IMG/VR virus record: IMGVR_UViG_3300044646_002092
Location: 32,001 to 96,000 of that record
Reading direction: 5' to 3' (one strand)
Source of the DNA: a virus
Length of the DNA: 64,000 nucleotides
Below, in pieces: positions 1-64,000 of this stretch. Below the pieces are notes generated by a model. That model was not told the origin of the DNA. It did not search any database and saw only the letters and a program-made list of their open reading frames with translations. Positions within the stretch are counted from its first letter, which is position 1, and every line of letters begins with the position of its first letter. A program made the translations under genes and the position numbers.

Positions 1-163
1 AAGTTGCCAAGTATCTTCAGTTCGTATATGACAGTGGCTTTAATAAAGGTATCTCTGCCGCCCACTCTCTAGCGGAAGAATGTTCTGTACCTGACTCTTA
101 CTCACAGCCTTGCGTCGATGATTTAGCCGTAGAGATTGCTGACTTGAAACGGAAGATTTAATC

Positions 164-337
164 ATGTACCAAATACAATTCTTTTCTGCCAAGCATAATC
201 GGTGGTTTTTAATGTGGCATCATGGGGAAGAAAGTCTTGCTAGGATGGTTAGATTTTTTGAAGTTATGTGTAATCTCGAACCTCGACTCAAACGTCGCAT
301 TATCGACTTAAACACTGGTGCAATCGTCTATACCTAA
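164..337 (+). CDS. small hypothetical protein (57 aa, MYQIQFFSAK...)
   Basis: ATG at 164 to TAA at 335-337, read manually; below the ORF-track cutoff. Confidence 0.5.
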   Translation: MYQIQFFSAKHNRWFLMWHHGEESLARMVRFFEVMCNLEPRLKRRIIDLNTGAIVYT

Positions 338-342
338 CTTTA

Positions 343-376
343 GACAGATGCACCAAACATCTACATCCCCTAGACT
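343..376 (+). promoter_or_regulatory. phage promoter motif GACAGATG-N20-TAGACT
   Basis: intergenic, upstream of ORF 406; one of nine copies with the same 20-nt spacing. Confidence 0.65.
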
Positions 377-405
377 TATAAAACAAAGTAAAACAACAAA
401 CACAC

Positions 406-1029
406 ATGGCAACAGCTAAAACCAAGTCCGATAATACCGACGTAGTTATTTCTTCAGCAGCAGCAGCGCTTGTTAAGGCGACCGCAAGTATCCAAGAAGC
501 GTTTAAGTCTATTGATGGATTGAATGAAACATCAGAAACCCTTACTCGCGATATCGCATCAAAGAAAGCTGAAGTTGCAAGTCTGGATGAGCAGTATCAA
601 ACCAAGGCTCGACAAGCGGAAGTTGATTTCAATTTGAAGCTTCAAGAAACGAAGGATAAGACTGTTACCGAATACCTTAAGTCAGTTGGTAAGGAAGCAG
701 TTGACACCTCTATCTACAGGGCGTTACAAAATGAATTGACCAAAGTTGTTGCTGAACGTGATGCAGAAGTCAAGAAGGCAGTTGCAATCGAGAATAGTCG
801 CTTGACTCGCGATTTCAACTCTGAGAAAGCGCTACTTCAAAGCCAGTTTGAAACTTCTACTGCCAAGCAACTCGCTCAAATTGAATCTCTCACCGAACGT
901 AATGGCGCACTCAGCAATGAAATCGCTAAGCTGTTCAAGGAAATCGAAGCTCAACGTGCATTGACTGCGGAAGTCGCTAAGGCTGGCTCAGTTGGTTCTA
1001 TTAACGTTGGCACTCCTAATAACCGTTAA
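406..1029 (+). CDS. coiled-coil hypothetical protein
   Basis: 207-aa ORF rich in A/E/K/Q heptads, flanked by a promoter and a terminator. Confidence 0.8.
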   Translation: MATAKTKSDNTDVVISSAAAALVKATASIQEAFKSIDGLNETSETLTRDIASKKAEVASLDEQYQTKARQAEVDFNLKLQETKDKTVTEYLKSVGKEAVDTSIYRALQNELTKVVAERDAEVKKAVAIENSRLTRDFNSEKALLQSQFETSTAKQLAQIESLTERNGALSNEIAKLFKEIEAQRALTAEVAKAGSVGSINVGTPNNR

Positions 1030-1059
1030 GTTTCACGACTGATTTGGTACACACTATAC

Positions 1060-1080
1060 GGCTCCTTCGGGAGCCTTTTT
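1060..1080 (+). terminator. intrinsic terminator
   Basis: GGCTCC-TTCG-GGAGCC followed by TTTTT. Confidence 0.85.
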
Positions 1081-1086
1081 ATTAAC

Positions 1087-1230
1087 ATGAACAAAGCACT
1101 ATTTAACAAAATCCAAGAACGCTACCTCGCTAAGATTGCAGAAAAGAATAGTTGGGGTAAGAATGAAATCAAACAGTTGTGGCAAGCTACGGTATCTGAA
1201 GTATTGGTCGAGAATTTGACTGATGAATGA
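1087..1230 (+). CDS. small hypothetical protein (47 aa, MNKALFNKIQERYL...)
   Basis: ATG at 1087 to TGA at 1228-1230; overlaps the next start codon. Confidence 0.55.
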   Translation: MNKALFNKIQERYLAKIAEKNSWGKNEIKQLWQATVSEVLVENLTDE

Positions 1231-1510
1231 CACTATCAATAAAATCGCTTCGCTCATGGCAGAAGAAGAGTTTGCATGGAAAGAATCTCAGATAATGCAA
1301 ACTATGTTAAGTGAGAATGTATCTTTGCCAGAGGAGTTAAGTAAACTTGGCTGGGGTTTTGGTCTAAAACAAGATTCTGGGCAGTGGAACGTACTTACTT
1401 GGGGTAAATTTACGTCTTGCAACTTTGTCGAGGAGTCGCGGTTTGAGTCAAAGGTAAAACAAGAGTTTGAGGCTATTTGTAAAGAGGCTATGCAGAGGGA
1501 ATTAAGTTAA
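1223..1510 (+). CDS. hypothetical protein
   Basis: 95-aa ORF coupled to its neighbours. Confidence 0.65.
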   Translation: MNDTINKIASLMAEEEFAWKESQIMQTMLSENVSLPEELSKLGWGFGLKQDSGQWNVLTWGKFTSCNFVEESRFESKVKQEFEAICKEAMQRELS

Positions 1511-2130
1511 TGTTGAAAAATTTTGAAGTTGAGTGGAATAATATAGAGGATTTATCTAAATTACATAAAATTATAAAAGCGAGAATTTGCTCTTTAAAAT
1601 CCGATGGAGCTACTTTTGCTAGTAAGGAAGAAAAAAGGAAAATGATTCTAGATTGTTGTTTTTCAATTTATGAAGCAAATCTAGACCATATATTTGTAAA
1701 AGACAAAGATGCGGCAAGTAATTATTATATCTACGCACATTGCAACCCACTACAGGAATTAGATGCTATTTGCAAAGCTAAACCTGCTTTTGCGGCTACA
1801 TTAGGCTTAAATTTTGTTCCTTTCTATGTTGGAAAAGGTACGGGAGATAGAGCTTATAAACTAGAGCGTAATGAGACTTATAGGAAAGTCATGCAATTAC
1901 TAAATGCTAGAAATTTAAAACCAGACATAAAAATAGTCTCTAATAACTTACAAGAAGCTAAAGCATTAGAATTGGAAGCTAAATTAATAGATATTTTTGG
2001 TCTACAAATTTACGGTGGTTGGTTGACAAATTTAGATGAAGGTCACGACTCTAAGTTAAGAAGGCAGAGGTATGCTAAAGAGTTTAGTGTATTAAATCAA
2101 AAACGTTTTCAATTGTTCTCGGATAATTAA
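1510..2130 (+). CDS. GIY-YIG-family (Seg-like) free-standing endonuclease
   Basis: YYIYAHCNP...FYVGKGTGDRA...EAKALELEAKLI...LTN matches the GIY-YIG core. Confidence 0.75.
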   Translation: MLKNFEVEWNNIEDLSKLHKIIKARICSLKSDGATFASKEEKRKMILDCCFSIYEANLDHIFVKDKDAASNYYIYAHCNPLQELDAICKAKPAFAATLGLNFVPFYVGKGTGDRAYKLERNETYRKVMQLLNARNLKPDIKIVSNNLQEAKALELEAKLIDIFGLQIYGGWLTNLDEGHDSKLRRQRYAKEFSVLNQKRFQLFSDN

Positions 2131-2149
2131 TTTCTACACCACAATACGC

Positions 2150-2184
2150 AAAAAGGAGATGCACATAATACATCTCCTTTTCTT
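2150..2184. terminator. probably bidirectional intrinsic terminator
   Basis: AAAAGGAGATG-N9-CATCTCCTTTT inverted repeat. Confidence 0.7.
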
Positions 2185-2426
2185 TACGCTACTACCAAGC
2201 TAGATTTGCGGGTAAAAGCTACAATTGAGTTTTTGCCATTTGTTTTCTTGTCCCATAGTCCTTACTCATAAAGTAAAAACAGTGATAACTCTTACTAAAA
2301 CGTCGATACCTTTATATGCCCTTGTAGTGGGGCTTGATAGTAGTTAATGGACATAGCATTAATCGAAAATGCGTCCGCCTTAGTTCAACGAAATCTTTCA
2401 AGACATATTAATATTAACATAACACT

Positions 2427-2651
2427 ATGAAAAAAGCTTGCGGTTTCCGCTTCCAAGGTCACTACGTCTACCGTCAATATTTTGAAGAGCATGGCAGATA
2501 CAAAATCATGGTGTGGGTCGCCTCTAATCCTCCAGAAGAAGAATTGTGCGCTGATGTTGCCTTCTGCGGTGACTCTCACAACGAATGTATGGACAAACTC
2601 AAGCAATGGCTTGAAATCAATAACGATTGGGTAAACAAAACAGATGCCTAA
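2427..2651 (+). CDS. hypothetical protein
   Basis: 74-aa ORF overlapping the next start codon. Confidence 0.6.
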   Translation: MKKACGFRFQGHYVYRQYFEEHGRYKIMVWVASNPPEEELCADVAFCGDSHNECMDKLKQWLEINNDWVNKTDA

Positions 2652-3003
2652 CACTAAATTTGAACTACCCGAAGACTTGAAAGAGATTACAGATTTCGGG
2701 TTTCAAGTCTTCCCAGAAAACGTTGTAGTTTATCCTCCTGATGTGTTGGTATTAACTTTAAATCACTACCCTTTAGAGGCTGTAGCTAAGTTATTTTCCT
2801 CTTTACAGACCACACAAATAAGATACTACGACATCACTTTTGACGGTGCATATCAAACTAAACTGAATCCAGATGGAACAATTACTTGCAGCCCTTACTG
2901 CACGGAAATTAACGGAAAGGAAATAGGCAGAACTCCTGTGAAACTAAAAATTCTGAAAGAGTTTAAATCAATACAATGGAAAGAAACAAATGGCAACACT
3001 TAA
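2644..3003 (+). CDS. hypothetical protein
   Basis: 119-aa ORF in a tightly packed operon. Confidence 0.65.
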   Translation: MPNTKFELPEDLKEITDFGFQVFPENVVVYPPDVLVLTLNHYPLEAVAKLFSSLQTTQIRYYDITFDGAYQTKLNPDGTITCSPYCTEINGKEIGRTPVKLKILKEFKSIQWKETNGNT

Positions 3004-3241
3004 AAACCTCAAACCAGACCAAATTCTTTACAAGGTCAGAAAAGAAAAGGCTGGTCGTACAACAATGACTCGTCAAGTACTCGATACCATTCGTATTATC
3101 AGTGTAGACCTCGAAAATGAGAAGGTGGTGGCTAGTTATCGTGGCAGGAAGGGAAACTATCGCGATTGGCAACTCAAGTCTTGGCGAGTTAAAGAACCTC
3201 AAGTAAAGAGTCGTGATATACTCGGAAACCCTCGATACTAA
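2990..3241 (+). CDS. hypothetical basic protein
   Basis: 83-aa ORF. Confidence 0.65.
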   Translation: MATLKNLKPDQILYKVRKEKAGRTTMTRQVLDTIRIISVDLENEKVVASYRGRKGNYRDWQLKSWRVKEPQVKSRDILGNPRY

Positions 3242-3251
3242 TCCTCCTCAC

Positions 3252-3285
3252 GATAGATGACCTGCCCCGACCATCACGCTATTAT
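3252..3285 (+). promoter_or_regulatory. phage promoter motif GATAGATG-N20-TATTAT
   Basis: intergenic, upstream of the 3318/3683 genes. Confidence 0.65.
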
Positions 3286-3317
3286 TTATAAGCAATCAAG
3301 CAAATAACTAAAAACAC

Positions 3318-3623
3318 ATGAATCCTGATACCGCAGTTGCTTACGAACCCGAAGTTGCACAACAAGTATTGGCAGCAATCGAAGAAGTTGAGCCAGTTAC
3401 CGAAGAGCCAGAATTTATCTCGAACGAAGACTATCGTGAATTGTTGGCGCTTGCTATCAATGATGCTGAAGTTTGGGTTTCTCAAGCTGAAAGTCTCATC
3501 AACAAGATTGACAATGGCGAAAAAATCAAAGGGACGAAACTAAACGGCGCTGTTCGTAATGGTCGTCTCGAAATTCTTCGCTCTTCACTAACCGACGTAA
3601 AGACTGCCAAAGTAAGCGGCTAA
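3318..3623 (+). CDS. hypothetical acidic protein
   Basis: 101-aa ORF downstream of the promoter motif. Confidence 0.7.
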   Translation: MNPDTAVAYEPEVAQQVLAAIEEVEPVTEEPEFISNEDYRELLALAINDAEVWVSQAESLINKIDNGEKIKGTKLNGAVRNGRLEILRSSLTDVKTAKVSG

Positions 3624-3682
3624 CAACAACTAAAATGGCTAGGCGCAATTCCTAGCCCTACTATTACAAGGAAAATTACACC

Positions 3683-4618
3683 ATGTCTTCAATTAAATTA
3701 GTCGCATCTCAAGCTTCTCGTCAACAAAAGCCTCTCAAATGCCTTATTTCTGCCCCTACAGGCGGAGGAAAGAGTCTTGGGGCATTGTTGATTGCTAAAG
3801 GTATAACAAATGGCGGTAGAGTCCTCGCTCTCGACACTGAAAATCGCCGCATGGATTTAAAAGTGGGCGACCCTCTTCTTGATGGTTGGCTTTGGGATAG
3901 AGTCGCACTTGCTCCCGACGAAGTGACTTCACATCATTACATTGCAATGATTGAGAAAGCTATTGAAGAAGGATACGAAGCACTCATTTTGGATTCTACT
4001 ACCCATGAATGGCAATGGATTCTCGCACAGTGGAGCGCTCTTGGCGGTAAATGGGGTGTTCAGTGGGATAAAGCTTCTCGTCCTCACTTCGACTTTGTGA
4101 AAGCAATTATCAAAGCGCCTATCCACATCATCTGCACAGCTAGGGCTAAGATGACTACCGAGCAGCAGACAAACGATGCTACTGGTAAGAAAGAAGTTGT
4201 AAAGCTTGGACTTTCTAATCAACAGGAAGGAAACTTCGAGTATGACATGGATTTTCATTTCCGTATCAACGGTACAGATAACTTCGCAGTTGCAGAAAAG
4301 CAGGAAGCTGGTCTTTTCGATGGGGCTTTTAAGATTTCCACTGAAACTGGAATTCGACTCAATTCTTTTCTGTCTCAAGGTGAAACTCCTGCTGAAGCCA
4401 AGCGTCGCGAACAGCGCTCTAGACTGAACGAACTACAAATGAAACTCATTGGTCTAAAGTTACTAGACAAGGCTCAGGCAGAAAAAGAAATGGCTGAGGT
4501 GCTATCGAAGCCTAGCGAAGAAGTGATTGCTTATGGTAAATCTCTTCGTGCTAAATACGATAAGGCTATTGCTGACGAAAATGCTAAAAGTGGCACTACT
4601 CCCGAAGTGGCTGCTTAA
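3683..4618 (+). CDS. AAA_24-family (Sak4-like) ATPase, probable recombination/annealing protein
   Basis: Walker A APTGGGKS, LALDTE, Walker B LILDSTTHEW, EYDMD; next to SSB. Confidence 0.8.
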   Translation: MSSIKLVASQASRQQKPLKCLISAPTGGGKSLGALLIAKGITNGGRVLALDTENRRMDLKVGDPLLDGWLWDRVALAPDEVTSHHYIAMIEKAIEEGYEALILDSTTHEWQWILAQWSALGGKWGVQWDKASRPHFDFVKAIIKAPIHIICTARAKMTTEQQTNDATGKKEVVKLGLSNQQEGNFEYDMDFHFRINGTDNFAVAEKQEAGLFDGAFKISTETGIRLNSFLSQGETPAEAKRREQRSRLNELQMKLIGLKLLDKAQAEKEMAEVLSKPSEEVIAYGKSLRAKYDKAIADENAKSGTTPEVAA

Positions 4619-4628
4619 TCAGTCTTTT

Positions 4629-4662
4629 GATAGATACTTCAGCTACGACTTTTCGATAAACT
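4629..4662 (+). promoter_or_regulatory. phage promoter motif GATAGATA-N20-TAAACT
   Basis: intergenic, upstream of the SSB-like gene. Confidence 0.65.
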
Positions 4663-4691
4663 AACTACATTCAAACAAAGTAAAAAAACAC

Positions 4692-5099
4692 ATGGCTGCT
4701 TTATTTTCTCAATTCGGTTCTGGCAAAGTTGAAGAATTTGTTGGTTACGTTCGTACTTCTCGTCCTGCAAGAGGTGACGACTTCGCTGGTTACGCTGACC
4801 TTGGTGTTTCCGTTAATACTGCTGCCAAAGGTGCTGAGCAGTATGCCCCAAGCGTTTTTCTTTCTGTTCACAGCGATGACGAAAGCATTGGAATTGGTGA
4901 CAAGGTTTTGGTGAAGGGTCTACTAAGAAGTCGCAAGGATGATAGCGGTGAAAAGACTTATTACTCCCTCGACCGCTACACTTTATTCCCTGTTGTTGTG
5001 CTTGAGAAGGCTAAGGCTAAGGATGCTGCGGCTACTACTACTAAGACTGCAACCAAGTCTGCTGCTCCTACTGTTGAGGACGATTCTGACGACTTCTAG
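4692..5099 (+). CDS. single-stranded DNA-binding protein (OB-fold, putative)
   Basis: beta-rich core with GDKVLVKGLLRSR, low-complexity linker and acidic tail EDDSDDF. Confidence 0.65.
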   Translation: MAALFSQFGSGKVEEFVGYVRTSRPARGDDFAGYADLGVSVNTAAKGAEQYAPSVFLSVHSDDESIGIGDKVLVKGLLRSRKDDSGEKTYYSLDRYTLFPVVVLEKAKAKDAAATTTKTATKSAAPTVEDDSDDF

Positions 5100-5108
5100 A
5101 TAAAACTG

Positions 5109-5133
5109 TGGGGGTACTTAATCCCCCCTTTTT
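5109..5133 (+). terminator. intrinsic terminator
   Basis: GGGGG-TACTTAAT-CCCCC followed by a T run, after the SSB gene. Confidence 0.65.
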
Positions 5134-5137
5134 AACT

Positions 5138-5650
5138 ATGGAAATAGATTTTTACGGCAGAAAGGGAATCAATAAAGGTGTTCGATACACTTTACTTATT
5201 GACCAAGAAGACTTAGACTTAGTGGTTGGTAAGACAATCTATTTAAGTGGTGGAAGACCTGATAACAAATACGTCGCATTCAATAAAAATGGTAATCCTC
5301 AATTAATCCATAAATTGATTGCAGAGCGTATGGGTCTTATTGGTGTTGTAGACCATAAGAATAGAAACAAACTAGACTGTAGACGAGAGAATTTCCGTCT
5401 CGCAGACATATCTAAAAACTCAGCAAACAGGCATACTTGCACAACTGCCTCTGGTTACAAAGGAGTCTTTACACAGACCTCTAAAACTGGAAAGAAAACT
5501 TACTGGTCTACATTAGGTTTTGAAGGTAGCAAAATAAAAGTATGTAGCAAGATGTCTGACCCTTTGGAAGCTGCTAAACTATATGATGCAGCAGCTATCA
5601 AATATTTCGGTGAGTTTGCTTGCACGAATAAAATGATGGGAAAATACTAA
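5138..5650 (+). CDS. HNH-AP2 homing endonuclease
   Basis: VDHKNRNKLDCRRENFR (HNH) and SGYKGV...EAAKLYDAAAIKYFGEFA (AP2); ATG at 5138 preferred. Confidence 0.85.
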   Translation: MEIDFYGRKGINKGVRYTLLIDQEDLDLVVGKTIYLSGGRPDNKYVAFNKNGNPQLIHKLIAERMGLIGVVDHKNRNKLDCRRENFRLADISKNSANRHTCTTASGYKGVFTQTSKTGKKTYWSTLGFEGSKIKVCSKMSDPLEAAKLYDAAAIKYFGEFACTNKMMGKY

Positions 5651-5706
5651 TTTCGTAATTGTAACATGGGCATCGGCTAGTCCTTTGCCCTTCATAACCA
5701 ACTAAA

Positions 5707-6039
5707 ATGAAGAACAAAATCACACCTCAAGACATTCAAAATTTACTAAACTCTGCCGAAACACAAGAAGCTGTCTTCTGGAATAAAGAAGTTGTAGTCT
5801 CTTATCGATTTCCTACTCGCAACGGGTTTTCTATTATCGGTCGCGGGGCTTGTGTAGACCCCGCTAACTTCGACATTGAGATTGGGCGTAAGATTGCTAG
5901 AGAGCAAGTAGAACATAAGCTGTGGCAACTTGAAGGTTACTTGCTACAACAGCAGCTACCTACCAGCGTTAACGTTACTCAAACAGTACAAGATGTCGTA
6001 AACAGTAACTTCACTGGTATTGTTATTGACAGTCTCTAA
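5707..6039 (+). CDS. phage Gp49/Gp66-family protein
   Basis: NGFSIIGRGACVDPANFDIEIGRKIA...LWQLEGYLL family signature. Confidence 0.8.
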   Translation: MKNKITPQDIQNLLNSAETQEAVFWNKEVVVSYRFPTRNGFSIIGRGACVDPANFDIEIGRKIAREQVEHKLWQLEGYLLQQQLPTSVNVTQTVQDVVNSNFTGIVIDSL

Positions 6040-6044
6040 CAAAC

Positions 6045-6206
6045 AATGTCGGTCGGCATTAAAAACATATCTCTTCCAATATTCTAGTATTGCCTAGATA
6101 CAGCACATCCGAGGTGAATCTACTAACTTGCTCACATAGCTTACTAAGACTCTTAGAGTACCAACGGAAGGACTGAGTTAATACTAGATAGAGGTGGTTC
6201 GACATT
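6045..6206 (+). ncRNA. candidate structured non-coding RNA
   Basis: nested long-range pairings 6045-6052/6199-6206 and 6083-6091/6180-6188; no ORF; terminator follows. Confidence 0.35.
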
Positions 6207-6212
6207 TACGAG

Positions 6213-6240
6213 GGGCGATGATTAAGTTCTCGCCCTTTCA
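6213..6240 (+). terminator. intrinsic terminator
   Basis: GGGCGA-N11-TCGCCC followed by TTT. Confidence 0.55.
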
Positions 6241-6263
6241 ATTTATTTACTTTTTCAGGTACT

Positions 6264-6908
6264 ATGACTAAATTACTTATCTCCCTCCCTCTTTCTGATG
6301 CAGCGCAGCGATTCTATGGTAGCTCTGCACCTACATACAACAAAGTTAATGACGCAGGTATCGACTTGCCATTTGTCAGCGATGTGAAGCCTTATGATGC
6401 TGAAGTTGTTGAGACTATCGGACTAATTAGCTTTGAGACTGTTTTCGCGATGTATGACATCAAAGTAGAATTTGTTGGTTTTGCTATTATGCAATGTGTA
6501 CAAGATGCATTGAAAGAGACTGTAAAATATTTTGTGAGAAAAGAAGAACTCATTCCTTGTCATTTTGATATTCGACCTCGCAGCAGTATTAGCAAAACAC
6601 CATTTCGTTTTGCTAATTGCACAGGCACAATCGACGAAACTTATCGTGGCATCGAGTATCAACACGAAGATATTATCAGTTTTTGGACTGGAGACACACT
6701 TGGTTGTTATCTTGACTACCATCCTCAGCTTGGCATTAAAGGTCGTAAGTCGTATATTGATGCTGGTGACCGATTGTTACAGGTGATAGCCCCTAATCTA
6801 GATTCTATACTGCACATTAAACTAGATTTCACAGAGGAAAACTGTATATTCTGGTCTGAAGTGGTTGGTAATAAGAATAGAGGGGGTTTTGGTAGCAGTG
6901 GAACCTAA
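6264..6908 (+). CDS. dut: dUTPase (trimeric type)
   Basis: DAGIDL, RPRSSISK, GTIDETYRG, GDRLLQ and RGGFGSSG motifs 1-5. Confidence 0.9.
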   Translation: MTKLLISLPLSDAAQRFYGSSAPTYNKVNDAGIDLPFVSDVKPYDAEVVETIGLISFETVFAMYDIKVEFVGFAIMQCVQDALKETVKYFVRKEELIPCHFDIRPRSSISKTPFRFANCTGTIDETYRGIEYQHEDIISFWTGDTLGCYLDYHPQLGIKGRKSYIDAGDRLLQVIAPNLDSILHIKLDFTEENCIFWSEVVGNKNRGGFGSSGT

Positions 6909-7124
6909 TACTTTTACTCATTTTCATCTGGTTTGGGTGGATTGCGTAGGCGCGATTACACTATACAAAATACCACTCGAACACGCTCCTAAATTTATAG
7001 AAGCTCAAGACTCCCCTAATGATATTGATTTACTTTTGCATTACAATCCTGAAGTTCAGTGCGAACAAATTAATATCAAGTGTCCCGTTACATTATTTGG
7101 TACTGTTATGTTTGTGGGTGGTTG

Positions 7125-8048
7125 ATGGCTAAGAAACTGTTTGAATACGAACCTTTTATCAAATATAAAGGAGAGGTAACAGAAGAGAATGGTAAGCGTC
7201 AATATGAGTCGGTATGTGGGTTAAAAGCGGCTTCGACAACGACAGTTCTATCTGCTTACGAAGATAAAGACTTCCTTGAGGTGTGGAAGCAGAAAAAAAT
7301 AGCTGAAGGTGAAAATCCCGATGACATTTCAGAAGAGTCTGCGCGGGTAGGAAGTCGCTCTCACGAATATATCGAGTCATACTTAATCGATGGAGTATAT
7401 CCATTAGGCAATCTTGTTGAGCAAAAATTAGCTTGTGTTGCCATCGATAACTTCTACAGCCATGTAGACCCTGAAAATTCGCAATGTGAGCAGCCATTAT
7501 TTTACGACGGTCGCCTACAGAAAAATCCTGAGCCGTTCGTATTGGCTGGCAGATACGATAACCTTGTGAAAATTCCCGATAATACTTTTAAAATTGTAAA
7601 AACAGGAGAAATACTACCAGAAAAATTTGTTATATGCGATTTAAAAACGAAAAGAAGTTATGACAAACTTAAGAAGGGTGGTGTTAAACTGAAAAGCTTG
7701 CCAAGAATGGATAGTTGCGATTTCATGTTTAAGAATTGTCTTCAAGCATCCTTCTACGCTGCTGCGCTTACTTTGGGTACAGATTTCAAGGAAAAGTACG
7801 GTGCTGGAATAACTGGGGCAATTCTCGTATATGTGAATGAAGAACGAAGTAGGCTGGCGTACATCTCACATTCGGATTTAAACTATTATTGGAAGATTTT
7901 CAAGAATATTTTACGAGATTTTTATGGTATTAAGCCACTAGAAAAATCGTGGAAGCAGCTTATACAGGAGAGTAACTGGCGACCAGATTATGTGAATGGT
8001 GGTTATACAAATAATATTCCAAAGGAAATTGAGCTAATAAGACCTTAA
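7125..8048 (+). CDS. PD-(D/E)xK exonuclease
   Basis: VGSRSHEYIE, CEQPL, AGRYD, ICDLKT, QASFYA; ATG at 7125 overlaps the upstream TGA. Confidence 0.8.
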   Translation: MAKKLFEYEPFIKYKGEVTEENGKRQYESVCGLKAASTTTVLSAYEDKDFLEVWKQKKIAEGENPDDISEESARVGSRSHEYIESYLIDGVYPLGNLVEQKLACVAIDNFYSHVDPENSQCEQPLFYDGRLQKNPEPFVLAGRYDNLVKIPDNTFKIVKTGEILPEKFVICDLKTKRSYDKLKKGGVKLKSLPRMDSCDFMFKNCLQASFYAAALTLGTDFKEKYGAGITGAILVYVNEERSRLAYISHSDLNYYWKIFKNILRDFYGIKPLEKSWKQLIQESNWRPDYVNGGYTNNIPKEIELIRP

Positions 8049-8082
8049 GATAGATGACGCGCCTACTTCTATACCCTAAACT
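8049..8082 (+). promoter_or_regulatory. phage promoter motif GATAGATG-N20-TAAACT
   Basis: intergenic, upstream of the primase-helicase operon. Confidence 0.65.
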
Positions 8083-8088
8083 ACAGCA

Positions 8089-8604
8089 ATGAGCAGAAAC
8101 ACACCCGCATCAATCTTTGAACTTAGTCGAACCGTAATGGAAGTTCATCAGTTTATTAAGTTATGGGAGTATGGAAGATTAGATTGGAATACTTGTCTTT
8201 TGGAAATGCACAAAGCTTTAGTGCAAAGATGTATCGAGTTAAACGACAAGTGGGAGGTTGGTTTGAATATATCTGAGAAGTTATTTGCTATATCTGAAAA
8301 CTGCCAACCTCAACCATATCCAGAAGCAAAATTGTTTGAATACAGCAAACTAGAACAACAACAAAATGTAATTCGCTGTATTCGTATTGTTGCAAATGTC
8401 TATTTTAACCTTCTAGATATTGCAAAACAAAAAGCAAGGGACAGACAAATTGAGCGCATTATGTGCTATAAAGATGGGCGCAGGGAATTTCACTACAGCG
8501 ATGGTCACGTAGAGGCTTGGGAAAATGACGGGCAACTTCTTAATTTTGAAGTACACACACAAACTGAAGAACCTAGAAAACCACAAGACTTGGATATTAG
8601 CTGA
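8089..8604 (+). CDS. hypothetical protein
   Basis: 171-aa ORF; 3' end overlaps the primase ORF. Confidence 0.6.
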   Translation: MSRNTPASIFELSRTVMEVHQFIKLWEYGRLDWNTCLLEMHKALVQRCIELNDKWEVGLNISEKLFAISENCQPQPYPEAKLFEYSKLEQQQNVIRCIRIVANVYFNLLDIAKQKARDRQIERIMCYKDGRREFHYSDGHVEAWENDGQLLNFEVHTQTEEPRKPQDLDIS

Positions 8605-9457
8605 TTGTCCTGTTTGCGGGGAACATAAACTCAAAATTGTTGCTGAAGGAACCAAGAAGGGCGCTTACTCATGCTATTCGAGCAGTCAATGCCATCTTCT
8701 CCGCAAAGAAGGTACAGGCTATCAACCAAGCTTAATTTCGGCTAAGTTACAAGAGGGAGAATTTCGTCCTCGCCGTAGTTCATCCCCAAGGCAGATACGG
8801 ATTCCAAAGCTTCAAGATATAGTAACTCCACGACCACTAAACCTCGCTGAAATCGATGTCACCCAATTCTTTTCTTCTATACCTTACGATAAACCTTGGC
8901 ACACTTTCTTTGAGGACGGTAAAAAATTAACAATCTATAAATATGATGATTTCACCGTTAATCGCATCGACCCGTCCCCCAACAGTAACGAGAAAAAGTT
9001 CTTCTACTTTCGTATTAAAAAAGACAACGGAGAATGGTCAAATGAAGTTCCTACGGTATTCCGAAATGTGCCACTCTATCGTAGTAAGTATATTTCGAGC
9101 CATGTAGTTTTTGTTGAAGGAGAGAAATGCGCGGCAGCGCTTCAGCAAATTGGAATCGCAGCACTGAGCTTCCCATCGTTTGTGTATCAACAAAGTTATC
9201 TAGCTAAGTTCTTAAGGTGCTTGAGCTACAAGGTGCGTAACATCGCCTATTTGACCGACAACGACGAAGTAGGAGAAGCCAAGGGACAAAAGTTCTTGCA
9301 TGAAGCTTGGAAATCTGGTATAACAGCTAGCAGCTACAACATCGCAGAATTATTAGGGCGAGGTGCAGAAAAGAATTATGATGCGGCGGATGCCATCGAC
9401 AACTGGGAAATTTGTACTAGAGAAGAATTATTAGGATTATTAAAAAATGCTGTATGA
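8525..9457 (+). CDS. DNA primase (Zn-binding + TOPRIM)
   Basis: CPVCGEHKL...C zinc finger; FVEGEKCAAAL and YLTDNDEVG TOPRIM motifs; start uncertain. Confidence 0.85.
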   Translation: MTGNFLILKYTHKLKNLENHKTWILADCPVCGEHKLKIVAEGTKKGAYSCYSSSQCHLLRKEGTGYQPSLISAKLQEGEFRPRRSSSPRQIRIPKLQDIVTPRPLNLAEIDVTQFFSSIPYDKPWHTFFEDGKKLTIYKYDDFTVNRIDPSPNSNEKKFFYFRIKKDNGEWSNEVPTVFRNVPLYRSKYISSHVVFVEGEKCAAALQQIGIAALSFPSFVYQQSYLAKFLRCLSYKVRNIAYLTDNDEVGEAKGQKFLHEAWKSGITASSYNIAELLGRGAEKNYDAADAIDNWEICTREELLGLLKNAV

Positions 9458-11126
9458 CCCTGCACTTGGATTAGAGAAAATCGAATTTAATACAAGCAAG
9501 CGCAATGCCTTGTACGAAGCTTATTTTGAAGATTTAAAAGGTTTTATTGAATCTATTGGTAATTGTGACACATCCGCAGAGATTCGTCGGCTAGATAAGG
9601 ATTATTTACTCTCAAAATTGCAAGATAAATGGTTCCCTGTCCTGAGTTTCGATGCCAATAAAATTAAAAATCACATCGCGGAATTGCAGACACCTAAGAA
9701 GGAATTTAAGCAGTCGTTCAATCTTGAAGAAGTTCTGTCATCTTACAATCCATCGAGCAACTGGATTATCCCTCAACTATTACGTTCTGCGGGGCTGTTT
9801 GTACTCGCTGGCGAGCCTAAAATTGGCAAATCTATCATCGGATATCACCTAGCATACGCTGTTGCAATCTCTGGAAGGTTCCTCGGTAAGCCTGTTAAAA
9901 AAGGTCGTGTTTTGTATCTTCAACTTGAAGAAGATATGTCCACAATTTCCGAGAGGTTTCATTTCGTCGGGTTTGGTAACAAGCGAAATACAGCCGTGAA
10001 CCTCGCTATCGAGTTTGACCCCAGTGTAGTTACAGTAGACCGTACTTTCGACGCTACAATTGATATCCCTCGACTCTATCAGCGTATTGCTGAACTAAAC
10101 CCGTCCTTAGTAATTATCGATTCACTTCGCGCTGCTACAATTAATTCCTTGACGGCAGAGACAGATTCTCAATTCGGCAAGTTGGTTGCATCTATTCAGC
10201 AAGTATTTAACCAGACAGATACTTGTGGAGTACTTATCCACCACATGAATAAAGAGGCTAACAAGGGCAAAAACAAGCGTAGTGGAAGCATTGTCAATGC
10301 AGTATCAGGCAGTACTTCAATTGTATCTAACTCATCGGGTGTGATAGCTCTGTATGCTGCTGACGAAGAAGAATACGGCAAGGGAAAAGGAAAAGTACTT
10401 ATGAGGACTCTGCCCCGTAACGGGCTTCCAATCACTTTGGAGTATAGTCAGAACACAACAGATTCTGGGTTGTGGGAATTATGCCTTGAAAGTGAAGAAG
10501 ATGTCTCTCAAGACAGTCTAACTTCTAAGGTACTCAGGTTCCTTGCTAATCACCCTAGCAAATATTTCCCCTTATCAGAAATCATCGAGAACATTAAGTC
10601 GGGCGACACTTTTGAATTGCGCCAATCTGTAAACTATTTGGCTACAAGTCAGACAATTATTTGCAAACATTCTGGCGAAGTGACTGAATATTGTTTACCA
10701 GAAGAGTCGTTGTGGATTATAGACCCTGAAAAAAATACTGGGGGTGTGAAACCTGACATTGTTGATGCGAATATACTCTCCCGTTGCAAAACAAAGACAG
10801 AGTTGTACGAGAAAACGAAAGATTGGACTCCCTACCAGCGCAAATCTGCTTTGAAACTGTTAGATGTTAATGAAAAGGCAAGACTAGACGACCTCAGACT
10901 CTCTTTTCTGTACTCCGTAGGGGATTCAGTGTCTCATTCAGGGGAAATCTTCACGGTTGTATCTCGTAGCGACAAAGCTACTCTCCGAGATACAGAATAT
11001 GAGGTGGAAGATTTTAATGGTCAGAGATATACCTTAAGCGAGATGCTAATTGAGGGCTTGGCTGGTAATCTCACTCAAGATGTAATTATAGAAGGTACAA
11101 ATGACCAAGAAGATGACGAGTTCTGA
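9447..11126 (+). CDS. RepA/AAA_25-type replicative helicase
   Basis: LAGEPKIGKS, YLQLEED, LVIIDSL, LIHHMNK, SGSTS; coupled to the primase. Confidence 0.85.
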   Translation: MLYDPALGLEKIEFNTSKRNALYEAYFEDLKGFIESIGNCDTSAEIRRLDKDYLLSKLQDKWFPVLSFDANKIKNHIAELQTPKKEFKQSFNLEEVLSSYNPSSNWIIPQLLRSAGLFVLAGEPKIGKSIIGYHLAYAVAISGRFLGKPVKKGRVLYLQLEEDMSTISERFHFVGFGNKRNTAVNLAIEFDPSVVTVDRTFDATIDIPRLYQRIAELNPSLVIIDSLRAATINSLTAETDSQFGKLVASIQQVFNQTDTCGVLIHHMNKEANKGKNKRSGSIVNAVSGSTSIVSNSSGVIALYAADEEEYGKGKGKVLMRTLPRNGLPITLEYSQNTTDSGLWELCLESEEDVSQDSLTSKVLRFLANHPSKYFPLSEIIENIKSGDTFELRQSVNYLATSQTIICKHSGEVTEYCLPEESLWIIDPEKNTGGVKPDIVDANILSRCKTKTELYEKTKDWTPYQRKSALKLLDVNEKARLDDLRLSFLYSVGDSVSHSGEIFTVVSRSDKATLRDTEYEVEDFNGQRYTLSEMLIEGLAGNLTQDVIIEGTNDQEDDEF

Positions 11127-11571
11127 TTGTTCGATTGATGACATAGACATACCTCTTCTAGAAGGTCGCACAATATTTATGAACAGAAAAGGCTACGGAG
11201 AGATTAAACTTCGTAATAAGGGTGTCCTAGTACATCGTCTCATTCATGTAGCAATGGGGCTTGACCCCAATCTCCAGACCGACCACAAAAATCAAAATAA
11301 ACTAGATTGTAGAAGAGAAAATCTTCGTGAGGCTACACAGACCCAAAACAAAGCTAATTCCAGAGCGTATAAAAATAACACTTCTGGATTTAAAGGGGTT
11401 AGTTTCCACAAAAGACAGAAGAAATATAACGCTCGTCTCAGAATCAATAAAGAGGTTGTCCATCTAGGATGCTTTCTTGACCCTGTAGATGCAGCCAAAG
11501 CTTATGACAAGGCTGCTGTAGAGTATTTTGGTGAGTTTGCGTTTACAAACAAAGACATGGGATTGTACTAA
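11101..11571 (+). CDS. HNH-AP2 homing endonuclease
   Basis: TDHKNQNKLDCRRENLR and SGFKGV...AAKAYDKAAVEYFGEFA; paralogue of 5138. Confidence 0.85.
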   Translation: MTKKMTSSDCSIDDIDIPLLEGRTIFMNRKGYGEIKLRNKGVLVHRLIHVAMGLDPNLQTDHKNQNKLDCRRENLREATQTQNKANSRAYKNNTSGFKGVSFHKRQKKYNARLRINKEVVHLGCFLDPVDAAKAYDKAAVEYFGEFAFTNKDMGLY

Positions 11572-11572
11572 C

Positions 11573-11773
11573 ATGAAAAGACTATTTCTGCGTCACTATC
11601 TATCAGTTTCGGCATTCTTCCTTGGATGGTCATTATCGGCTCTCATCTTGTCGGCTTTTTTCTCTGGCACTAATCAAAAATATGCTTCTAGGGAAAGTTT
11701 GTTTCAAGCAAGTGCGGCTTTTGTTTTAAGTATTGGTACTGCTTATATTGGTGATACTGAAAGGAAGAAATAA
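11573..11773 (+). CDS. small membrane protein
   Basis: two hydrophobic segments; ATG at 11573. Confidence 0.55.
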   Translation: MKRLFLRHYLSVSAFFLGWSLSALILSAFFSGTNQKYASRESLFQASAAFVLSIGTAYIGDTERKK

Positions 11774-11775
11774 TA

Positions 11776-12006
11776 ATGTTAGCCGTCAGTTTCATAGCTA
11801 CGTTCATGTCCATCACAGGGTATGCGCTACTGTCTCGACTCAGTTCCACAATGTTTCAGCAGAAAGTTGGATTGACATTGAAGCTTGTCTCTGGCATACT
11901 ATTTCTCACTTACGCTTGGCATCTACAGGATTTCAGCTTTCTGATTTTGACTGTGTTTTATTTCTGTATCGATTCTGTTAATTTATATCAAAGAGTTAAA
12001 AAGTAA
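11776..12006 (+). CDS. small membrane protein
   Basis: 76 aa with about three hydrophobic segments. Confidence 0.55.
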   Translation: MLAVSFIATFMSITGYALLSRLSSTMFQQKVGLTLKLVSGILFLTYAWHLQDFSFLILTVFYFCIDSVNLYQRVKK

Positions 12007-12653
12007 TGAGTAGAAAGATTGTTGCAGCTATATCTAGCATCAACGGAGGAAAAGACTTCATTATGAATCGTCTCCAATCTAGATTGATATATCAGCATCG
12101 CTACACTATGTCTACGGTGCGTTGCCGCTTCGCAGACTCGTTGAATGAAGCCGTTGCACCTATTCTCGGTATTAGTGGCAAGGAGTTGCAAGACCGCAGC
12201 TTAAAAGAGGAAAAACGTTTCAGTTTTGGTACTAACCGTTCTGGAATCAATCACAAATGGTCTTCGAGAGATGTGCAGAAAAGAGTAGGGCAATTACTCC
12301 GCGAAGAACTTGGCGAAGACGTATTTATTAATGCACTTGACAGACGATACAATGGGATTTTACTTATATCAGATTTACGGTATCAAAATGAATTGGATTG
12401 GATACGTTCTCAGGGGGGAAAAGTTGTGTATATTCACAATGAAGCTGCTGCTCAGGTTCAGAAGTCGAGGGAGTCTATTCCTGTAGGGTTCGGTGACGAC
12501 AAGCATTATCCCCCAGAGAGTGAGTTGTTGCAGTGGGATTTCTACAACAAGGTAGAGACACCTGACTACTGGCTAGACAATAATGATTTTGATAATCATT
12601 CTCATTTTGATGATTTTGTTGAGTTTGTTTTGGATTATTTGGAGCAAGATTAA
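12006..12653 (+). CDS. deoxynucleoside monophosphate kinase
   Basis: P-loop-like SSINGGKD, RFADSL, SRDVQKRVG, ISDLRYQNE. Confidence 0.8.
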   Translation: MSRKIVAAISSINGGKDFIMNRLQSRLIYQHRYTMSTVRCRFADSLNEAVAPILGISGKELQDRSLKEEKRFSFGTNRSGINHKWSSRDVQKRVGQLLREELGEDVFINALDRRYNGILLISDLRYQNELDWIRSQGGKVVYIHNEAAAQVQKSRESIPVGFGDDKHYPPESELLQWDFYNKVETPDYWLDNNDFDNHSHFDDFVEFVLDYLEQD

Positions 12654-15224
12654 GTGGCAGATAGAATTTTGGCGATTGACATTGAAACTGATAATCTCTT
12701 ATCAGGTATGCTCGATTATTCTAGTTTTCCCTACAAGTTGCTTCCTAGCGCGAAGTTGCACTGTGTTGTTGTAAAAAATGTAGAGACAGGAGAGACTTGG
12801 AGTGCAGAGAAGGAAAATGTTACTAAGGCTTGGCTTGCTGGTGTGCTGAAGGGTTGCACACACTTGGTTGCTCATAATGGCATCTCGTTCGACTTTCCAG
12901 CGTTGAAGTTATTCGGCGTTCTCGATTACAGAATTGGATATCTTGACCAGCCTGATACCGTGTTTGGGCAACCTTGCCAAATTGTTGATACGTTGCTTTT
13001 ATCTCGCTTGTTAAGTCCTGACCGTTATACTCCCGAAGGCATGGGACATTCGCTCGAAGTTTGGGGTCAACGGTTGGGCGAAGAAAAGTCAGATTATCGT
13101 GCAGCTTGTATTGCTGCGGGTTACATTGAAAAAAATTCTGGTAAAGGGGAGCAGTTCCTAAATTGGACACCACTTTTGCTCGATTATTGTCGGCAAGATA
13201 CAGTAGTCACTTGCAAACTGTTTCAGCGCTTGTGGTCTGAGTACTTGGAGTATTCGGGCTGGCATCAAGCTTTTAAGATGGAATCGAAGTTGTGTGACCT
13301 TGGAGTAAGGCGAGAACATTTGGGTTTCGCATTTGATGTAGAAAAAGCGAAAATTGCGGTTGCTGACCTGCAAGAGAAAATGAAAGCGATTGCAGACGCT
13401 ATTAATCCAATTCTCCCTCCAAAACCTCGCAATAAAGGGGAACTTGCTGAAGTAACTCCTCCAGCTAACCAACTAAAAACTCACAAAGCTGTCTATCTTC
13501 CTAAAGTGCAAGTCAAGAAAGATGGTAAGCTTTCGTCTGCGGTCGTTAAGTTCTTAAATAACCAAGAAGAAATTGAGTATACCGAAGGGGATTTTAGTTT
13601 CATTTTTGGTGGTCAGACTTTTCAATTGCCTTACTACGAAGCTCTAGTGCCTGAGTTTACTGAACCTAGCGATGTGATGCTACGTTTTACTGAAAGAGTT
13701 GGTGCTACTATCGAAAAAATCGACGAGGAGTGGCTTCTATTTTATAAGGGGCAAATGTATCCCTTGCCTTATAATGAACCGCTAGAGAGCCATATTAAAG
13801 CAGATATTGACGACATTGATTGGGTGAAGTCTGTCCTTATTTCAAAAAACTGGCAACCCACTGAATTTCGGGTTAGGAATCTTATTTGTGATTCCAAGAA
13901 GCAATCTATACCTTACGAGAAACGCTTAGCAGCATTGAAACGGTACGTCAAAGAAACTATTGAAGATGGTAAGTATAAAGAACAAAGACTAGAGATTCTT
14001 GAGCTAAATGAAGAAAATTTGTTTCCTGCTCTAGCAGAAAAAATTAAAGGGAATCGACCAGTGGTAGTCCCCACTTCTCCTTGTATACGGGTCGGGGTTG
14101 AGAAAGAGCTTTGCCCATCTCTTATTAAAATTGGAGAAAAAGTTGCGTTTGCCAAAGATTTCGCTCTGTATCTTACCTATAAACACCGCAAAAATTCGAT
14201 TGCAGGTGGTGTTGACGATGAAGAGTGGGAGTTTAACGAGGATAATCCGCCAAACTCAGGATATCTAAACCAATATCGTCAGGTTGATGGAAGAATACCT
14301 GCACCAGCCATCGAAATTGGAGCCGCAAGTCATCGTTATCGACATATCGGCATCACTAACATACCCAGAGTTACCAGCACTTACGGTTTTCAAATGCGAG
14401 AGCTTTTTGGGTGTGGGTCTGGGGCTTTTCAATTTTCCTATGACTTTTCATCTTTAGAAGCGATGGTGATGGCTTTGTGGTGTTTAAAATACACGAATGG
14501 GGAAGAGTTGGCAAAAGATTTGGTTGCTGTCAAACCTAATGACATTCACACCAAAAACAGCATTAAATTAGGAATACCCAGAAGCGATGCAAAATCTCTT
14601 CAGTATGCCTTAATTTATGGTTGTCAACCTGCCAAAGTTGCAAAAATGTTGTCTGTCTCTTTAAAAGAGGGGCAAAGAATTTACGATGAGTATTGGCAAG
14701 CTGTTCCTGCACTAAAAGAGTTGCGCGACAACTTGGAAAAACATTGGAACAAAAATGGTAAAACTTGGATAAGAACAATCGATGGTAGAAAAATTAATAC
14801 ACGTTCTAAGCACTCTCTACTTAATTTTTTGTTCCAGTCTACAGGCATTATTTGTGCCAAATATACTAATGTTTTGTCAATGCAAATTTTGGAGGAAAAA
14901 GGGTATTGTATTGATTGTTTTGTAGCTGAACCTGATGTAGCTGAGATGATTCATATGCACGATGAACAAGCTCTCCGCATCAAAAAACACATGGTACAAA
15001 TCAAAAAGTTTGCTAGTGAAGAAGAAGGTCGTCAGTTTGTGGAAAATTGGAAAGGTGAACAAATCTCTCCTTTAATGCACGACAAAAATTGGTATATAGT
15101 TCTTCCGAACGATATCTCTAGAGCTATCTCTGATGCTATATTAAAGACCGAAAAACTTCTCAAATTAAGTGTTCACTTGCAGACTGAAATAATGGTTAAT
15201 TACAATTGGGCAAAATGCCACTAA
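12654..15224 (+). CDS. polA: family A DNA polymerase with 3'-5' exonuclease (T7-like)
   Basis: ExoI IDIET, ExoII HNGISFD, ExoIII YCRQD; motifs A YDFSSLE, B RSDAKSLQYALIYG, C MHDEQ. Confidence 0.95.
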   Translation: MADRILAIDIETDNLLSGMLDYSSFPYKLLPSAKLHCVVVKNVETGETWSAEKENVTKAWLAGVLKGCTHLVAHNGISFDFPALKLFGVLDYRIGYLDQPDTVFGQPCQIVDTLLLSRLLSPDRYTPEGMGHSLEVWGQRLGEEKSDYRAACIAAGYIEKNSGKGEQFLNWTPLLLDYCRQDTVVTCKLFQRLWSEYLEYSGWHQAFKMESKLCDLGVRREHLGFAFDVEKAKIAVADLQEKMKAIADAINPILPPKPRNKGELAEVTPPANQLKTHKAVYLPKVQVKKDGKLSSAVVKFLNNQEEIEYTEGDFSFIFGGQTFQLPYYEALVPEFTEPSDVMLRFTERVGATIEKIDEEWLLFYKGQMYPLPYNEPLESHIKADIDDIDWVKSVLISKNWQPTEFRVRNLICDSKKQSIPYEKRLAALKRYVKETIEDGKYKEQRLEILELNEENLFPALAEKIKGNRPVVVPTSPCIRVGVEKELCPSLIKIGEKVAFAKDFALYLTYKHRKNSIAGGVDDEEWEFNEDNPPNSGYLNQYRQVDGRIPAPAIEIGAASHRYRHIGITNIPRVTSTYGFQMRELFGCGSGAFQFSYDFSSLEAMVMALWCLKYTNGEELAKDLVAVKPNDIHTKNSIKLGIPRSDAKSLQYALIYGCQPAKVAKMLSVSLKEGQRIYDEYWQAVPALKELRDNLEKHWNKNGKTWIRTIDGRKINTRSKHSLLNFLFQSTGIICAKYTNVLSMQILEEKGYCIDCFVAEPDVAEMIHMHDEQALRIKKHMVQIKKFASEEEGRQFVENWKGEQISPLMHDKNWYIVLPNDISRAISDAILKTEKLLKLSVHLQTEIMVNYNWAKCH

Positions 15225-15228
15225 ATAT

Positions 15229-15717
15229 ATGTTTAAAGAAATTTACAATGGTTATCAGGTTAACAAAGAAGGTGTTGTGTTAGGTCGAAGGGGTCAACCT
15301 TTATCGCAACACGATAACGGAAGAGGATATTTAATTGTTTCTCTTATCCTTGATGGTAAGTACACATCTAAAGCAGTTCACAGATTAGTAGCCGAAGCAT
15401 TTCTTGACAACCCCAATAACTACTCAGATGTCAACCATATAGATTGCGATAGGCGTAACAACAAAGTTGAAAACTTGGAATGGATGACTCATGGCAACAA
15501 CATCAAGTACAGCTACGACAATGAAAAACGTTCTGCTGTTGGTGAAAGCAATGCCAGATGTAAGACAACTGAAAAAATTGTTGTTGAGATTTGTGAACTA
15601 CTTCAACAAGGTCTAAAACCATCCAAAGTTCGCGACATGGGTTACTATTACAATCTTGTGAGGTCAATTAAGCAGAGAAGGTTGTGGACTAGTATCTCCA
15701 AAGATTATGTCTGGTAA
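15229..15717 (+). CDS. HNH homing endonuclease
   Basis: AVHRLVAEAFLDNPNNYSDVNHIDCDRRNNKVENLEW. Confidence 0.9.
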   Translation: MFKEIYNGYQVNKEGVVLGRRGQPLSQHDNGRGYLIVSLILDGKYTSKAVHRLVAEAFLDNPNNYSDVNHIDCDRRNNKVENLEWMTHGNNIKYSYDNEKRSAVGESNARCKTTEKIVVEICELLQQGLKPSKVRDMGYYYNLVRSIKQRRLWTSISKDYVW

Positions 15718-15727
15718 TACCTCCCTC

Positions 15728-15761
15728 GACAGATGACGCTCCCTTCAACTAACGACATAAT
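15728..15761 (+). promoter_or_regulatory. phage promoter motif GACAGATG-N20-CATAAT
   Basis: intergenic, upstream of ORF 15777. Confidence 0.6.
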
Positions 15762-15776
15762 ACCCACATCAACTAA

Positions 15777-16688
15777 GTGACGCACATGACCAACAAATTC
15801 ATTAAGCCAATCAAAGAGTTCCTTGAAATCACTCGTGAAAATCTAAAGTGGGCAGCAAGTGAGATTCAGCACCAATATTTCCTTTCTACCCTTCGAGACA
15901 TCGAAAAGAAATACCCTGAAATGCACACCGAAGTGGAAGCGTTCACTGAACATCTCGACGCTATTTTTTATGGTATTACAGACGAAGATTGCCCTGATTT
16001 CGTAGAAACATCTGACACAACTTATTTTCGCGTAGTAGCGAAAGGCACTCAAGGCAACTCAGCAGCCTCCCCAGTAAACAAGTTTGAAAATGGTGTGGTG
16101 ACAACTATCTCCAATTCAATTATCGTGTGGGATTCAGGATTCACGGATACACAATTGTCTGTAGGTGTTGTAATCACTAAAGATGGCAACTCTTACCGTG
16201 TCGTGGACGGATTTAGTGGCAAGCTAGACATCACCGAGCAGCTAGACGTAATTACCAAACTTTCATCGCAGTATCCAGATGCAGTAGTCGGTATCTTGAA
16301 CAAAGCCAACGGCGCAGCATTGTTTCACTTGCTACAGTCGAAAATCCCCAACATTCAACAGATTGAAACGTACTTTAGTGAAGGCACTCGTCTTGAAAAC
16401 ATCAAAAAAGAAGGTAGATTACTATTTGATTTTGGGTATGACGAAGAACGGGAGATTGCTATAAACTACGGTGTTGAGTATCTTTACAATCAATCCCTTA
16501 ATAGCTTTACGGACGTTGACCTCACAGACTTGAAACAAGGTGACTACCTATCGAATCGCTTCGGCGCACCTGAGTTTGAAACCGAAGCTGAAACCGACGC
16601 ATTCAAGTTTGTAGAGATGAAGCAAAATATCTCAGACGACGGACTCAACGAACCACGCTACCCTTACGACACCGAGCCAAGCGCATAA
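15777..16688 (+). CDS. protein with a degenerate terminase large-subunit C-terminal (RNase H-like) domain and no ATPase domain
   Basis: IVWDSGFTD...SVGVV...YRVVD...KLSSQYPDA...ILNKANGAALFHLL resembles the Terminase_6C pattern WDTAF...SVG...YLLD...IEDKANG. Confidence 0.55.
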   Translation: MTHMTNKFIKPIKEFLEITRENLKWAASEIQHQYFLSTLRDIEKKYPEMHTEVEAFTEHLDAIFYGITDEDCPDFVETSDTTYFRVVAKGTQGNSAASPVNKFENGVVTTISNSIIVWDSGFTDTQLSVGVVITKDGNSYRVVDGFSGKLDITEQLDVITKLSSQYPDAVVGILNKANGAALFHLLQSKIPNIQQIETYFSEGTRLENIKKEGRLLFDFGYDEEREIAINYGVEYLYNQSLNSFTDVDLTDLKQGDYLSNRFGAPEFETEAETDAFKFVEMKQNISDDGLNEPRYPYDTEPSA

Positions 16689-16927
16689 TGGAACCTGAAG
16701 TAATTCAAATGTTTTACATTTACCCTGAAGGTTGCGAAGACCTATATCGCTACTCAGTTATCGGCGAACTCCGCGATGTAGGTACTAACGGTGTCACTAT
16801 CGACTTCGAGGAACGCGCGAGTGTAGATGACCCGTACAAAGCTCAGCAGACAATCTCATTTACGGTAGAAGAAGCTCAGGCACTACAAAAAAGTATCGGA
16901 CTAATTCTTAAGCAATTTAAGCGCTAG
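16688..16927 (+). CDS. hypothetical protein
   Basis: 79-aa ORF, translationally coupled. Confidence 0.65.
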   Translation: MEPEVIQMFYIYPEGCEDLYRYSVIGELRDVGTNGVTIDFEERASVDDPYKAQQTISFTVEEAQALQKSIGLILKQFKR

Positions 16928-17379
16928 TAGGGAGGCTCTTGTTCAGGCTGCTGACCCTGCGGTAGTAACCCTCCTAGCATCGGAAGGACGTACATCCCCG
17001 TCATCGCGACACCTCCAAGTCCAGCAGCAGCTTTCCCGTATCTTCCAGCAGTATTTTTAGCTTTACCCCAAAATCCTTTTACTTCAGCAACAGGGCTTTG
17101 AGTGTTCAAATTTTTAACTACTTGTTGGTTAATATTCTTAGTAACTTGTTGTTGGGGTAAGTTTTGGTTATTTTGATTTAGTCCCTTAGCAGCATTCTCT
17201 CTTAATTTCGCAGATTGTTCTGCCGCTTGCCTTTTATAATTCTCATAGCCTTCACGGTCATTTTTCATTAACCACTGAGCATCTTTGCCAGTTTGAGATT
17301 GTGTACCAAAACTGTTTTTGGTTGCACCAAACCCTTCTCCTGTAGTTCGATTGTACGCAAAATTTACAAAGTGTTGCAT
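16924..17379 (-). CDS. Q/N/G-rich protein starting MQHFVNF (FANF-tag family), putative virion internal protein
   Basis: isolated - strand ORF with the N-terminal motif and a Gly-rich hydrophobic C-terminus. Confidence 0.6.
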   Translation of the reverse strand: MQHFVNFAYNRTTGEGFGATKNSFGTQSQTGKDAQWLMKNDREGYENYKRQAAEQSAKLRENAAKGLNQNNQNLPQQQVTKNINQQVVKNLNTQSPVAEVKGFWGKAKNTAGRYGKAAAGLGGVAMTGMYVLPMLGGLLPQGQQPEQEPPY

Positions 17380-17430
17380 TTCTTCTTTTCTGTGTTATTA
17401 TTTACAACAATTCTACCACCTGATAAACAT

Positions 17431-17733
17431 ATGTTATTAGAACCACCATCTGAAGAGCCTATTCATAATTTTGACCTATCCCTTCTTAACAAGCGTATTG
17501 AGGAGGTAAAAACTGCCACCAGAGCAATTCCTGAACAAGATTATGTAGCTACCAAATTAGCTACAGAATTTTTTATGAATAAAGTGTTTCCTGTTTTAAA
17601 TGTCCCCCAAATTCACCAAATGCTGCAAAATCCTGAGTTCGTAAAAGCTCTCGGTAATCTTATTGGAACTGGATTCCAAGGGGCATATATCCTTGGAAAG
17701 ACTTCGCGGCGGAATCTTGACCTTAATGAGTAA
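17431..17733 (+). CDS. hypothetical protein
   Basis: ATG at 17431 within the 17293 ORF. Confidence 0.55.
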   Translation: MLLEPPSEEPIHNFDLSLLNKRIEEVKTATRAIPEQDYVATKLATEFFMNKVFPVLNVPQIHQMLQNPEFVKALGNLIGTGFQGAYILGKTSRRNLDLNE

Positions 17734-17932
17734 AATAATCGCCTCATATCGAGGCACACCGATGAAATCGACAGTTGGGCTACCAATTGGTGTTCGACTG
17801 TTCCCTCCAGACGCAAACTACTCTTATAGCCGTGTGGAAATTGAAACAAAAACGCAGTTGACACCCGAACAAGAGCGCAAACTGTTTAAAATACTTGGTG
17901 ATTGGTTCCTACAACTGAAAAAAGAGGTCTAA
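17726..17932 (+). CDS. hypothetical protein
   Basis: ATG at 17726 overlapping the previous stop codon. Confidence 0.55.
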   Translation: MSKIIASYRGTPMKSTVGLPIGVRLFPPDANYSYSRVEIETKTQLTPEQERKLFKILGDWFLQLKKEV

Positions 17933-17933
17933 C

Positions 17934-18203
17934 ATGAAATTATTTCGCATTGTTCGCAACGAATATTACAACGAGTATGGTCAACTGGCTAGAACCTATT
18001 GGACTGTCCTAGAGAAACGCAAATTTCTTTGGTGGTATTACTGGAAGACAGTTGAGCATCAAGCTGATTGGGACTACACTTCACCTATAACCTTTAAATC
18101 GAACGAAGATGCAAATGAATTTGTTCAGGAAGTCTTTGTTCTTGGCAAACCTTATTCTCAGTTCGTAGAAATTATTGAAGAGGAGTTCGCAATGTCAACC
18201 TAA
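17934..18203 (+). CDS. hypothetical phage protein
   Basis: 89 aa, KFLWWYYW pattern similar to ORF 26905. Confidence 0.65.
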   Translation: MKLFRIVRNEYYNEYGQLARTYWTVLEKRKFLWWYYWKTVEHQADWDYTSPITFKSNEDANEFVQEVFVLGKPYSQFVEIIEEEFAMST

Positions 18204-18211
18204 AGATAGAG

Positions 18212-18241
18212 TTGCAGAAAAGAAAGCTTCGATGCTAAAAT
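18212..18241 (+). promoter_or_regulatory. sigma70-like promoter of nrdJ
   Basis: TTGCAG-N18-TAAAAT with an extended TG; preceded by GATAGAG. Confidence 0.45.
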
Positions 18242-18270
18242 AGATAAACCAAAACGACAAAAAAGATATA

Positions 18271-20391
18271 ATGCAAGTACTTGAATTTGGCTCTGACACA
18301 GACCAGCAATACATTTCAATTGTAAAACCAAAACTCCTCACCCAAAATTTTCTTTCCAAATACATCGATAAACAGCCTCCTTTTGGTCAACTTGGCTTGA
18401 TTGTATACCTGCGAACTTATTCTCGATTCATTCCCCAATTGAAACGCCGAGAAAAATGGTGGGAAACCTGTCTTCGTGTTGTCGAGTATTCTTTCTCTCT
18501 TCTACCTGATAAACCCCGTAAACCCTCTTACTTTACCCAAGATAAGCAGAAAGAGGAAGCTGAAGCTCTATTCGATACTCTATTCAATTTGCGTGGATTT
18601 ACGTCTGGTAGAACTCTTTTTGTAGGTGGTTCTGAAGCCTCAAGACTATACCCTTCTAGCAATTTCAATTGCAGCTACACGAATGTAGATAGTCTCAAAA
18701 GCTTTGCAGACGCGATGTATTTACTTCTTCTTGGGTGTGGCGTTGGTTACAGCGTGGAATCAACGCACGTATCTAAACTCCCTAAATTTAACCCAAACAT
18801 TAAAGTCTCGTTCAAACCTTACGAACCAAAAGAAAAAAATTCCCGTAAGCAAGAGACAGACGTAACTGGATACACAATTACTGTTGGAGATTCCAAAGAA
18901 GGTTGGGTTAGTGCTTTAGTTTATTTCTTGGATTTACATTCTAGTTCATCCACGCAACATATCACTCTAAATTTTGACAGTGTAAGACCAGAGGGTGAGC
19001 GATTAAAAACTTTTGGTGGTCGCGCTTCTGGCTACATTCCTCTTCAGACTATGTTTGAGGAAATTCATGACCGTATCATTTCCACTGATAATGGTGTAAT
19101 TGATTCTGTGGCTGCAATGGACATTATGAACTCTATTGCCAAAGCGATTGTAGTTGGGGGAGTACGCCGCAGTTCTCAGATTGCATTTGGGGATGTCGAT
19201 GATACTAACTTCCGCGATGCCAAGAAAGATTTGTGGTCGAATCCAGAAAAAGCCAAGTACAGCACGACTAGAGTTCTATCAAACAACTCGGTACATCTTT
19301 GGGAAAAGCCTAGTTACGATAGACTTAAAGAACTTTTCGAGACTATCAAGAATAATGGCGAACCTGCACTTTCTATTGCTGGTAACGCATCTCTAAGACG
19401 CGAAAACTATTTTGGCAGTAACCCTTGCCATGAGATTCTGCTAGACAATTTAGGTGTTTGTAATCTAACGACACAAAACTTGCTTAGTTTTGTAGACGAG
19501 TTTGGAAATTTTCTATTCGATGCTGCAATTAAGGCTATCAAGTTACTTACAAGAGTTGGTTCCCGTATCACTCTTGTAGATATGTGGGACAAAGATTGGG
19601 ATTACATTCAAAAGCGTGACCGACTTCTTGGTGTGAGTCTTACAGGTATTGTAGAGGCATATAACGCCCTTAACGACACTGAAAAGCTGAATTGGGAGTA
19701 TTACATCACAGAACTCCACAAAGCCGCTAGAACCGAAGCAGACCTCTACCACGACGCTCTTGGAATCCCCCGCAGCTATCTAGTGACGACACTCAAGCCT
19801 GAAGGGACATTATCACAACTACCAACAGTCTCCTCTGGTGTCCATGCACCGTATGCCCCTTACTATACTCGTAGAATCCGTATTAGTAAGCGCGACCCTA
19901 TTGCTAACGCTCTTTTAGATTTAGGTCTTGTACCTGTACCTGAGAATGGTCAAGGAAACGATATTCATGCAGACGAGTGTAATACTTGGGTATTCTCTTT
20001 TTCTGTTAAGACGAAGGCACAAATCAGGTCAATCGATGAATCTGCAATTGAGCAACTTGAGCGTTATAAGTTCTTCATGAAAAATTGGGCTGAACATACT
20101 GTTTCCGTTACCATCACAGTTGCAGAAAATGAATGGGATGGGGTTGTTGACTGGGTTTGGCAAAATTGGGAATATTGTATTGGCATTGCTTTCTTACCTA
20201 GATTTGACCCAGCCGAACTTGATTCCCCTTACCCAAATATGCCTTACGAGTCTTCAACCGAAGCAGATTACCGACCACTTGAAATATCCGAATCGCAATT
20301 AGTCTCTCTCATTTCTAAGTATGAAACTGAGTACGAAGAATATGAACTAGATGCGTCTTGCGGAGGATTAACAGCTTGCCCCGTTCGTTGA
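18271..20391 (+). CDS. nrdJ: class II adenosylcobalamin-dependent ribonucleotide reductase (monomeric RTPR type)
   Basis: SNFNCS, GGVRRSSQI, SNPCHEI, CNLT, KPEGTLSQL and C-terminal CGGLTACPVR; no beta subunit gene nearby. Confidence 0.92.
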   Translation: MQVLEFGSDTDQQYISIVKPKLLTQNFLSKYIDKQPPFGQLGLIVYLRTYSRFIPQLKRREKWWETCLRVVEYSFSLLPDKPRKPSYFTQDKQKEEAEALFDTLFNLRGFTSGRTLFVGGSEASRLYPSSNFNCSYTNVDSLKSFADAMYLLLLGCGVGYSVESTHVSKLPKFNPNIKVSFKPYEPKEKNSRKQETDVTGYTITVGDSKEGWVSALVYFLDLHSSSSTQHITLNFDSVRPEGERLKTFGGRASGYIPLQTMFEEIHDRIISTDNGVIDSVAAMDIMNSIAKAIVVGGVRRSSQIAFGDVDDTNFRDAKKDLWSNPEKAKYSTTRVLSNNSVHLWEKPSYDRLKELFETIKNNGEPALSIAGNASLRRENYFGSNPCHEILLDNLGVCNLTTQNLLSFVDEFGNFLFDAAIKAIKLLTRVGSRITLVDMWDKDWDYIQKRDRLLGVSLTGIVEAYNALNDTEKLNWEYYITELHKAARTEADLYHDALGIPRSYLVTTLKPEGTLSQLPTVSSGVHAPYAPYYTRRIRISKRDPIANALLDLGLVPVPENGQGNDIHADECNTWVFSFSVKTKAQIRSIDESAIEQLERYKFFMKNWAEHTVSVTITVAENEWDGVVDWVWQNWEYCIGIAFLPRFDPAELDSPYPNMPYESSTEADYRPLEISESQLVSLISKYETEYEEYELDASCGGLTACPVR

Positions 20392-20422
20392 TACAATACA
20401 CACAACAACTGAGAAAGACATC

Positions 20423-21013
20423 ATGACTATAAGACTCACCGCTAAAACTTTTGGTAGGGGGTCTTTAGGATACACACAGGCTCATCAAAACAATGGTAAG
20501 CCTGTATTTGTCCGAAAAGACCACATCTCTTGCACAACTTATGCACATATCGACCTTGTTAATGCAGCTATCGGTAAAGTAAAATCTACTCTCACCGAGA
20601 CTAGCAAGACATGGAAGACGCTCGATAAATTGCAAGATGCTATGTTCAATATAGGCTCAATGATTTTCGATACTAAGTATGCCACTTATGAAGTAAATCT
20701 AAAGAATCTCATCTCCCGCATGGAGTCCAGAACTAGTGCTGTAAATACGACCCTAGAAGCGACTGAATTTGTTAAGTATGGACTAGACCCTATTCATGCT
20801 GATTGGGGTACGTTAACTACTCAAACAAGACTTGCAGAGACTGTTTTTGTATCTTGGGTTCATACAAGCACTTTGGACGAAGAAACACTGACTCAGTATC
20901 AGTATGTTTTAGATTTACTCAATACAATGTCTAAGTGGACTTTTGCGGAGAGTAGAGCTTATGCAGCTTCAAAGCAACTCAAAGAAAAAACTTGGGAAAG
21001 TAAAACCGAATGA
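20423..21013 (+). CDS. divergent PduO-type cob(I)alamin adenosyltransferase-like protein
   Basis: RGSLGYT...VRKDH...YAHIDLVNAAIG...LQDAMFNIGS...TRLAET...LNTMSKWTFAESR aligns by eye with PduO TGDxGxT...VxKD...YGTxDELNSxIG...IQxxLFxxG...RRAER...LNRLSDxLFxxAR. Confidence 0.65.
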   Translation: MTIRLTAKTFGRGSLGYTQAHQNNGKPVFVRKDHISCTTYAHIDLVNAAIGKVKSTLTETSKTWKTLDKLQDAMFNIGSMIFDTKYATYEVNLKNLISRMESRTSAVNTTLEATEFVKYGLDPIHADWGTLTTQTRLAETVFVSWVHTSTLDEETLTQYQYVLDLLNTMSKWTFAESRAYAASKQLKEKTWESKTE

Positions 21014-21255
21014 GATTCTTCAACTACCGCTTCCATCAACGAGATGGTATTTCCAAAGCTAACTGGCATCCTCGCGCAATGAACAATTGGCGCAAACAAG
21101 GGCTTCCATTTATCGATTTTGGTACTCGCGTTGATTTTGGGCAGCATCATCCAGAATGCCCTCCCAACTACAGCCAAGTGCGACTTCGGGTTGGAAACTG
21201 GCGGCTAACGCTTCATTTTAATTTTGTAAACTGCGAATACGATACATGGGGCTAA
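21010..21255 (+). CDS. hypothetical protein
   Basis: 81-aa ORF overlapping the previous stop codon. Confidence 0.55.
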   Translation: MRFFNYRFHQRDGISKANWHPRAMNNWRKQGLPFIDFGTRVDFGQHHPECPPNYSQVRLRVGNWRLTLHFNFVNCEYDTWG

Positions 21256-21256
21256 T

Positions 21257-21430
21257 ATGTGGCAAACACTAAAAGATTTTCAAGACCAAATCGACAAGTA
21301 CTACAAGATTAATGGGGAATACCCCAGAGAACTCCGACTGTCACTAAGAGTCCCTAGACCTAAAGGATTCCGCGCTTACTGTAATCGAATGAAAATCAAG
21401 GTAAACTATAGTCAATACCCTAGAAGATAA
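21257..21430 (+). CDS. small hypothetical protein (57 aa)
   Basis: ATG at 21257 to TAA at 21428-21430; fills the gap exactly. Confidence 0.5.
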   Translation: MWQTLKDFQDQIDKYYKINGEYPRELRLSLRVPRPKGFRAYCNRMKIKVNYSQYPRR

Positions 21431-21431
21431 C

Positions 21432-21905
21432 ATGATTGACCCAACTCAAGATGGTAAAACTCACATCAGGATTGATTCTAAGGCAGCAACTTTTATTGGC
21501 AAATTTCTCGCGCCTCGTACTCTTTGCGAATTAAATATGCCTGAAGGCAGATTCCTATGCGTAGCCGCTTACCAGTATCATCTAACTTGCAAAGAAGACA
21601 GCCGCCTTAACCGTGTTCATGATTGGGAAACTGAACTTCTTGCTACTCAACTTCAATCACTTCCTCGAAAAGAGCAATTACCAGCCGCCGAACTTCAAGC
21701 GAAGCTGAAAAAAGCGCTCGACCAAAAAATCAAGTGGAGCGAATATTGGATGGAAGAGTTCACTGAATCAGAACTTCCTTTTCTGTACTATCATCTTGAT
21801 GCTGAAGGTAATGTGGTTGATGAAAGTAGGAAATATCGTTGGTTGCTGAATCACTTAGAAGCAAGACGAAAACTATTACAACAGAGAAGAGACAACGCCG
21901 CATGA
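21432..21905 (+). CDS. conserved large-phage protein (DGxTHI family; possibly NADAR-like fold)
   Basis: IDPTQDGKTHIRIDSK...GRFLCV...SELPFLYY pattern. Confidence 0.45.
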   Translation: MIDPTQDGKTHIRIDSKAATFIGKFLAPRTLCELNMPEGRFLCVAAYQYHLTCKEDSRLNRVHDWETELLATQLQSLPRKEQLPAAELQAKLKKALDQKIKWSEYWMEEFTESELPFLYYHLDAEGNVVDESRKYRWLLNHLEARRKLLQQRRDNAA

Positions 21906-22192
21906 ATCCATTACTCACCGAACAAGAGTGCCTAGATTTTATAAAAGTTTACTTATGTCAAGCAGTTACAAAATATTATTTTGAGTTAGGTTGGTATCCC
22001 CCTGAAGGTGCTGCTTTACCTGAGAGCTACGCAAGCCTTAATTTTGCTTTAAGGGATGATAGTGTGAAAATACTAGAGTCTGGTTGCTGCATGAAAGAAG
22101 CCCTCAACAATCTAGTAACTTATCTCAAGCACCCGTCAAACCAACATTATAAAACTACTGACTTCACATTACCTGAATATAACCATGACTAA
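21902..22192 (+). CDS. hypothetical protein
   Basis: ATG at 21902, coupled on both sides. Confidence 0.55.
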   Translation: MNPLLTEQECLDFIKVYLCQAVTKYYFELGWYPPEGAALPESYASLNFALRDDSVKILESGCCMKEALNNLVTYLKHPSNQHYKTTDFTLPEYNHD

Positions 22193-23072
22193 CTACACTT
22201 CCGCCGACCTTACATACGCTTTTCTATTGCAAGACATTCTGCGCTTCAACAATGTAGTAGAGACACGTAACCATTCGTGTTACTGCAATCCATTTCTTGA
22301 TACCGTTACCTTTAACTCTCTACCTCTAATTACCGTTCGCAAGACAGCTTGGAAGCTTGCTCTAACTGAGATGGAGTGGTTTATGTCGGGGTATAGAGAA
22401 TGCCCCGAAAAATTATCTAAGTGGTGGGCTGGACAACTTAATCATGATGGAGAGTACGTGGACGGATACTCACAGCAGTTTCGAGAGTCCAGTTACTTCA
22501 ATAGAAAAGAAGATGATTTAGGAGGCTTCGACCAAATTGCTTACATTCTTGATGGTCTGAAAAATCACCAGCACTCTCGCCGTTTAGTTATGACATCTTG
22601 GAATACAGGTGAGATGGCTAACATCACGAAGACCAACAACAATCCTCAAACGCCTTCGACCTGCCATAGCACACTAATTCAGTTCTTTGTGGTTAATGGC
22701 GAACTGCACGTAAAACACTATCAAAGGTCTGCGGATACCTTACTTGGCGTTCCTTGCAATTGGGTTCAGCACTGGGCTTTGCTGACTTACTTCGCTTTCC
22801 ACAGCAATCTAAAAGTTGGCTCACTTACTTGGGTATTTGGTGATGCTCATATCTACAATGAAGAATCTCACATCGAAGCTGCTAATCAGATTATTAAAGT
22901 TCTTATGAATAGAAATAATTCTGGATTTGTCGAGCCTATAGAACTTAACCTCGCCTATAATTACTCTGGTGAACTTGACTCATTTGGTACACCTCGCTTT
23001 GCTGCTGCTGACTTCACTATCGAAGGTGAAATTCCTAAACCAACTGTATTGGCTAAACCTAAATTGTTGTAA
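22185..23072 (+). CDS. thyA: thymidylate synthase
   Basis: RKTAWKLALTEMEWF, catalytic TCH, YQRSADTLLGVPCN and GDAHIY. Confidence 0.9.
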   Translation: MTNYTSADLTYAFLLQDILRFNNVVETRNHSCYCNPFLDTVTFNSLPLITVRKTAWKLALTEMEWFMSGYRECPEKLSKWWAGQLNHDGEYVDGYSQQFRESSYFNRKEDDLGGFDQIAYILDGLKNHQHSRRLVMTSWNTGEMANITKTNNNPQTPSTCHSTLIQFFVVNGELHVKHYQRSADTLLGVPCNWVQHWALLTYFAFHSNLKVGSLTWVFGDAHIYNEESHIEAANQIIKVLMNRNNSGFVEPIELNLAYNYSGELDSFGTPRFAAADFTIEGEIPKPTVLAKPKLL

Positions 23073-23084
23073 TTTACTCCTTTA

Positions 23085-23118
23085 GATAGATACAATCAAT
23101 AGTTACATGATGTTAACT
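23085..23118 (+). promoter_or_regulatory. phage promoter motif GATAGATA-N20-TTAACT overlapped by a 12-bp inverted repeat
   Basis: intergenic after thyA; inverted repeat at 23103-23114/23130-23141. Confidence 0.5.
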
Positions 23119-23240
23119 TTAAGACAGTAAACATCATGTAATTTTTTCATGTTAACTTTTTTAATAGCTACATTTGGTACTGCTTTTATATGTTGGCTAA
23201 TTTCATTAGCTTGTGGCACTGAAGGAAATGGTAAGTCTTA

Positions 23241-23849
23241 ATGGTAAAACATGACATTCGCCTCAGAACCGCCAATATTATTCGTCAACTAGATTATCCA
23301 CAAATCCGCCTAAAACGCCTAGACATCGATAAGGTACGCAATTGGTGTTACGTCAATATTCCTAAAGCAGTTTCTAGATTTAAAGATAATCGTTTCGACT
23401 TAAACGAAGCAACAACTTGGGAAGAGCTTTGCGCTTATAATACCATCTTACAAATCTATGGTCGTAAAGTGGCTGTGTACTTCACTTTTGGATGGCTTGA
23501 TTATCAGGGGGTAAAAGAGTTCATAGCTTCGCGTAAGGGGGCAAAGTTTCGTCAAGAGTTTGGGCTTGACCATCACAGTGCAATCTTACTATCTCCTCAA
23601 ACTTTCTTTTCTGCCGAGTCGTTAGATGAATTTTGGGTGAGTTTTGACTTAAAAGGGGGTAAAGGGTATAACTTTCTAGACTATTCACATTATAATGACG
23701 ATGAAGATATGGATTCATCTCAATATGATTGGCTCAATGAAGCCCTAGCTGAACAAGAGAATGAAAAAATAAAGAATCCTTACGAGGATTTGAATCGCCG
23801 TACTAGTACCAAGACTAAACAGAAAAAAAATGTCTCTATTACCAACTAA
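23241..23849 (+). CDS. hypothetical protein
   Basis: 202-aa ORF. Confidence 0.7.
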   Translation: MVKHDIRLRTANIIRQLDYPQIRLKRLDIDKVRNWCYVNIPKAVSRFKDNRFDLNEATTWEELCAYNTILQIYGRKVAVYFTFGWLDYQGVKEFIASRKGAKFRQEFGLDHHSAILLSPQTFFSAESLDEFWVSFDLKGGKGYNFLDYSHYNDDEDMDSSQYDWLNEALAEQENEKIKNPYEDLNRRTSTKTKQKKNVSITN

Positions 23850-24234
23850 AAAATACGCCCGAATCCCGCAGCATCAGCCTGAACTTGTTGCAGTCAAAAA
23901 AGAACCTCCGACACTCGTTGAAGTGCTTGAAAATGAAGGGTATGACCTTCAACATGAACTCAATCAAATTGAGGAAGCTAAGAGCCGAGAACGTGACCTG
24001 AGATTGCGGCTTAACGTAGTCCAACAATCACTACAAGCATTTCGTGCCTTGGAAGCTGCGCCCGAACCTGTACAAGAACAATCCGCACCTGCGCCTATCG
24101 TCAAAAATGTTCGGAAAGCCGCCACTAGAAAGACGGCAAGACCTACCCAAAGTAGTGTTGCACCAGAGCCAACTGTGAGCGATACTGAAAATATTGAACT
24201 TGTACACGATGATTTTTCAACTTTTCCTGACTAA
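23830..24234 (+). CDS. hypothetical protein (short coiled coil plus disordered tail)
   Basis: 134-aa ORF. Confidence 0.7.
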   Translation: MSLLPTKKYARIPQHQPELVAVKKEPPTLVEVLENEGYDLQHELNQIEEAKSRERDLRLRLNVVQQSLQAFRALEAAPEPVQEQSAPAPIVKNVRKAATRKTARPTQSSVAPEPTVSDTENIELVHDDFSTFPD

Positions 24235-24242
24235 TAACTAAT

Positions 24243-24734
24243 ATGACCAACAATAGTTTTTATTTTTCTGACCTGATTGGTATTCCAGTAACCGCAGCAT
24301 ATTCAAAAGCAGCTAGAGACAAAGAACTGAAGCAATTATCCGATGCTTTGTATTCTGCACTGACTTCCTCCCCCCCTAAAAAAGAGAAGTTTCTCGAACC
24401 TGTAACTATTTTCCATAACGACGCAAGGTTAACCAGAGTGAAGCCTGAAAATTCTCAGTATTACGAAGATGCTAAAGAGTTTTATGTTTCTCTCGGCATT
24501 TTCGACCTCGACCCCAGTTCTGCTGTTGTCACTGTCACCAAAGACAACAAACTTGAACTAACTTGGACTGAACGTGCAGGCAAAGGGAAATTCTTTAGTA
24601 AAATTCCTAGCTATCTAGTTGCTACTTCAGCGCCTGTATTGAGTTATGAAGGCGGTGTTCTCGATATTCGAGTCAATGTGAAGTCCCGAAGCGAAAATGA
24701 TGTGGTATTTGTCGGTAAGCTTGAATCGAAGTAG
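24243..24734 (+). CDS. small heat-shock (HSP20/alpha-crystallin-like) protein, divergent
   Basis: FYVSLGIFDLDP...VTVTKDNKLEL...SYEGGVLDIRV resembles the alpha-crystallin strands. Confidence 0.5.
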   Translation: MTNNSFYFSDLIGIPVTAAYSKAARDKELKQLSDALYSALTSSPPKKEKFLEPVTIFHNDARLTRVKPENSQYYEDAKEFYVSLGIFDLDPSSAVVTVTKDNKLELTWTERAGKGKFFSKIPSYLVATSAPVLSYEGGVLDIRVNVKSRSENDVVFVGKLESK

Positions 24735-24796
24735 TAAAGAGTTACGAAAACTAATTCTCCCTATCTTTATTGAAAGGGTAAAGCAACAAATTTATA

Positions 24797-24824
24797 GGGG
24801 ACGCTGCGGTGTCCCTTTTCTTTT
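24797..24824 (+). terminator. intrinsic terminator
   Basis: GGGGACGC-TGCG-GTGTCCCC followed by TTTT. Confidence 0.8.
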
Positions 24825-24959
24825 ACTAAGGAGTAACCATGTTCAATTTTGACCAACTCTACAAATTGATGCTTGAGTATCTACTAATAGTAGTATTGAC
24901 TATTCTTGGTCTTCAAGTTACACTTCTGTTTGTTAAAACTATTTGGGATTTATACAATT

Positions 24960-25388
24960 ATGGCTGACCCTCGCCGTTACAGTATCTCAATCATCGAAAA
25001 CTTTTCAGACAAATCACTACACGAAATTGCACTTGTCGTTACTGAATCTGTATTTTACATTAAACCAGACGAATTTATTTTAGGGCAAACTAAGGAACTT
25101 ACACTTGGCACTGAATTTTTATATACCGAAGAGCCTATTACTTGGCGCGAAGCAGAAAAAGAACTTGCGCCAGCTTTTCGAGATTTTCCTGATGCTTGCT
25201 TCTGTGTTTTTGTCAGTGATGGTGAAGATGGCGGTCAATATCGTACATTGTTCTTCAACGGTAAGGCAGTGACGCAGTACCCTGAAATTCGTTATCCAGA
25301 GTTTCGCTTGAATGAGTTTGAATACGAGACTTCGAGCAAGAAGAGTTTGTTTAGAGATATTATTTTGGAGAGCGTACAGGATGCTTAA
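24960..25388 (+). CDS. hypothetical protein
   Basis: ATG at 24960. Confidence 0.65.
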   Translation: MADPRRYSISIIENFSDKSLHEIALVVTESVFYIKPDEFILGQTKELTLGTEFLYTEEPITWREAEKELAPAFRDFPDACFCVFVSDGEDGGQYRTLFFNGKAVTQYPEIRYPEFRLNEFEYETSSKKSLFRDIILESVQDA

Positions 25389-25857
25389 ATCGATGCCTCA
25401 AGGCGCTAACATTCTCGACGTTGACTTAACTAAGCCTGAGAACTGCATCTTTGTACCTGTGAACTGTGTAGGGGTGATGGGTAAAGGTTTGGCGCTCGAC
25501 TTCAAGAAAAAATATCCCGATTTAGTTTGGCAATACAACAATCTTTGTGAAAAGAATTATCTTAGAGTGGGTTTCCCTGAGTTTATTTCTTTTGATGGCT
25601 CATTTTTAAATATTGTCCTTTTCCCAACTAAAAAACATTGGAAGGACTTATCTCAACTTCATTGGATTAAGCAGGGATTAATAGAATTAGCTACAAGCCC
25701 TAACTTAGACTTTCAGCATTGGCGCAAACAAACTCGCAACCTACATATACCTAAACTTGGTTGTGGTCTTGGTGGTCTTAATTGGGCTGATGTACGCCCT
25801 TTGATTGAACAGTTTGCAGAAATGATGCCTGAACATGAGGTGTATTTATATGAATAG
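25381..25857 (+). CDS. macrodomain ADP-ribosyl hydrolase (DarG/Poa1p-like)
   Basis: VNCVGVMGKGLALDFK, LFPTKKHWK, IPKLGCGLGGLNW. Confidence 0.85.
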   Translation: MLKSMPQGANILDVDLTKPENCIFVPVNCVGVMGKGLALDFKKKYPDLVWQYNNLCEKNYLRVGFPEFISFDGSFLNIVLFPTKKHWKDLSQLHWIKQGLIELATSPNLDFQHWRKQTRNLHIPKLGCGLGGLNWADVRPLIEQFAEMMPEHEVYLYE

Positions 25858-25860
25858 AAT

Positions 25861-26310
25861 ATGTTAGGAAGTTTACCAACTGAACCAGAAGAAGTTAAGT
25901 TAGCCATCATTGATGATGAACTTAATAAACTTTATATTGATACTCAACATCTATTACAGAAATACAGTTCTCTTGTTTCTGAAAATACCCCACTCCTAAT
26001 CAACCAAATTAAAAAAGCTCTCAAAGATTTAGACTTTATTTTTGAAAATCTGAGTCTCGAAAGTGAGGATTGGAAAGTAAGTTCCTGTAAGCGGGAGTAC
26101 AAATACTGGTACAAACAATTTACACATTTCGATGAGCTACTTATTCCCGAAGTTATTGAAAAATATCTTGAAGAGGAGTTGGAAAAAGAAAGGCAAAGAG
26201 AATTAGAACGTGAAAAACGTTACCAACTACAAAAAGAAGAGGTTGAAAAAGCAAAATTAAATAATAGATGGATTGACGAAATGCGCCGTACCCACTACAA
26301 TACTTTTTAG
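25861..26310 (+). CDS. hypothetical protein
   Basis: 149-aa ORF. Confidence 0.65.
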   Translation: MLGSLPTEPEEVKLAIIDDELNKLYIDTQHLLQKYSSLVSENTPLLINQIKKALKDLDFIFENLSLESEDWKVSSCKREYKYWYKQFTHFDELLIPEVIEKYLEEELEKERQRELEREKRYQLQKEEVEKAKLNNRWIDEMRRTHYNTF

Positions 26311-26331
26311 TAATACTTAAGGAGCAAAAAG

Positions 26332-26613
26332 ATGTCACGCACCAAGAAGCACAGAGACTTGTTTTTTCTTCAGTTTCTTCACAAACTTATCAAGTCCATC
26401 GGTAGCCCTTTTACCCATCCTCGCGCATCTCGTTGGGCTAAAGTACGTAGCAGAGTCAGCAGACAGTATGGAGGCTCTAACTGGGGCGATAATCAGCGTG
26501 TAGATACCAAATACAACTTCACACCCAAACATCGTGCAATGAAGCGTGCAGCCCGTCGAGAAGCTTTGGAGCAAGCACAGCAACAACTTGAAGAATACGA
26601 ATATGGAGACTAA
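26332..26613 (+). CDS. hypothetical basic protein
   Basis: 93-aa ORF with SD-like AGGAG. Confidence 0.6.
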   Translation: MSRTKKHRDLFFLQFLHKLIKSIGSPFTHPRASRWAKVRSRVSRQYGGSNWGDNQRVDTKYNFTPKHRAMKRAARREALEQAQQQLEEYEYGD

Positions 26614-26908
26614 CCTGCGTTGGCAAGATAATGGACAATTTTCTTACGCTTGGTTCGGTATTACTAAGCTCAGCGTCGAGTATGAAGGGTCTATGCATCC
26701 AAGAGGCTCAGATTTACCTACTGGCTACCGAGTAAGCGTAGAAGGTTACAAAAAACGCGAACTCAAGCATCTTTTCTCTAAGCGAGACAATGCAAAAATT
26801 GCTGCTGAACGTCTACTCTGGAAAATTGTAAACGAAATGCACCAAGACCTATCTCAATATTCTTGGGATACGCACAACAAAGAAGAAGTTAAATGGGTGG
26901 TGAGATGA
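26603..26908 (+). CDS. hypothetical protein (distant paralogue of 29684)
   Basis: LRW...AWFG..K.SV...F...AKIAAERLL. Confidence 0.6.
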   Translation: METNLRWQDNGQFSYAWFGITKLSVEYEGSMHPRGSDLPTGYRVSVEGYKKRELKHLFSKRDNAKIAAERLLWKIVNEMHQDLSQYSWDTHNKEEVKWVVR

Positions 26909-27147
26909 TTAAATTACCGCCAAGGTTCAAAATTTTCCACAATGTTAGCGAGGACTATTACTTCATCAAAGAACGATTCTGTTTCTTTTGGTATATGACA
27001 GAAAGGGATATTATTGCTTACGATGGTTCTACAGTAATAACTCGTTACGAGAGTGTTGAAGCTGCCGAAACTGTAATCGACCAATGGCTCCGTAATAAAA
27101 AACAATCCAAAACACCTGATGAAATCAAACTGGTAAAAGAACTATGA
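26905..27147 (+). CDS. hypothetical protein
   Basis: ATG at 26905 overlapping the previous TGA. Confidence 0.6.
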   Translation: MIKLPPRFKIFHNVSEDYYFIKERFCFFWYMTERDIIAYDGSTVITRYESVEAAETVIDQWLRNKKQSKTPDEIKLVKEL

Positions 27148-36157: not shown

Positions 36158-37554
36158 AAGTATTGCTTAATTTGTTCAAATTCACTACCAAGCCAATTCC
36201 AAAAACTCACATTGTCCCAGCTATACACCCTTTTGGGCAACGGCTGGGACATCACACTGAAGGCACTCGCGCCACTTTCAAGGTAAATACCGTTACATAG
36301 TCCTAAAATACCGCCAGCTATAGAAAAGAGATTGGAGTTTGTTGCGATTGTAGTTGCGTAAGAAGTTACAATGTTGATGTCTGCCGAATTTACTCTGAGA
36401 CGTAGTTCTGTAGCTGTTTTTTGAACCCAAATGTGTTGCCAAGCATTTGTGGGCGCGACCCACGAAGTTGAGATAACTGCACTGCCATTGATAGCCACCT
36501 CAAGATTATTACTGCTCGTTTTTTTAAGCGCAAACACACCATTCTTTTCTGCCAACGTCGCTTGACGACCTGCGGTTGGGGTCGTAAAATAGCAAAAACA
36601 ATTGAAAGTGAACTCATTAGGAAAAACAACATCTTCATAAGATATAGATGTACCCGCAGAAGCTACTAAACACTCGGTTCCAAATAATTTCTTTTCTGAC
36701 TCATATTCAATCCCCGACATTGATGCGATTTTTGAATTGCTGCTCTGGTCACTCAACCTACCATTGAAATCTAAGTGTAGGAGGCTCGAATTATTACTTG
36801 GGGATACATATGACATTAAATCTACTGCAACGTCTGGAATCCTCAAAACGAGACTATTAGAATAAATGATAGAATTTGGCTTGAGAGTTGTAGGAATCGA
36901 AATATCCGCCTCGAACCAAATGTTGTTGCTTGCATCAGTAATTCTTGCGAGATTTATTGTGCTATTAATACTCGGTAAAGTCTGCGTGTTACCATACTCG
37001 AAAAATATCTCGCCAAGTGTACCGATTTCTTTTTTTGACCATTTGCTCGGTGTCAGTGCTAGTGTGGCTTGCAGCGTATTGTTATTGTTGTAATACTTGG
37101 CGCTCAGCGCGCTGGGAAAGAGCGAAGCTGTACCTTTGAATAGTAAGTTAAGTATAGCGTTGCTAAGCGTAGCCGTGCCAAAGTCCAGTGTCAGTGTTAA
37201 GCCTGTACCAGAGTAGAGAGTTAGTTCGCTGCCAGCCTCTATGGTGACATCAGAAAATGCAGCATTAGCAACGATAATGCCGTCAGAGGTAGTAAGGCGG
37301 AGGGAGAGGGGTAGCGCATAGGTTGAGATGGCAGCTCCGAAATTGATGTCGAGTGTGTTAGTGCAAATGTTGTTTGTAATTATCCAGTAGCTTGCGTCTA
37401 GATTGAGCGCTGAGATGCCAAACAGTGTGTTGGTGATGTTAGTTCCGCTTGTGTCATGCAGAGTAGCTAGAATTGGCAAAGAAGCTGCTGTGATGGTTTG
37501 CTGCTTTATTACTTTTTCTGTGATATCGACGCAAGTGCTGAAGAGTGTGGTCAT
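36154..37554 (-). CDS. virion structural protein with a C-terminal LamG-like domain
   Basis: LLHLDFNG...EFTFNCFCYF...WQHIWVQK...LRVN; S/T-rich. Confidence 0.65.
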   Translation of the reverse strand: MTTLFSTCVDITEKVIKQQTITAASLPILATLHDTSGTNITNTLFGISALNLDASYWIITNNICTNTLDINFGAAISTYALPLSLRLTTSDGIIVANAAFSDVTIEAGSELTLYSGTGLTLTLDFGTATLSNAILNLLFKGTASLFPSALSAKYYNNNNTLQATLALTPSKWSKKEIGTLGEIFFEYGNTQTLPSINSTINLARITDASNNIWFEADISIPTTLKPNSIIYSNSLVLRIPDVAVDLMSYVSPSNNSSLLHLDFNGRLSDQSSNSKIASMSGIEYESEKKLFGTECLVASAGTSISYEDVVFPNEFTFNCFCYFTTPTAGRQATLAEKNGVFALKKTSSNNLEVAINGSAVISTSWVAPTNAWQHIWVQKTATELRLRVNSADINIVTSYATTIATNSNLFSIAGGILGLCNGIYLESGASAFSVMSQPLPKRVYSWDNVSFWNWLGSEFEQIKQYF

Positions 37555-38003
37555 TCTAAAGTAAATTGAGGGACAGGTCTTTTTATTTTTATCCCACTCT
37601 TGATAGTGGGTACAGGTTCTTCCATCATTCCGCCAAACCCTTTAAATGGGTCTTTGCGGAATCCTAGATACCCCGTAGGACTAGCTGCTGTGTCAGAAAC
37701 TTTGCGAATATCTGTAAATCCTTCTGAAATTGGTATACGTTTTGAGGTTGAGTATTTCTCAGAGGGCATATATACTTTAGCTTTTGGGTTATCGTTCTTA
37801 TATTTGTTTCCGTCCCAATACATAGATTGCCTAGCTAAATACATGGGTGTATCATCAGCCCAACCGCCCATAACTTTTTGATGAGTCTCGATGTCATATC
37901 CTGTATTGTTCAGATAGTTTTTGTTCCCTTGGTCTAATTGGAACTGTTTTTTCTTTAACCTATTAACAGTTCTAGTAATTCCGAAATCAGCAAAGTGTTG
38001 CAT
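37551..38003 (-). CDS. protein starting MQHFADF (FANF-tag family)
   Basis: N-terminal motif shared with 17379 and 56059. Confidence 0.6.
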   Translation of the reverse strand: MQHFADFGITRTVNRLKKKQFQLDQGNKNYLNNTGYDIETHQKVMGGWADDTPMYLARQSMYWDGNKYKNDNPKAKVYMPSEKYSTSKRIPISEGFTDIRKVSDTAASPTGYLGFRKDPFKGFGGMMEEPVPTIKSGIKIKRPVPQFTLE

Positions 38004-38071
38004 ATTAGTCTTTAAGTAGTTAATCTTATTGTACCAAAGAGGTATTGCAATGCAAATGATATTGTGGTAAT

Positions 38072-38566
38072 TTGAATACGAACATTATACAGACACCTAT
38101 GATTGAAACTCTCGGTTCGCCAGCATCCTCTTTTATGCAAGAAAGGTTGGACAAGTCCAGAAACTTTTTGCGCGAATATTCAGAAATTATCGATACATAT
38201 CTTGTTGGTCTTAGCACTCGACTAGGTATTCCTTTTACTTTCGAGATTGATTGTGAGAATGGTTCGGTAATCTTCAAACGCCAACTACCTCCGAAAGGTA
38301 AATTGCTGGGTATCACGTACACTTTCGATGAAGAAACTCTATTCTTTAAAGAACCGACCGCAGAATTACTTCGTGTATCTATCGCATCCTTGAGATATTG
38401 CATCACAAAAACATTGCTTAAATTCAGCGACCAATTTTACCGAGATAGATTTGAGGGTAAGCCATTTGTTGACGACTCGTTGTTTGAATATACCAACAAG
38501 GATGGTTCTACCAGTTTGATTCGAGTTGACGCTATTGACTGGTCATCTGTGTTCGAGGCTGTTTAG
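38072..38566 (+). CDS. hypothetical protein
   Basis: 164-aa ORF. Confidence 0.65.
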   Translation: MNTNIIQTPMIETLGSPASSFMQERLDKSRNFLREYSEIIDTYLVGLSTRLGIPFTFEIDCENGSVIFKRQLPPKGKLLGITYTFDEETLFFKEPTAELLRVSIASLRYCITKTLLKFSDQFYRDRFEGKPFVDDSLFEYTNKDGSTSLIRVDAIDWSSVFEAV

Positions 38567-38687
38567 CTAAATTTCGCTGACGTTCTTTTCTGCATCGAGC
38601 GTCAGCGAGTATCTCAATCGCCGAAGGGCTAGAAGAAAATATCCGAGAAGAAGAAGAAGTAGAAGTATAAAGGAGATATTTAAACTA

Positions 38688-38843
38688 TTAGCACCAAGGC
38701 ACTGTAAGGTTTTCAGTGTATTTTAGTGTTAGCAAAACAACTTATTAAATTAGCAAAGTAGCCCATACAAACCTAAAAAATTATAAAACAGCCCTATTCG
38801 GTTAGCACTCTAACAGCAAAATCACTGCTAATAGGTATGCTAA
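38688..38843. repeat. TTAGCA direct repeats x4 plus TGCTAA inverted copies x2 in an AT-rich intergenic region (origin/operator candidate)
   Basis: copies at 38688, 38729, 38750, 38802; inverted at 38826, 38838. Confidence 0.5.
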
Positions 38844-38872
38844 TATAATAATAGGAAACTAATTAAATAAGT

Positions 38873-39520
38873 ATGGAAGATAATTTAGCTCTCGTAGCAC
38901 AAGTAGAAAAAAGCCTGTGGCGTAACCCTACAGATGAGGAGGGTGTTTTGCAACTGTTTAGTGATGCCGATAGACCATTAGCTAGTGTCCTTGTAGGTGG
39001 TTTTGTCAGTATGCAAAAGCAGATGGCGGAAATCAAATCGCTTATCACTACTATTGCAAGTAACAAGACCAACTCAGTAACACCGACAGAGTTAGGTATG
39101 TTCTTCAGCATGGACGCTTACAAGTACCTTATTGAAGACTTTAGCCTTATAGAGGACAAAGTGGCTTACAAAGGTGAAATATGCGGTCAGAGTGATTCGG
39201 TGATTTTGCAGTTATCTATACGGCTTGAAGATTTCTTTGGTTCTAAGGATGTTCACTTTGCTAATTTGTTCAAGGGATTGCGCCGAGCTTTGACTAAACG
39301 TGGTAATGTATTGCAAGATTATAAACTACTCCTACAAAATGAGCTAGATGAGTATTTCAATCAACACAAGAAAGCAAAACGAATTAAGTTCAAGACTATC
39401 GCAGACATTTTTTCTGAACTGCCAGACATGACAGAGCAAAAACTGAAACTGTGGCTTGAAGAATTAGGTTACAGACCTAAGCCCGATGTAAACCGAGTAT
39501 TGTGGTATACAGACAAATAA
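38873..39520 (+). CDS. hypothetical protein
   Basis: 215-aa ORF directly after the repeat region. Confidence 0.7.
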   Translation: MEDNLALVAQVEKSLWRNPTDEEGVLQLFSDADRPLASVLVGGFVSMQKQMAEIKSLITTIASNKTNSVTPTELGMFFSMDAYKYLIEDFSLIEDKVAYKGEICGQSDSVILQLSIRLEDFFGSKDVHFANLFKGLRRALTKRGNVLQDYKLLLQNELDEYFNQHKKAKRIKFKTIADIFSELPDMTEQKLKLWLEELGYRPKPDVNRVLWYTDK

Positions 39521-39521
39521 A

Positions 39522-39965
39522 ATGACACAAACATTTGTACGGTTAGAAGACTCTAAAGGTTCTGAGATTCTATACTTGAATTTACCAGAAATGCGAATTG
39601 AAGAAATTACCGATAGAATATCTATCACTAGTTACAAGGGTAACATTGGTATACTTTCCGAGCTATCTTTACCTTTAGATTTTGTAAGTTATTCTGGTGC
39701 TTTAGGTGATTTACTTATCCAATACAAACTAGAAAATTTATATAAAGTTAGTGCAAACTTAGCAGAGAATATTTTGTGGTTATCTTGTAAAGCTAAACCG
39801 TCTTGCTCTGTAAGTTTTGAAATGGTTCCTTTGACCTCTAACCCTCTCTTCAGGACTAAGAACGCAAAAACAGTAGCTGCCAGACTATTCCACGACTTAC
39901 TGATTAAGATGGATAAACTAGAATCAGCTTTCCGTGTTTATACCGATTACCTACAGGAAAAATAA
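39522..39965 (+). CDS. hypothetical protein
   Basis: 147-aa ORF. Confidence 0.65.
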   Translation: MTQTFVRLEDSKGSEILYLNLPEMRIEEITDRISITSYKGNIGILSELSLPLDFVSYSGALGDLLIQYKLENLYKVSANLAENILWLSCKAKPSCSVSFEMVPLTSNPLFRTKNAKTVAARLFHDLLIKMDKLESAFRVYTDYLQEK

Positions 39966-40057
39966 ATACCCTGAACAACAAAGTAATCACAAACTTCCGC
40001 GACCATCCATCCCTCCGTTTCAATGACCCACAATCTGTATTCAAAATCGATGACAAA

Positions 40058-40324
40058 GTGTATCTCATCAAGGAAGATGTTGTGCGCCAAATCAGACCAC
40101 TAAGTATTCGCCACACTAATTTAGGTGAGCCTTACGCAAAATTAGTTCGTCTCAATTATTTCTTTTCTGCTGAAGCACATCTTTTCGACTTTACCGATGT
40201 ACTTAACGAGCAGCATCAATTGTGTATCGACTTTGCCCCAGAAGACGAAGAAGCTCTGAGGCAATTGCTCGACCAGCCTACGACTCTAATTGAGTCCTTA
40301 AATAAGGCTGGCTTGCTTGATTAA
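40058..40324 (+). CDS. hypothetical protein (start may lie further upstream)
   Basis: 88-aa ORF; frame is open back to about 39970. Confidence 0.55.
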   Translation: MYLIKEDVVRQIRPLSIRHTNLGEPYAKLVRLNYFFSAEAHLFDFTDVLNEQHQLCIDFAPEDEEALRQLLDQPTTLIESLNKAGLLD

Positions 40325-40677
40325 AGCCTACAAACTTGCACATTCAGCACCCCACTATCTAAACTCCCGATAGCACTGAACGCAGCTTGTGACAAATCAA
40401 TATTGTCCCCGAAGTCTCCAGTATCATTCGCGTAAACCTCCACAGAAGCTCCTGTACGCTCGTTTGTGACTCTGTAGTTACCGAAACCTCTCCAGTCTGC
40501 TATTGCGGCTGTGTAACCCGAATTACTGAATGTCTCACCATTTGCGGTTTGTCTATTTTCGTAGTAATCCGAGTAGAAAGTAGCGGTCGCGTAAAAGCAT
40601 TCAGCTAGGGCGTTTGCAGGGCTTGAAACTGTTGCCAATAGTGCCAAACTTGCTGCGGAAATATTTTTAATTAGCAA
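40321..40677 (-). CDS. RlpA-like (DPBB) lytic transglycosylase with signal peptide
   Basis: signal peptide, ATFYSD...TANGETF...TAA...RVTNERTGASVEV..NDTG...IDLSQAAFSAIG. Confidence 0.85.
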   Translation of the reverse strand: MLIKNISAASLALLATVSSPANALAECFYATATFYSDYYENRQTANGETFSNSGYTAAIADWRGFGNYRVTNERTGASVEVYANDTGDFGDNIDLSQAAFSAIGSLDSGVLNVQVCRL

Positions 40678-40738
40678 ACCGTGATTCCATTACTTTATTT
40701 CATAAACTACCGTAGCATACTGAGTAAATATACCTTCA

Positions 40739-40772
40739 GACAGATGCAGAAAAGAGAATTGGCGCTTAGTAT
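40739..40772 (+). promoter_or_regulatory. phage promoter motif GACAGATG-N20-TAGTAT
   Basis: intergenic, upstream of ORF 40877. Confidence 0.6.
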
Positions 40773-40876
40773 GGAGTCATGTTTGTACATTTAATTCTGC
40801 CACTCACATTAGCGCTCGTCATTCCTGCACTTCTTGGCTACATCGCATTGAAACTTTATTTTGGTAATTAATTGGC

Positions 40877-41347
40877 ATGACTGAATCTATCGCACTAAAC
40901 CCTACTACCGAACTTTCCACCGAAGAAAATGAGCTACTCCTTTCTGCAATCAACTTGAGCAGTCAAGAAAAGAGCGTCCAAGCCGAGTTGAAAGACGTAA
41001 AGGCAAAAGTGACCGAACTGTTTACAAAACGCTTTGACACCGCAAAAACTGGCACAATCGCGAAGCTTGGTAAATCGAGCATCCAAGTCAAGCGAAAAGC
41101 TGGCAAAGTCGTGTTGACCGATGAGCTACTCGAACTAGCAAACAATATCGATGGCGCTAGAACTGATTTAATCGCGGCAAATGAAGGTGAAGTCCAGAAG
41201 TTGCAGAAACAAATTGAAGCTCTGCAACAACAGATTCTTGCATTGCAGACTAACGAAGAAATTGAGTTCATGGAGTTCGACTTCAAACAACGTGTGGCTG
41301 CACTGCCTGAGCCTGAAGCGACCTATGAAGTTGCGATTAAGGTTTAA
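40877..41347 (+). CDS. coiled-coil hypothetical protein
   Basis: 156-aa ORF. Confidence 0.7.
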   Translation: MTESIALNPTTELSTEENELLLSAINLSSQEKSVQAELKDVKAKVTELFTKRFDTAKTGTIAKLGKSSIQVKRKAGKVVLTDELLELANNIDGARTDLIAANEGEVQKLQKQIEALQQQILALQTNEEIEFMEFDFKQRVAALPEPEATYEVAIKV

Positions 41348-44300
41348 CTGTAAAGTGACCTCTCCCCCAACCCCAGATATTCATATATATTAGTTTCAAT
41401 TGACTGAATCTCAGCCGTAGTAAGCTGTCTGCCATAAAGCAAACAACCCAAGAAAAGTCCATTTACGTTGCTTGCTATCGAATCGATTGTTAGTGCGCTG
41501 CTTGAACTAAATACCAATACCTGAGCGTCAGTGCTGTCTAGATTAGAATCTAAAGGCACTGACGCTTTTTTTTGCCTACAATCTGTAATTATCTGAGGAA
41601 TACTAGCTCCGTCGCTACTGTAAAATTCCAATTGGTCTGTGTAGTTGCTTATCAGGACACTATCAGCCGTTAGAGCGTTAGCATAGCCATATAGTCCAGT
41701 ACTAACGAAACTTTTTGGCGTAGTCCAGTTGTCAGAAAAAGAGTACAGAAAAGAAGTACTTTCATTAGGACTTCCCACTAGCAAGTCATAATTGGCGTTG
41801 AAGGATAAAGAATACCCAAAGTTAGCGGTCGCACTTGTAATAGTCTTTACTACACTCCAAGTGCCAGTTTCATATTTCCAAATTTTTACTTCGCCAGAGA
41901 AGTTAGCGGTCGCCAAGTAATCGTCCTTCAGCGCAAAATCCAAGTCTGCGCCTGTAATTGTTTGGGTGAGCGTGTCTGAGTCGAAAACCCTAACATTGCC
42001 TGAGTTGTCCTGCGCCGCCCAACGAGACAAAGAAAAATTACCCAGAATTTTTTTCCCGAAAAAGTTGAAGACGTTACTAGGGGTCGTGTTATAGATGCCA
42101 GCAGTCGATGTGAACTTGTAGATGTTGTTGCTACCTTGAACCGAAGCCAAAAGCGCCGTATTATCGTCCCTTACAAAAGCTGCCAGACCGAAACCATCGA
42201 CGTAAGGCACAGGACTAGTTTGCCCCAAATTGAGGCTAGATGTCCAAGTTGCTGCTCCAGTTCTTGTGAAGTGAAGTACGCGACCCTCGCCCAAGTTACT
42301 ATTTTTAACACCAATGCAAATCAAATCTCCAGTGTTATTTATTTGAAGCGAGGCGTTAGCCAGAGCAGCAGCATCACCTAAAGTTAGCGCCAAAGTTACA
42401 GCCGAATCAAATCGCCACACACCAGAGATTCGCCGTACCACTTTGACCGTGTTTGCCAAGTCGTCAATGTAAACTAAATTACTCTCGTCTTCCGAAATTG
42501 CCACCTTACTGAATCGACCCAACTGCGTAGAAACTTTTACAAAATCGCCTTCGTTAAATTGGAGTGCGCCAACTAACTGAGTACCAGAGCCGCCATTGAA
42601 TGTATAGCCAGAAGCTGAGCCAACATATTTTCGATAAGACTTAGCCACCAACTCCCGATAAACAAAAAATAAGGTACGAACGCCAACCACCGAAGAAGAC
42701 AAATTTATTTTCTGCCCTGAGCTTGCGATGTTATAAGTCTTGCCATATAAGAGTGAAGTTTCCAATGTCGAACTAGTTGTCGCGTTAGCTGTTGCAGTGA
42801 GATTAGGTATTGTGCCGCTAGTTACGCTTGATTTAGCAAAGTAGCCGTCAAGATATCCAGAAATATTCGTGATGCCGAAAGTACGTGACTCATTAAGACT
42901 CACTTCATAATCTTGATAGTAAGTGCTGTTTGAAATTCTTATGGTAATTGGTGTTCGGGCTGGACGTACTGCAAAATTGCTTAGAACTAGCTGGAAAGTT
43001 GCTGTAAGCGAATTTGGTGCTACAGATACAGTACTAACATTTAGAGTTGCTTCATTTAATTGCCAGTCGGAATTATCAGGAATTAGTAAGTGTAAAAAAT
43101 AAACTGTGGAATCTGAGTATGAGCCAGCTTGGGTAATTGTATATGTGGTGGTTGAATTAGGAGCGACAGAAGTTGCGCCAGCAACGGAAAAAATTTGCCT
43201 AGAAAAAATCCCCTGAAAATTTGAAGACGTTTTGTTCCTGAACTTAATCGGATAAAATTGTTCGACCTTGGCTTGAGGCAGGAGTGTAGCGACTTGGGGG
43301 AAGTATTGGTCAAGATTCGCTACTCGCTCATAGGCAGAAAAAGAAATTAGGCTGTAGTTTCCTGTAGGTGCTTGGTACTTACTCGAATTAAACCAGAACT
43401 TGTAGCTCGGTATTTTAATTTGTAGCGTTGTAGTAAGCTTTAGTACGCCATTGAACCATACTTTGACAGCAAACTGGCTAAACTCTAGCCGAAGCACTTG
43501 AGCAGGCTCTGAAGTGTCAAAAGTGCCAATATCCTGTAGATTGATGGCGCTTGAGTTGAGTCTGCCAAATTTAAGCAGATTGTCCAGTTTCCTTACAAAA
43601 AAACTGAGGTTAGGCGAGTCCCAGTAGCTTAGTAGCTCTACATTTGCGCCGATGTTAGCTGATAAAAATCGTAGCTCGACTGTAAAGCTTGATGTGAGAG
43701 GTCGAGCGCTTTGTATGGCAAGGGAATTGGGCGTTACTAGCTTCGTCTGTGTCTTGTAGTTATTTGTAGTCGTGTCGGTCGGTTTTGTGAAGTTGCCAAT
43801 CTCGTCAGCATATTTTAGGTAGCAGATTTGATTGTCGCTTGGTTGGTACGCCGTCAACGCGCCAGCGAAAACCTCTGCACTTATTGATAAAAGCCAAGGT
43901 AATGCCACAGACTTGTAGCCAATATTTTTGACATCACCAGTGAAGTTGCCAATCTTGAAAGTGCCAGACTGAATTTTGTAGTTGAAGGTGAGAGTAGCCG
44001 CCGACTCGTTCACTTTAATACTCAGCACATTTCCTTTTCTGACAACGCGCAGTAGCGCCCAAGTGGCATCGTTTACAGTAAGACCACTTGATATAGTTTC
44101 AAAGACACCAGAAGCTATCTGACGCTTAATTACTAGCACACCAGAGATGATTGCAAACGTGAAATTATCCGCTATAGTAAATAAAGTTTGATTTATAACT
44201 CCAGAGGGATAAAATTGCCCAAAAAAGGAAAAATCGTACTTGTTTGTTACGGCTGAGTAGCTTGTAGATGAAGTGGTGTAGGAGGTCGTGCTGCTATCGT

Positions 44301-44385
44301 ATACGTCCAAAGGAGTAGGTAGATAGTTCTGCTCGGTTTCGGTGAGTTGAAGTCGTTCGGGAGAATAGGTAAATCGTGGATGCAT
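41344..44385 (-). CDS. large virion protein (LamG-like N-terminus, beta-propeller-like C-terminus)
   Basis: 1013 aa, S/T-rich; repeated FGYSLS/YGYANA-type blades. Confidence 0.65.
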   Translation of the reverse strand: MHPRFTYSPERLQLTETEQNYLPTPLDVYDSSTTSYTTSSTSYSAVTNKYDFSFFGQFYPSGVINQTLFTIADNFTFAIISGVLVIKRQIASGVFETISSGLTVNDATWALLRVVRKGNVLSIKVNESAATLTFNYKIQSGTFKIGNFTGDVKNIGYKSVALPWLLSISAEVFAGALTAYQPSDNQICYLKYADEIGNFTKPTDTTTNNYKTQTKLVTPNSLAIQSARPLTSSFTVELRFLSANIGANVELLSYWDSPNLSFFVRKLDNLLKFGRLNSSAINLQDIGTFDTSEPAQVLRLEFSQFAVKVWFNGVLKLTTTLQIKIPSYKFWFNSSKYQAPTGNYSLISFSAYERVANLDQYFPQVATLLPQAKVEQFYPIKFRNKTSSNFQGIFSRQIFSVAGATSVAPNSTTTYTITQAGSYSDSTVYFLHLLIPDNSDWQLNEATLNVSTVSVAPNSLTATFQLVLSNFAVRPARTPITIRISNSTYYQDYEVSLNESRTFGITNISGYLDGYFAKSSVTSGTIPNLTATANATTSSTLETSLLYGKTYNIASSGQKINLSSSVVGVRTLFFVYRELVAKSYRKYVGSASGYTFNGGSGTQLVGALQFNEGDFVKVSTQLGRFSKVAISEDESNLVYIDDLANTVKVVRRISGVWRFDSAVTLALTLGDAAALANASLQINNTGDLICIGVKNSNLGEGRVLHFTRTGAATWTSSLNLGQTSPVPYVDGFGLAAFVRDDNTALLASVQGSNNIYKFTSTAGIYNTTPSNVFNFFGKKILGNFSLSRWAAQDNSGNVRVFDSDTLTQTITGADLDFALKDDYLATANFSGEVKIWKYETGTWSVVKTITSATANFGYSLSFNANYDLLVGSPNESTSFLYSFSDNWTTPKSFVSTGLYGYANALTADSVLISNYTDQLEFYSSDGASIPQIITDCRQKKASVPLDSNLDSTDAQVLVFSSSSALTIDSIASNVNGLFLGCLLYGRQLTTAEIQSIETNIYEYLGLGERSLYS

Positions 44386-44386
44386 T

Positions 44387-44743
44387 TTAGACCGTTACGA
44401 TAACATTAGCAAAACCAACTACACTAATTGAGCCTGTAAGGGAAGCGTAAGCCTTGATAACTAAGCTCCCAGTTACTGTGACACCCGAAAGAATCGGCAC
44501 TAGTCCACGACCTGCGGGAATTACTTGTGAAAATATTTGAGAGGCGCTCGAACCTCCCACTAACACATATAAAGTCTGGTCAATATTAGAATAGTTAAAT
44601 GCCGATACCCAAAGTTCGTGAATATCGGTAGACCCCGCAGTGTGTATAGTATTGGCACTACCTGAAGTGGTAGCATTGATGGCTATTGGCAAACCATTTG
44701 TGCTACCACCTAAAATCGACTTCTGAAAAGTATCCACAGACAT
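44387..44743 (-). CDS. small virion structural protein
   Basis: 118-aa all-beta composition; adjacent to the fibre-like gene. Confidence 0.55.
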   Translation of the reverse strand: MSVDTFQKSILGGSTNGLPIAINATTSGSANTIHTAGSTDIHELWVSAFNYSNIDQTLYVLVGGSSASQIFSQVIPAGRGLVPILSGVTVTGSLVIKAYASLTGSISVVGFANVIVTV

Positions 44744-44776
44744 TAATTATTGATAAATATATGTCTCTAGTTTACC

Positions 44777-45460
44777 TTAGATTGCGGGAAGCAAGTTTTG
44801 GTCTAAAAAGCCCATAAGTTTGTCACCAGAATCTTTGACTGAATTAACAGCTTTCCACTTTTTTGCGTCTGGGTTGCGAGACAGTTGTAATTTCTCGAAA
44901 TCTTCAAGTAGAGATACGATAGTTACTTCATCAGCAGTCAGACCATTTTTACGAGTTTCGATACCTACAAGCTTATTATTGTGCTTGTTGACAGTTGCAA
45001 AATGCATATCTTCGCACTCACGACCTCGAAGTTCGCCCATAAGTCCATGATATTTTTCAAGCTGCTTTTGTCTCGATACAGATTTGGTATTGTGGCGAAT
45101 AATTGCTTCAAGGTCATCGCTGCGTTCAACGATAGAGTCAGCAAGTGCCATGTCAGCTTTCAGGTAAGCATGGAAAGTCTGCTTGACAAAGACTTCAAAA
45201 TCTGGATTAAGCCACTCAGCCAATTTAATTGCAACTAGAGGATGAACCCATGTACCTCCTGTCCTGCCTTGCTTTGTTTGTATTAGGACGCTTTTATCGA
45301 CCATTAAATTTGAACAGCAAGACTCGATAAATTTAGGTGTGCTGTCCAAATCCATAAACCTTTTCCATTCACGACCTTTGCCAAACTGTTTGCACCATTT
45401 TGTAGCGTTAATAAAATTGTCGCTAACACGTTGAGAGCTTTCTACCAATTCATCAAACAT
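44777..45460 (-). CDS. KilA-N domain protein (paralogue of 34849)
   Basis: FINATKWCKQFGKGREW...GGTWVHPLVAIKLAEWLNPDF. Confidence 0.88.
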   Translation of the reverse strand: MFDELVESSQRVSDNFINATKWCKQFGKGREWKRFMDLDSTPKFIESCCSNLMVDKSVLIQTKQGRTGGTWVHPLVAIKLAEWLNPDFEVFVKQTFHAYLKADMALADSIVERSDDLEAIIRHNTKSVSRQKQLEKYHGLMGELRGRECEDMHFATVNKHNNKLVGIETRKNGLTADEVTIVSLLEDFEKLQLSRNPDAKKWKAVNSVKDSGDKLMGFLDQNLLPAI

Positions 45461-45490
45461 AGATTATGTCTTTATATTTACAATAACTAT

Positions 45491-45524
45491 ATTAAAGCAC
45501 ATCTAGTTTAGTAAAACATCTATC
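45491..45524 (-). promoter_or_regulatory. phage promoter motif GATAGATG-N20-TTTAAT
   Basis: CATCTATC at 45517-45524, upstream of the - strand KilA-N gene. Confidence 0.55.
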
Positions 45525-45540
45525 TAAAGACATATATAAT

Positions 45541-45568
45541 AAAAATCCAGCCGCTAAGCTGGAAAAAA
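45541..45568 (-). terminator. intrinsic terminator after ruvC
   Basis: CCAGC-CGCTAA-GCTGG flanked by A runs. Confidence 0.6.
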
Positions 45569-45628
45569 TTGTAAATATAAATAGACAACTCCAAGTTTAC
45601 TATAAAGTGAGATATTCCGTCTATTATT

Positions 45629-46090
45629 TTACTGAATATAACATAAAAATAATCCGAGTGAGTCTGCGGCATGATTCTCGTCTTTTGTGAATACTTTACT
45701 GGGAAACACTTTTTGTACAGCAGCTATAACATCCTCCTTCTCGCTTTTTCCAGAGCCAGTTACAATTTTTTTCATCTCGGTCGGTGTGTAACTTTTTTCT
45801 ATTAAGTCCCGCTTTTTAGCTAAACACCGCATTATGCCAATAACTTGATTCAACTTAGCCCCTACCTGCCCTTTCATAATAGGCTCTTCGTAAACAAACA
45901 CGCTTGGACTATATTTATTCAGTAGTTGCTCAAAGTGCAACGAGTACTCAACAAGTTTGTCTGTAAAGCCTTTACTCTTTGTAATTATGTTTTCACAATA
46001 GAGTAAATCTAATTGCCCTTTATCGTTAAAGTCAACTATACTAAATCCGCCAGTCGCGTATCCTACATCCCAACTCAGCACTCTTGTCAT
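45629..46090 (-). CDS. ruvC: RuvC Holliday junction resolvase
   Basis: SWDVGY, VYEEP, YTPTEMKKIVTGSGKSEKEDV, HAADS. Confidence 0.9.
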   Translation of the reverse strand: MTRVLSWDVGYATGGFSIVDFNDKGQLDLLYCENIITKSKGFTDKLVEYSLHFEQLLNKYSPSVFVYEEPIMKGQVGAKLNQVIGIMRCLAKKRDLIEKSYTPTEMKKIVTGSGKSEKEDVIAAVQKVFPSKVFTKDENHAADSLGLFLCYIQ

Positions 46091-46124
46091 AATAGTAAAA
46101 TATAAATAATAACAAGCCTAACAC

Positions 46125-47030
46125 ATGACACTATCGCTCGATTATATAGCCACAAACTCACTTCCCTGCCGTAGTTATCTGGACTTCACTAATGTTGCAT
46201 ACACCTCTATAGTTGGAGCAACCTTCACTCAATTAAACCTCACTGGCAACACAGATTACGATTTTATCTCTACAGGTCTATCTAATCATCCAACAAGGGG
46301 CGACTTTGGCATCCAATTTACTTCTGCCCAGAAACTATCTCCTCGCGTGTCAGGTATCATTTCAGGTGCTTCTAGTTATTCTTTACTCGTTGTGTCGAGA
46401 AATTCAGACAACTCGTTACTAAAAATAGGCAAAACCAACCCAAATCTACCGAAACTGCTAGAAATTGACTATACAGCCACTAACTTTGCACAGAATTACT
46501 CACGACTGAACGTTGCTGACCGAGAATTAACACTTGGCGACCTCGAAACTACACAAGTTTGCCTACTTTCACATGATGTTGTTACTGGAGTGACCAACAC
46601 ATCGATAAATTTGACTGATTTTCAACAAAATACCAAACTTGATGCTGGATATATGTTGCCAAACTTGTCCTCATTTGTTTTAGGCGAAGGATTTGGCGGG
46701 GAACTACTTAATTTCTTACTTTTTGTGCCAGCTATTGAAAATATACATCTTTTGGAGCTTGGGCGACGGGTATCAGATTATATCCCGCAATCAGAACTAA
46801 AATTTGACAAATTGCTACTGACAACTGAGAGCAAACTAGAACTGGCAACCACATTCTTTTCTGCACCCCGAATCATGTACAATCTACCGCTAAAAATAAA
46901 AAACCTAGAGACAAACTCTAAGCTATTATTTAGTAGTAATTTAATAGTTATTGCAAGCTATTTATGGGACAACCTTAGTGGTGCTAATTGGGATGCAACC
47001 TCTGAGGCGTTATGGGACTCAATGGGCTAA
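46125..47030 (+). CDS. putative virion structural protein
   Basis: 301 aa; C-terminal WDNL...WDAT...WD repeat. Confidence 0.5.
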   Translation: MTLSLDYIATNSLPCRSYLDFTNVAYTSIVGATFTQLNLTGNTDYDFISTGLSNHPTRGDFGIQFTSAQKLSPRVSGIISGASSYSLLVVSRNSDNSLLKIGKTNPNLPKLLEIDYTATNFAQNYSRLNVADRELTLGDLETTQVCLLSHDVVTGVTNTSINLTDFQQNTKLDAGYMLPNLSSFVLGEGFGGELLNFLLFVPAIENIHLLELGRRVSDYIPQSELKFDKLLLTTESKLELATTFFSAPRIMYNLPLKIKNLETNSKLLFSSNLIVIASYLWDNLSGANWDATSEALWDSMG

Positions 47031-47705
47031 CTAATATACGAACCCGTTGTAACGTCGCACTTTGAAGTTGGCAAAGGGGGAGGTATTCATAGAAGTATTT
47101 GCAGACTTCATTGGTTTGGCTCCACGACCAAACCTATTATCTAAAGGAAGTACGCCATCTGCTTCTGCTCTACTTAGGTCAGTAATTCCATTTTGCTCGT
47201 AATTTTGTTTCGCATTTTTTCTTGTCTTATTAACAAAATCTTGAGTTGCATCTTCTGCTGGTACTGCAACTGGTTTAGCCGCAGGTAACTGAGCTTGCTG
47301 TTTAGGTGCGTTAGGTGTAAATGGCTGATTGTTAATCGGTGTCTGAGTTACATTTGTAGCGGAAGCATTAGTAGTAGCTGGCAACATAGCCTGATTACCG
47401 ACTTGCCCTGCTTTACGTGCTTGCCAAGCATTCTTTAGTCTAGAACCGCCATAACCCGCAGCACCACCTAAAGCAGCACCACCACCGACTTGACCAGCAA
47501 GATTACCAATCGATTTGTCATCGCTACCAAGATAGTTAATTGCACCGACTCCTGCGCCGATACCAGCACCAAGTTTAGCGGCTCCTCCAGATGTAGAGAG
47601 CGCTTTACCAGCTTTAGTGCCAAGTTGCCCTGCCAATCCTGCCCAATCGACAGCAAAATTGGCGTATTTAGGATTTGTTGCTAATGCGTATGCGGAAATT
47701 CTCAT
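47031..47705 (-). CDS. glycine-zipper protein with two FANF-like tags
   Basis: KYANFA near the N-terminus, PFANFK near the C-terminus; GAGIGAGVG and GGAALGGAAGYGG. Confidence 0.6.
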   Translation of the reverse strand: MRISAYALATNPKYANFAVDWAGLAGQLGTKAGKALSTSGGAAKLGAGIGAGVGAINYLGSDDKSIGNLAGQVGGGAALGGAAGYGGSRLKNAWQARKAGQVGNQAMLPATTNASATNVTQTPINNQPFTPNAPKQQAQLPAAKPVAVPAEDATQDFVNKTRKNAKQNYEQNGITDLSRAEADGVLPLDNRFGRGAKPMKSANTSMNTSPFANFKVRRYNGFVY

Positions 47706-47724
47706 AATTGTTTGTACTATATTT

Positions 47725-48093
47725 TTAATTAAATGAATTTGCTAAGTCAAATATTTCTTTAGTATCTAGTCCCAAATTAGTTGCCAAAGCTAAAACAAGG
47801 GGATAATCCTCACGAATATTCGTAGCATATTCCCATTCTATCTGTGCTGCTCTACCTAGTTGAGATAGTGCCGCCTCTATGTCATCTAGTAACTCCATTT
47901 GTAGTAAAGCTAGCCTTAATTGCCTTGCATCTATTTCTCTAATAGCTACGGACAATGGCTCGGCAGGCAATGGCACATTGCCATCAGCTAGCCATTGCTC
48001 ATATGCTTGCCAATCGCCATTAGGAGCATTAGGAATTACCGCGCCATCGGATAGGCGGATAATTTGGTCAGGATTTGAGGTGAGTTGGTACAT
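47725..48093 (-). CDS. tail fibre assembly chaperone-like protein
   Basis: [11 protein letters not shown]...[15 protein letters not shown]; [10 protein letters not shown]. Confidence 0.65.
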
Positions 48094-48099
48094 ATATGC

Positions 48100-48378
48100 T
48101 TAGGAGATATGGGCGGAGCAAGACGCAGAAACAGTCCAAGAAGTGTTGGTAAAGTTTGTACCTGTCACAGGGACAGAGAACCCTTCTGAGGTAACTTGAG
48201 GAGTCACAAATGAGGTGACATTGGAAGCATTTGTATAGGTTGGCGCAATCACAGGAATTAGCTTGTATCGCTTTTCTCGATAAACTCTAGCTGACATAAC
48301 TTCACAAGGATTACCTCCCAATAAAGCGTTTAATGTATTATCTGCCGCTATTGCTATATTGAATAAATACTTTTTCAT
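48100..48378 (-). CDS. chimeric-looking small protein
   Basis: YLFNIAIAADNTLNALLGGNPCEVMSARVYR N-terminus followed by a T/S-rich fibre-like tail. Confidence 0.4.
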   Translation of the reverse strand: MKKYLFNIAIAADNTLNALLGGNPCEVMSARVYREKRYKLIPVIAPTYTNASNVTSFVTPQVTSEGFSVPVTGTNFTNTSWTVSASCSAHIS

Positions 48379-48382
48379 AGCC

Positions 48383-48922
48383 TTATGGTAAATGCACCAA
48401 ATTAGAAAAGTTTAGAGAATCTGTTAAACTATTCCACAACGTTTTCTCTTCATTAGTGAATCTATAATCAGATGTACCAATTAGTAGTTGAAAAGAAGCA
48501 TAAACAGCACTTTCATTTTTAGTAACAGTAACAGCTTGGTCAAGTTTACCAGAAGCTACGGCAATATTATTAGCATTAATAATTTGAGCTAAAGTAGAAT
48601 CGGGGGCAGCAAAACTAGCAGCAGTTAATCTTATATAGATATCATATAAAGCACCGCCTAAGATAAGGTTTTGCAAGGCAGCCCAATCAGCTACAAGGAT
48701 AACAGGGCTAGGCTCTATAGGTTCAGAACCTTTCCCTTGCTCATACCACGCTGCAAGGTTTTGTAAGTCAGCCCATTGCAACCATTCAGCATCAGTAAGT
48801 AATTCACCAGTGCGTTGATTGTGTGCTGTTCTTATTTGAGCTAGCCCTTGTTGTAGTTGGGCTTGAGTATAAGTAATACCATTTACTTCTTGAGTGTCTT
48901 CAATCTTGATAATAAATTCCAT
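48383..48922 (-). CDS. hypothetical fibre-associated protein
   Basis: 179-aa ORF in the fibre operon. Confidence 0.55.
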   Translation of the reverse strand: MEFIIKIEDTQEVNGITYTQAQLQQGLAQIRTAHNQRTGELLTDAEWLQWADLQNLAAWYEQGKGSEPIEPSPVILVADWAALQNLILGGALYDIYIRLTAASFAAPDSTLAQIINANNIAVASGKLDQAVTVTKNESAVYASFQLLIGTSDYRFTNEEKTLWNSLTDSLNFSNLVHLP

Positions 48923-48931
48923 ATATACTCC

Positions 48932-49987
48932 TTAAAATGCCACTTCGGCACATTCAACAGTAGCCACCCATCTAATCGTCGTTTCTGCTTGCCCTGTGGC
49001 GGTGATTGTTAATCCCCCATTAGTTGTGTTAGCAGTTGCAGCGATTGCCCATCCTGAAGCCCCTGCATCCTGTCCTACTAGAGTCGTTGTGACTGTACCC
49101 ACCAAGGCTGTAGAAGCTGCGTTTGCACCTCTTTTGATTACACCTTTAAGTTCCCATCCACTGGTATTTTCGCCACCTGTTACATTAGCGATTACCAATA
49201 TATTGAATCGCATGGCGCTATTATTTTGGAGGAAAATTTGGTTGCCGCCGCCACTAGATAAAACAGTTGGAGTCGCTTCAGTAGTAGAAGCCCCAACAAT
49301 AAATATATTGTATTGAGATTTACCTTGCCCTGGTTCAAAAATCCGCGCCCCCATTGCAACTTGATGGGCTATCCTAGCCAAAGCACGACGTCCAAGTGCG
49401 ACAGAGGAAGTCGCAGAAGCTGAATTATCAGCCCCAGCCACAAAAACCCCAGCCCCAGAGGCAGTATTGACAACTCCAATTGCTGTCGACCAAGTCCCGC
49501 TTGCTATACAATCTTGTCCCGCCGCAAAAGAATGATTTCCACTTGCTGTATTATTCTGCCCCGCCGCAAAAGAATGATTTCCACTTGCTGTATTATTCTG
49601 CCCCGCCACAAAAGAATGATTTCCACTTGCTGTATTATTCTGCCCCGCCACAAAAGAATAATTTCCACTAGCAACCTGAGTCGCCGCAATCCTAATCCTC
49701 TGCAAATCAACAGCATATTGACCTCTAGCGTTGCCACCTGTAGCGGTGTTATCAGCGATTTGAGCTTGGATTGCACCAGTTCCAATAGGCGCAAGTATCA
49801 AATTCACATTGCCACTACTTGCCGCCGCGACAATTGGAACAATGACGGAACCTGTAACAGATAGAGCGTCAGTAGTTTTGTTGTAAGTTAAGCCAGCGTC
49901 AGCGCCAAAAGCGCCGCCATCATTGAACTGTACTTGTGTATTAGTACCAGCTACATTTACAGGTAGTGTGTAAATAGTTCCACTCAT
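48932..49987 (-). CDS. tail fibre/spike protein with YadA-head-like (Hep_Hag) 14-aa repeats
   Basis: SFVAGQNNTASGNH repeats. Confidence 0.7.
   Translation of the reverse strand: MSGTIYTLPVNVAGTNTQVQFNDGGAFGADAGLTYNKTTDALSVTGSVIVPIVAAASSGNVNLILAPIGTGAIQAQIADNTATGGNARGQYAVDLQRIRIAATQVASGNYSFVAGQNNTASGNHSFVAGQNNTASGNHSFAAGQNNTASGNHSFAAGQDCIASGTWSTAIGVVNTASGAGVFVAGADNSASATSSVALGRRALARIAHQVAMGARIFEPGQGKSQYNIFIVGASTTEATPTVLSSGGGNQIFLQNNSAMRFNILVIANVTGGENTSGWELKGVIKRGANAASTALVGTVTTTLVGQDAGASGWAIAATANTTNGGLTITATGQAETTIRWVATVECAEVAF
49518..49672. repeat. 42-bp coding tandem repeat, about 3.7 copies
   Basis: units start at 49518, 49560, 49602, 49644 and are nearly identical. Confidence 0.9.
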
Positions 49988-50718
49988 TACAAGTACCCCA
50001 CACTAGAAGTTTGGTCAGCAGCATCACCTAATGTTAAAGTTGTTTCTGTTGTACTAAAAGCCCATGACACACCAGTATTACAAGCACGACCAGATGCACC
50101 CCAAAAAGCAATGTCAAGTAATAGTGCTGAATTGGGGGCTATTGGGAATGACTCAATCGGCACATCATTATTAACGGGGGCTGCTGCTTTATTGTGGATT
50201 TGAAAAAATCTTACAGATGTACTTTTGTTATAGCAATACAGCTTATAAACTACACCTGCACCAGCCTTTAATACCGCTTGGTTAACTACACCGAGGTTTA
50301 CAGGAGAATTGGTGAAAGCAGGTATCGTTTTAATATCAATACTAGATAGGGCTGTGTTTCCAGTAGTTTGTAAAGCACTTGTACTAGCGCCTGTTGGCAG
50401 AGAAACCGTACCGCTAATATTGGTTACATCCCAAGAACCTGATTGAGTTACAGCTTGTGGACTTGCAAATACTACAGAATTACCATTACTTGCAATTACT
50501 ATTCGTTGGGTTTTTGCATCTACAACTCCAGCCCCATACTGAATTGAACTATTTGAAGTTATATCCGAGGAACTCTCACCATCAGCACCAATACCTAATA
50601 GTCCGTTGATTGTGAGAAGTCTATTTATTTGATTTTGCTCAAGCTTAGAGCCACGCACAGAATCTAAATAAGACTCCAGACCAGCTTTTTCTGCTTGTAA
50701 TTTATCTGTAAGCGCCAT
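49987..50718 (-). CDS. virion structural protein
   Basis: 243 aa, S/T/G-rich beta composition. Confidence 0.55.
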   Translation of the reverse strand: MALTDKLQAEKAGLESYLDSVRGSKLEQNQINRLLTINGLLGIGADGESSSDITSNSSIQYGAGVVDAKTQRIVIASNGNSVVFASPQAVTQSGSWDVTNISGTVSLPTGASTSALQTTGNTALSSIDIKTIPAFTNSPVNLGVVNQAVLKAGAGVVYKLYCYNKSTSVRFFQIHNKAAAPVNNDVPIESFPIAPNSALLLDIAFWGASGRACNTGVSWAFSTTETTLTLGDAADQTSSVGYL

Positions 50719-50758
50719 TCGCCTATCACTTTTTTAATTTATATACTACAATACTATC

Positions 50759-52204
50759 ATGGCAATTAAAATAGGCTATTCAATTTCTGACGTTTCGGCA
50801 ATCAAGGCTCTTCCAACAGCTTTGCTTCTGAATGGCTATGCACGACTGTGTAGGTCAGTAAATGCTTGGTTCAGCTATAATTCCACCTCTACGGCTACTG
50901 CTGATGATGTATCGATACTTTTACCAGCTTCAGGTACAGGACGATGGCTGAAGCTTAAAGCCGATGTAGCGGCAACCGATGTACTTAATTTCAACGAGTC
51001 GGTAGACGACCGAGTTGCTTCTCTTATACAAAATAGTTCAACAATCAGTGCTAGTTATAATGACGCAGCCAATACACTTACTTTTTCTGTTGTTAACGCT
51101 AGTATCGGAGATGCACAGGTTAGCAGTCTTAGCCAAGCAAAAATAACCAATTTAACAAGCGACCTAGCAAGTAAACTTTCAGCAAATCAAAATATCACTA
51201 TATCTGGTGACGCAACGGGGAGTGGGGCAACAAGTATTACGCTAACGCTTGCTAATTCAGGGGTGACGGCAGGGAGCTATACAAATGCAAATATAGTTGT
51301 CGATAGTAAAGGGAGAGTGACAAGTGCGGCTAACGGCACTGAAGGTGGAGGTACGGGGTCAGTATTTACTACATCCACAAATGGTTTAGTACCTGCGTCT
51401 GGCACTAATACTACAAAATTTCTTAAAGGTGACGGTACTTGGGATAATCAAGCGGCTGGAGTTATAGTTGGCGACCCGTACTGGAGTAATGTTACTTTAT
51501 TATGTCCTTTTGAAGTAGATTTAAAAAATGTAATAACAAATACATTACCAACAACAGGAGGTACTCCACCAACTTGCCCAAATGGGGATAATCAAAAACC
51601 TTTAGGGGCTACTAATTCTGCGAAATGGACTAGCTCTGTGGATTCAAGCGTTAGGTTTCCTGCTAATTTTAACTTTGGAAGTGCTACGGTTGCTACATTT
51701 GAAACATATGTTTATATAACAGGATACATATCTGGTTATTTAGACATCCTTACTGGCGGAACTGCAATAGGTGGCTCTCCTGAATGTTTTTATTTTAGAT
51801 TTGAAGAGGCAACTAATAATTTTCAGGTAGTTTTATTTAATACGTCAAACATTTTTTTTGTAGGGACTATTCCAATAAATCTATCTACAAGTGGAAGATT
51901 TAATCAGTGGTTACATATAGCGATAACTAAAAATGGCAACACATATAATTTGTATATAAATGGAATATATATTGGAACTACAACTATAAGTACAAGTGGA
52001 ACTATTAGAACAGCTTTATTTTACAATATACTAGGACTTGGTTCCTCTCCTATTGGGTATTGTTCATACTTTAGAATTACAGAAGGTATAGCTAGATATT
52101 CTGGTACATCAAGTTTTACAATTCCTACACTACCTTATAAACGAGCCGATGTTATAGTAGGTAGTAGCAACTCAGGACTTTACGAATTTTTCAACTTAAT
52201 ATAA
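50759..52204 (+). CDS. tail fibre-like protein with a C-terminal LamG-like domain
   Basis: shared N-terminal GTGRW module; YTNANIVVDSKGRVTSA; WLHIAITK...LYING; FRITEGIARY. Confidence 0.7.
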   Translation: MAIKIGYSISDVSAIKALPTALLLNGYARLCRSVNAWFSYNSTSTATADDVSILLPASGTGRWLKLKADVAATDVLNFNESVDDRVASLIQNSSTISASYNDAANTLTFSVVNASIGDAQVSSLSQAKITNLTSDLASKLSANQNITISGDATGSGATSITLTLANSGVTAGSYTNANIVVDSKGRVTSAANGTEGGGTGSVFTTSTNGLVPASGTNTTKFLKGDGTWDNQAAGVIVGDPYWSNVTLLCPFEVDLKNVITNTLPTTGGTPPTCPNGDNQKPLGATNSAKWTSSVDSSVRFPANFNFGSATVATFETYVYITGYISGYLDILTGGTAIGGSPECFYFRFEEATNNFQVVLFNTSNIFFVGTIPINLSTSGRFNQWLHIAITKNGNTYNLYINGIYIGTTTISTSGTIRTALFYNILGLGSSPIGYCSYFRITEGIARYSGTSSFTIPTLPYKRADVIVGSSNSGLYEFFNLI

Positions 52205-52210
52205 ACAAAA

Positions 52211-52591
52211 ATGGCAGCATCACCAGCATATACAGCTACCCCAAGGACAGAAAGAGCTACAATATCTGTGGCTAATACTAATCGTGATGGTACAGGTACA
52301 ATTGTCAATCTTTTTACTGCTGGGGCTGGGGGTAGTAGAGTAGAAAGAATTACAATTTGTGCTACTGGAACAACTACTGCGGGAATGATTCGTTTTTTCT
52401 TATATGATGGTACAAATTTTGATTTGTGGAGAGAAGTATCTGTAACTGCAATTACACCAAGTGGAACAGTTATAGCTTATTATTTTCAAATATCTAATTT
52501 AGCGTTTATCCTTAGTTCTGGTAAAAGTTTAAGAGTAGCAACTAATAATGCTGAAACATTTAAAATAATAGCAGAAGGGGGTGATTTTTAA
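52211..52591 (+). CDS. small virion structural protein
   Basis: 126 aa, operonic with the fibre gene. Confidence 0.6.
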   Translation: MAASPAYTATPRTERATISVANTNRDGTGTIVNLFTAGAGGSRVERITICATGTTTAGMIRFFLYDGTNFDLWREVSVTAITPSGTVIAYYFQISNLAFILSSGKSLRVATNNAETFKIIAEGGDF

Positions 52592-53352
52592 TGAATTTTG
52601 GTACTTACGGATTTCCTAAAGGATTAGGTATAAATTCTGGTTTTTTTGGTTTACCATCTAGCTATAATATTTGGAATCCTTCAGTAATTTCTCCTGTGTT
52701 ATGGTTTGATAGTTCGGATATATCTTCTATAACGCAATCTTCAAATTTAATTACATCTTGGTCAAGTAAAGGTATAGTTTCTGTCAATGCAATTGCTACA
52801 GGAGGTCAATCTCCTTCTTATAATGTGTATCAGACAAATAGTAAAAATTTAGTTAGTTGTAGAGGTGTAGGGGTTGGTATGCAAACAGGATATACATTAT
52901 CAACTCCTTATTCTATAATTCTAGTAAGTAGAAATTATTCTATAGGTAGAGTAATTCAAAGCGGAACAATAAACGCTTTAATGTGTCCTTCTGCAAGAAG
53001 TAATTCTTTCTTTGTTTCTAGTAATGTAAGAGATGCTTCATTAACTACAGCAGGAACATTTTCTATTATAACAATGAAAATTTTGGGGGCTACGGCTTCA
53101 GAACTTTGGTATAATTCTGTTAATTATGCAAATGGTACTACTCATGGTAATTGGGGTACATTTAATATTGGTAACTTAGGATTTATTTCGAGTGAAGATT
53201 CTCAATCAGATATTGCTGAAATTATTGTATTAAACTATTCAATTTCGACTTATGATAGAGAAAAACTAGAGGGATATTTAGCTTGGAAATGGGGGCTTAT
53301 TGGAGATTTACCTACTAATCATCCTTATAAGTATTCACAACCAACAACATAA
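52591..53352 (+). CDS. fibre tip/lectin-like protein
   Basis: LWFDSSD...IAEIIVLN...REKLEGYLAWKWG. Confidence 0.6.
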   Translation: MNFGTYGFPKGLGINSGFFGLPSSYNIWNPSVISPVLWFDSSDISSITQSSNLITSWSSKGIVSVNAIATGGQSPSYNVYQTNSKNLVSCRGVGVGMQTGYTLSTPYSIILVSRNYSIGRVIQSGTINALMCPSARSNSFFVSSNVRDASLTTAGTFSIITMKILGATASELWYNSVNYANGTTHGNWGTFNIGNLGFISSEDSQSDIAEIIVLNYSISTYDREKLEGYLAWKWGLIGDLPTNHPYKYSQPTT

Positions 53353-53354
53353 AA

Positions 53355-56054
53355 ATGACACTAATTAGACCATCAACAATATATTATTATCGAACTAAAG
53401 CAGTAAATTTGAATGGAGAATCCCCATACTCAAATATAGTTTCAGTAACAACTCCTGCGTCCTCACTTGGCATTGGCGTTACTCCTCCTTCCCCATCTCA
53501 GCCCTTAATCATAACGGTAGAAAAGAATAGCAACTCTATCAGGGTAGAATTGCAAAAAGCTGCTCCTAACGAGTACCTAAAAGAGTTAAAACTTGATGTA
53601 TCGGTAAACGCTGACTTCAGCGCACCACTTTACTCTAATCTAACGTTTTTACTAACGCAAAATATTGCGGCGACAGAAAAAGAAACTCTGGCGCTTACTA
53701 TTGGCGGCTTAGCGGCAAATACGCTTTATTACTACCGCTTGCGTTTCTCAAATGCAACTGGACTTTCGGCGTGGACTTCAGCTTCACTCTCTACTACACC
53801 AAATTTCCCTATTCCAGACCTCCTCGGCACAACCAATCTCACAGCTATTGCAGCTCGACTAAACTGGGGCAAAGTGACTGGCGCAACTACATATTTTGTA
53901 GATTTATCTACAAACATTGGCTTCACTTCATTAATCCTTAATAATGTCAATGCAGGAGATGTCAGTTTTCGAGATGTAGGGTCACTTACGGCTGAAAATC
54001 AATATTACTATCGTGTAAGGGCTTCGGATGGCACAACTACCTCGGCTAGCAGCGATGTAGTGACTTTTACGACACTTCGAGATGTAGAAACTTATGATGA
54101 GCAATTTCAGAATCTCGCAACACCGACAATCAGCAACATAACAGATATTTACCTCACTTATTTTTCTGTATACTGGGGCAAAGTGGCTTTAGCGGATAGT
54201 TATAATGCTCAAATTTCAACTACATCTGACTTTAGCTCGATTACTCAAACCGTAAGTACCAAAAATAACTTTGTCAATTTCACAGGTCTAACGGCTGCAA
54301 CAATCTACTATGTTCGAGTACGGGCAATCTCTGTTTGGCAAACTACTACGTATTCAGCCACACAAGTCGTCACAACGCTTTCCCTAAATACTTCATTAAA
54401 TCCACCACAACTTCTTACACCAACTACAATAACCTCGAAGAGCATTTTGTTCCAATGGGTTCTACGCAGCTATGCCACTCGTTATTTGTTTGAGCTAAGC
54501 ACTTCATCAGTTTTTGCTTCTAGTGCTTACTCGACTATTGTAGGTAATGTTGGGTCTTTGCTACTAAATGAAGGTATTAGCCCCGCAACAACCTATTATT
54601 CACGTATTAGAGCGCTCAATTCTAGTCAGTCCTCAGATTACTCCAACTCTGTCACTACAACGACCTCAGCAGCCCTTACAAGCATAACTGGAGTCACTAC
54701 AACTAGTATTACCGATACTTCGGCAGTTATTGGCTGGACTTTGAATGGTAGCTACACCGATTATTTGCTTTCAGTGTGGAAAACAGAGTCAAATGCTTAT
54801 TTAGGAGTCAACTTCTATCGTAATAAGAGCCTTGGGAACACTAACACGCACACAATTGACCTATTCTTAGAGCCAAACACCAATTACAGCTACACAATCG
54901 CTGGAAAAACAGCTTCTGGGGATACTTTAACGACTCCCGTACAGACTTTCTCGACCAAAGCGGCTGCACCAATACTTCAACTAGCTAAAAATCTGCTCAC
55001 TTGGACTTACAATCTCGACAATCTCGAAGTTAGCACTGATTCTGATTTCAAATTCTTGCTTAAGGGGTATCCAAGAAGCGTAGCGAACAATGGCAGCTTC
55101 AATGCAGAGAATTTGCTTGACTCTAGTACCAATTACTATATTCGCGGCAACTTTGAGGGGGGCATCTACTCCAATATAGTCAGTACATCAGCTTTGGCGG
55201 TTTACAAAGGCATTATTGGAAAGACTTCCTTTTCTGCCTTCTGGAAACGTAATGCTGGAGCTACTTCATACAGTGTTCAACTAAAAGTGCTAGATACTGG
55301 CAATTATGTGCCTGTAAGTGGTTTCACGTTCCCTAAAAATGTTGGTGACGTTAGCAGCTACACATTTGAATCTCTTTCTGCCGACACACAATATCAGGTA
55401 ATTATATATGACTCAAGCTCAAACGTTTCTATCCCGTATTTATTCAAAACTAATCTGTTTAGCGATACAGAGGAACCTACTACTGCATCTCTTACGATTC
55501 CTACAGTAACTCTTGACGGAAGTGCTGATTTTGACCGAGCTAGTGTAGTGCTAAGTGGTTATTCCAAGTATCTGCTCAATTTGGCGCGAGATAGTGCATT
55601 TACGCTCGATAATACTTATTTTGAGAGCAGTTCCAATAATATTGAGCTTCTGCTTAAGCCTAATCGCACATATTACCTACGTGCTTACGGGTATAACGGA
55701 GATGACCGCAGTACTGACCCTTCAACTACCCTTACAATCAATACACCCATTGAACCATATACTGAGCTTACTATCTCTTCAGCGCCAAGCATTACTAATA
55801 TCAATATACTTGATGAGTCACAAGTCGAACTAACTTTTTCGCAAGTAGTTAACGCAACTGACTACACGCTTGAGATTAGTAGAGCAAATACCTTTACAAT
55901 TCTTGAGGAGCTGAGTGTTACAAGGTCTGCTGATAACAAATTCTTAATCTTCGGATTGAGTGGAACGACTGTATATTACGCTAGACTGTATGCTTTCAAT
56001 AGCACCAAAATCTCTGCTTACTCATCTACAACTACGGTGGACACAACCCCATAA
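53355..56054 (+). CDS. fibronectin type III repeat virion protein
   Basis: repeated W...Y...L...T.YY.RVRA FN3 pattern. Confidence 0.8.
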   Translation: MTLIRPSTIYYYRTKAVNLNGESPYSNIVSVTTPASSLGIGVTPPSPSQPLIITVEKNSNSIRVELQKAAPNEYLKELKLDVSVNADFSAPLYSNLTFLLTQNIAATEKETLALTIGGLAANTLYYYRLRFSNATGLSAWTSASLSTTPNFPIPDLLGTTNLTAIAARLNWGKVTGATTYFVDLSTNIGFTSLILNNVNAGDVSFRDVGSLTAENQYYYRVRASDGTTTSASSDVVTFTTLRDVETYDEQFQNLATPTISNITDIYLTYFSVYWGKVALADSYNAQISTTSDFSSITQTVSTKNNFVNFTGLTAATIYYVRVRAISVWQTTTYSATQVVTTLSLNTSLNPPQLLTPTTITSKSILFQWVLRSYATRYLFELSTSSVFASSAYSTIVGNVGSLLLNEGISPATTYYSRIRALNSSQSSDYSNSVTTTTSAALTSITGVTTTSITDTSAVIGWTLNGSYTDYLLSVWKTESNAYLGVNFYRNKSLGNTNTHTIDLFLEPNTNYSYTIAGKTASGDTLTTPVQTFSTKAAAPILQLAKNLLTWTYNLDNLEVSTDSDFKFLLKGYPRSVANNGSFNAENLLDSSTNYYIRGNFEGGIYSNIVSTSALAVYKGIIGKTSFSAFWKRNAGATSYSVQLKVLDTGNYVPVSGFTFPKNVGDVSSYTFESLSADTQYQVIIYDSSSNVSIPYLFKTNLFSDTEEPTTASLTIPTVTLDGSADFDRASVVLSGYSKYLLNLARDSAFTLDNTYFESSSNNIELLLKPNRTYYLRAYGYNGDDRSTDPSTTLTINTPIEPYTELTISSAPSITNINILDESQVELTFSQVVNATDYTLEISRANTFTILEELSVTRSADNKFLIFGLSGTTVYYARLYAFNSTKISAYSSTTTVDTTP

Positions 56055-56058
56055 AGAT

Positions 56059-56736
56059 ATGATGAAAAACTTCGCTAATTTCAATCTTAGACCTGAAAAA
56101 ATAAATCTTTACGATAGCAACATAAAAAAAGTTGACTATGTTCCGTCAATGGGGCAAGTTATCATACGAAATTATCCTGAAGATGCTTTAGACCAAAAAA
56201 ACGCTAGAGAGGAATTTCATAATGCAAAGAAAGCTGAAAAAACTAGAGTAGTACCTCAAGTTGGTAAAGATGTGGTAAAACAATCTGACGGAGCAGTGGC
56301 ATATACTCAAAAATATGGTGGGCGAATGTTGGAAGATTATATTGATGATATGTCCCCTAAGCAGAAGTATAAACTTGGTAATCAATTAGGGCGAAGCCAA
56401 AGCCGACTAGTTGAACAAGCAAATCTCTATCATGACGATATATTCGAGAGAAATGTCACTATACCTAATCCTAAGAAGAGCAAAGCTTATCTCATAGATA
56501 ATGCTTCACTTCAAAAGGTTACGCCAGACAACATAAAATACGCCAGAAAAGTAATTGGACTACCTGATATTGTAAGTAAAGGATTCACTAAAGGTATACG
56601 ATTTAACAGTATGAAACACTTCGCTAACTTTGCAAATATTTATCAGACTGGACTGCAAAATCTGATTAGTCCTGTGGTAGAAAAAGAAGCTAAGAAATAC
56701 GTCAGAAAAAAGAAAGAAGAGCAGAAAGAGGAATAA
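56059..56736 (+). CDS. protein-kinase-like fold protein (RIO/Bud32/APH-like) carrying two FANF tags
   Basis: hinge-like YTQKYGGRML, HxDxxxxN loop HDDIFERN, YLIDN; MKNFANF at the start and MKHFANF at 56611. Confidence 0.6.
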   Translation: MMKNFANFNLRPEKINLYDSNIKKVDYVPSMGQVIIRNYPEDALDQKNAREEFHNAKKAEKTRVVPQVGKDVVKQSDGAVAYTQKYGGRMLEDYIDDMSPKQKYKLGNQLGRSQSRLVEQANLYHDDIFERNVTIPNPKKSKAYLIDNASLQKVTPDNIKYARKVIGLPDIVSKGFTKGIRFNSMKHFANFANIYQTGLQNLISPVVEKEAKKYVRKKKEEQKEE

Positions 56737-56884
56737 TAGGGCGCACACCAGTTTCAGCATAATTTAGAGGCTTGGTGTGCTGTTTCGCTCCGAAGTTTGA
56801 GGACTGTTAGTAGCCTTTCGGAGCCTGTTAGCTGGAGGCGAATGATGTCTTTTGCGAAGTGACTTTTTCAATATAGCACAACTA

Positions 56885-58414
56885 CTAGGCTTGAGGCGCT
56901 CCCTCTTGAGGAGGATATTGCTCAGCTTGTCCTTCAGGTGGCGGCATAGGGGCAGACATCTGATTTATTTGAGCTTGAAGTGCAAGAACTTCACTTTGTT
57001 TTTGCAACTCTTTTTGTATCTCAGCTTTGAGTGCATCTTCTTGCTTCTTGGCTTTTTCTTCTTCGTCGAGCGAAGGTAGTCCAAGATTCTTACGGATGAG
57101 GCTAAGTACCTCAACATCATCAGCAGGAATAATGCCAGATGCAATGAGTGAAGTGATGGTGCTGAGACGACCGTTGACTGTTGCTTGGTCTTCTTCCACA
57201 TCAAAAACAAATTCTCCCCAATCTTCGCTGAACCAGCTTGAAGGAAAGTTGTCATGTAGCAAGCCACGAATCATCTTGTGAATAATTTCGTGCTTGAGTG
57301 TAGTTGTTAGCGCAAAAATAGTTGAGTCAAAGGTCATTTTGAAATTCTGACCAAAACCATTGTTGCCTAGATTTGTCGTGCCTGAACCGCTATTAACGTC
57401 GAAGATGCCTGAAGGTATTGCGAAGCTCGATTGAATGCCTCTATCGATGTATTCTAGAGCTTTGAAGTGATTTTCGCTAGTATTTTGTATTTGGATGCGA
57501 GTAAGTTCAACGTCGTTATCAGTGACAATGAATCCGCGTTTTTGAATGTCTTTTAGTTGGTGCGAAAGAGCCGCTTGTTTTGTTAATTGAAGTGGTTTAC
57601 CCTTGCTGTCTTTTTTGACGTTACCTTGGGTGTCAACCATTGTGGTCGTGCCGTTGTTGGGTGTTTTTGCCCAGAGTAGACCTTCGCTGTCGTTTTTGAT
57701 GCGGAGAGCTAGGTGCGTGAGTACTACACGTTTTAGGCGATAATATGGCAGCGCTGATATACCGTCCCCAATACCCCAAACACTTGAAGCGTCGAATGCT
57801 GAGCCGCTATTGTTAATTATGTGTATACATTTCTGATATGGAATTTTTACTTCCTTTCCATCTCCGTTTCGATACAAAATCCATTCAATCTTGCCCGATT
57901 GAGTTGATGACTTCCCAAAAGAAACTATTTGGTCAGGATTCAGGACGTTGATATTACCTATTCTCCATTGCCCCCTGTACCCTCGCAGCTTTGATGATTT
58001 TGTAAATTCCGCAACTCCAACGCCATGTAGGATAACTGAGGAAAGTAACTTAAATATAATTTGCTTGAAACTTTTGGGGAGCGTTTTTAAATTACTATTT
58101 ACAAAAGCCTCTATTTCTTTCTTAGGATGTGAATATTCTCCGAAACTTTGGGTTGCCCTAAGTGCTTTAAATGATAAGCATTGGCTTGCTATGGGGTCAC
58201 GGCTCGCCATGAGCGACATTTCGCGAATTGGAGGACGCTCGGTTTCTGTAGGATGGTTAATTGCTTGTAGTGCTAATCCTGTGAGCGACGCAATTTCTGT
58301 GGAGTATTGTCCTTGTTGAAGTGCTGCCATTGGCGTAGGGGTTCCAGCAAACAGCAAAGAATCGTCTAGGTCTTCTAATAGGTTTAACTGAGTTGCTTCC
58401 TCGAACATTGGCAT
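56885..58414 (-). CDS. portal protein (DUF935/Mu gp29-like)
   Basis: 509 aa; RDPIASQCL, GVGVAEF, IHIINN...GIG...PYYRLKR, C-terminal IRKNLGLP. Confidence 0.65.
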   Translation of the reverse strand: MPMFEEATQLNLLEDLDDSLLFAGTPTPMAALQQGQYSTEIASLTGLALQAINHPTETERPPIREMSLMASRDPIASQCLSFKALRATQSFGEYSHPKKEIEAFVNSNLKTLPKSFKQIIFKLLSSVILHGVGVAEFTKSSKLRGYRGQWRIGNINVLNPDQIVSFGKSSTQSGKIEWILYRNGDGKEVKIPYQKCIHIINNSGSAFDASSVWGIGDGISALPYYRLKRVVLTHLALRIKNDSEGLLWAKTPNNGTTTMVDTQGNVKKDSKGKPLQLTKQAALSHQLKDIQKRGFIVTDNDVELTRIQIQNTSENHFKALEYIDRGIQSSFAIPSGIFDVNSGSGTTNLGNNGFGQNFKMTFDSTIFALTTTLKHEIIHKMIRGLLHDNFPSSWFSEDWGEFVFDVEEDQATVNGRLSTITSLIASGIIPADDVEVLSLIRKNLGLPSLDEEEKAKKQEDALKAEIQKELQKQSEVLALQAQINQMSAPMPPPEGQAEQYPPQEGAPQA

Positions 58415-58447
58415 AGCTACACTGAAAATTTTTACTGATTAGCCCCA

Positions 58448-59368
58448 TTATACCGTACTAGATGCGTGATTGAGTTTCTCTTCTTCGGTAGCGTATCTGT
58501 AATTTACAAAATCAGGGCTGGAACTTTTTATTCTTTTGCCTAGGGTAGCCTTACTTATACCTTCTAATTTTACAGCTAATCTCATCGATTCGTAATAAAC
58601 ATTATTTACCAAAACAGGTATACTACTAGGAGTACCAGCACCAGTCAGTTTTGCACTTATTTTAGCTCTAGCCTCCATTGTCACATCTCTTCCCATAGTT
58701 GCAGCGCTAATTTTAGCTTTAGTTTCTTCAGATGTAACTTTACCTTTCTGAAAAGCACTCATTTTTGCTCTGCTCTCAGTAGTGTGTACTCTACCCTTAT
58801 TTATAGAGGCTAAATACACTATTCTTTCTTTCATCTCATCTGTAAAGGGTCTATCTTTCGCTATTTCACTCATCTTTGCTTTTGTTTCTTCAGTATGTTT
58901 CCTACCCTTACCAGCCAAACTGATTTTTTCTCTTGTTTTTTCTGAGACAATTCTGCCAGTACTTGCAGCACGCAACTTAGATTTGGTTTCCTCGGTATGC
59001 TTCTTGCCAAGTCTAGTCTGCTGACCTTTTTTGGATGCCCTCATTTTAGCTTTCATCTCTTCTGTAAGATTAACCCCACCCCTCCCGCCAAGACTTATAT
59101 TGTAGGTGTCTTCACGTTTGACAAATTCTTGAGTTACCATTTCAGCTTCGGCTAAATAAGCATCAGTAGCACAACTAAATTCAGCCAGTGTAGTCCTAAT
59201 AAATTTATCTTTACCATACTTCTTCACAGCCAACTGTAAAGCATCCCCACTTCCGATATAACACTTAGACTTAGAAGTATTTGAAAGCTTATGCACCCCC
59301 ACATAAATTTTGCCATTACAAACGTTCGTAGTTTTATATAAAATCCAAATCTCTTTATTTGTTTCCAT
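58448..59368 (-). CDS. GIY-YIG endonuclease with NUMOD3 repeats
   Basis: LYKTTNVCNGKIYVGVH...YIGSG; repeated HTEETKxKxS. Confidence 0.9.
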   Translation of the reverse strand: METNKEIWILYKTTNVCNGKIYVGVHKLSNTSKSKCYIGSGDALQLAVKKYGKDKFIRTTLAEFSCATDAYLAEAEMVTQEFVKREDTYNISLGGRGGVNLTEEMKAKMRASKKGQQTRLGKKHTEETKSKLRAASTGRIVSEKTREKISLAGKGRKHTEETKAKMSEIAKDRPFTDEMKERIVYLASINKGRVHTTESRAKMSAFQKGKVTSEETKAKISAATMGRDVTMEARAKISAKLTGAGTPSSIPVLVNNVYYESMRLAVKLEGISKATLGKRIKSSSPDFVNYRYATEEEKLNHASSTV

Positions 59369-59426
59369 TGCAAATATGCCTTTCCTGAGTTATAATAGAT
59401 ACAGTATAGCACACTGTGAGTATAAA

Positions 59427-59570
59427 ATGCGTCCTGATAAGTCAAAACGTCTAAATGCAAAGTTATCTGCCAAAAGACATGAAAAATTGTCGAAATATGC
59501 AGAGTCCCAAGATAAAGATATGACATCCGTTATCGAGTCGTGGATTGATTCTCTCCCCAACGTAGAATAA
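59427..59570 (+). CDS. small ribbon-helix-helix protein of the kind seen beside cyanobacterial IS200/605 TnpB genes
   Basis: KRLNAKLSAKRHEKLSKYAESQDKDMTSVIESWIDSL. Confidence 0.6.
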   Translation: MRPDKSKRLNAKLSAKRHEKLSKYAESQDKDMTSVIESWIDSLPNVE

Positions 59571-60316
59571 TGACCGATTCCCTATTCCCCAAAGTTGACG
59601 GGCATGAGTTCCTTGCACCAAGAAATTCTGTCGGAGTGCCATTCGAGACGCTGTTCGCCGCCGAGGATAATTCACTTCACCAGAAACTTAACGGTTCCTA
59701 CGATAAGTACTTCCCCCTCTATGTCCTAACAAATATTCAAGGTTCTAAGACCGACTACCGCCCAAGTATCAACCTAATTAATGCCACTGGCACTGAAACG
59801 AAGCTGAAAGGAGTGATGACCCCGACAATATATAAGGAAAAGATAAATAGGCGCGAGGTGGGTCGAAAAAACGATGTTCACCCTATACTCGGCAATAAAA
59901 ATTTGGCATTAAACAGAATTTACTATCGTGAATTTCTAATACCCAAGCTCGACCCTCGATATTCTCTGATTATTGATGGCAAATTCATAACAAACACAAT
60001 TCAAAAGCCAGCCGAACAATTCACAGATATCTCAGTAAGCCCTAGCAGTGTCTTCGAGCCATTTGCCAAGGGAAGTCTTGTAAAGTACTCTGGTAACTAC
60101 TGGAGATGTCTAGAGCCTACCAAAGCTTACCCAAGCAGTGAGAATACGAGCTGGAAACAACTACCACAGCAACAATCAATTTTCACTGCGGATATCTATT
60201 CAATTTTTGGTAGTAATGTACAATTTCTGCAAACTTATACCGAAGACCGCACTTTTAGACCAGAACAACAAGATACCTCTTTGGTTACATATAATGTTTC
60301 GTGTTTTTATGGTTAG
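59570..60316 (+). CDS. hypothetical protein (possibly virion)
   Basis: 248-aa ORF. Confidence 0.65.
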   Translation: MTDSLFPKVDGHEFLAPRNSVGVPFETLFAAEDNSLHQKLNGSYDKYFPLYVLTNIQGSKTDYRPSINLINATGTETKLKGVMTPTIYKEKINRREVGRKNDVHPILGNKNLALNRIYYREFLIPKLDPRYSLIIDGKFITNTIQKPAEQFTDISVSPSSVFEPFAKGSLVKYSGNYWRCLEPTKAYPSSENTSWKQLPQQQSIFTADIYSIFGSNVQFLQTYTEDRTFRPEQQDTSLVTYNVSCFYG

Positions 60317-60740
60317 ATAGTAATAGGATAAACCGTCCAACAGTAGTGTAGGTACTGGGGAGTTGTATAAGCCTTAATCAAACAACCCCATCTACCACAT
60401 CCATAAATTTATTAAGTAAAAAATGAACATCTTATTTATTCTGCTAGCTGGCGAATCTTGAGTCTGCCTTACAGCACTGGGGATTTACTAAAGGTGGCTG
60501 CGAAGATGAAGGAATTTATTGGTATTCACAAGTTTTAGATAGAGTATTAAATGTGGCAGAATTTCACGATGGAGTATACCTATCTTCTAAGACTAGTAGC
60601 GATTTAATACCTAATTATCATGCTTTTCCTCATATTTTGCGACGTAGAGTAAGTTTGCTGATGTCAAATCATACTATTAGACCAATGTTTACCTCTTAAG
60701 ATGGATATACATACGTCTATTTTGTGTTATATTAGTAATC

Positions 60741-60815
60741 GGCGGGATGGAGCAGTCTGGTTAGCTTGCGAGGCTCATAACCTTGAGGTCGATAGTTCAA
60801 ATCTATCTCCCGCCA
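60741..60815 (+). tRNA. tRNA-Met(CAT), initiator-like body
   Basis: GGCGGGA/TCCCGCC acceptor, CGAGG-CTCATAA-CCTTG anticodon arm, TTCAAAT T-loop. Confidence 0.85.
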
Positions 60816-61044
60816 TAACACCCTTCCGAGTGTCTCGGATTGCTTAGTGAAAGTGGCAGTTTCAACACTGCGCTTAGCCGTATAAAGGCTAGGCTCCTAC
60901 AGGTGGTCATGGAAACTAACACTGGTGTTTACGATAAGAGCTACATTACGTGAGTATGTAGAGTTGGGGCTGGTAATACTACAGGCTGTCAGTGGTTTCA
61001 AGAACGGTTGTAACACAGTTGAGAGCTGACCTCTTATTTAACTT
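60816..61044 (+). ncRNA. unclassified structured RNA inside the tRNA array
   Basis: at least four local hairpins plus long-range GTCAG/CTGAC and AAGAG/CTCTT helices. Confidence 0.4.
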
Positions 61045-61115
61045 GCGGTTATGGTATAAAGGAATTATTCTTGGCTTCCACCCAAGAGATGAGATATCGT
61101 AATTCTCTAACCGCT
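61045..61115 (+). tRNA. tRNA-Gly(TCC), atypical T-loop
   Basis: GCGGTTA/TAACCGC acceptor; CTTGG-CTTCCAC-CCAAG. Confidence 0.7.
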
Positions 61116-61118
61116 TAA

Positions 61119-61191
61119 TCCTCTATAGCTCAGTTGGTAGAGCGTCGCGCTGTTAACGCGAATGTCCTTAGTTCGAGTCTAAGTGGAGGAG
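61119..61191 (+). tRNA. tRNA-Asn(GTT)
   Basis: canonical cloverleaf; CTGTTAA loop. Confidence 0.9.
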
Positions 61192-61194
61192 TTT

Positions 61195-61265
61195 GGGTCA
61201 TTAGCTCATGGGTAGAGCATCTGGCTTTTAACCAGACCAAGACGATTCGAGCGCGTCATGACCCT
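61195..61265 (+). tRNA. tRNA-Lys(TTT), T-stem mismatch
   Basis: TCTGG-CTTTTAA-CCAGA; GGGTCAT/ATGACCC acceptor. Confidence 0.75.
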
Positions 61266-61342
61266 TTGTGATTAGCTCAGTGGATTAGAGCATTCCCCTT
61301 CTAAGGGAAGAGTCGTTGGTTCGAGTCCAACATCACAAGCCA
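61266..61342 (+). tRNA. tRNA-Arg(TCT) with encoded CCA
   Basis: TTCCC-CTTCTAA-GGGAA; TTGTGAT/ATCACAA acceptor then G-CCA. Confidence 0.88.
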
Positions 61343-61345
61343 AAT

Positions 61346-61417
61346 GGCTCTCTAGCATAATGGTATTGCAGCTCTCCTGTAAAGAGCAGATTGTCAGTTC
61401 GACTCTGACGGGAGCCT
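61346..61417 (+). tRNA. tRNA-Thr(TGT) with C33
   Basis: GCTCT-CCTGTAA-AGAGC; GTCAG-TTCGACT-CTGAC T-arm. Confidence 0.75.
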
Positions 61418-61459
61418 TAAATTTTCGCGCTATACTAAGTAAAACACGGGAATTATATT

Positions 61460-61723
61460 ATGTATTACGCCGCACTCTTAGTATTTGTTGCATTAGTCGT
61501 ATTTTTTGCTACTCCAGCCTTGAAAAAAAGCGACGATAATCCAACTCCTCTAGACTTTCGAGAGATTCAGTATAAACTGGGCTTCCCTAAAACTGGTGGT
61601 CAAGGAGGAGGAAGTAGATACACTCCCCCTAAACGCAAGCCTCCTGAAAGAACTCAACCTACAGGAAGTCGCGTTGAAGATGAAGTTGTAACCAACCCTG
61701 AAAATAAACAAGGGAAAAACTAG
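61460..61723 (+). CDS. small secreted or membrane-anchored Pro/Gly-rich protein
   Basis: N-terminal hydrophobic helix, then PKTGGQGGGSR and PERTQPTGSR. Confidence 0.6.
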   Translation: MYYAALLVFVALVVFFATPALKKSDDNPTPLDFREIQYKLGFPKTGGQGGGSRYTPPKRKPPERTQPTGSRVEDEVVTNPENKQGKN

Positions 61724-61780
61724 TCCAAAAAACCATTGGGGAAGAAAGTTTCGTCCGACACTCCAAATTAATTCTTAATA

Positions 61781-63676
61781 CTAAAAAAATCCTGAAGGAA
61801 ATAGGCTAGGTTCTTGACTCATTCTCAGTTTCTGCTCTGGATTAGGTGAACGCACAAGTATAGACTCGGTATCACTAGCTGCTATCGGTCTATACCCAAT
61901 ATTGAAACTACTGACGCTACTACCGCCCAAAGCTCCAAGAATTTGCGTATATATTGCTATGTACGCATTTTGTCTATTATTTGGGTTAGTGCTATCAGGA
62001 GACGAGAAACTTGGCGCTAAACTAAAACTAGGAGCCGAAGGCACAACAGAATTGTCGTAAAAACGGTCGCCAGACGATGAACTTGACCCTATGCGCTCTG
62101 GGTTGACTTGATAGTAGTAACAGCCTTCGTGAGAAAAAAGCGGAGGCATACTATATCTTAAAACAAAGCTAAACTCTCCTCGACGAATAGGGAAGTAGCC
62201 AGTCTCAGGATTTGGCGGCGCATCCCAAGTTGTTATAACTTGATTTGGTAATGTTTTGAATAGTTCTCCATAAGGCGCACTACCCTCTACAAATAATGTT
62301 GATTTTCTCTCTAAGCCTGTAGCTCTATCAACAAAAAATGTGTATTGATTCTTAGTTAAAGGATATACATCAAGAATTTGCCCATAAGCCCACCAATACT
62401 TATATTGCCACTCATAACTGACACCACGTTTACCTACAGAGCTTTTTATTTCGTATGGATGATTTATTTTTCCTTCTGCCGTACCCATATCTAGTCGCAG
62501 GAGATTTGCACCTTCTTTTGAAGCTGCAAGTACACCAAAAGGATTAGGTCGAATTACATTTGATTTCTGAGAATACTTTTGCAAACTAAATCTAGCTTGG
62601 TCAGTGCCGTAGTCAGGTGATTGACGAGGAGAAAATAAAGTATAGTTAGTATTTCCTACATAAGTCGCATCTGAATTGCAAAACTCAGTAATATTTTTTT
62701 CTGTCAGCAACGCAGATTGCCTTGGACGTAATACAAGTTCAAGATTATAATCTGAAATTCTGTTGTGGACTATAACTCCAGTATTTTCCAATAACTTGTC
62801 ATCATTACTAACAGAGTATCTTCTCCACCTATATCTGAGTACTGATTGACCTCTGCACCAAGTATAGGAATAAGTAGGGGTGACACTGTATGACACAACA
62901 GTAAAATTGACACCATTAACAGTTGAGATTTTTTTATAGCGCTCATCACTAGCTGGAGCTACCCCTTCAATGGGTATTCTATCTTCTGGGTCAATTACCA
63001 TACAAGCCCAGATGCCTCCACCAAGATAGTTTAAGTTATCTAGAGAGAAGTTTGATTTAAAGCACTTTGGCAGTCCTACTGTATCAAGATTTAGTTGATA
63101 AATAGTCCTCTCCCCAATATTGATTCCGTCATTTTGAGGTGAGATGTCCGAATTATCGATGCTAACTAAAGTCCAATCTACCTCCTTAAGACCATCTTGC
63201 TTATTTTTGGTAGATTTTACATATGCAATGTGAGCAGACCATCCTTCTCGATTGGATGAATTGGCTGAGACGTATGCGCGTATCTGAGTCTGGTAACTAT
63301 CACAGAAAAAAGTATAGATTGGTTCATTAGTGCCCCTTAAATCCTCATCAATATACACAGAAAAATAATTAATAAGTTCACCATCAGACTCTGGGAACTT
63401 AACAGGAGCTGGCAGAGGAAACTTAGCAAGTATGGCGCTTTTTTCGAGGTTGGTTTGAGTTATTCTTAGACGCGAAATCGCCGTGGTTAAGGGAAGTCCC
63501 GTAAGTCTACGAACTGTGATGAGTTTGAATAGCGACTCATTCGGTGTCCTTTGCTTATTCCGTTTTTGTACCTTAGTGTCAACCGTTGATTGATTTGAGA
63601 CTAAAATCCACTCGGAAGTTTGCGAGTCCCTCAGATATACGCGACCCGCATTATCCCTTTTAACAAATCTTCCCAT
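61781..63676 (-). CDS. large hypothetical protein, probably virion
   Basis: 631-aa ORF. Confidence 0.65.
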   Translation of the reverse strand: MGRFVKRDNAGRVYLRDSQTSEWILVSNQSTVDTKVQKRNKQRTPNESLFKLITVRRLTGLPLTTAISRLRITQTNLEKSAILAKFPLPAPVKFPESDGELINYFSVYIDEDLRGTNEPIYTFFCDSYQTQIRAYVSANSSNREGWSAHIAYVKSTKNKQDGLKEVDWTLVSIDNSDISPQNDGINIGERTIYQLNLDTVGLPKCFKSNFSLDNLNYLGGGIWACMVIDPEDRIPIEGVAPASDERYKKISTVNGVNFTVVSYSVTPTYSYTWCRGQSVLRYRWRRYSVSNDDKLLENTGVIVHNRISDYNLELVLRPRQSALLTEKNITEFCNSDATYVGNTNYTLFSPRQSPDYGTDQARFSLQKYSQKSNVIRPNPFGVLAASKEGANLLRLDMGTAEGKINHPYEIKSSVGKRGVSYEWQYKYWWAYGQILDVYPLTKNQYTFFVDRATGLERKSTLFVEGSAPYGELFKTLPNQVITTWDAPPNPETGYFPIRRGEFSFVLRYSMPPLFSHEGCYYYQVNPERIGSSSSSGDRFYDNSVVPSAPSFSLAPSFSSPDSTNPNNRQNAYIAIYTQILGALGGSSVSSFNIGYRPIAASDTESILVRSPNPEQKLRMSQEPSLFPSGFF

Positions 63677-63994
63677 TTAGAAATTTACAAAGTGCTGGAA
63701 ATTACTACTGAAGCCGCCGTACTGACCAACCTGAGCATTTTGTTGACTTTTCCAGTTACCAACACTAGTTTTTCGACGAATCACACCGTTTGCGTCATAG
63801 AACTCATCTGGGGCAAGAGGTTTTTGAGGATTTCTAGGTGCTTGTTGCTTACTCATACCACGACCCACGCTGGCGCTTGCAATTGCCTCCTGCCTGTTCA
63901 AGCTAGGAGGAGCATTCTGCACTACTGCTGCCCTCTGGTCACGAGTCAGCGATAAAGGAGAAGCGTTTAAGGGAGAATTTCCCCAAGTCGGCAC
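63677..63994 (-). CDS. Q/A-rich protein ending in FQHFVNF (FANF-tag family); may extend beyond the window
   Basis: the C-terminal hexapeptide QHFVNF is identical to residues 2-7 of the 17379 ORF. Confidence 0.55.
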   Translation of the reverse strand: MPTWGNSPLNASPLSLTRDQRAAVVQNAPPSLNRQEAIASASVGRGMSKQQAPRNPQKPLAPDEFYDANGVIRRKTSVGNWKSQQNAQVGQYGGFSSNFQHFVNF

Positions 63995-64000
63995 GTTGGG

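What the first reader, a model, noticed from the sequence alone, without database searches (positions are those of the whole stretch)
16924..63994. A shared peptide tag ([HNY]F[AV][ND]F) on five unrelated proteins: candidate virion-loading or processing signal
Seen: MQHFVNF (start of 17379-), MQHFADF (start of 38003-), MMKNFANF (start of 56059+) plus internal MKHFANF (56611), KYANF and PFANF (both ends of 47705-), and FQHFVNF-stop (end of 63994-). Codons differ between copies (ttt gta aat ttt; ttc gct aat ttc; ttc gct aac ttt), so selection acts on the peptide rather than on a DNA site. The bodies are unrelated: Q/N-rich, glycine zipper, kinase-like, basic. Most are lone genes set against the direction of neighbouring early operons and lack the GAYAGATR promoter. 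Established: T4 internal proteins share a short N-terminal capsid-targeting sequence removed by the prohead protease. Inference: this is an analogous, apparently undescribed sorting or cleavage code marking a set of packaged and injected effectors. Its occurrence at N-terminal, internal and C-terminal positions favours a protease or scaffold recognition site.
Basis: partly seen in the sequence, partly recalled or inferred. Interest (0 to 1): 0.82.

Follow-up and report, generated by a model that had tools for sequence, protein, structure and literature searches.

The report
Shared virion-loading tag in cyanophage proteins
A seven-residue peptide (roughly M-Q-H-F-A-N-F) is attached to about ten otherwise unrelated, fast-evolving, basic proteins in each phage of a small group of freshwater Pseudanabaena viruses. 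In the one relative with virion proteomics, ten of the eleven tagged proteins are found in the particle, so the peptide is most likely an address label that loads cargo into the virion.

Summary
In this 116-kb contig the core F[AV][ND]F occurs 10 times in called proteins against 1.0 expected. Six copies sit directly after the start Met against 0.02 expected, and three further tagged genes lie outside the window. The consensus is [M/F/V]-x-H-F-x-[N/D/H]-F.

Seven Pam2/PA-SR01-like genomes each carry about 5-12 copies. Synonymous codons at the fixed H/F/F positions are split about 50:50, so selection acts on the peptide.

With the tag masked, the bodies fall into at least 9 families with no detectable similarity. 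They include a minimal protein-kinase fold, glycine-zipper proteins, disordered proteins and an SNF2 helicase. Within the kinase family the tag lies after the domain in most members and before it in others. Another family carries it as the exact C-terminus.

Tagged proteins are basic (pI 9.2-11.5) and diverge faster than other orthologues.

Published mass spectrometry of Pam2 virions detects 10 of 11 tagged proteins against 17 of 180 others (p = 6e-9).

The best reading is a position-independent docking tag for virion incorporation, probably of ejected cargo. Cleavage, capsid versus tail location and the binding partner are untested. This is a new variant of a known kind (T4 capsid-targeting sequence, P1 DarB signal, encapsulin cargo peptides).

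The parts
16924..17379 (-). Tagged gene, 151 aa, N-terminal MQHFVNF (17359-17379). Q/N-rich with a C-terminal glycine-zipper-like segment, pI 9.7. A lone late-strand gene among + strand genes. Orthologue of Pam2 gp118, which is detected in virions.
   Evidence: Pam2 mass spectrometry
37551..38003 (-). Tagged gene, 150 aa, N-terminal MQHFADF followed by a basic extension (GITRTVNRLKKK). It has a conserved C-terminal island (DIRK..GYLGFRxDPFKGxGGMMEE) and is otherwise predicted disordered. Paralogue of genome 102033-102533 and of Pam2 gp41 and gp44, both detected in virions.
47031..47705 (-). Glycine-zipper protein, 224 aa, with a weak tag KYANF (47655-47669). Its last 16 residues SPFANFKVRRYNGFVY (47034-47081) are invariant and follow a hypervariable middle. 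Orthologue of Pam2 gp57, which is detected in virions.
   Evidence: mass spectrometry
56059..56736 (+). Minimal protein-kinase-fold protein, 225 aa. It has an N-terminal MMKNFANF (56059-56082) and an internal MKHFANF (56611-56631) directly after the kinase domain. Both tags are disordered in the model. Paralogue of the Pam2 gp189 family, which is detected in virions.
63677..64000 (-). C-terminal 107 residues of a 131-aa protein whose ORF runs to window 64072. It ends in FQHFVNF-stop (63680-63700), pI 11.0. Orthologue of Pam2 gp46, which is detected in virions. The C-terminal tag is nearly invariant across 26 homologues.
   Evidence: mass spectrometry
54264..54281 (+). NNFVNF inside an FN3-repeat tail-fibre-like protein (53355-56054). 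It is not conserved in the Pam2 or PA-SR01 orthologues, so it is an incidental match and not part of the system.

Best explanation
The heptapeptide [M/F/V]-x-H-F-x-[N/D/H]-F is a portable, position-independent docking motif. It recruits a diverse, rapidly evolving set of basic proteins into the assembling virion of Pam2/PA-SR01-like cyanosiphophages. It is often reinforced by a second A-[N/D]-F unit or by a basic extension of the type FGYVKQANKQLKR.

The motif is disordered on its own. It presents a hydrophobic stripe (positions 1, 4, 7) that would bind a groove on a conserved structural component. The most likely partner is the scaffold or core, the inner capsid surface, or the portal of the procapsid. 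The cargo would then be packaged with the DNA and delivered to the next host. Cargo includes minimal protein kinases, an SNF2 helicase in some relatives, glycine-zipper (membrane-active) proteins and disordered basic proteins.

Shown:
- The motif is non-random and selected at the peptide level.
- It is shared by unrelated bodies.
- It moves relative to the same domain.
- Its bearers are found in purified Pam2 virions.

Inferred:
- The motif causes incorporation.
- The site is the capsid interior.
- The cargo is ejected into the host.
- The identity of the partner.
For: 1. Statistics: 10 observed against 1.0 expected overall, and 6 against 0.02 expected at N-termini.
2. Synonymous codons are randomised at the fixed residues.
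3. Seven genomes of the clade carry about 5-12 copies each. Among 50,697 isolate phages only Pam2 and PA-SR01 have the extended tag. Every one of the 80 bacterial-genome hits displayed, of at least 120 found, is a single scattered copy.
4. With the tag masked, the bodies fall into 12 BLASTP clusters, at least 9 of them with two or more members.
5. Position independence:
   - In the kinase family the tag follows the domain in most members, with M, H, F, F invariant alongside the catalytic H-x-D and N.
   - It precedes the domain in P0006 and P0009.
   - The gp46 family has it as the exact C-terminus.
   - One member carries it internally, fused to a glycine-zipper module.
6. AF2 gives pLDDT below 50 for both tags beside a confident kinase core.
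7. Pam2 virion mass spectrometry detects 10 of 11 tagged proteins (p = 6e-9, or 5e-5 within late-strand genes). Large putative tail proteins gp36, gp43, gp45, gp47 and gp70 were not detected, so the tagged proteins are not rare in particles.
8. 23 of 24 tagged proteins have pI 9.2-11.5 against a proteome median of 6.2. This fits co-packaging with DNA.
9. Tagged orthologues are 44-58% identical against 77-90% for other genes, while the tag stays fixed. This pattern is typical of host-interaction cargo.
10. Position 2 is always a large residue (Q/K/E/I/R). By the known specificity of methionine aminopeptidase the initiator Met is therefore retained. This matches the conserved internal Met, or F/V, at that position.
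Against: - No experiment links the tag causally to incorporation. The proteomics is presence/absence for one relative, not this phage. It also lists proteins that look non-structural (RuvC-like gp59, gp79), so sticky, abundant basic late proteins could co-purify.
- One tagged Pam2 protein (gp37) was not detected.
- The location within the virion is unknown. Several tagged genes sit among tail-fibre genes in Pam2.
- No binding partner was identified, and complexes could not be modelled with the tools at hand.
- The head module is missing from this contig, so the partner cannot be examined here.
Confidence: 0.62

Rival explanations
1. The motif is chiefly a recognition or cleavage site for a maturation (prohead) protease. 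Loading would be determined by other features of the proteins.
For: - Processing of packaged proteins next to short conserved sequences is established in T4 and in giant phages (PMC3012670; PMC5694885 and PMC10052503 listed).
- An internal tag at the domain boundary of the kinases would be a sensible place to separate modules.
- Several N-terminal tags are followed about 20 residues later by L-x-E (KRLNE, KRLYE, KRLQE). This resembles the T4 gp21 site.
- The PA-SR01 authors report an HHpred match of ORF24 to the Mu protease/scaffold protein I.
Against: - A tag that is the very last seven residues, or the very first seven, leaves almost nothing to cleave off. Cleavage there would have no obvious purpose unless the tag had first served as a handle.
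- The L-x-E is not conserved (LYD and LND in others; absent in 37551-38003).
- No protease family is detectable in the Pam2 head module by Pfam or PHROGs.
- The PA-SR01 capsid protein (416 aa) was matched to a 47-kDa band, its full size.
- The bodies share nothing else that could explain their joint presence in virions.
Confidence: 0.15
2. The motif acts after delivery or during infection. It would be a short linear motif by which many phage effectors bind one host hub protein, as clamp-binding motifs do. Virion association would be a separate property or an artefact.
For: - Bacterial clamp-binding motifs also occur at N-terminal, internal and C-terminal positions in disordered segments (established knowledge).
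- The bodies include enzymes (kinase, helicase) that must act in the host.
- Fast evolution fits host interaction.
Against: - It does not explain why 10 of 11 bearers are in particles while 163 of 180 other ORFs are not.
- Glycine-zipper and wholly disordered basic proteins are unlikely clients of a replication or transcription hub.
- The motif does not match the known beta-clamp consensus (QL[SD]LF; own knowledge).
- It is restricted to one phage clade and was not seen multi-copy in bacterial genomes.
Confidence: 0.1
3. The motif is a self-association or 'sticker' element. Aromatic and Q/N-rich, it would make these disordered basic proteins co-assemble with each other or with DNA. The assembly could be an inner body, a tail-lumen plug or a condensate, rather than docking to a dedicated receptor.
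For: - Many bearers are Q/N- or G/A-rich and predicted disordered.
- Several carry two units: Pam2 gp118, window 56059-56736, and HF..F followed by A[ND]F in many others.
- All are basic.
Against: - Strict conservation of H at position 3 and N/D/H at position 6, and of the 1-4-7 spacing, looks more like a specific interface than a generic sticker.
- Most proteins have only one copy.
- This reading overlaps with the best explanation in outcome (virion incorporation) and differs only in the partner.
Confidence: 0.08
4. The similarity is a relic of common ancestry (one paralogous family), or it reflects a DNA/RNA-level signal at gene starts such as a translation-initiation region or a recombination site.
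For: - Some tagged proteins are indeed paralogues.
- Most copies lie at gene starts.
Against: - Synonymous positions are randomised.
- Copies also occur at exact C-termini and inside proteins.
- Upstream DNA shares no common motif.
- With the tag masked there is no residual similarity between at least 9 families, which include a kinase fold, an SNF2 helicase and glycine-zipper proteins.
Confidence: 0.03

Closest known systems
T4 capsid-targeting sequence (CTS) of internal proteins IPI-III and Alt
   Same: - A short conserved peptide is the only thing shared by a diverse, fast-evolving set of basic proteins that are packaged in the head and injected (PMC3012670).
- The tagged genes are scattered and the cargo is variable between relatives.
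   Different: - The T4 CTS is N-terminal only, binds the scaffolding core and is removed by the gp21 protease at L/I-x-E. Here the tag is also internal and exactly C-terminal, has an unrelated sequence, and no cleavage or scaffold binding is shown.
- The host phage is a cyanobacterial siphovirus, not a T4-like myovirus.
P1 DarB N-terminal packaging signal
   Same: An N-terminal segment directs an anti-defence protein into the capsid. For DarB, 30 residues are sufficient and 9 are not (PMC9024508).
   Different: - The DarB signal is described for one protein, with stepwise dependence on other Dar proteins. No shared consensus across cargo has been reported.
- Here one sharp 7-residue consensus is shared by about 10 cargo families.
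Encapsulin cargo-loading (targeting) peptides
   Same: Short, disordered, conserved peptides at either terminus of unrelated cargo proteins bind a hydrophobic pocket on the inner face of an HK97-fold shell (own knowledge, not tested here). Position flexibility and modularity match best.
   Different: - Encapsulins are DNA-free bacterial compartments.
- Their consensus (for example the GSL-type motif) is different.
- Binding of this tag to the capsid protein is only a hypothesis.
MuF / SPP1 gp7-type portal-associated cargo domains, and ejection or inner-body proteins of giant phages
   Same: These are other known routes by which phages load enzymes and toxins into heads for delivery (PMC5694885 and PMC7411985, listed).
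   Different: Those use a folded domain (MuF) or protease-processed propeptides with an S/A/G-x-E site, not a 7-residue movable tag.

Membership tests
T4-type capsid-targeting sequence | A short peptide shared by otherwise unrelated packaged proteins | tested here: met
   With the tag masked there are at least 9 body families with no similarity. The tag is enriched about 10-fold overall and about 300-fold at N-termini.
T4-type capsid-targeting sequence | The bearers are present in purified virions or heads | tested here: met
   10 of 11 tagged Pam2 proteins were detected by virion mass spectrometry. This is for a relative, for whole virions, and gives presence/absence only.
T4-type capsid-targeting sequence | Strictly N-terminal, followed by an L/I-x-E prohead-protease site and removed on maturation | tested here: not met
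   The tag is also internal and exactly C-terminal. L-x-E follows it only in some members. Removal is not testable here.
T4-type capsid-targeting sequence | Sequence similarity to the T4 CTS, or homology of the phage head system to T4 | tested here: not met
   The capsid protein matches the general phrog_29 major head protein only. There are no T4 head-protein families in the Pam2 head module. The tag sequence is unlike the T4 CTS (own knowledge of the T4 sequence).
T4-type capsid-targeting sequence | Sufficient to target a foreign protein into the capsid | not testable with these tools
   Needs a fusion experiment.
Encapsulin-type cargo-loading peptide | A disordered terminal peptide, at the N- or C-terminus, on unrelated cargo | tested here: met
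   pLDDT is below 50 for the tags beside a confident core.
Encapsulin-type cargo-loading peptide | Binds a pocket on the inner face of the HK97-fold shell protein | not testable with these tools
   No complex modelling was available, and the capsid gene is absent from this contig.
Bacterial sliding-clamp-binding motif | Match to the QL[SD]LF / QLxLxL consensus on replication or repair proteins | tested here: not met
   The consensus here is x-H-F-x-[NDH]-F on kinases, glycine-zipper and disordered proteins. The clamp consensus is from own knowledge.

The most novel reading that the evidence does not exclude
A seven-residue, position-independent 'address code' loads a large and rapidly changing arsenal into the capsid of a siphovirus for injection. 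In Pam2 this arsenal is 10 of the 27 virion proteins detected by mass spectrometry, 11 if gp146 with its degenerate tag is counted. Across the clade it includes protein kinases, an SNF2 helicase and membrane-active glycine-zipper proteins. The tag would bind the shell or scaffold much as encapsulin cargo peptides do. That would make it the first defined consensus cargo tag outside T4-like phages and a link between phage heads and encapsulin cargo loading.
Probability: 0.4. Interest if true: 0.85.

Novelty: new variant of a known kind. Interest (0 to 1): 0.72.

Why it matters
Apart from T4's capsid-targeting sequence and the P1 DarB signal, I found no defined rule for how phages choose which proteins to carry into the next host.

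- **A testable rule:** a sharp, movable 7-residue consensus shared by about ten cargo families would be a second, independent example.
- **Cargo discovery from sequence:** it would allow packaged effectors to be read directly from genome sequence in this clade. Kinases, a helicase and putative membrane-inserting proteins are all candidate early-acting, counter-defence or take-over factors of bloom-forming Pseudanabaena.
- **Engineering:** it would offer a small handle for loading foreign proteins into cyanophage particles.
- **Annotation:** about 40% of the detected Pam2 virion proteome, currently 'hypothetical', would be explained as one functional class.

Tried and rejected
- **Family searches on tagged proteins.** Pfam and PHROGs gave nothing significant. 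The one exception was SNF2 helicase domains in the tagged PA-SR01 protein.
- **Head module.** Pfam and PHROGs on the Pam2 head module found no protease or scaffold family.
- **ESM Atlas.** The look-up of 37551-38003 gave only low-score, uninformative rows.
- **Structure of 37551-38003.** AF2 gave a mostly disordered model (pLDDT 52).
- **Word-based homologue search of the kinase.** It found only 2 relatives.
- **Genomic context of the N-terminally tagged kinases P0006 and P0009.** Scans of viral and metagenome contigs found no relative of P0009 and no new one of P0006, whose only viral-contig match was the known clade contig.
- **Shared promoter.** No common upstream motif was seen. Only a subset has GGTATACT-AGAAAT-like sequence.
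- **GAYAGATR.** It is only about 2-fold enriched and I did not pursue it.
- **Copies rejected as real members.** NNFVNF in the FN3 protein has no conserved orthologue copy. MNFANF of the acidic 73-aa ORF at genome 29993-30214 has no conserved orthologue. Short ORFs with ...MQHFANFN[VI]TS-stop occur in unrelated roughly 40-kb viral contigs.
- **JAB/MPN-like H-x-H..S..D pattern in Pam2 gp37.** It has no Pfam support and is not claimed.
- **Literature.** A full-text search for the motif strings found no relevant paper. No structural paper on Pam2 was found.

Full report
**What the window is**

The window is bases 32001-96000 of a single 116,444-bp viral contig. Parts of it are about 83% identical in DNA to the freshwater siphophages Pseudanabaena phage Pam2 (142.9 kb) and PA-SR01 (137 kb). 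The contig is incomplete. The tape-measure gene runs off one end, and the Pam2 head proteins detected in virions, including the capsid protein, found no match in it.

In a crude proteome of the whole contig (173 ORFs, 32,602 residues) the core F[AV][ND]F occurs 10 times. Composition and 1000 within-protein shuffles both predict 1.0, and the largest shuffle gave 5. The core lies in the first eight residues of six proteins against 0.02 expected.

Three further tagged genes lie outside the window:
- genome 198-884(-), starting MKHFANF
- genome 102033-102533(-), starting MEHFANF
- genome 3684-4718(-), a kinase-like protein with internal MQHFTHF

Pam2 and PA-SR01 carry the same feature on 11 and about 10 proteins. 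Four complete 142-148-kb IMG/VR genomes of the same clade carry about 5-10 each.

The consensus is better written [M/F/V]-x-H-F-x-[N/D/H]-F. Position 5 is tolerant (A, V, T, S, I, L, K). The tag is often followed by a second A-[N/D]-F unit or by a basic extension such as FGYVKQANKQLKR.

**At what level does selection act?**

Across 20 copies in two genomes the fixed residues use both synonymous codons about equally: His CAC/CAT 10:8, Phe-4 TTC/TTT 10:10 and Phe-7 TTT/TTC 11:9. The upstream DNA has no common motif. Copies also occur inside proteins and as the last seven codons.

Position 2 is always a large residue, so the initiator Met should be retained (known methionine aminopeptidase specificity). 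That fits the conserved Met, or Phe/Val, at the same position of internal and C-terminal copies.

**Are the bodies unrelated?**

With the tag and the next 20 residues masked, all-against-all BLASTP (E below 1e-4) splits 47 tagged proteins from this genome, Pam2 and the viral contigs into 12 clusters. At least 9 of the clusters have two or more members. The families are:

- **(a) A minimal protein-kinase fold.** The window protein 56059-56736 was modelled with mean pLDDT 78 and pTM 0.70. Residues 11-180 are confident, and both tags (residues 1-10 and 183-196) are below 50. Foldseek matches protein kinases at E of about 1e-7. The best mutual coverage is to human PRPK (Bud32 type), with TM 0.62 by both lengths. 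The family alignment keeps H-x-D-x(4)-N and a later D-N, together with M, H, F, F of the tag.
- **(b) Glycine-zipper proteins.** These are 47031-47705, 16924-17379 and genome 198-884.
- **(c) A largely disordered family.** It has two conserved islands, the N-terminal tag and a C-terminal DIRK..GYLGFRxDPYKGYGGMMEE segment. Members are 37551-38003 and genome 102033-102533 (AF2 pLDDT 52).
- **(d) The gp46-like family.** Its exact C-terminus is F-x-H-F-x-N-F (63677-64072). This is nearly invariant across 26 homologues that are otherwise 60-80% identical.
- **(e) A second C-terminal family.** It ends ...SFKHFKNF and occurs in two relatives.
- **(f) An SNF2-type helicase.** It carries the tag just before the helicase domain in PA-SR01 and at the N-terminus in one IMG/VR genome.

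**Portability**

A profile of the kinase domain plus tag, searched against 1.84 billion proteins, found only 23 relatives. Among them:
- P0006 has the tag at the N-terminus and ends right after the kinase.
- P0009 starts MYHFVNY.
- P0004 has kinase, then tag, then two glycine-zipper modules.

One gp46-like protein continues past its tag into a glycine-zipper module. Pam2 gp118 has two copies where its orthologues have one. In the gp57 family the last 16 residues (SPFANFKVRRYNGFVY) are invariant and follow a hypervariable, indel-rich middle. The tag therefore behaves as a movable short linear motif at module boundaries, not as part of any fold.

**Link to the virion**

The paper describing Pam1-Pam5 lists, for every Pam2 ORF, whether it was identified by mass spectrometry of purified particles (PMC9382816, Table S2). 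I mapped my motif scan onto that table.

| Group | ORFs | Detected |
|---|---|---|
| Tagged, detected | gp39, 41, 42, 44, 46, 57, 118, 186, 187, 189 | 10 of 11 |
| Tagged, not detected | gp37 | |
| Other ORFs | | 17 of 180 |

- Fisher one-sided p is 6e-9.
- Restricted to the 72 genes on the late (structural) strand it is still 5e-5.
- Tagged proteins make up 10 of the 27 detected virion proteins. A further one, gp146, has a degenerate tag whose PA-SR01 orthologue is canonical.
- The window genes 47031-47705, 63677-64072 and 16924-17379 are orthologues of detected gp57, gp46 and gp118. Window gene 37551-38003 is a paralogue of detected gp41 and gp44, and 56059-56736 is a paralogue of detected gp189.
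- Several large putative tail proteins (gp36, 43, 45, 47, 70) were not detected, which suggests the tagged proteins are not low-copy components.

**Other shared properties**

- 23 of 24 tagged proteins in three genomes have pI 9.2-11.5. The proteome median is about 6.2, and only 18-28% of other proteins exceed pI 9.
- Reciprocal-best orthologues of tagged proteins are 44-58% identical (medians) against 77-90% for other genes. Many have no orthologue at all.
- The eight tagged proteins examined in this genome contain no cysteine.
- Basic charge, disorder, rapid turnover and enzymatic or membrane-active bodies are what is expected of proteins packed with DNA and delivered to the host. T4 internal proteins are the established example (PMC3012670).

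**Mechanism proposed**

The tag is a docking peptide, disordered when free. Its residues 1, 4 and 7 would line one face of a short helix, or otherwise form a hydrophobic stripe, flanked by conserved His and Asn/Asp. It would bind a conserved component of the assembling particle and carry the attached body in.

I favour the procapsid interior (scaffold or core, inner shell surface, or portal) over the tail, for three reasons:
- the basic charge of the cargo
- its apparent abundance in particles
- its enzymatic nature

This preference is inference. Whether the tag is later cut off is open. Some N-terminal tags are followed about 20 residues later by L-x-E, a T4-like protease site, but this is not conserved. 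No protease family is recognisable in the Pam2 head module; only the PA-SR01 authors' HHpred match to Mu protein I exists. The PA-SR01 capsid protein runs at its full predicted size. A tag that is the exact first or last seven residues makes most sense as a handle.

**Rivals**

- **Protease site only.** This does not explain the joint virion presence of unrelated bodies, nor the terminal placement.
- **Host-hub binding motif (clamp-binding style).** This explains the positional freedom but not the proteomics, and the consensus differs.
- **Self-association 'sticker'.** This is compatible with most data. It differs from the main reading only in the partner.
- **Paralogy or a DNA signal.** Contradicted.
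- **Co-purification of sticky basic proteins.** This remains the main caveat on the proteomics.

**Range**

The extended tag is found in only two of 50,697 isolate phage records, Pam2 and PA-SR01. In IMG/VR, multi-copy contigs are all 142-148-kb members of the clade or fragments of such genomes. In 596 Gb of bacterial genomes the same DNA pattern gives at least 120 hits. All 80 displayed are single and scattered across taxa, which is the background level.

**Comparison with what is known**

The system works like the T4 capsid-targeting sequence: the only conserved element of a diverse set of packaged defence-countering proteins. It also works like the P1 DarB N-terminal signal. It is not a member of the T4 type:
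- The sequence is unrelated.
- The position is not restricted to the N-terminus.
- No protease site or T4-like head genes are present.

In positional freedom and modularity it most resembles the cargo-loading peptides of encapsulins, which bind HK97-fold shells (own knowledge). Binding to the shell is untested here. A full-text search found no paper mentioning the motif, and the Pam2 and PA-SR01 papers do not note it.

**Verdict**

This is a new variant of a known kind. An earlier first-stage note of this scan (e1-5943335) flagged the same tag on the same stretch in an overlapping window.

Complexes could not be modelled.

Noticed in passing
window 56059-56736 (+); genome 3684-4718 (-): The phage encodes two paralogous minimal protein kinases of Bud32/PRPK-like size with conserved H-x-D-x4-N and D-N. 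The family is rare, with 23 hits in 1.84 billion proteins, and the Pam2 member is in virions. It is a candidate injected kinase of a cyanophage.
   Followed up: partly
window 37551-37670 (-) and homologues (alignment A2): A second conserved island, DIRK..D.AAS.TGYLGFR.DPYKGYGGMMEE, sits at the C-terminal end of otherwise hypervariable, disordered tagged proteins. Its function is unknown. It could be a second docking element or a processing site.
   Followed up: partly
L037 (PA-SR01) 25081-26877 (-); IMG/VR genome G003, locus L060: An SNF2/DEAD-type helicase in the head-module region carries the tag. In PA-SR01 it is internal, at about residue 131 just before the helicase domain. In G003 it is at the N-terminus. 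The gene lies on the strand opposite to the other tagged genes. The PA-SR01 start codon may be annotated too far upstream.
   Followed up: partly
window 47031-47705 (-), 16924-17379 (-); genome 198-884 (-): G/A-rich glycine-zipper segments recur as a module fused to different tagged bodies (kinase C-termini, a gp46-like protein in G004, stand-alone proteins). This suggests membrane-inserting or pore-forming ejected proteins. There is no Pfam match.
   Followed up: partly
whole contig (G000): The 116-kb contig is incomplete. The tape-measure gene is cut at base 116442, and the Pam2 head proteins detected in virions (gp3, gp15, gp19, gp20/MCP, gp22, gp23, gp25) found no match in the contig.
   Followed up: partly
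Pam2 (L002/L003): gp59 61451-61927, gp79 76159-76386; window 45629-46090 (-): A RuvC-like protein and a 75-aa early-strand protein are listed as detected in Pam2 virions although untagged. They are either further packaged proteins or a sign of co-purifying contaminants in that data set.
   Followed up: no
Pam2 37900-37931 and 39075-39105; PA-SR01 46890-46922: Some tagged genes are preceded by a shared GGTATACT(A/C)GAAAT(A/T)T sequence about 15-30 nt upstream of the start. It is a possible late promoter or leader element. It is not shared by all tagged genes.
   Followed up: no
IMG/VR loci L008, L010, L028 (38-42-kb contigs): Three unrelated roughly 40-kb viral contigs share a short ORF end ...C[HD]MQHFANFN[VI]TS-stop. 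It is conserved among them but lies in very short frames. It is probably unrelated to the tag system.
   Followed up: no
Nine of the 14 are on the + strand.
   Followed up: partly
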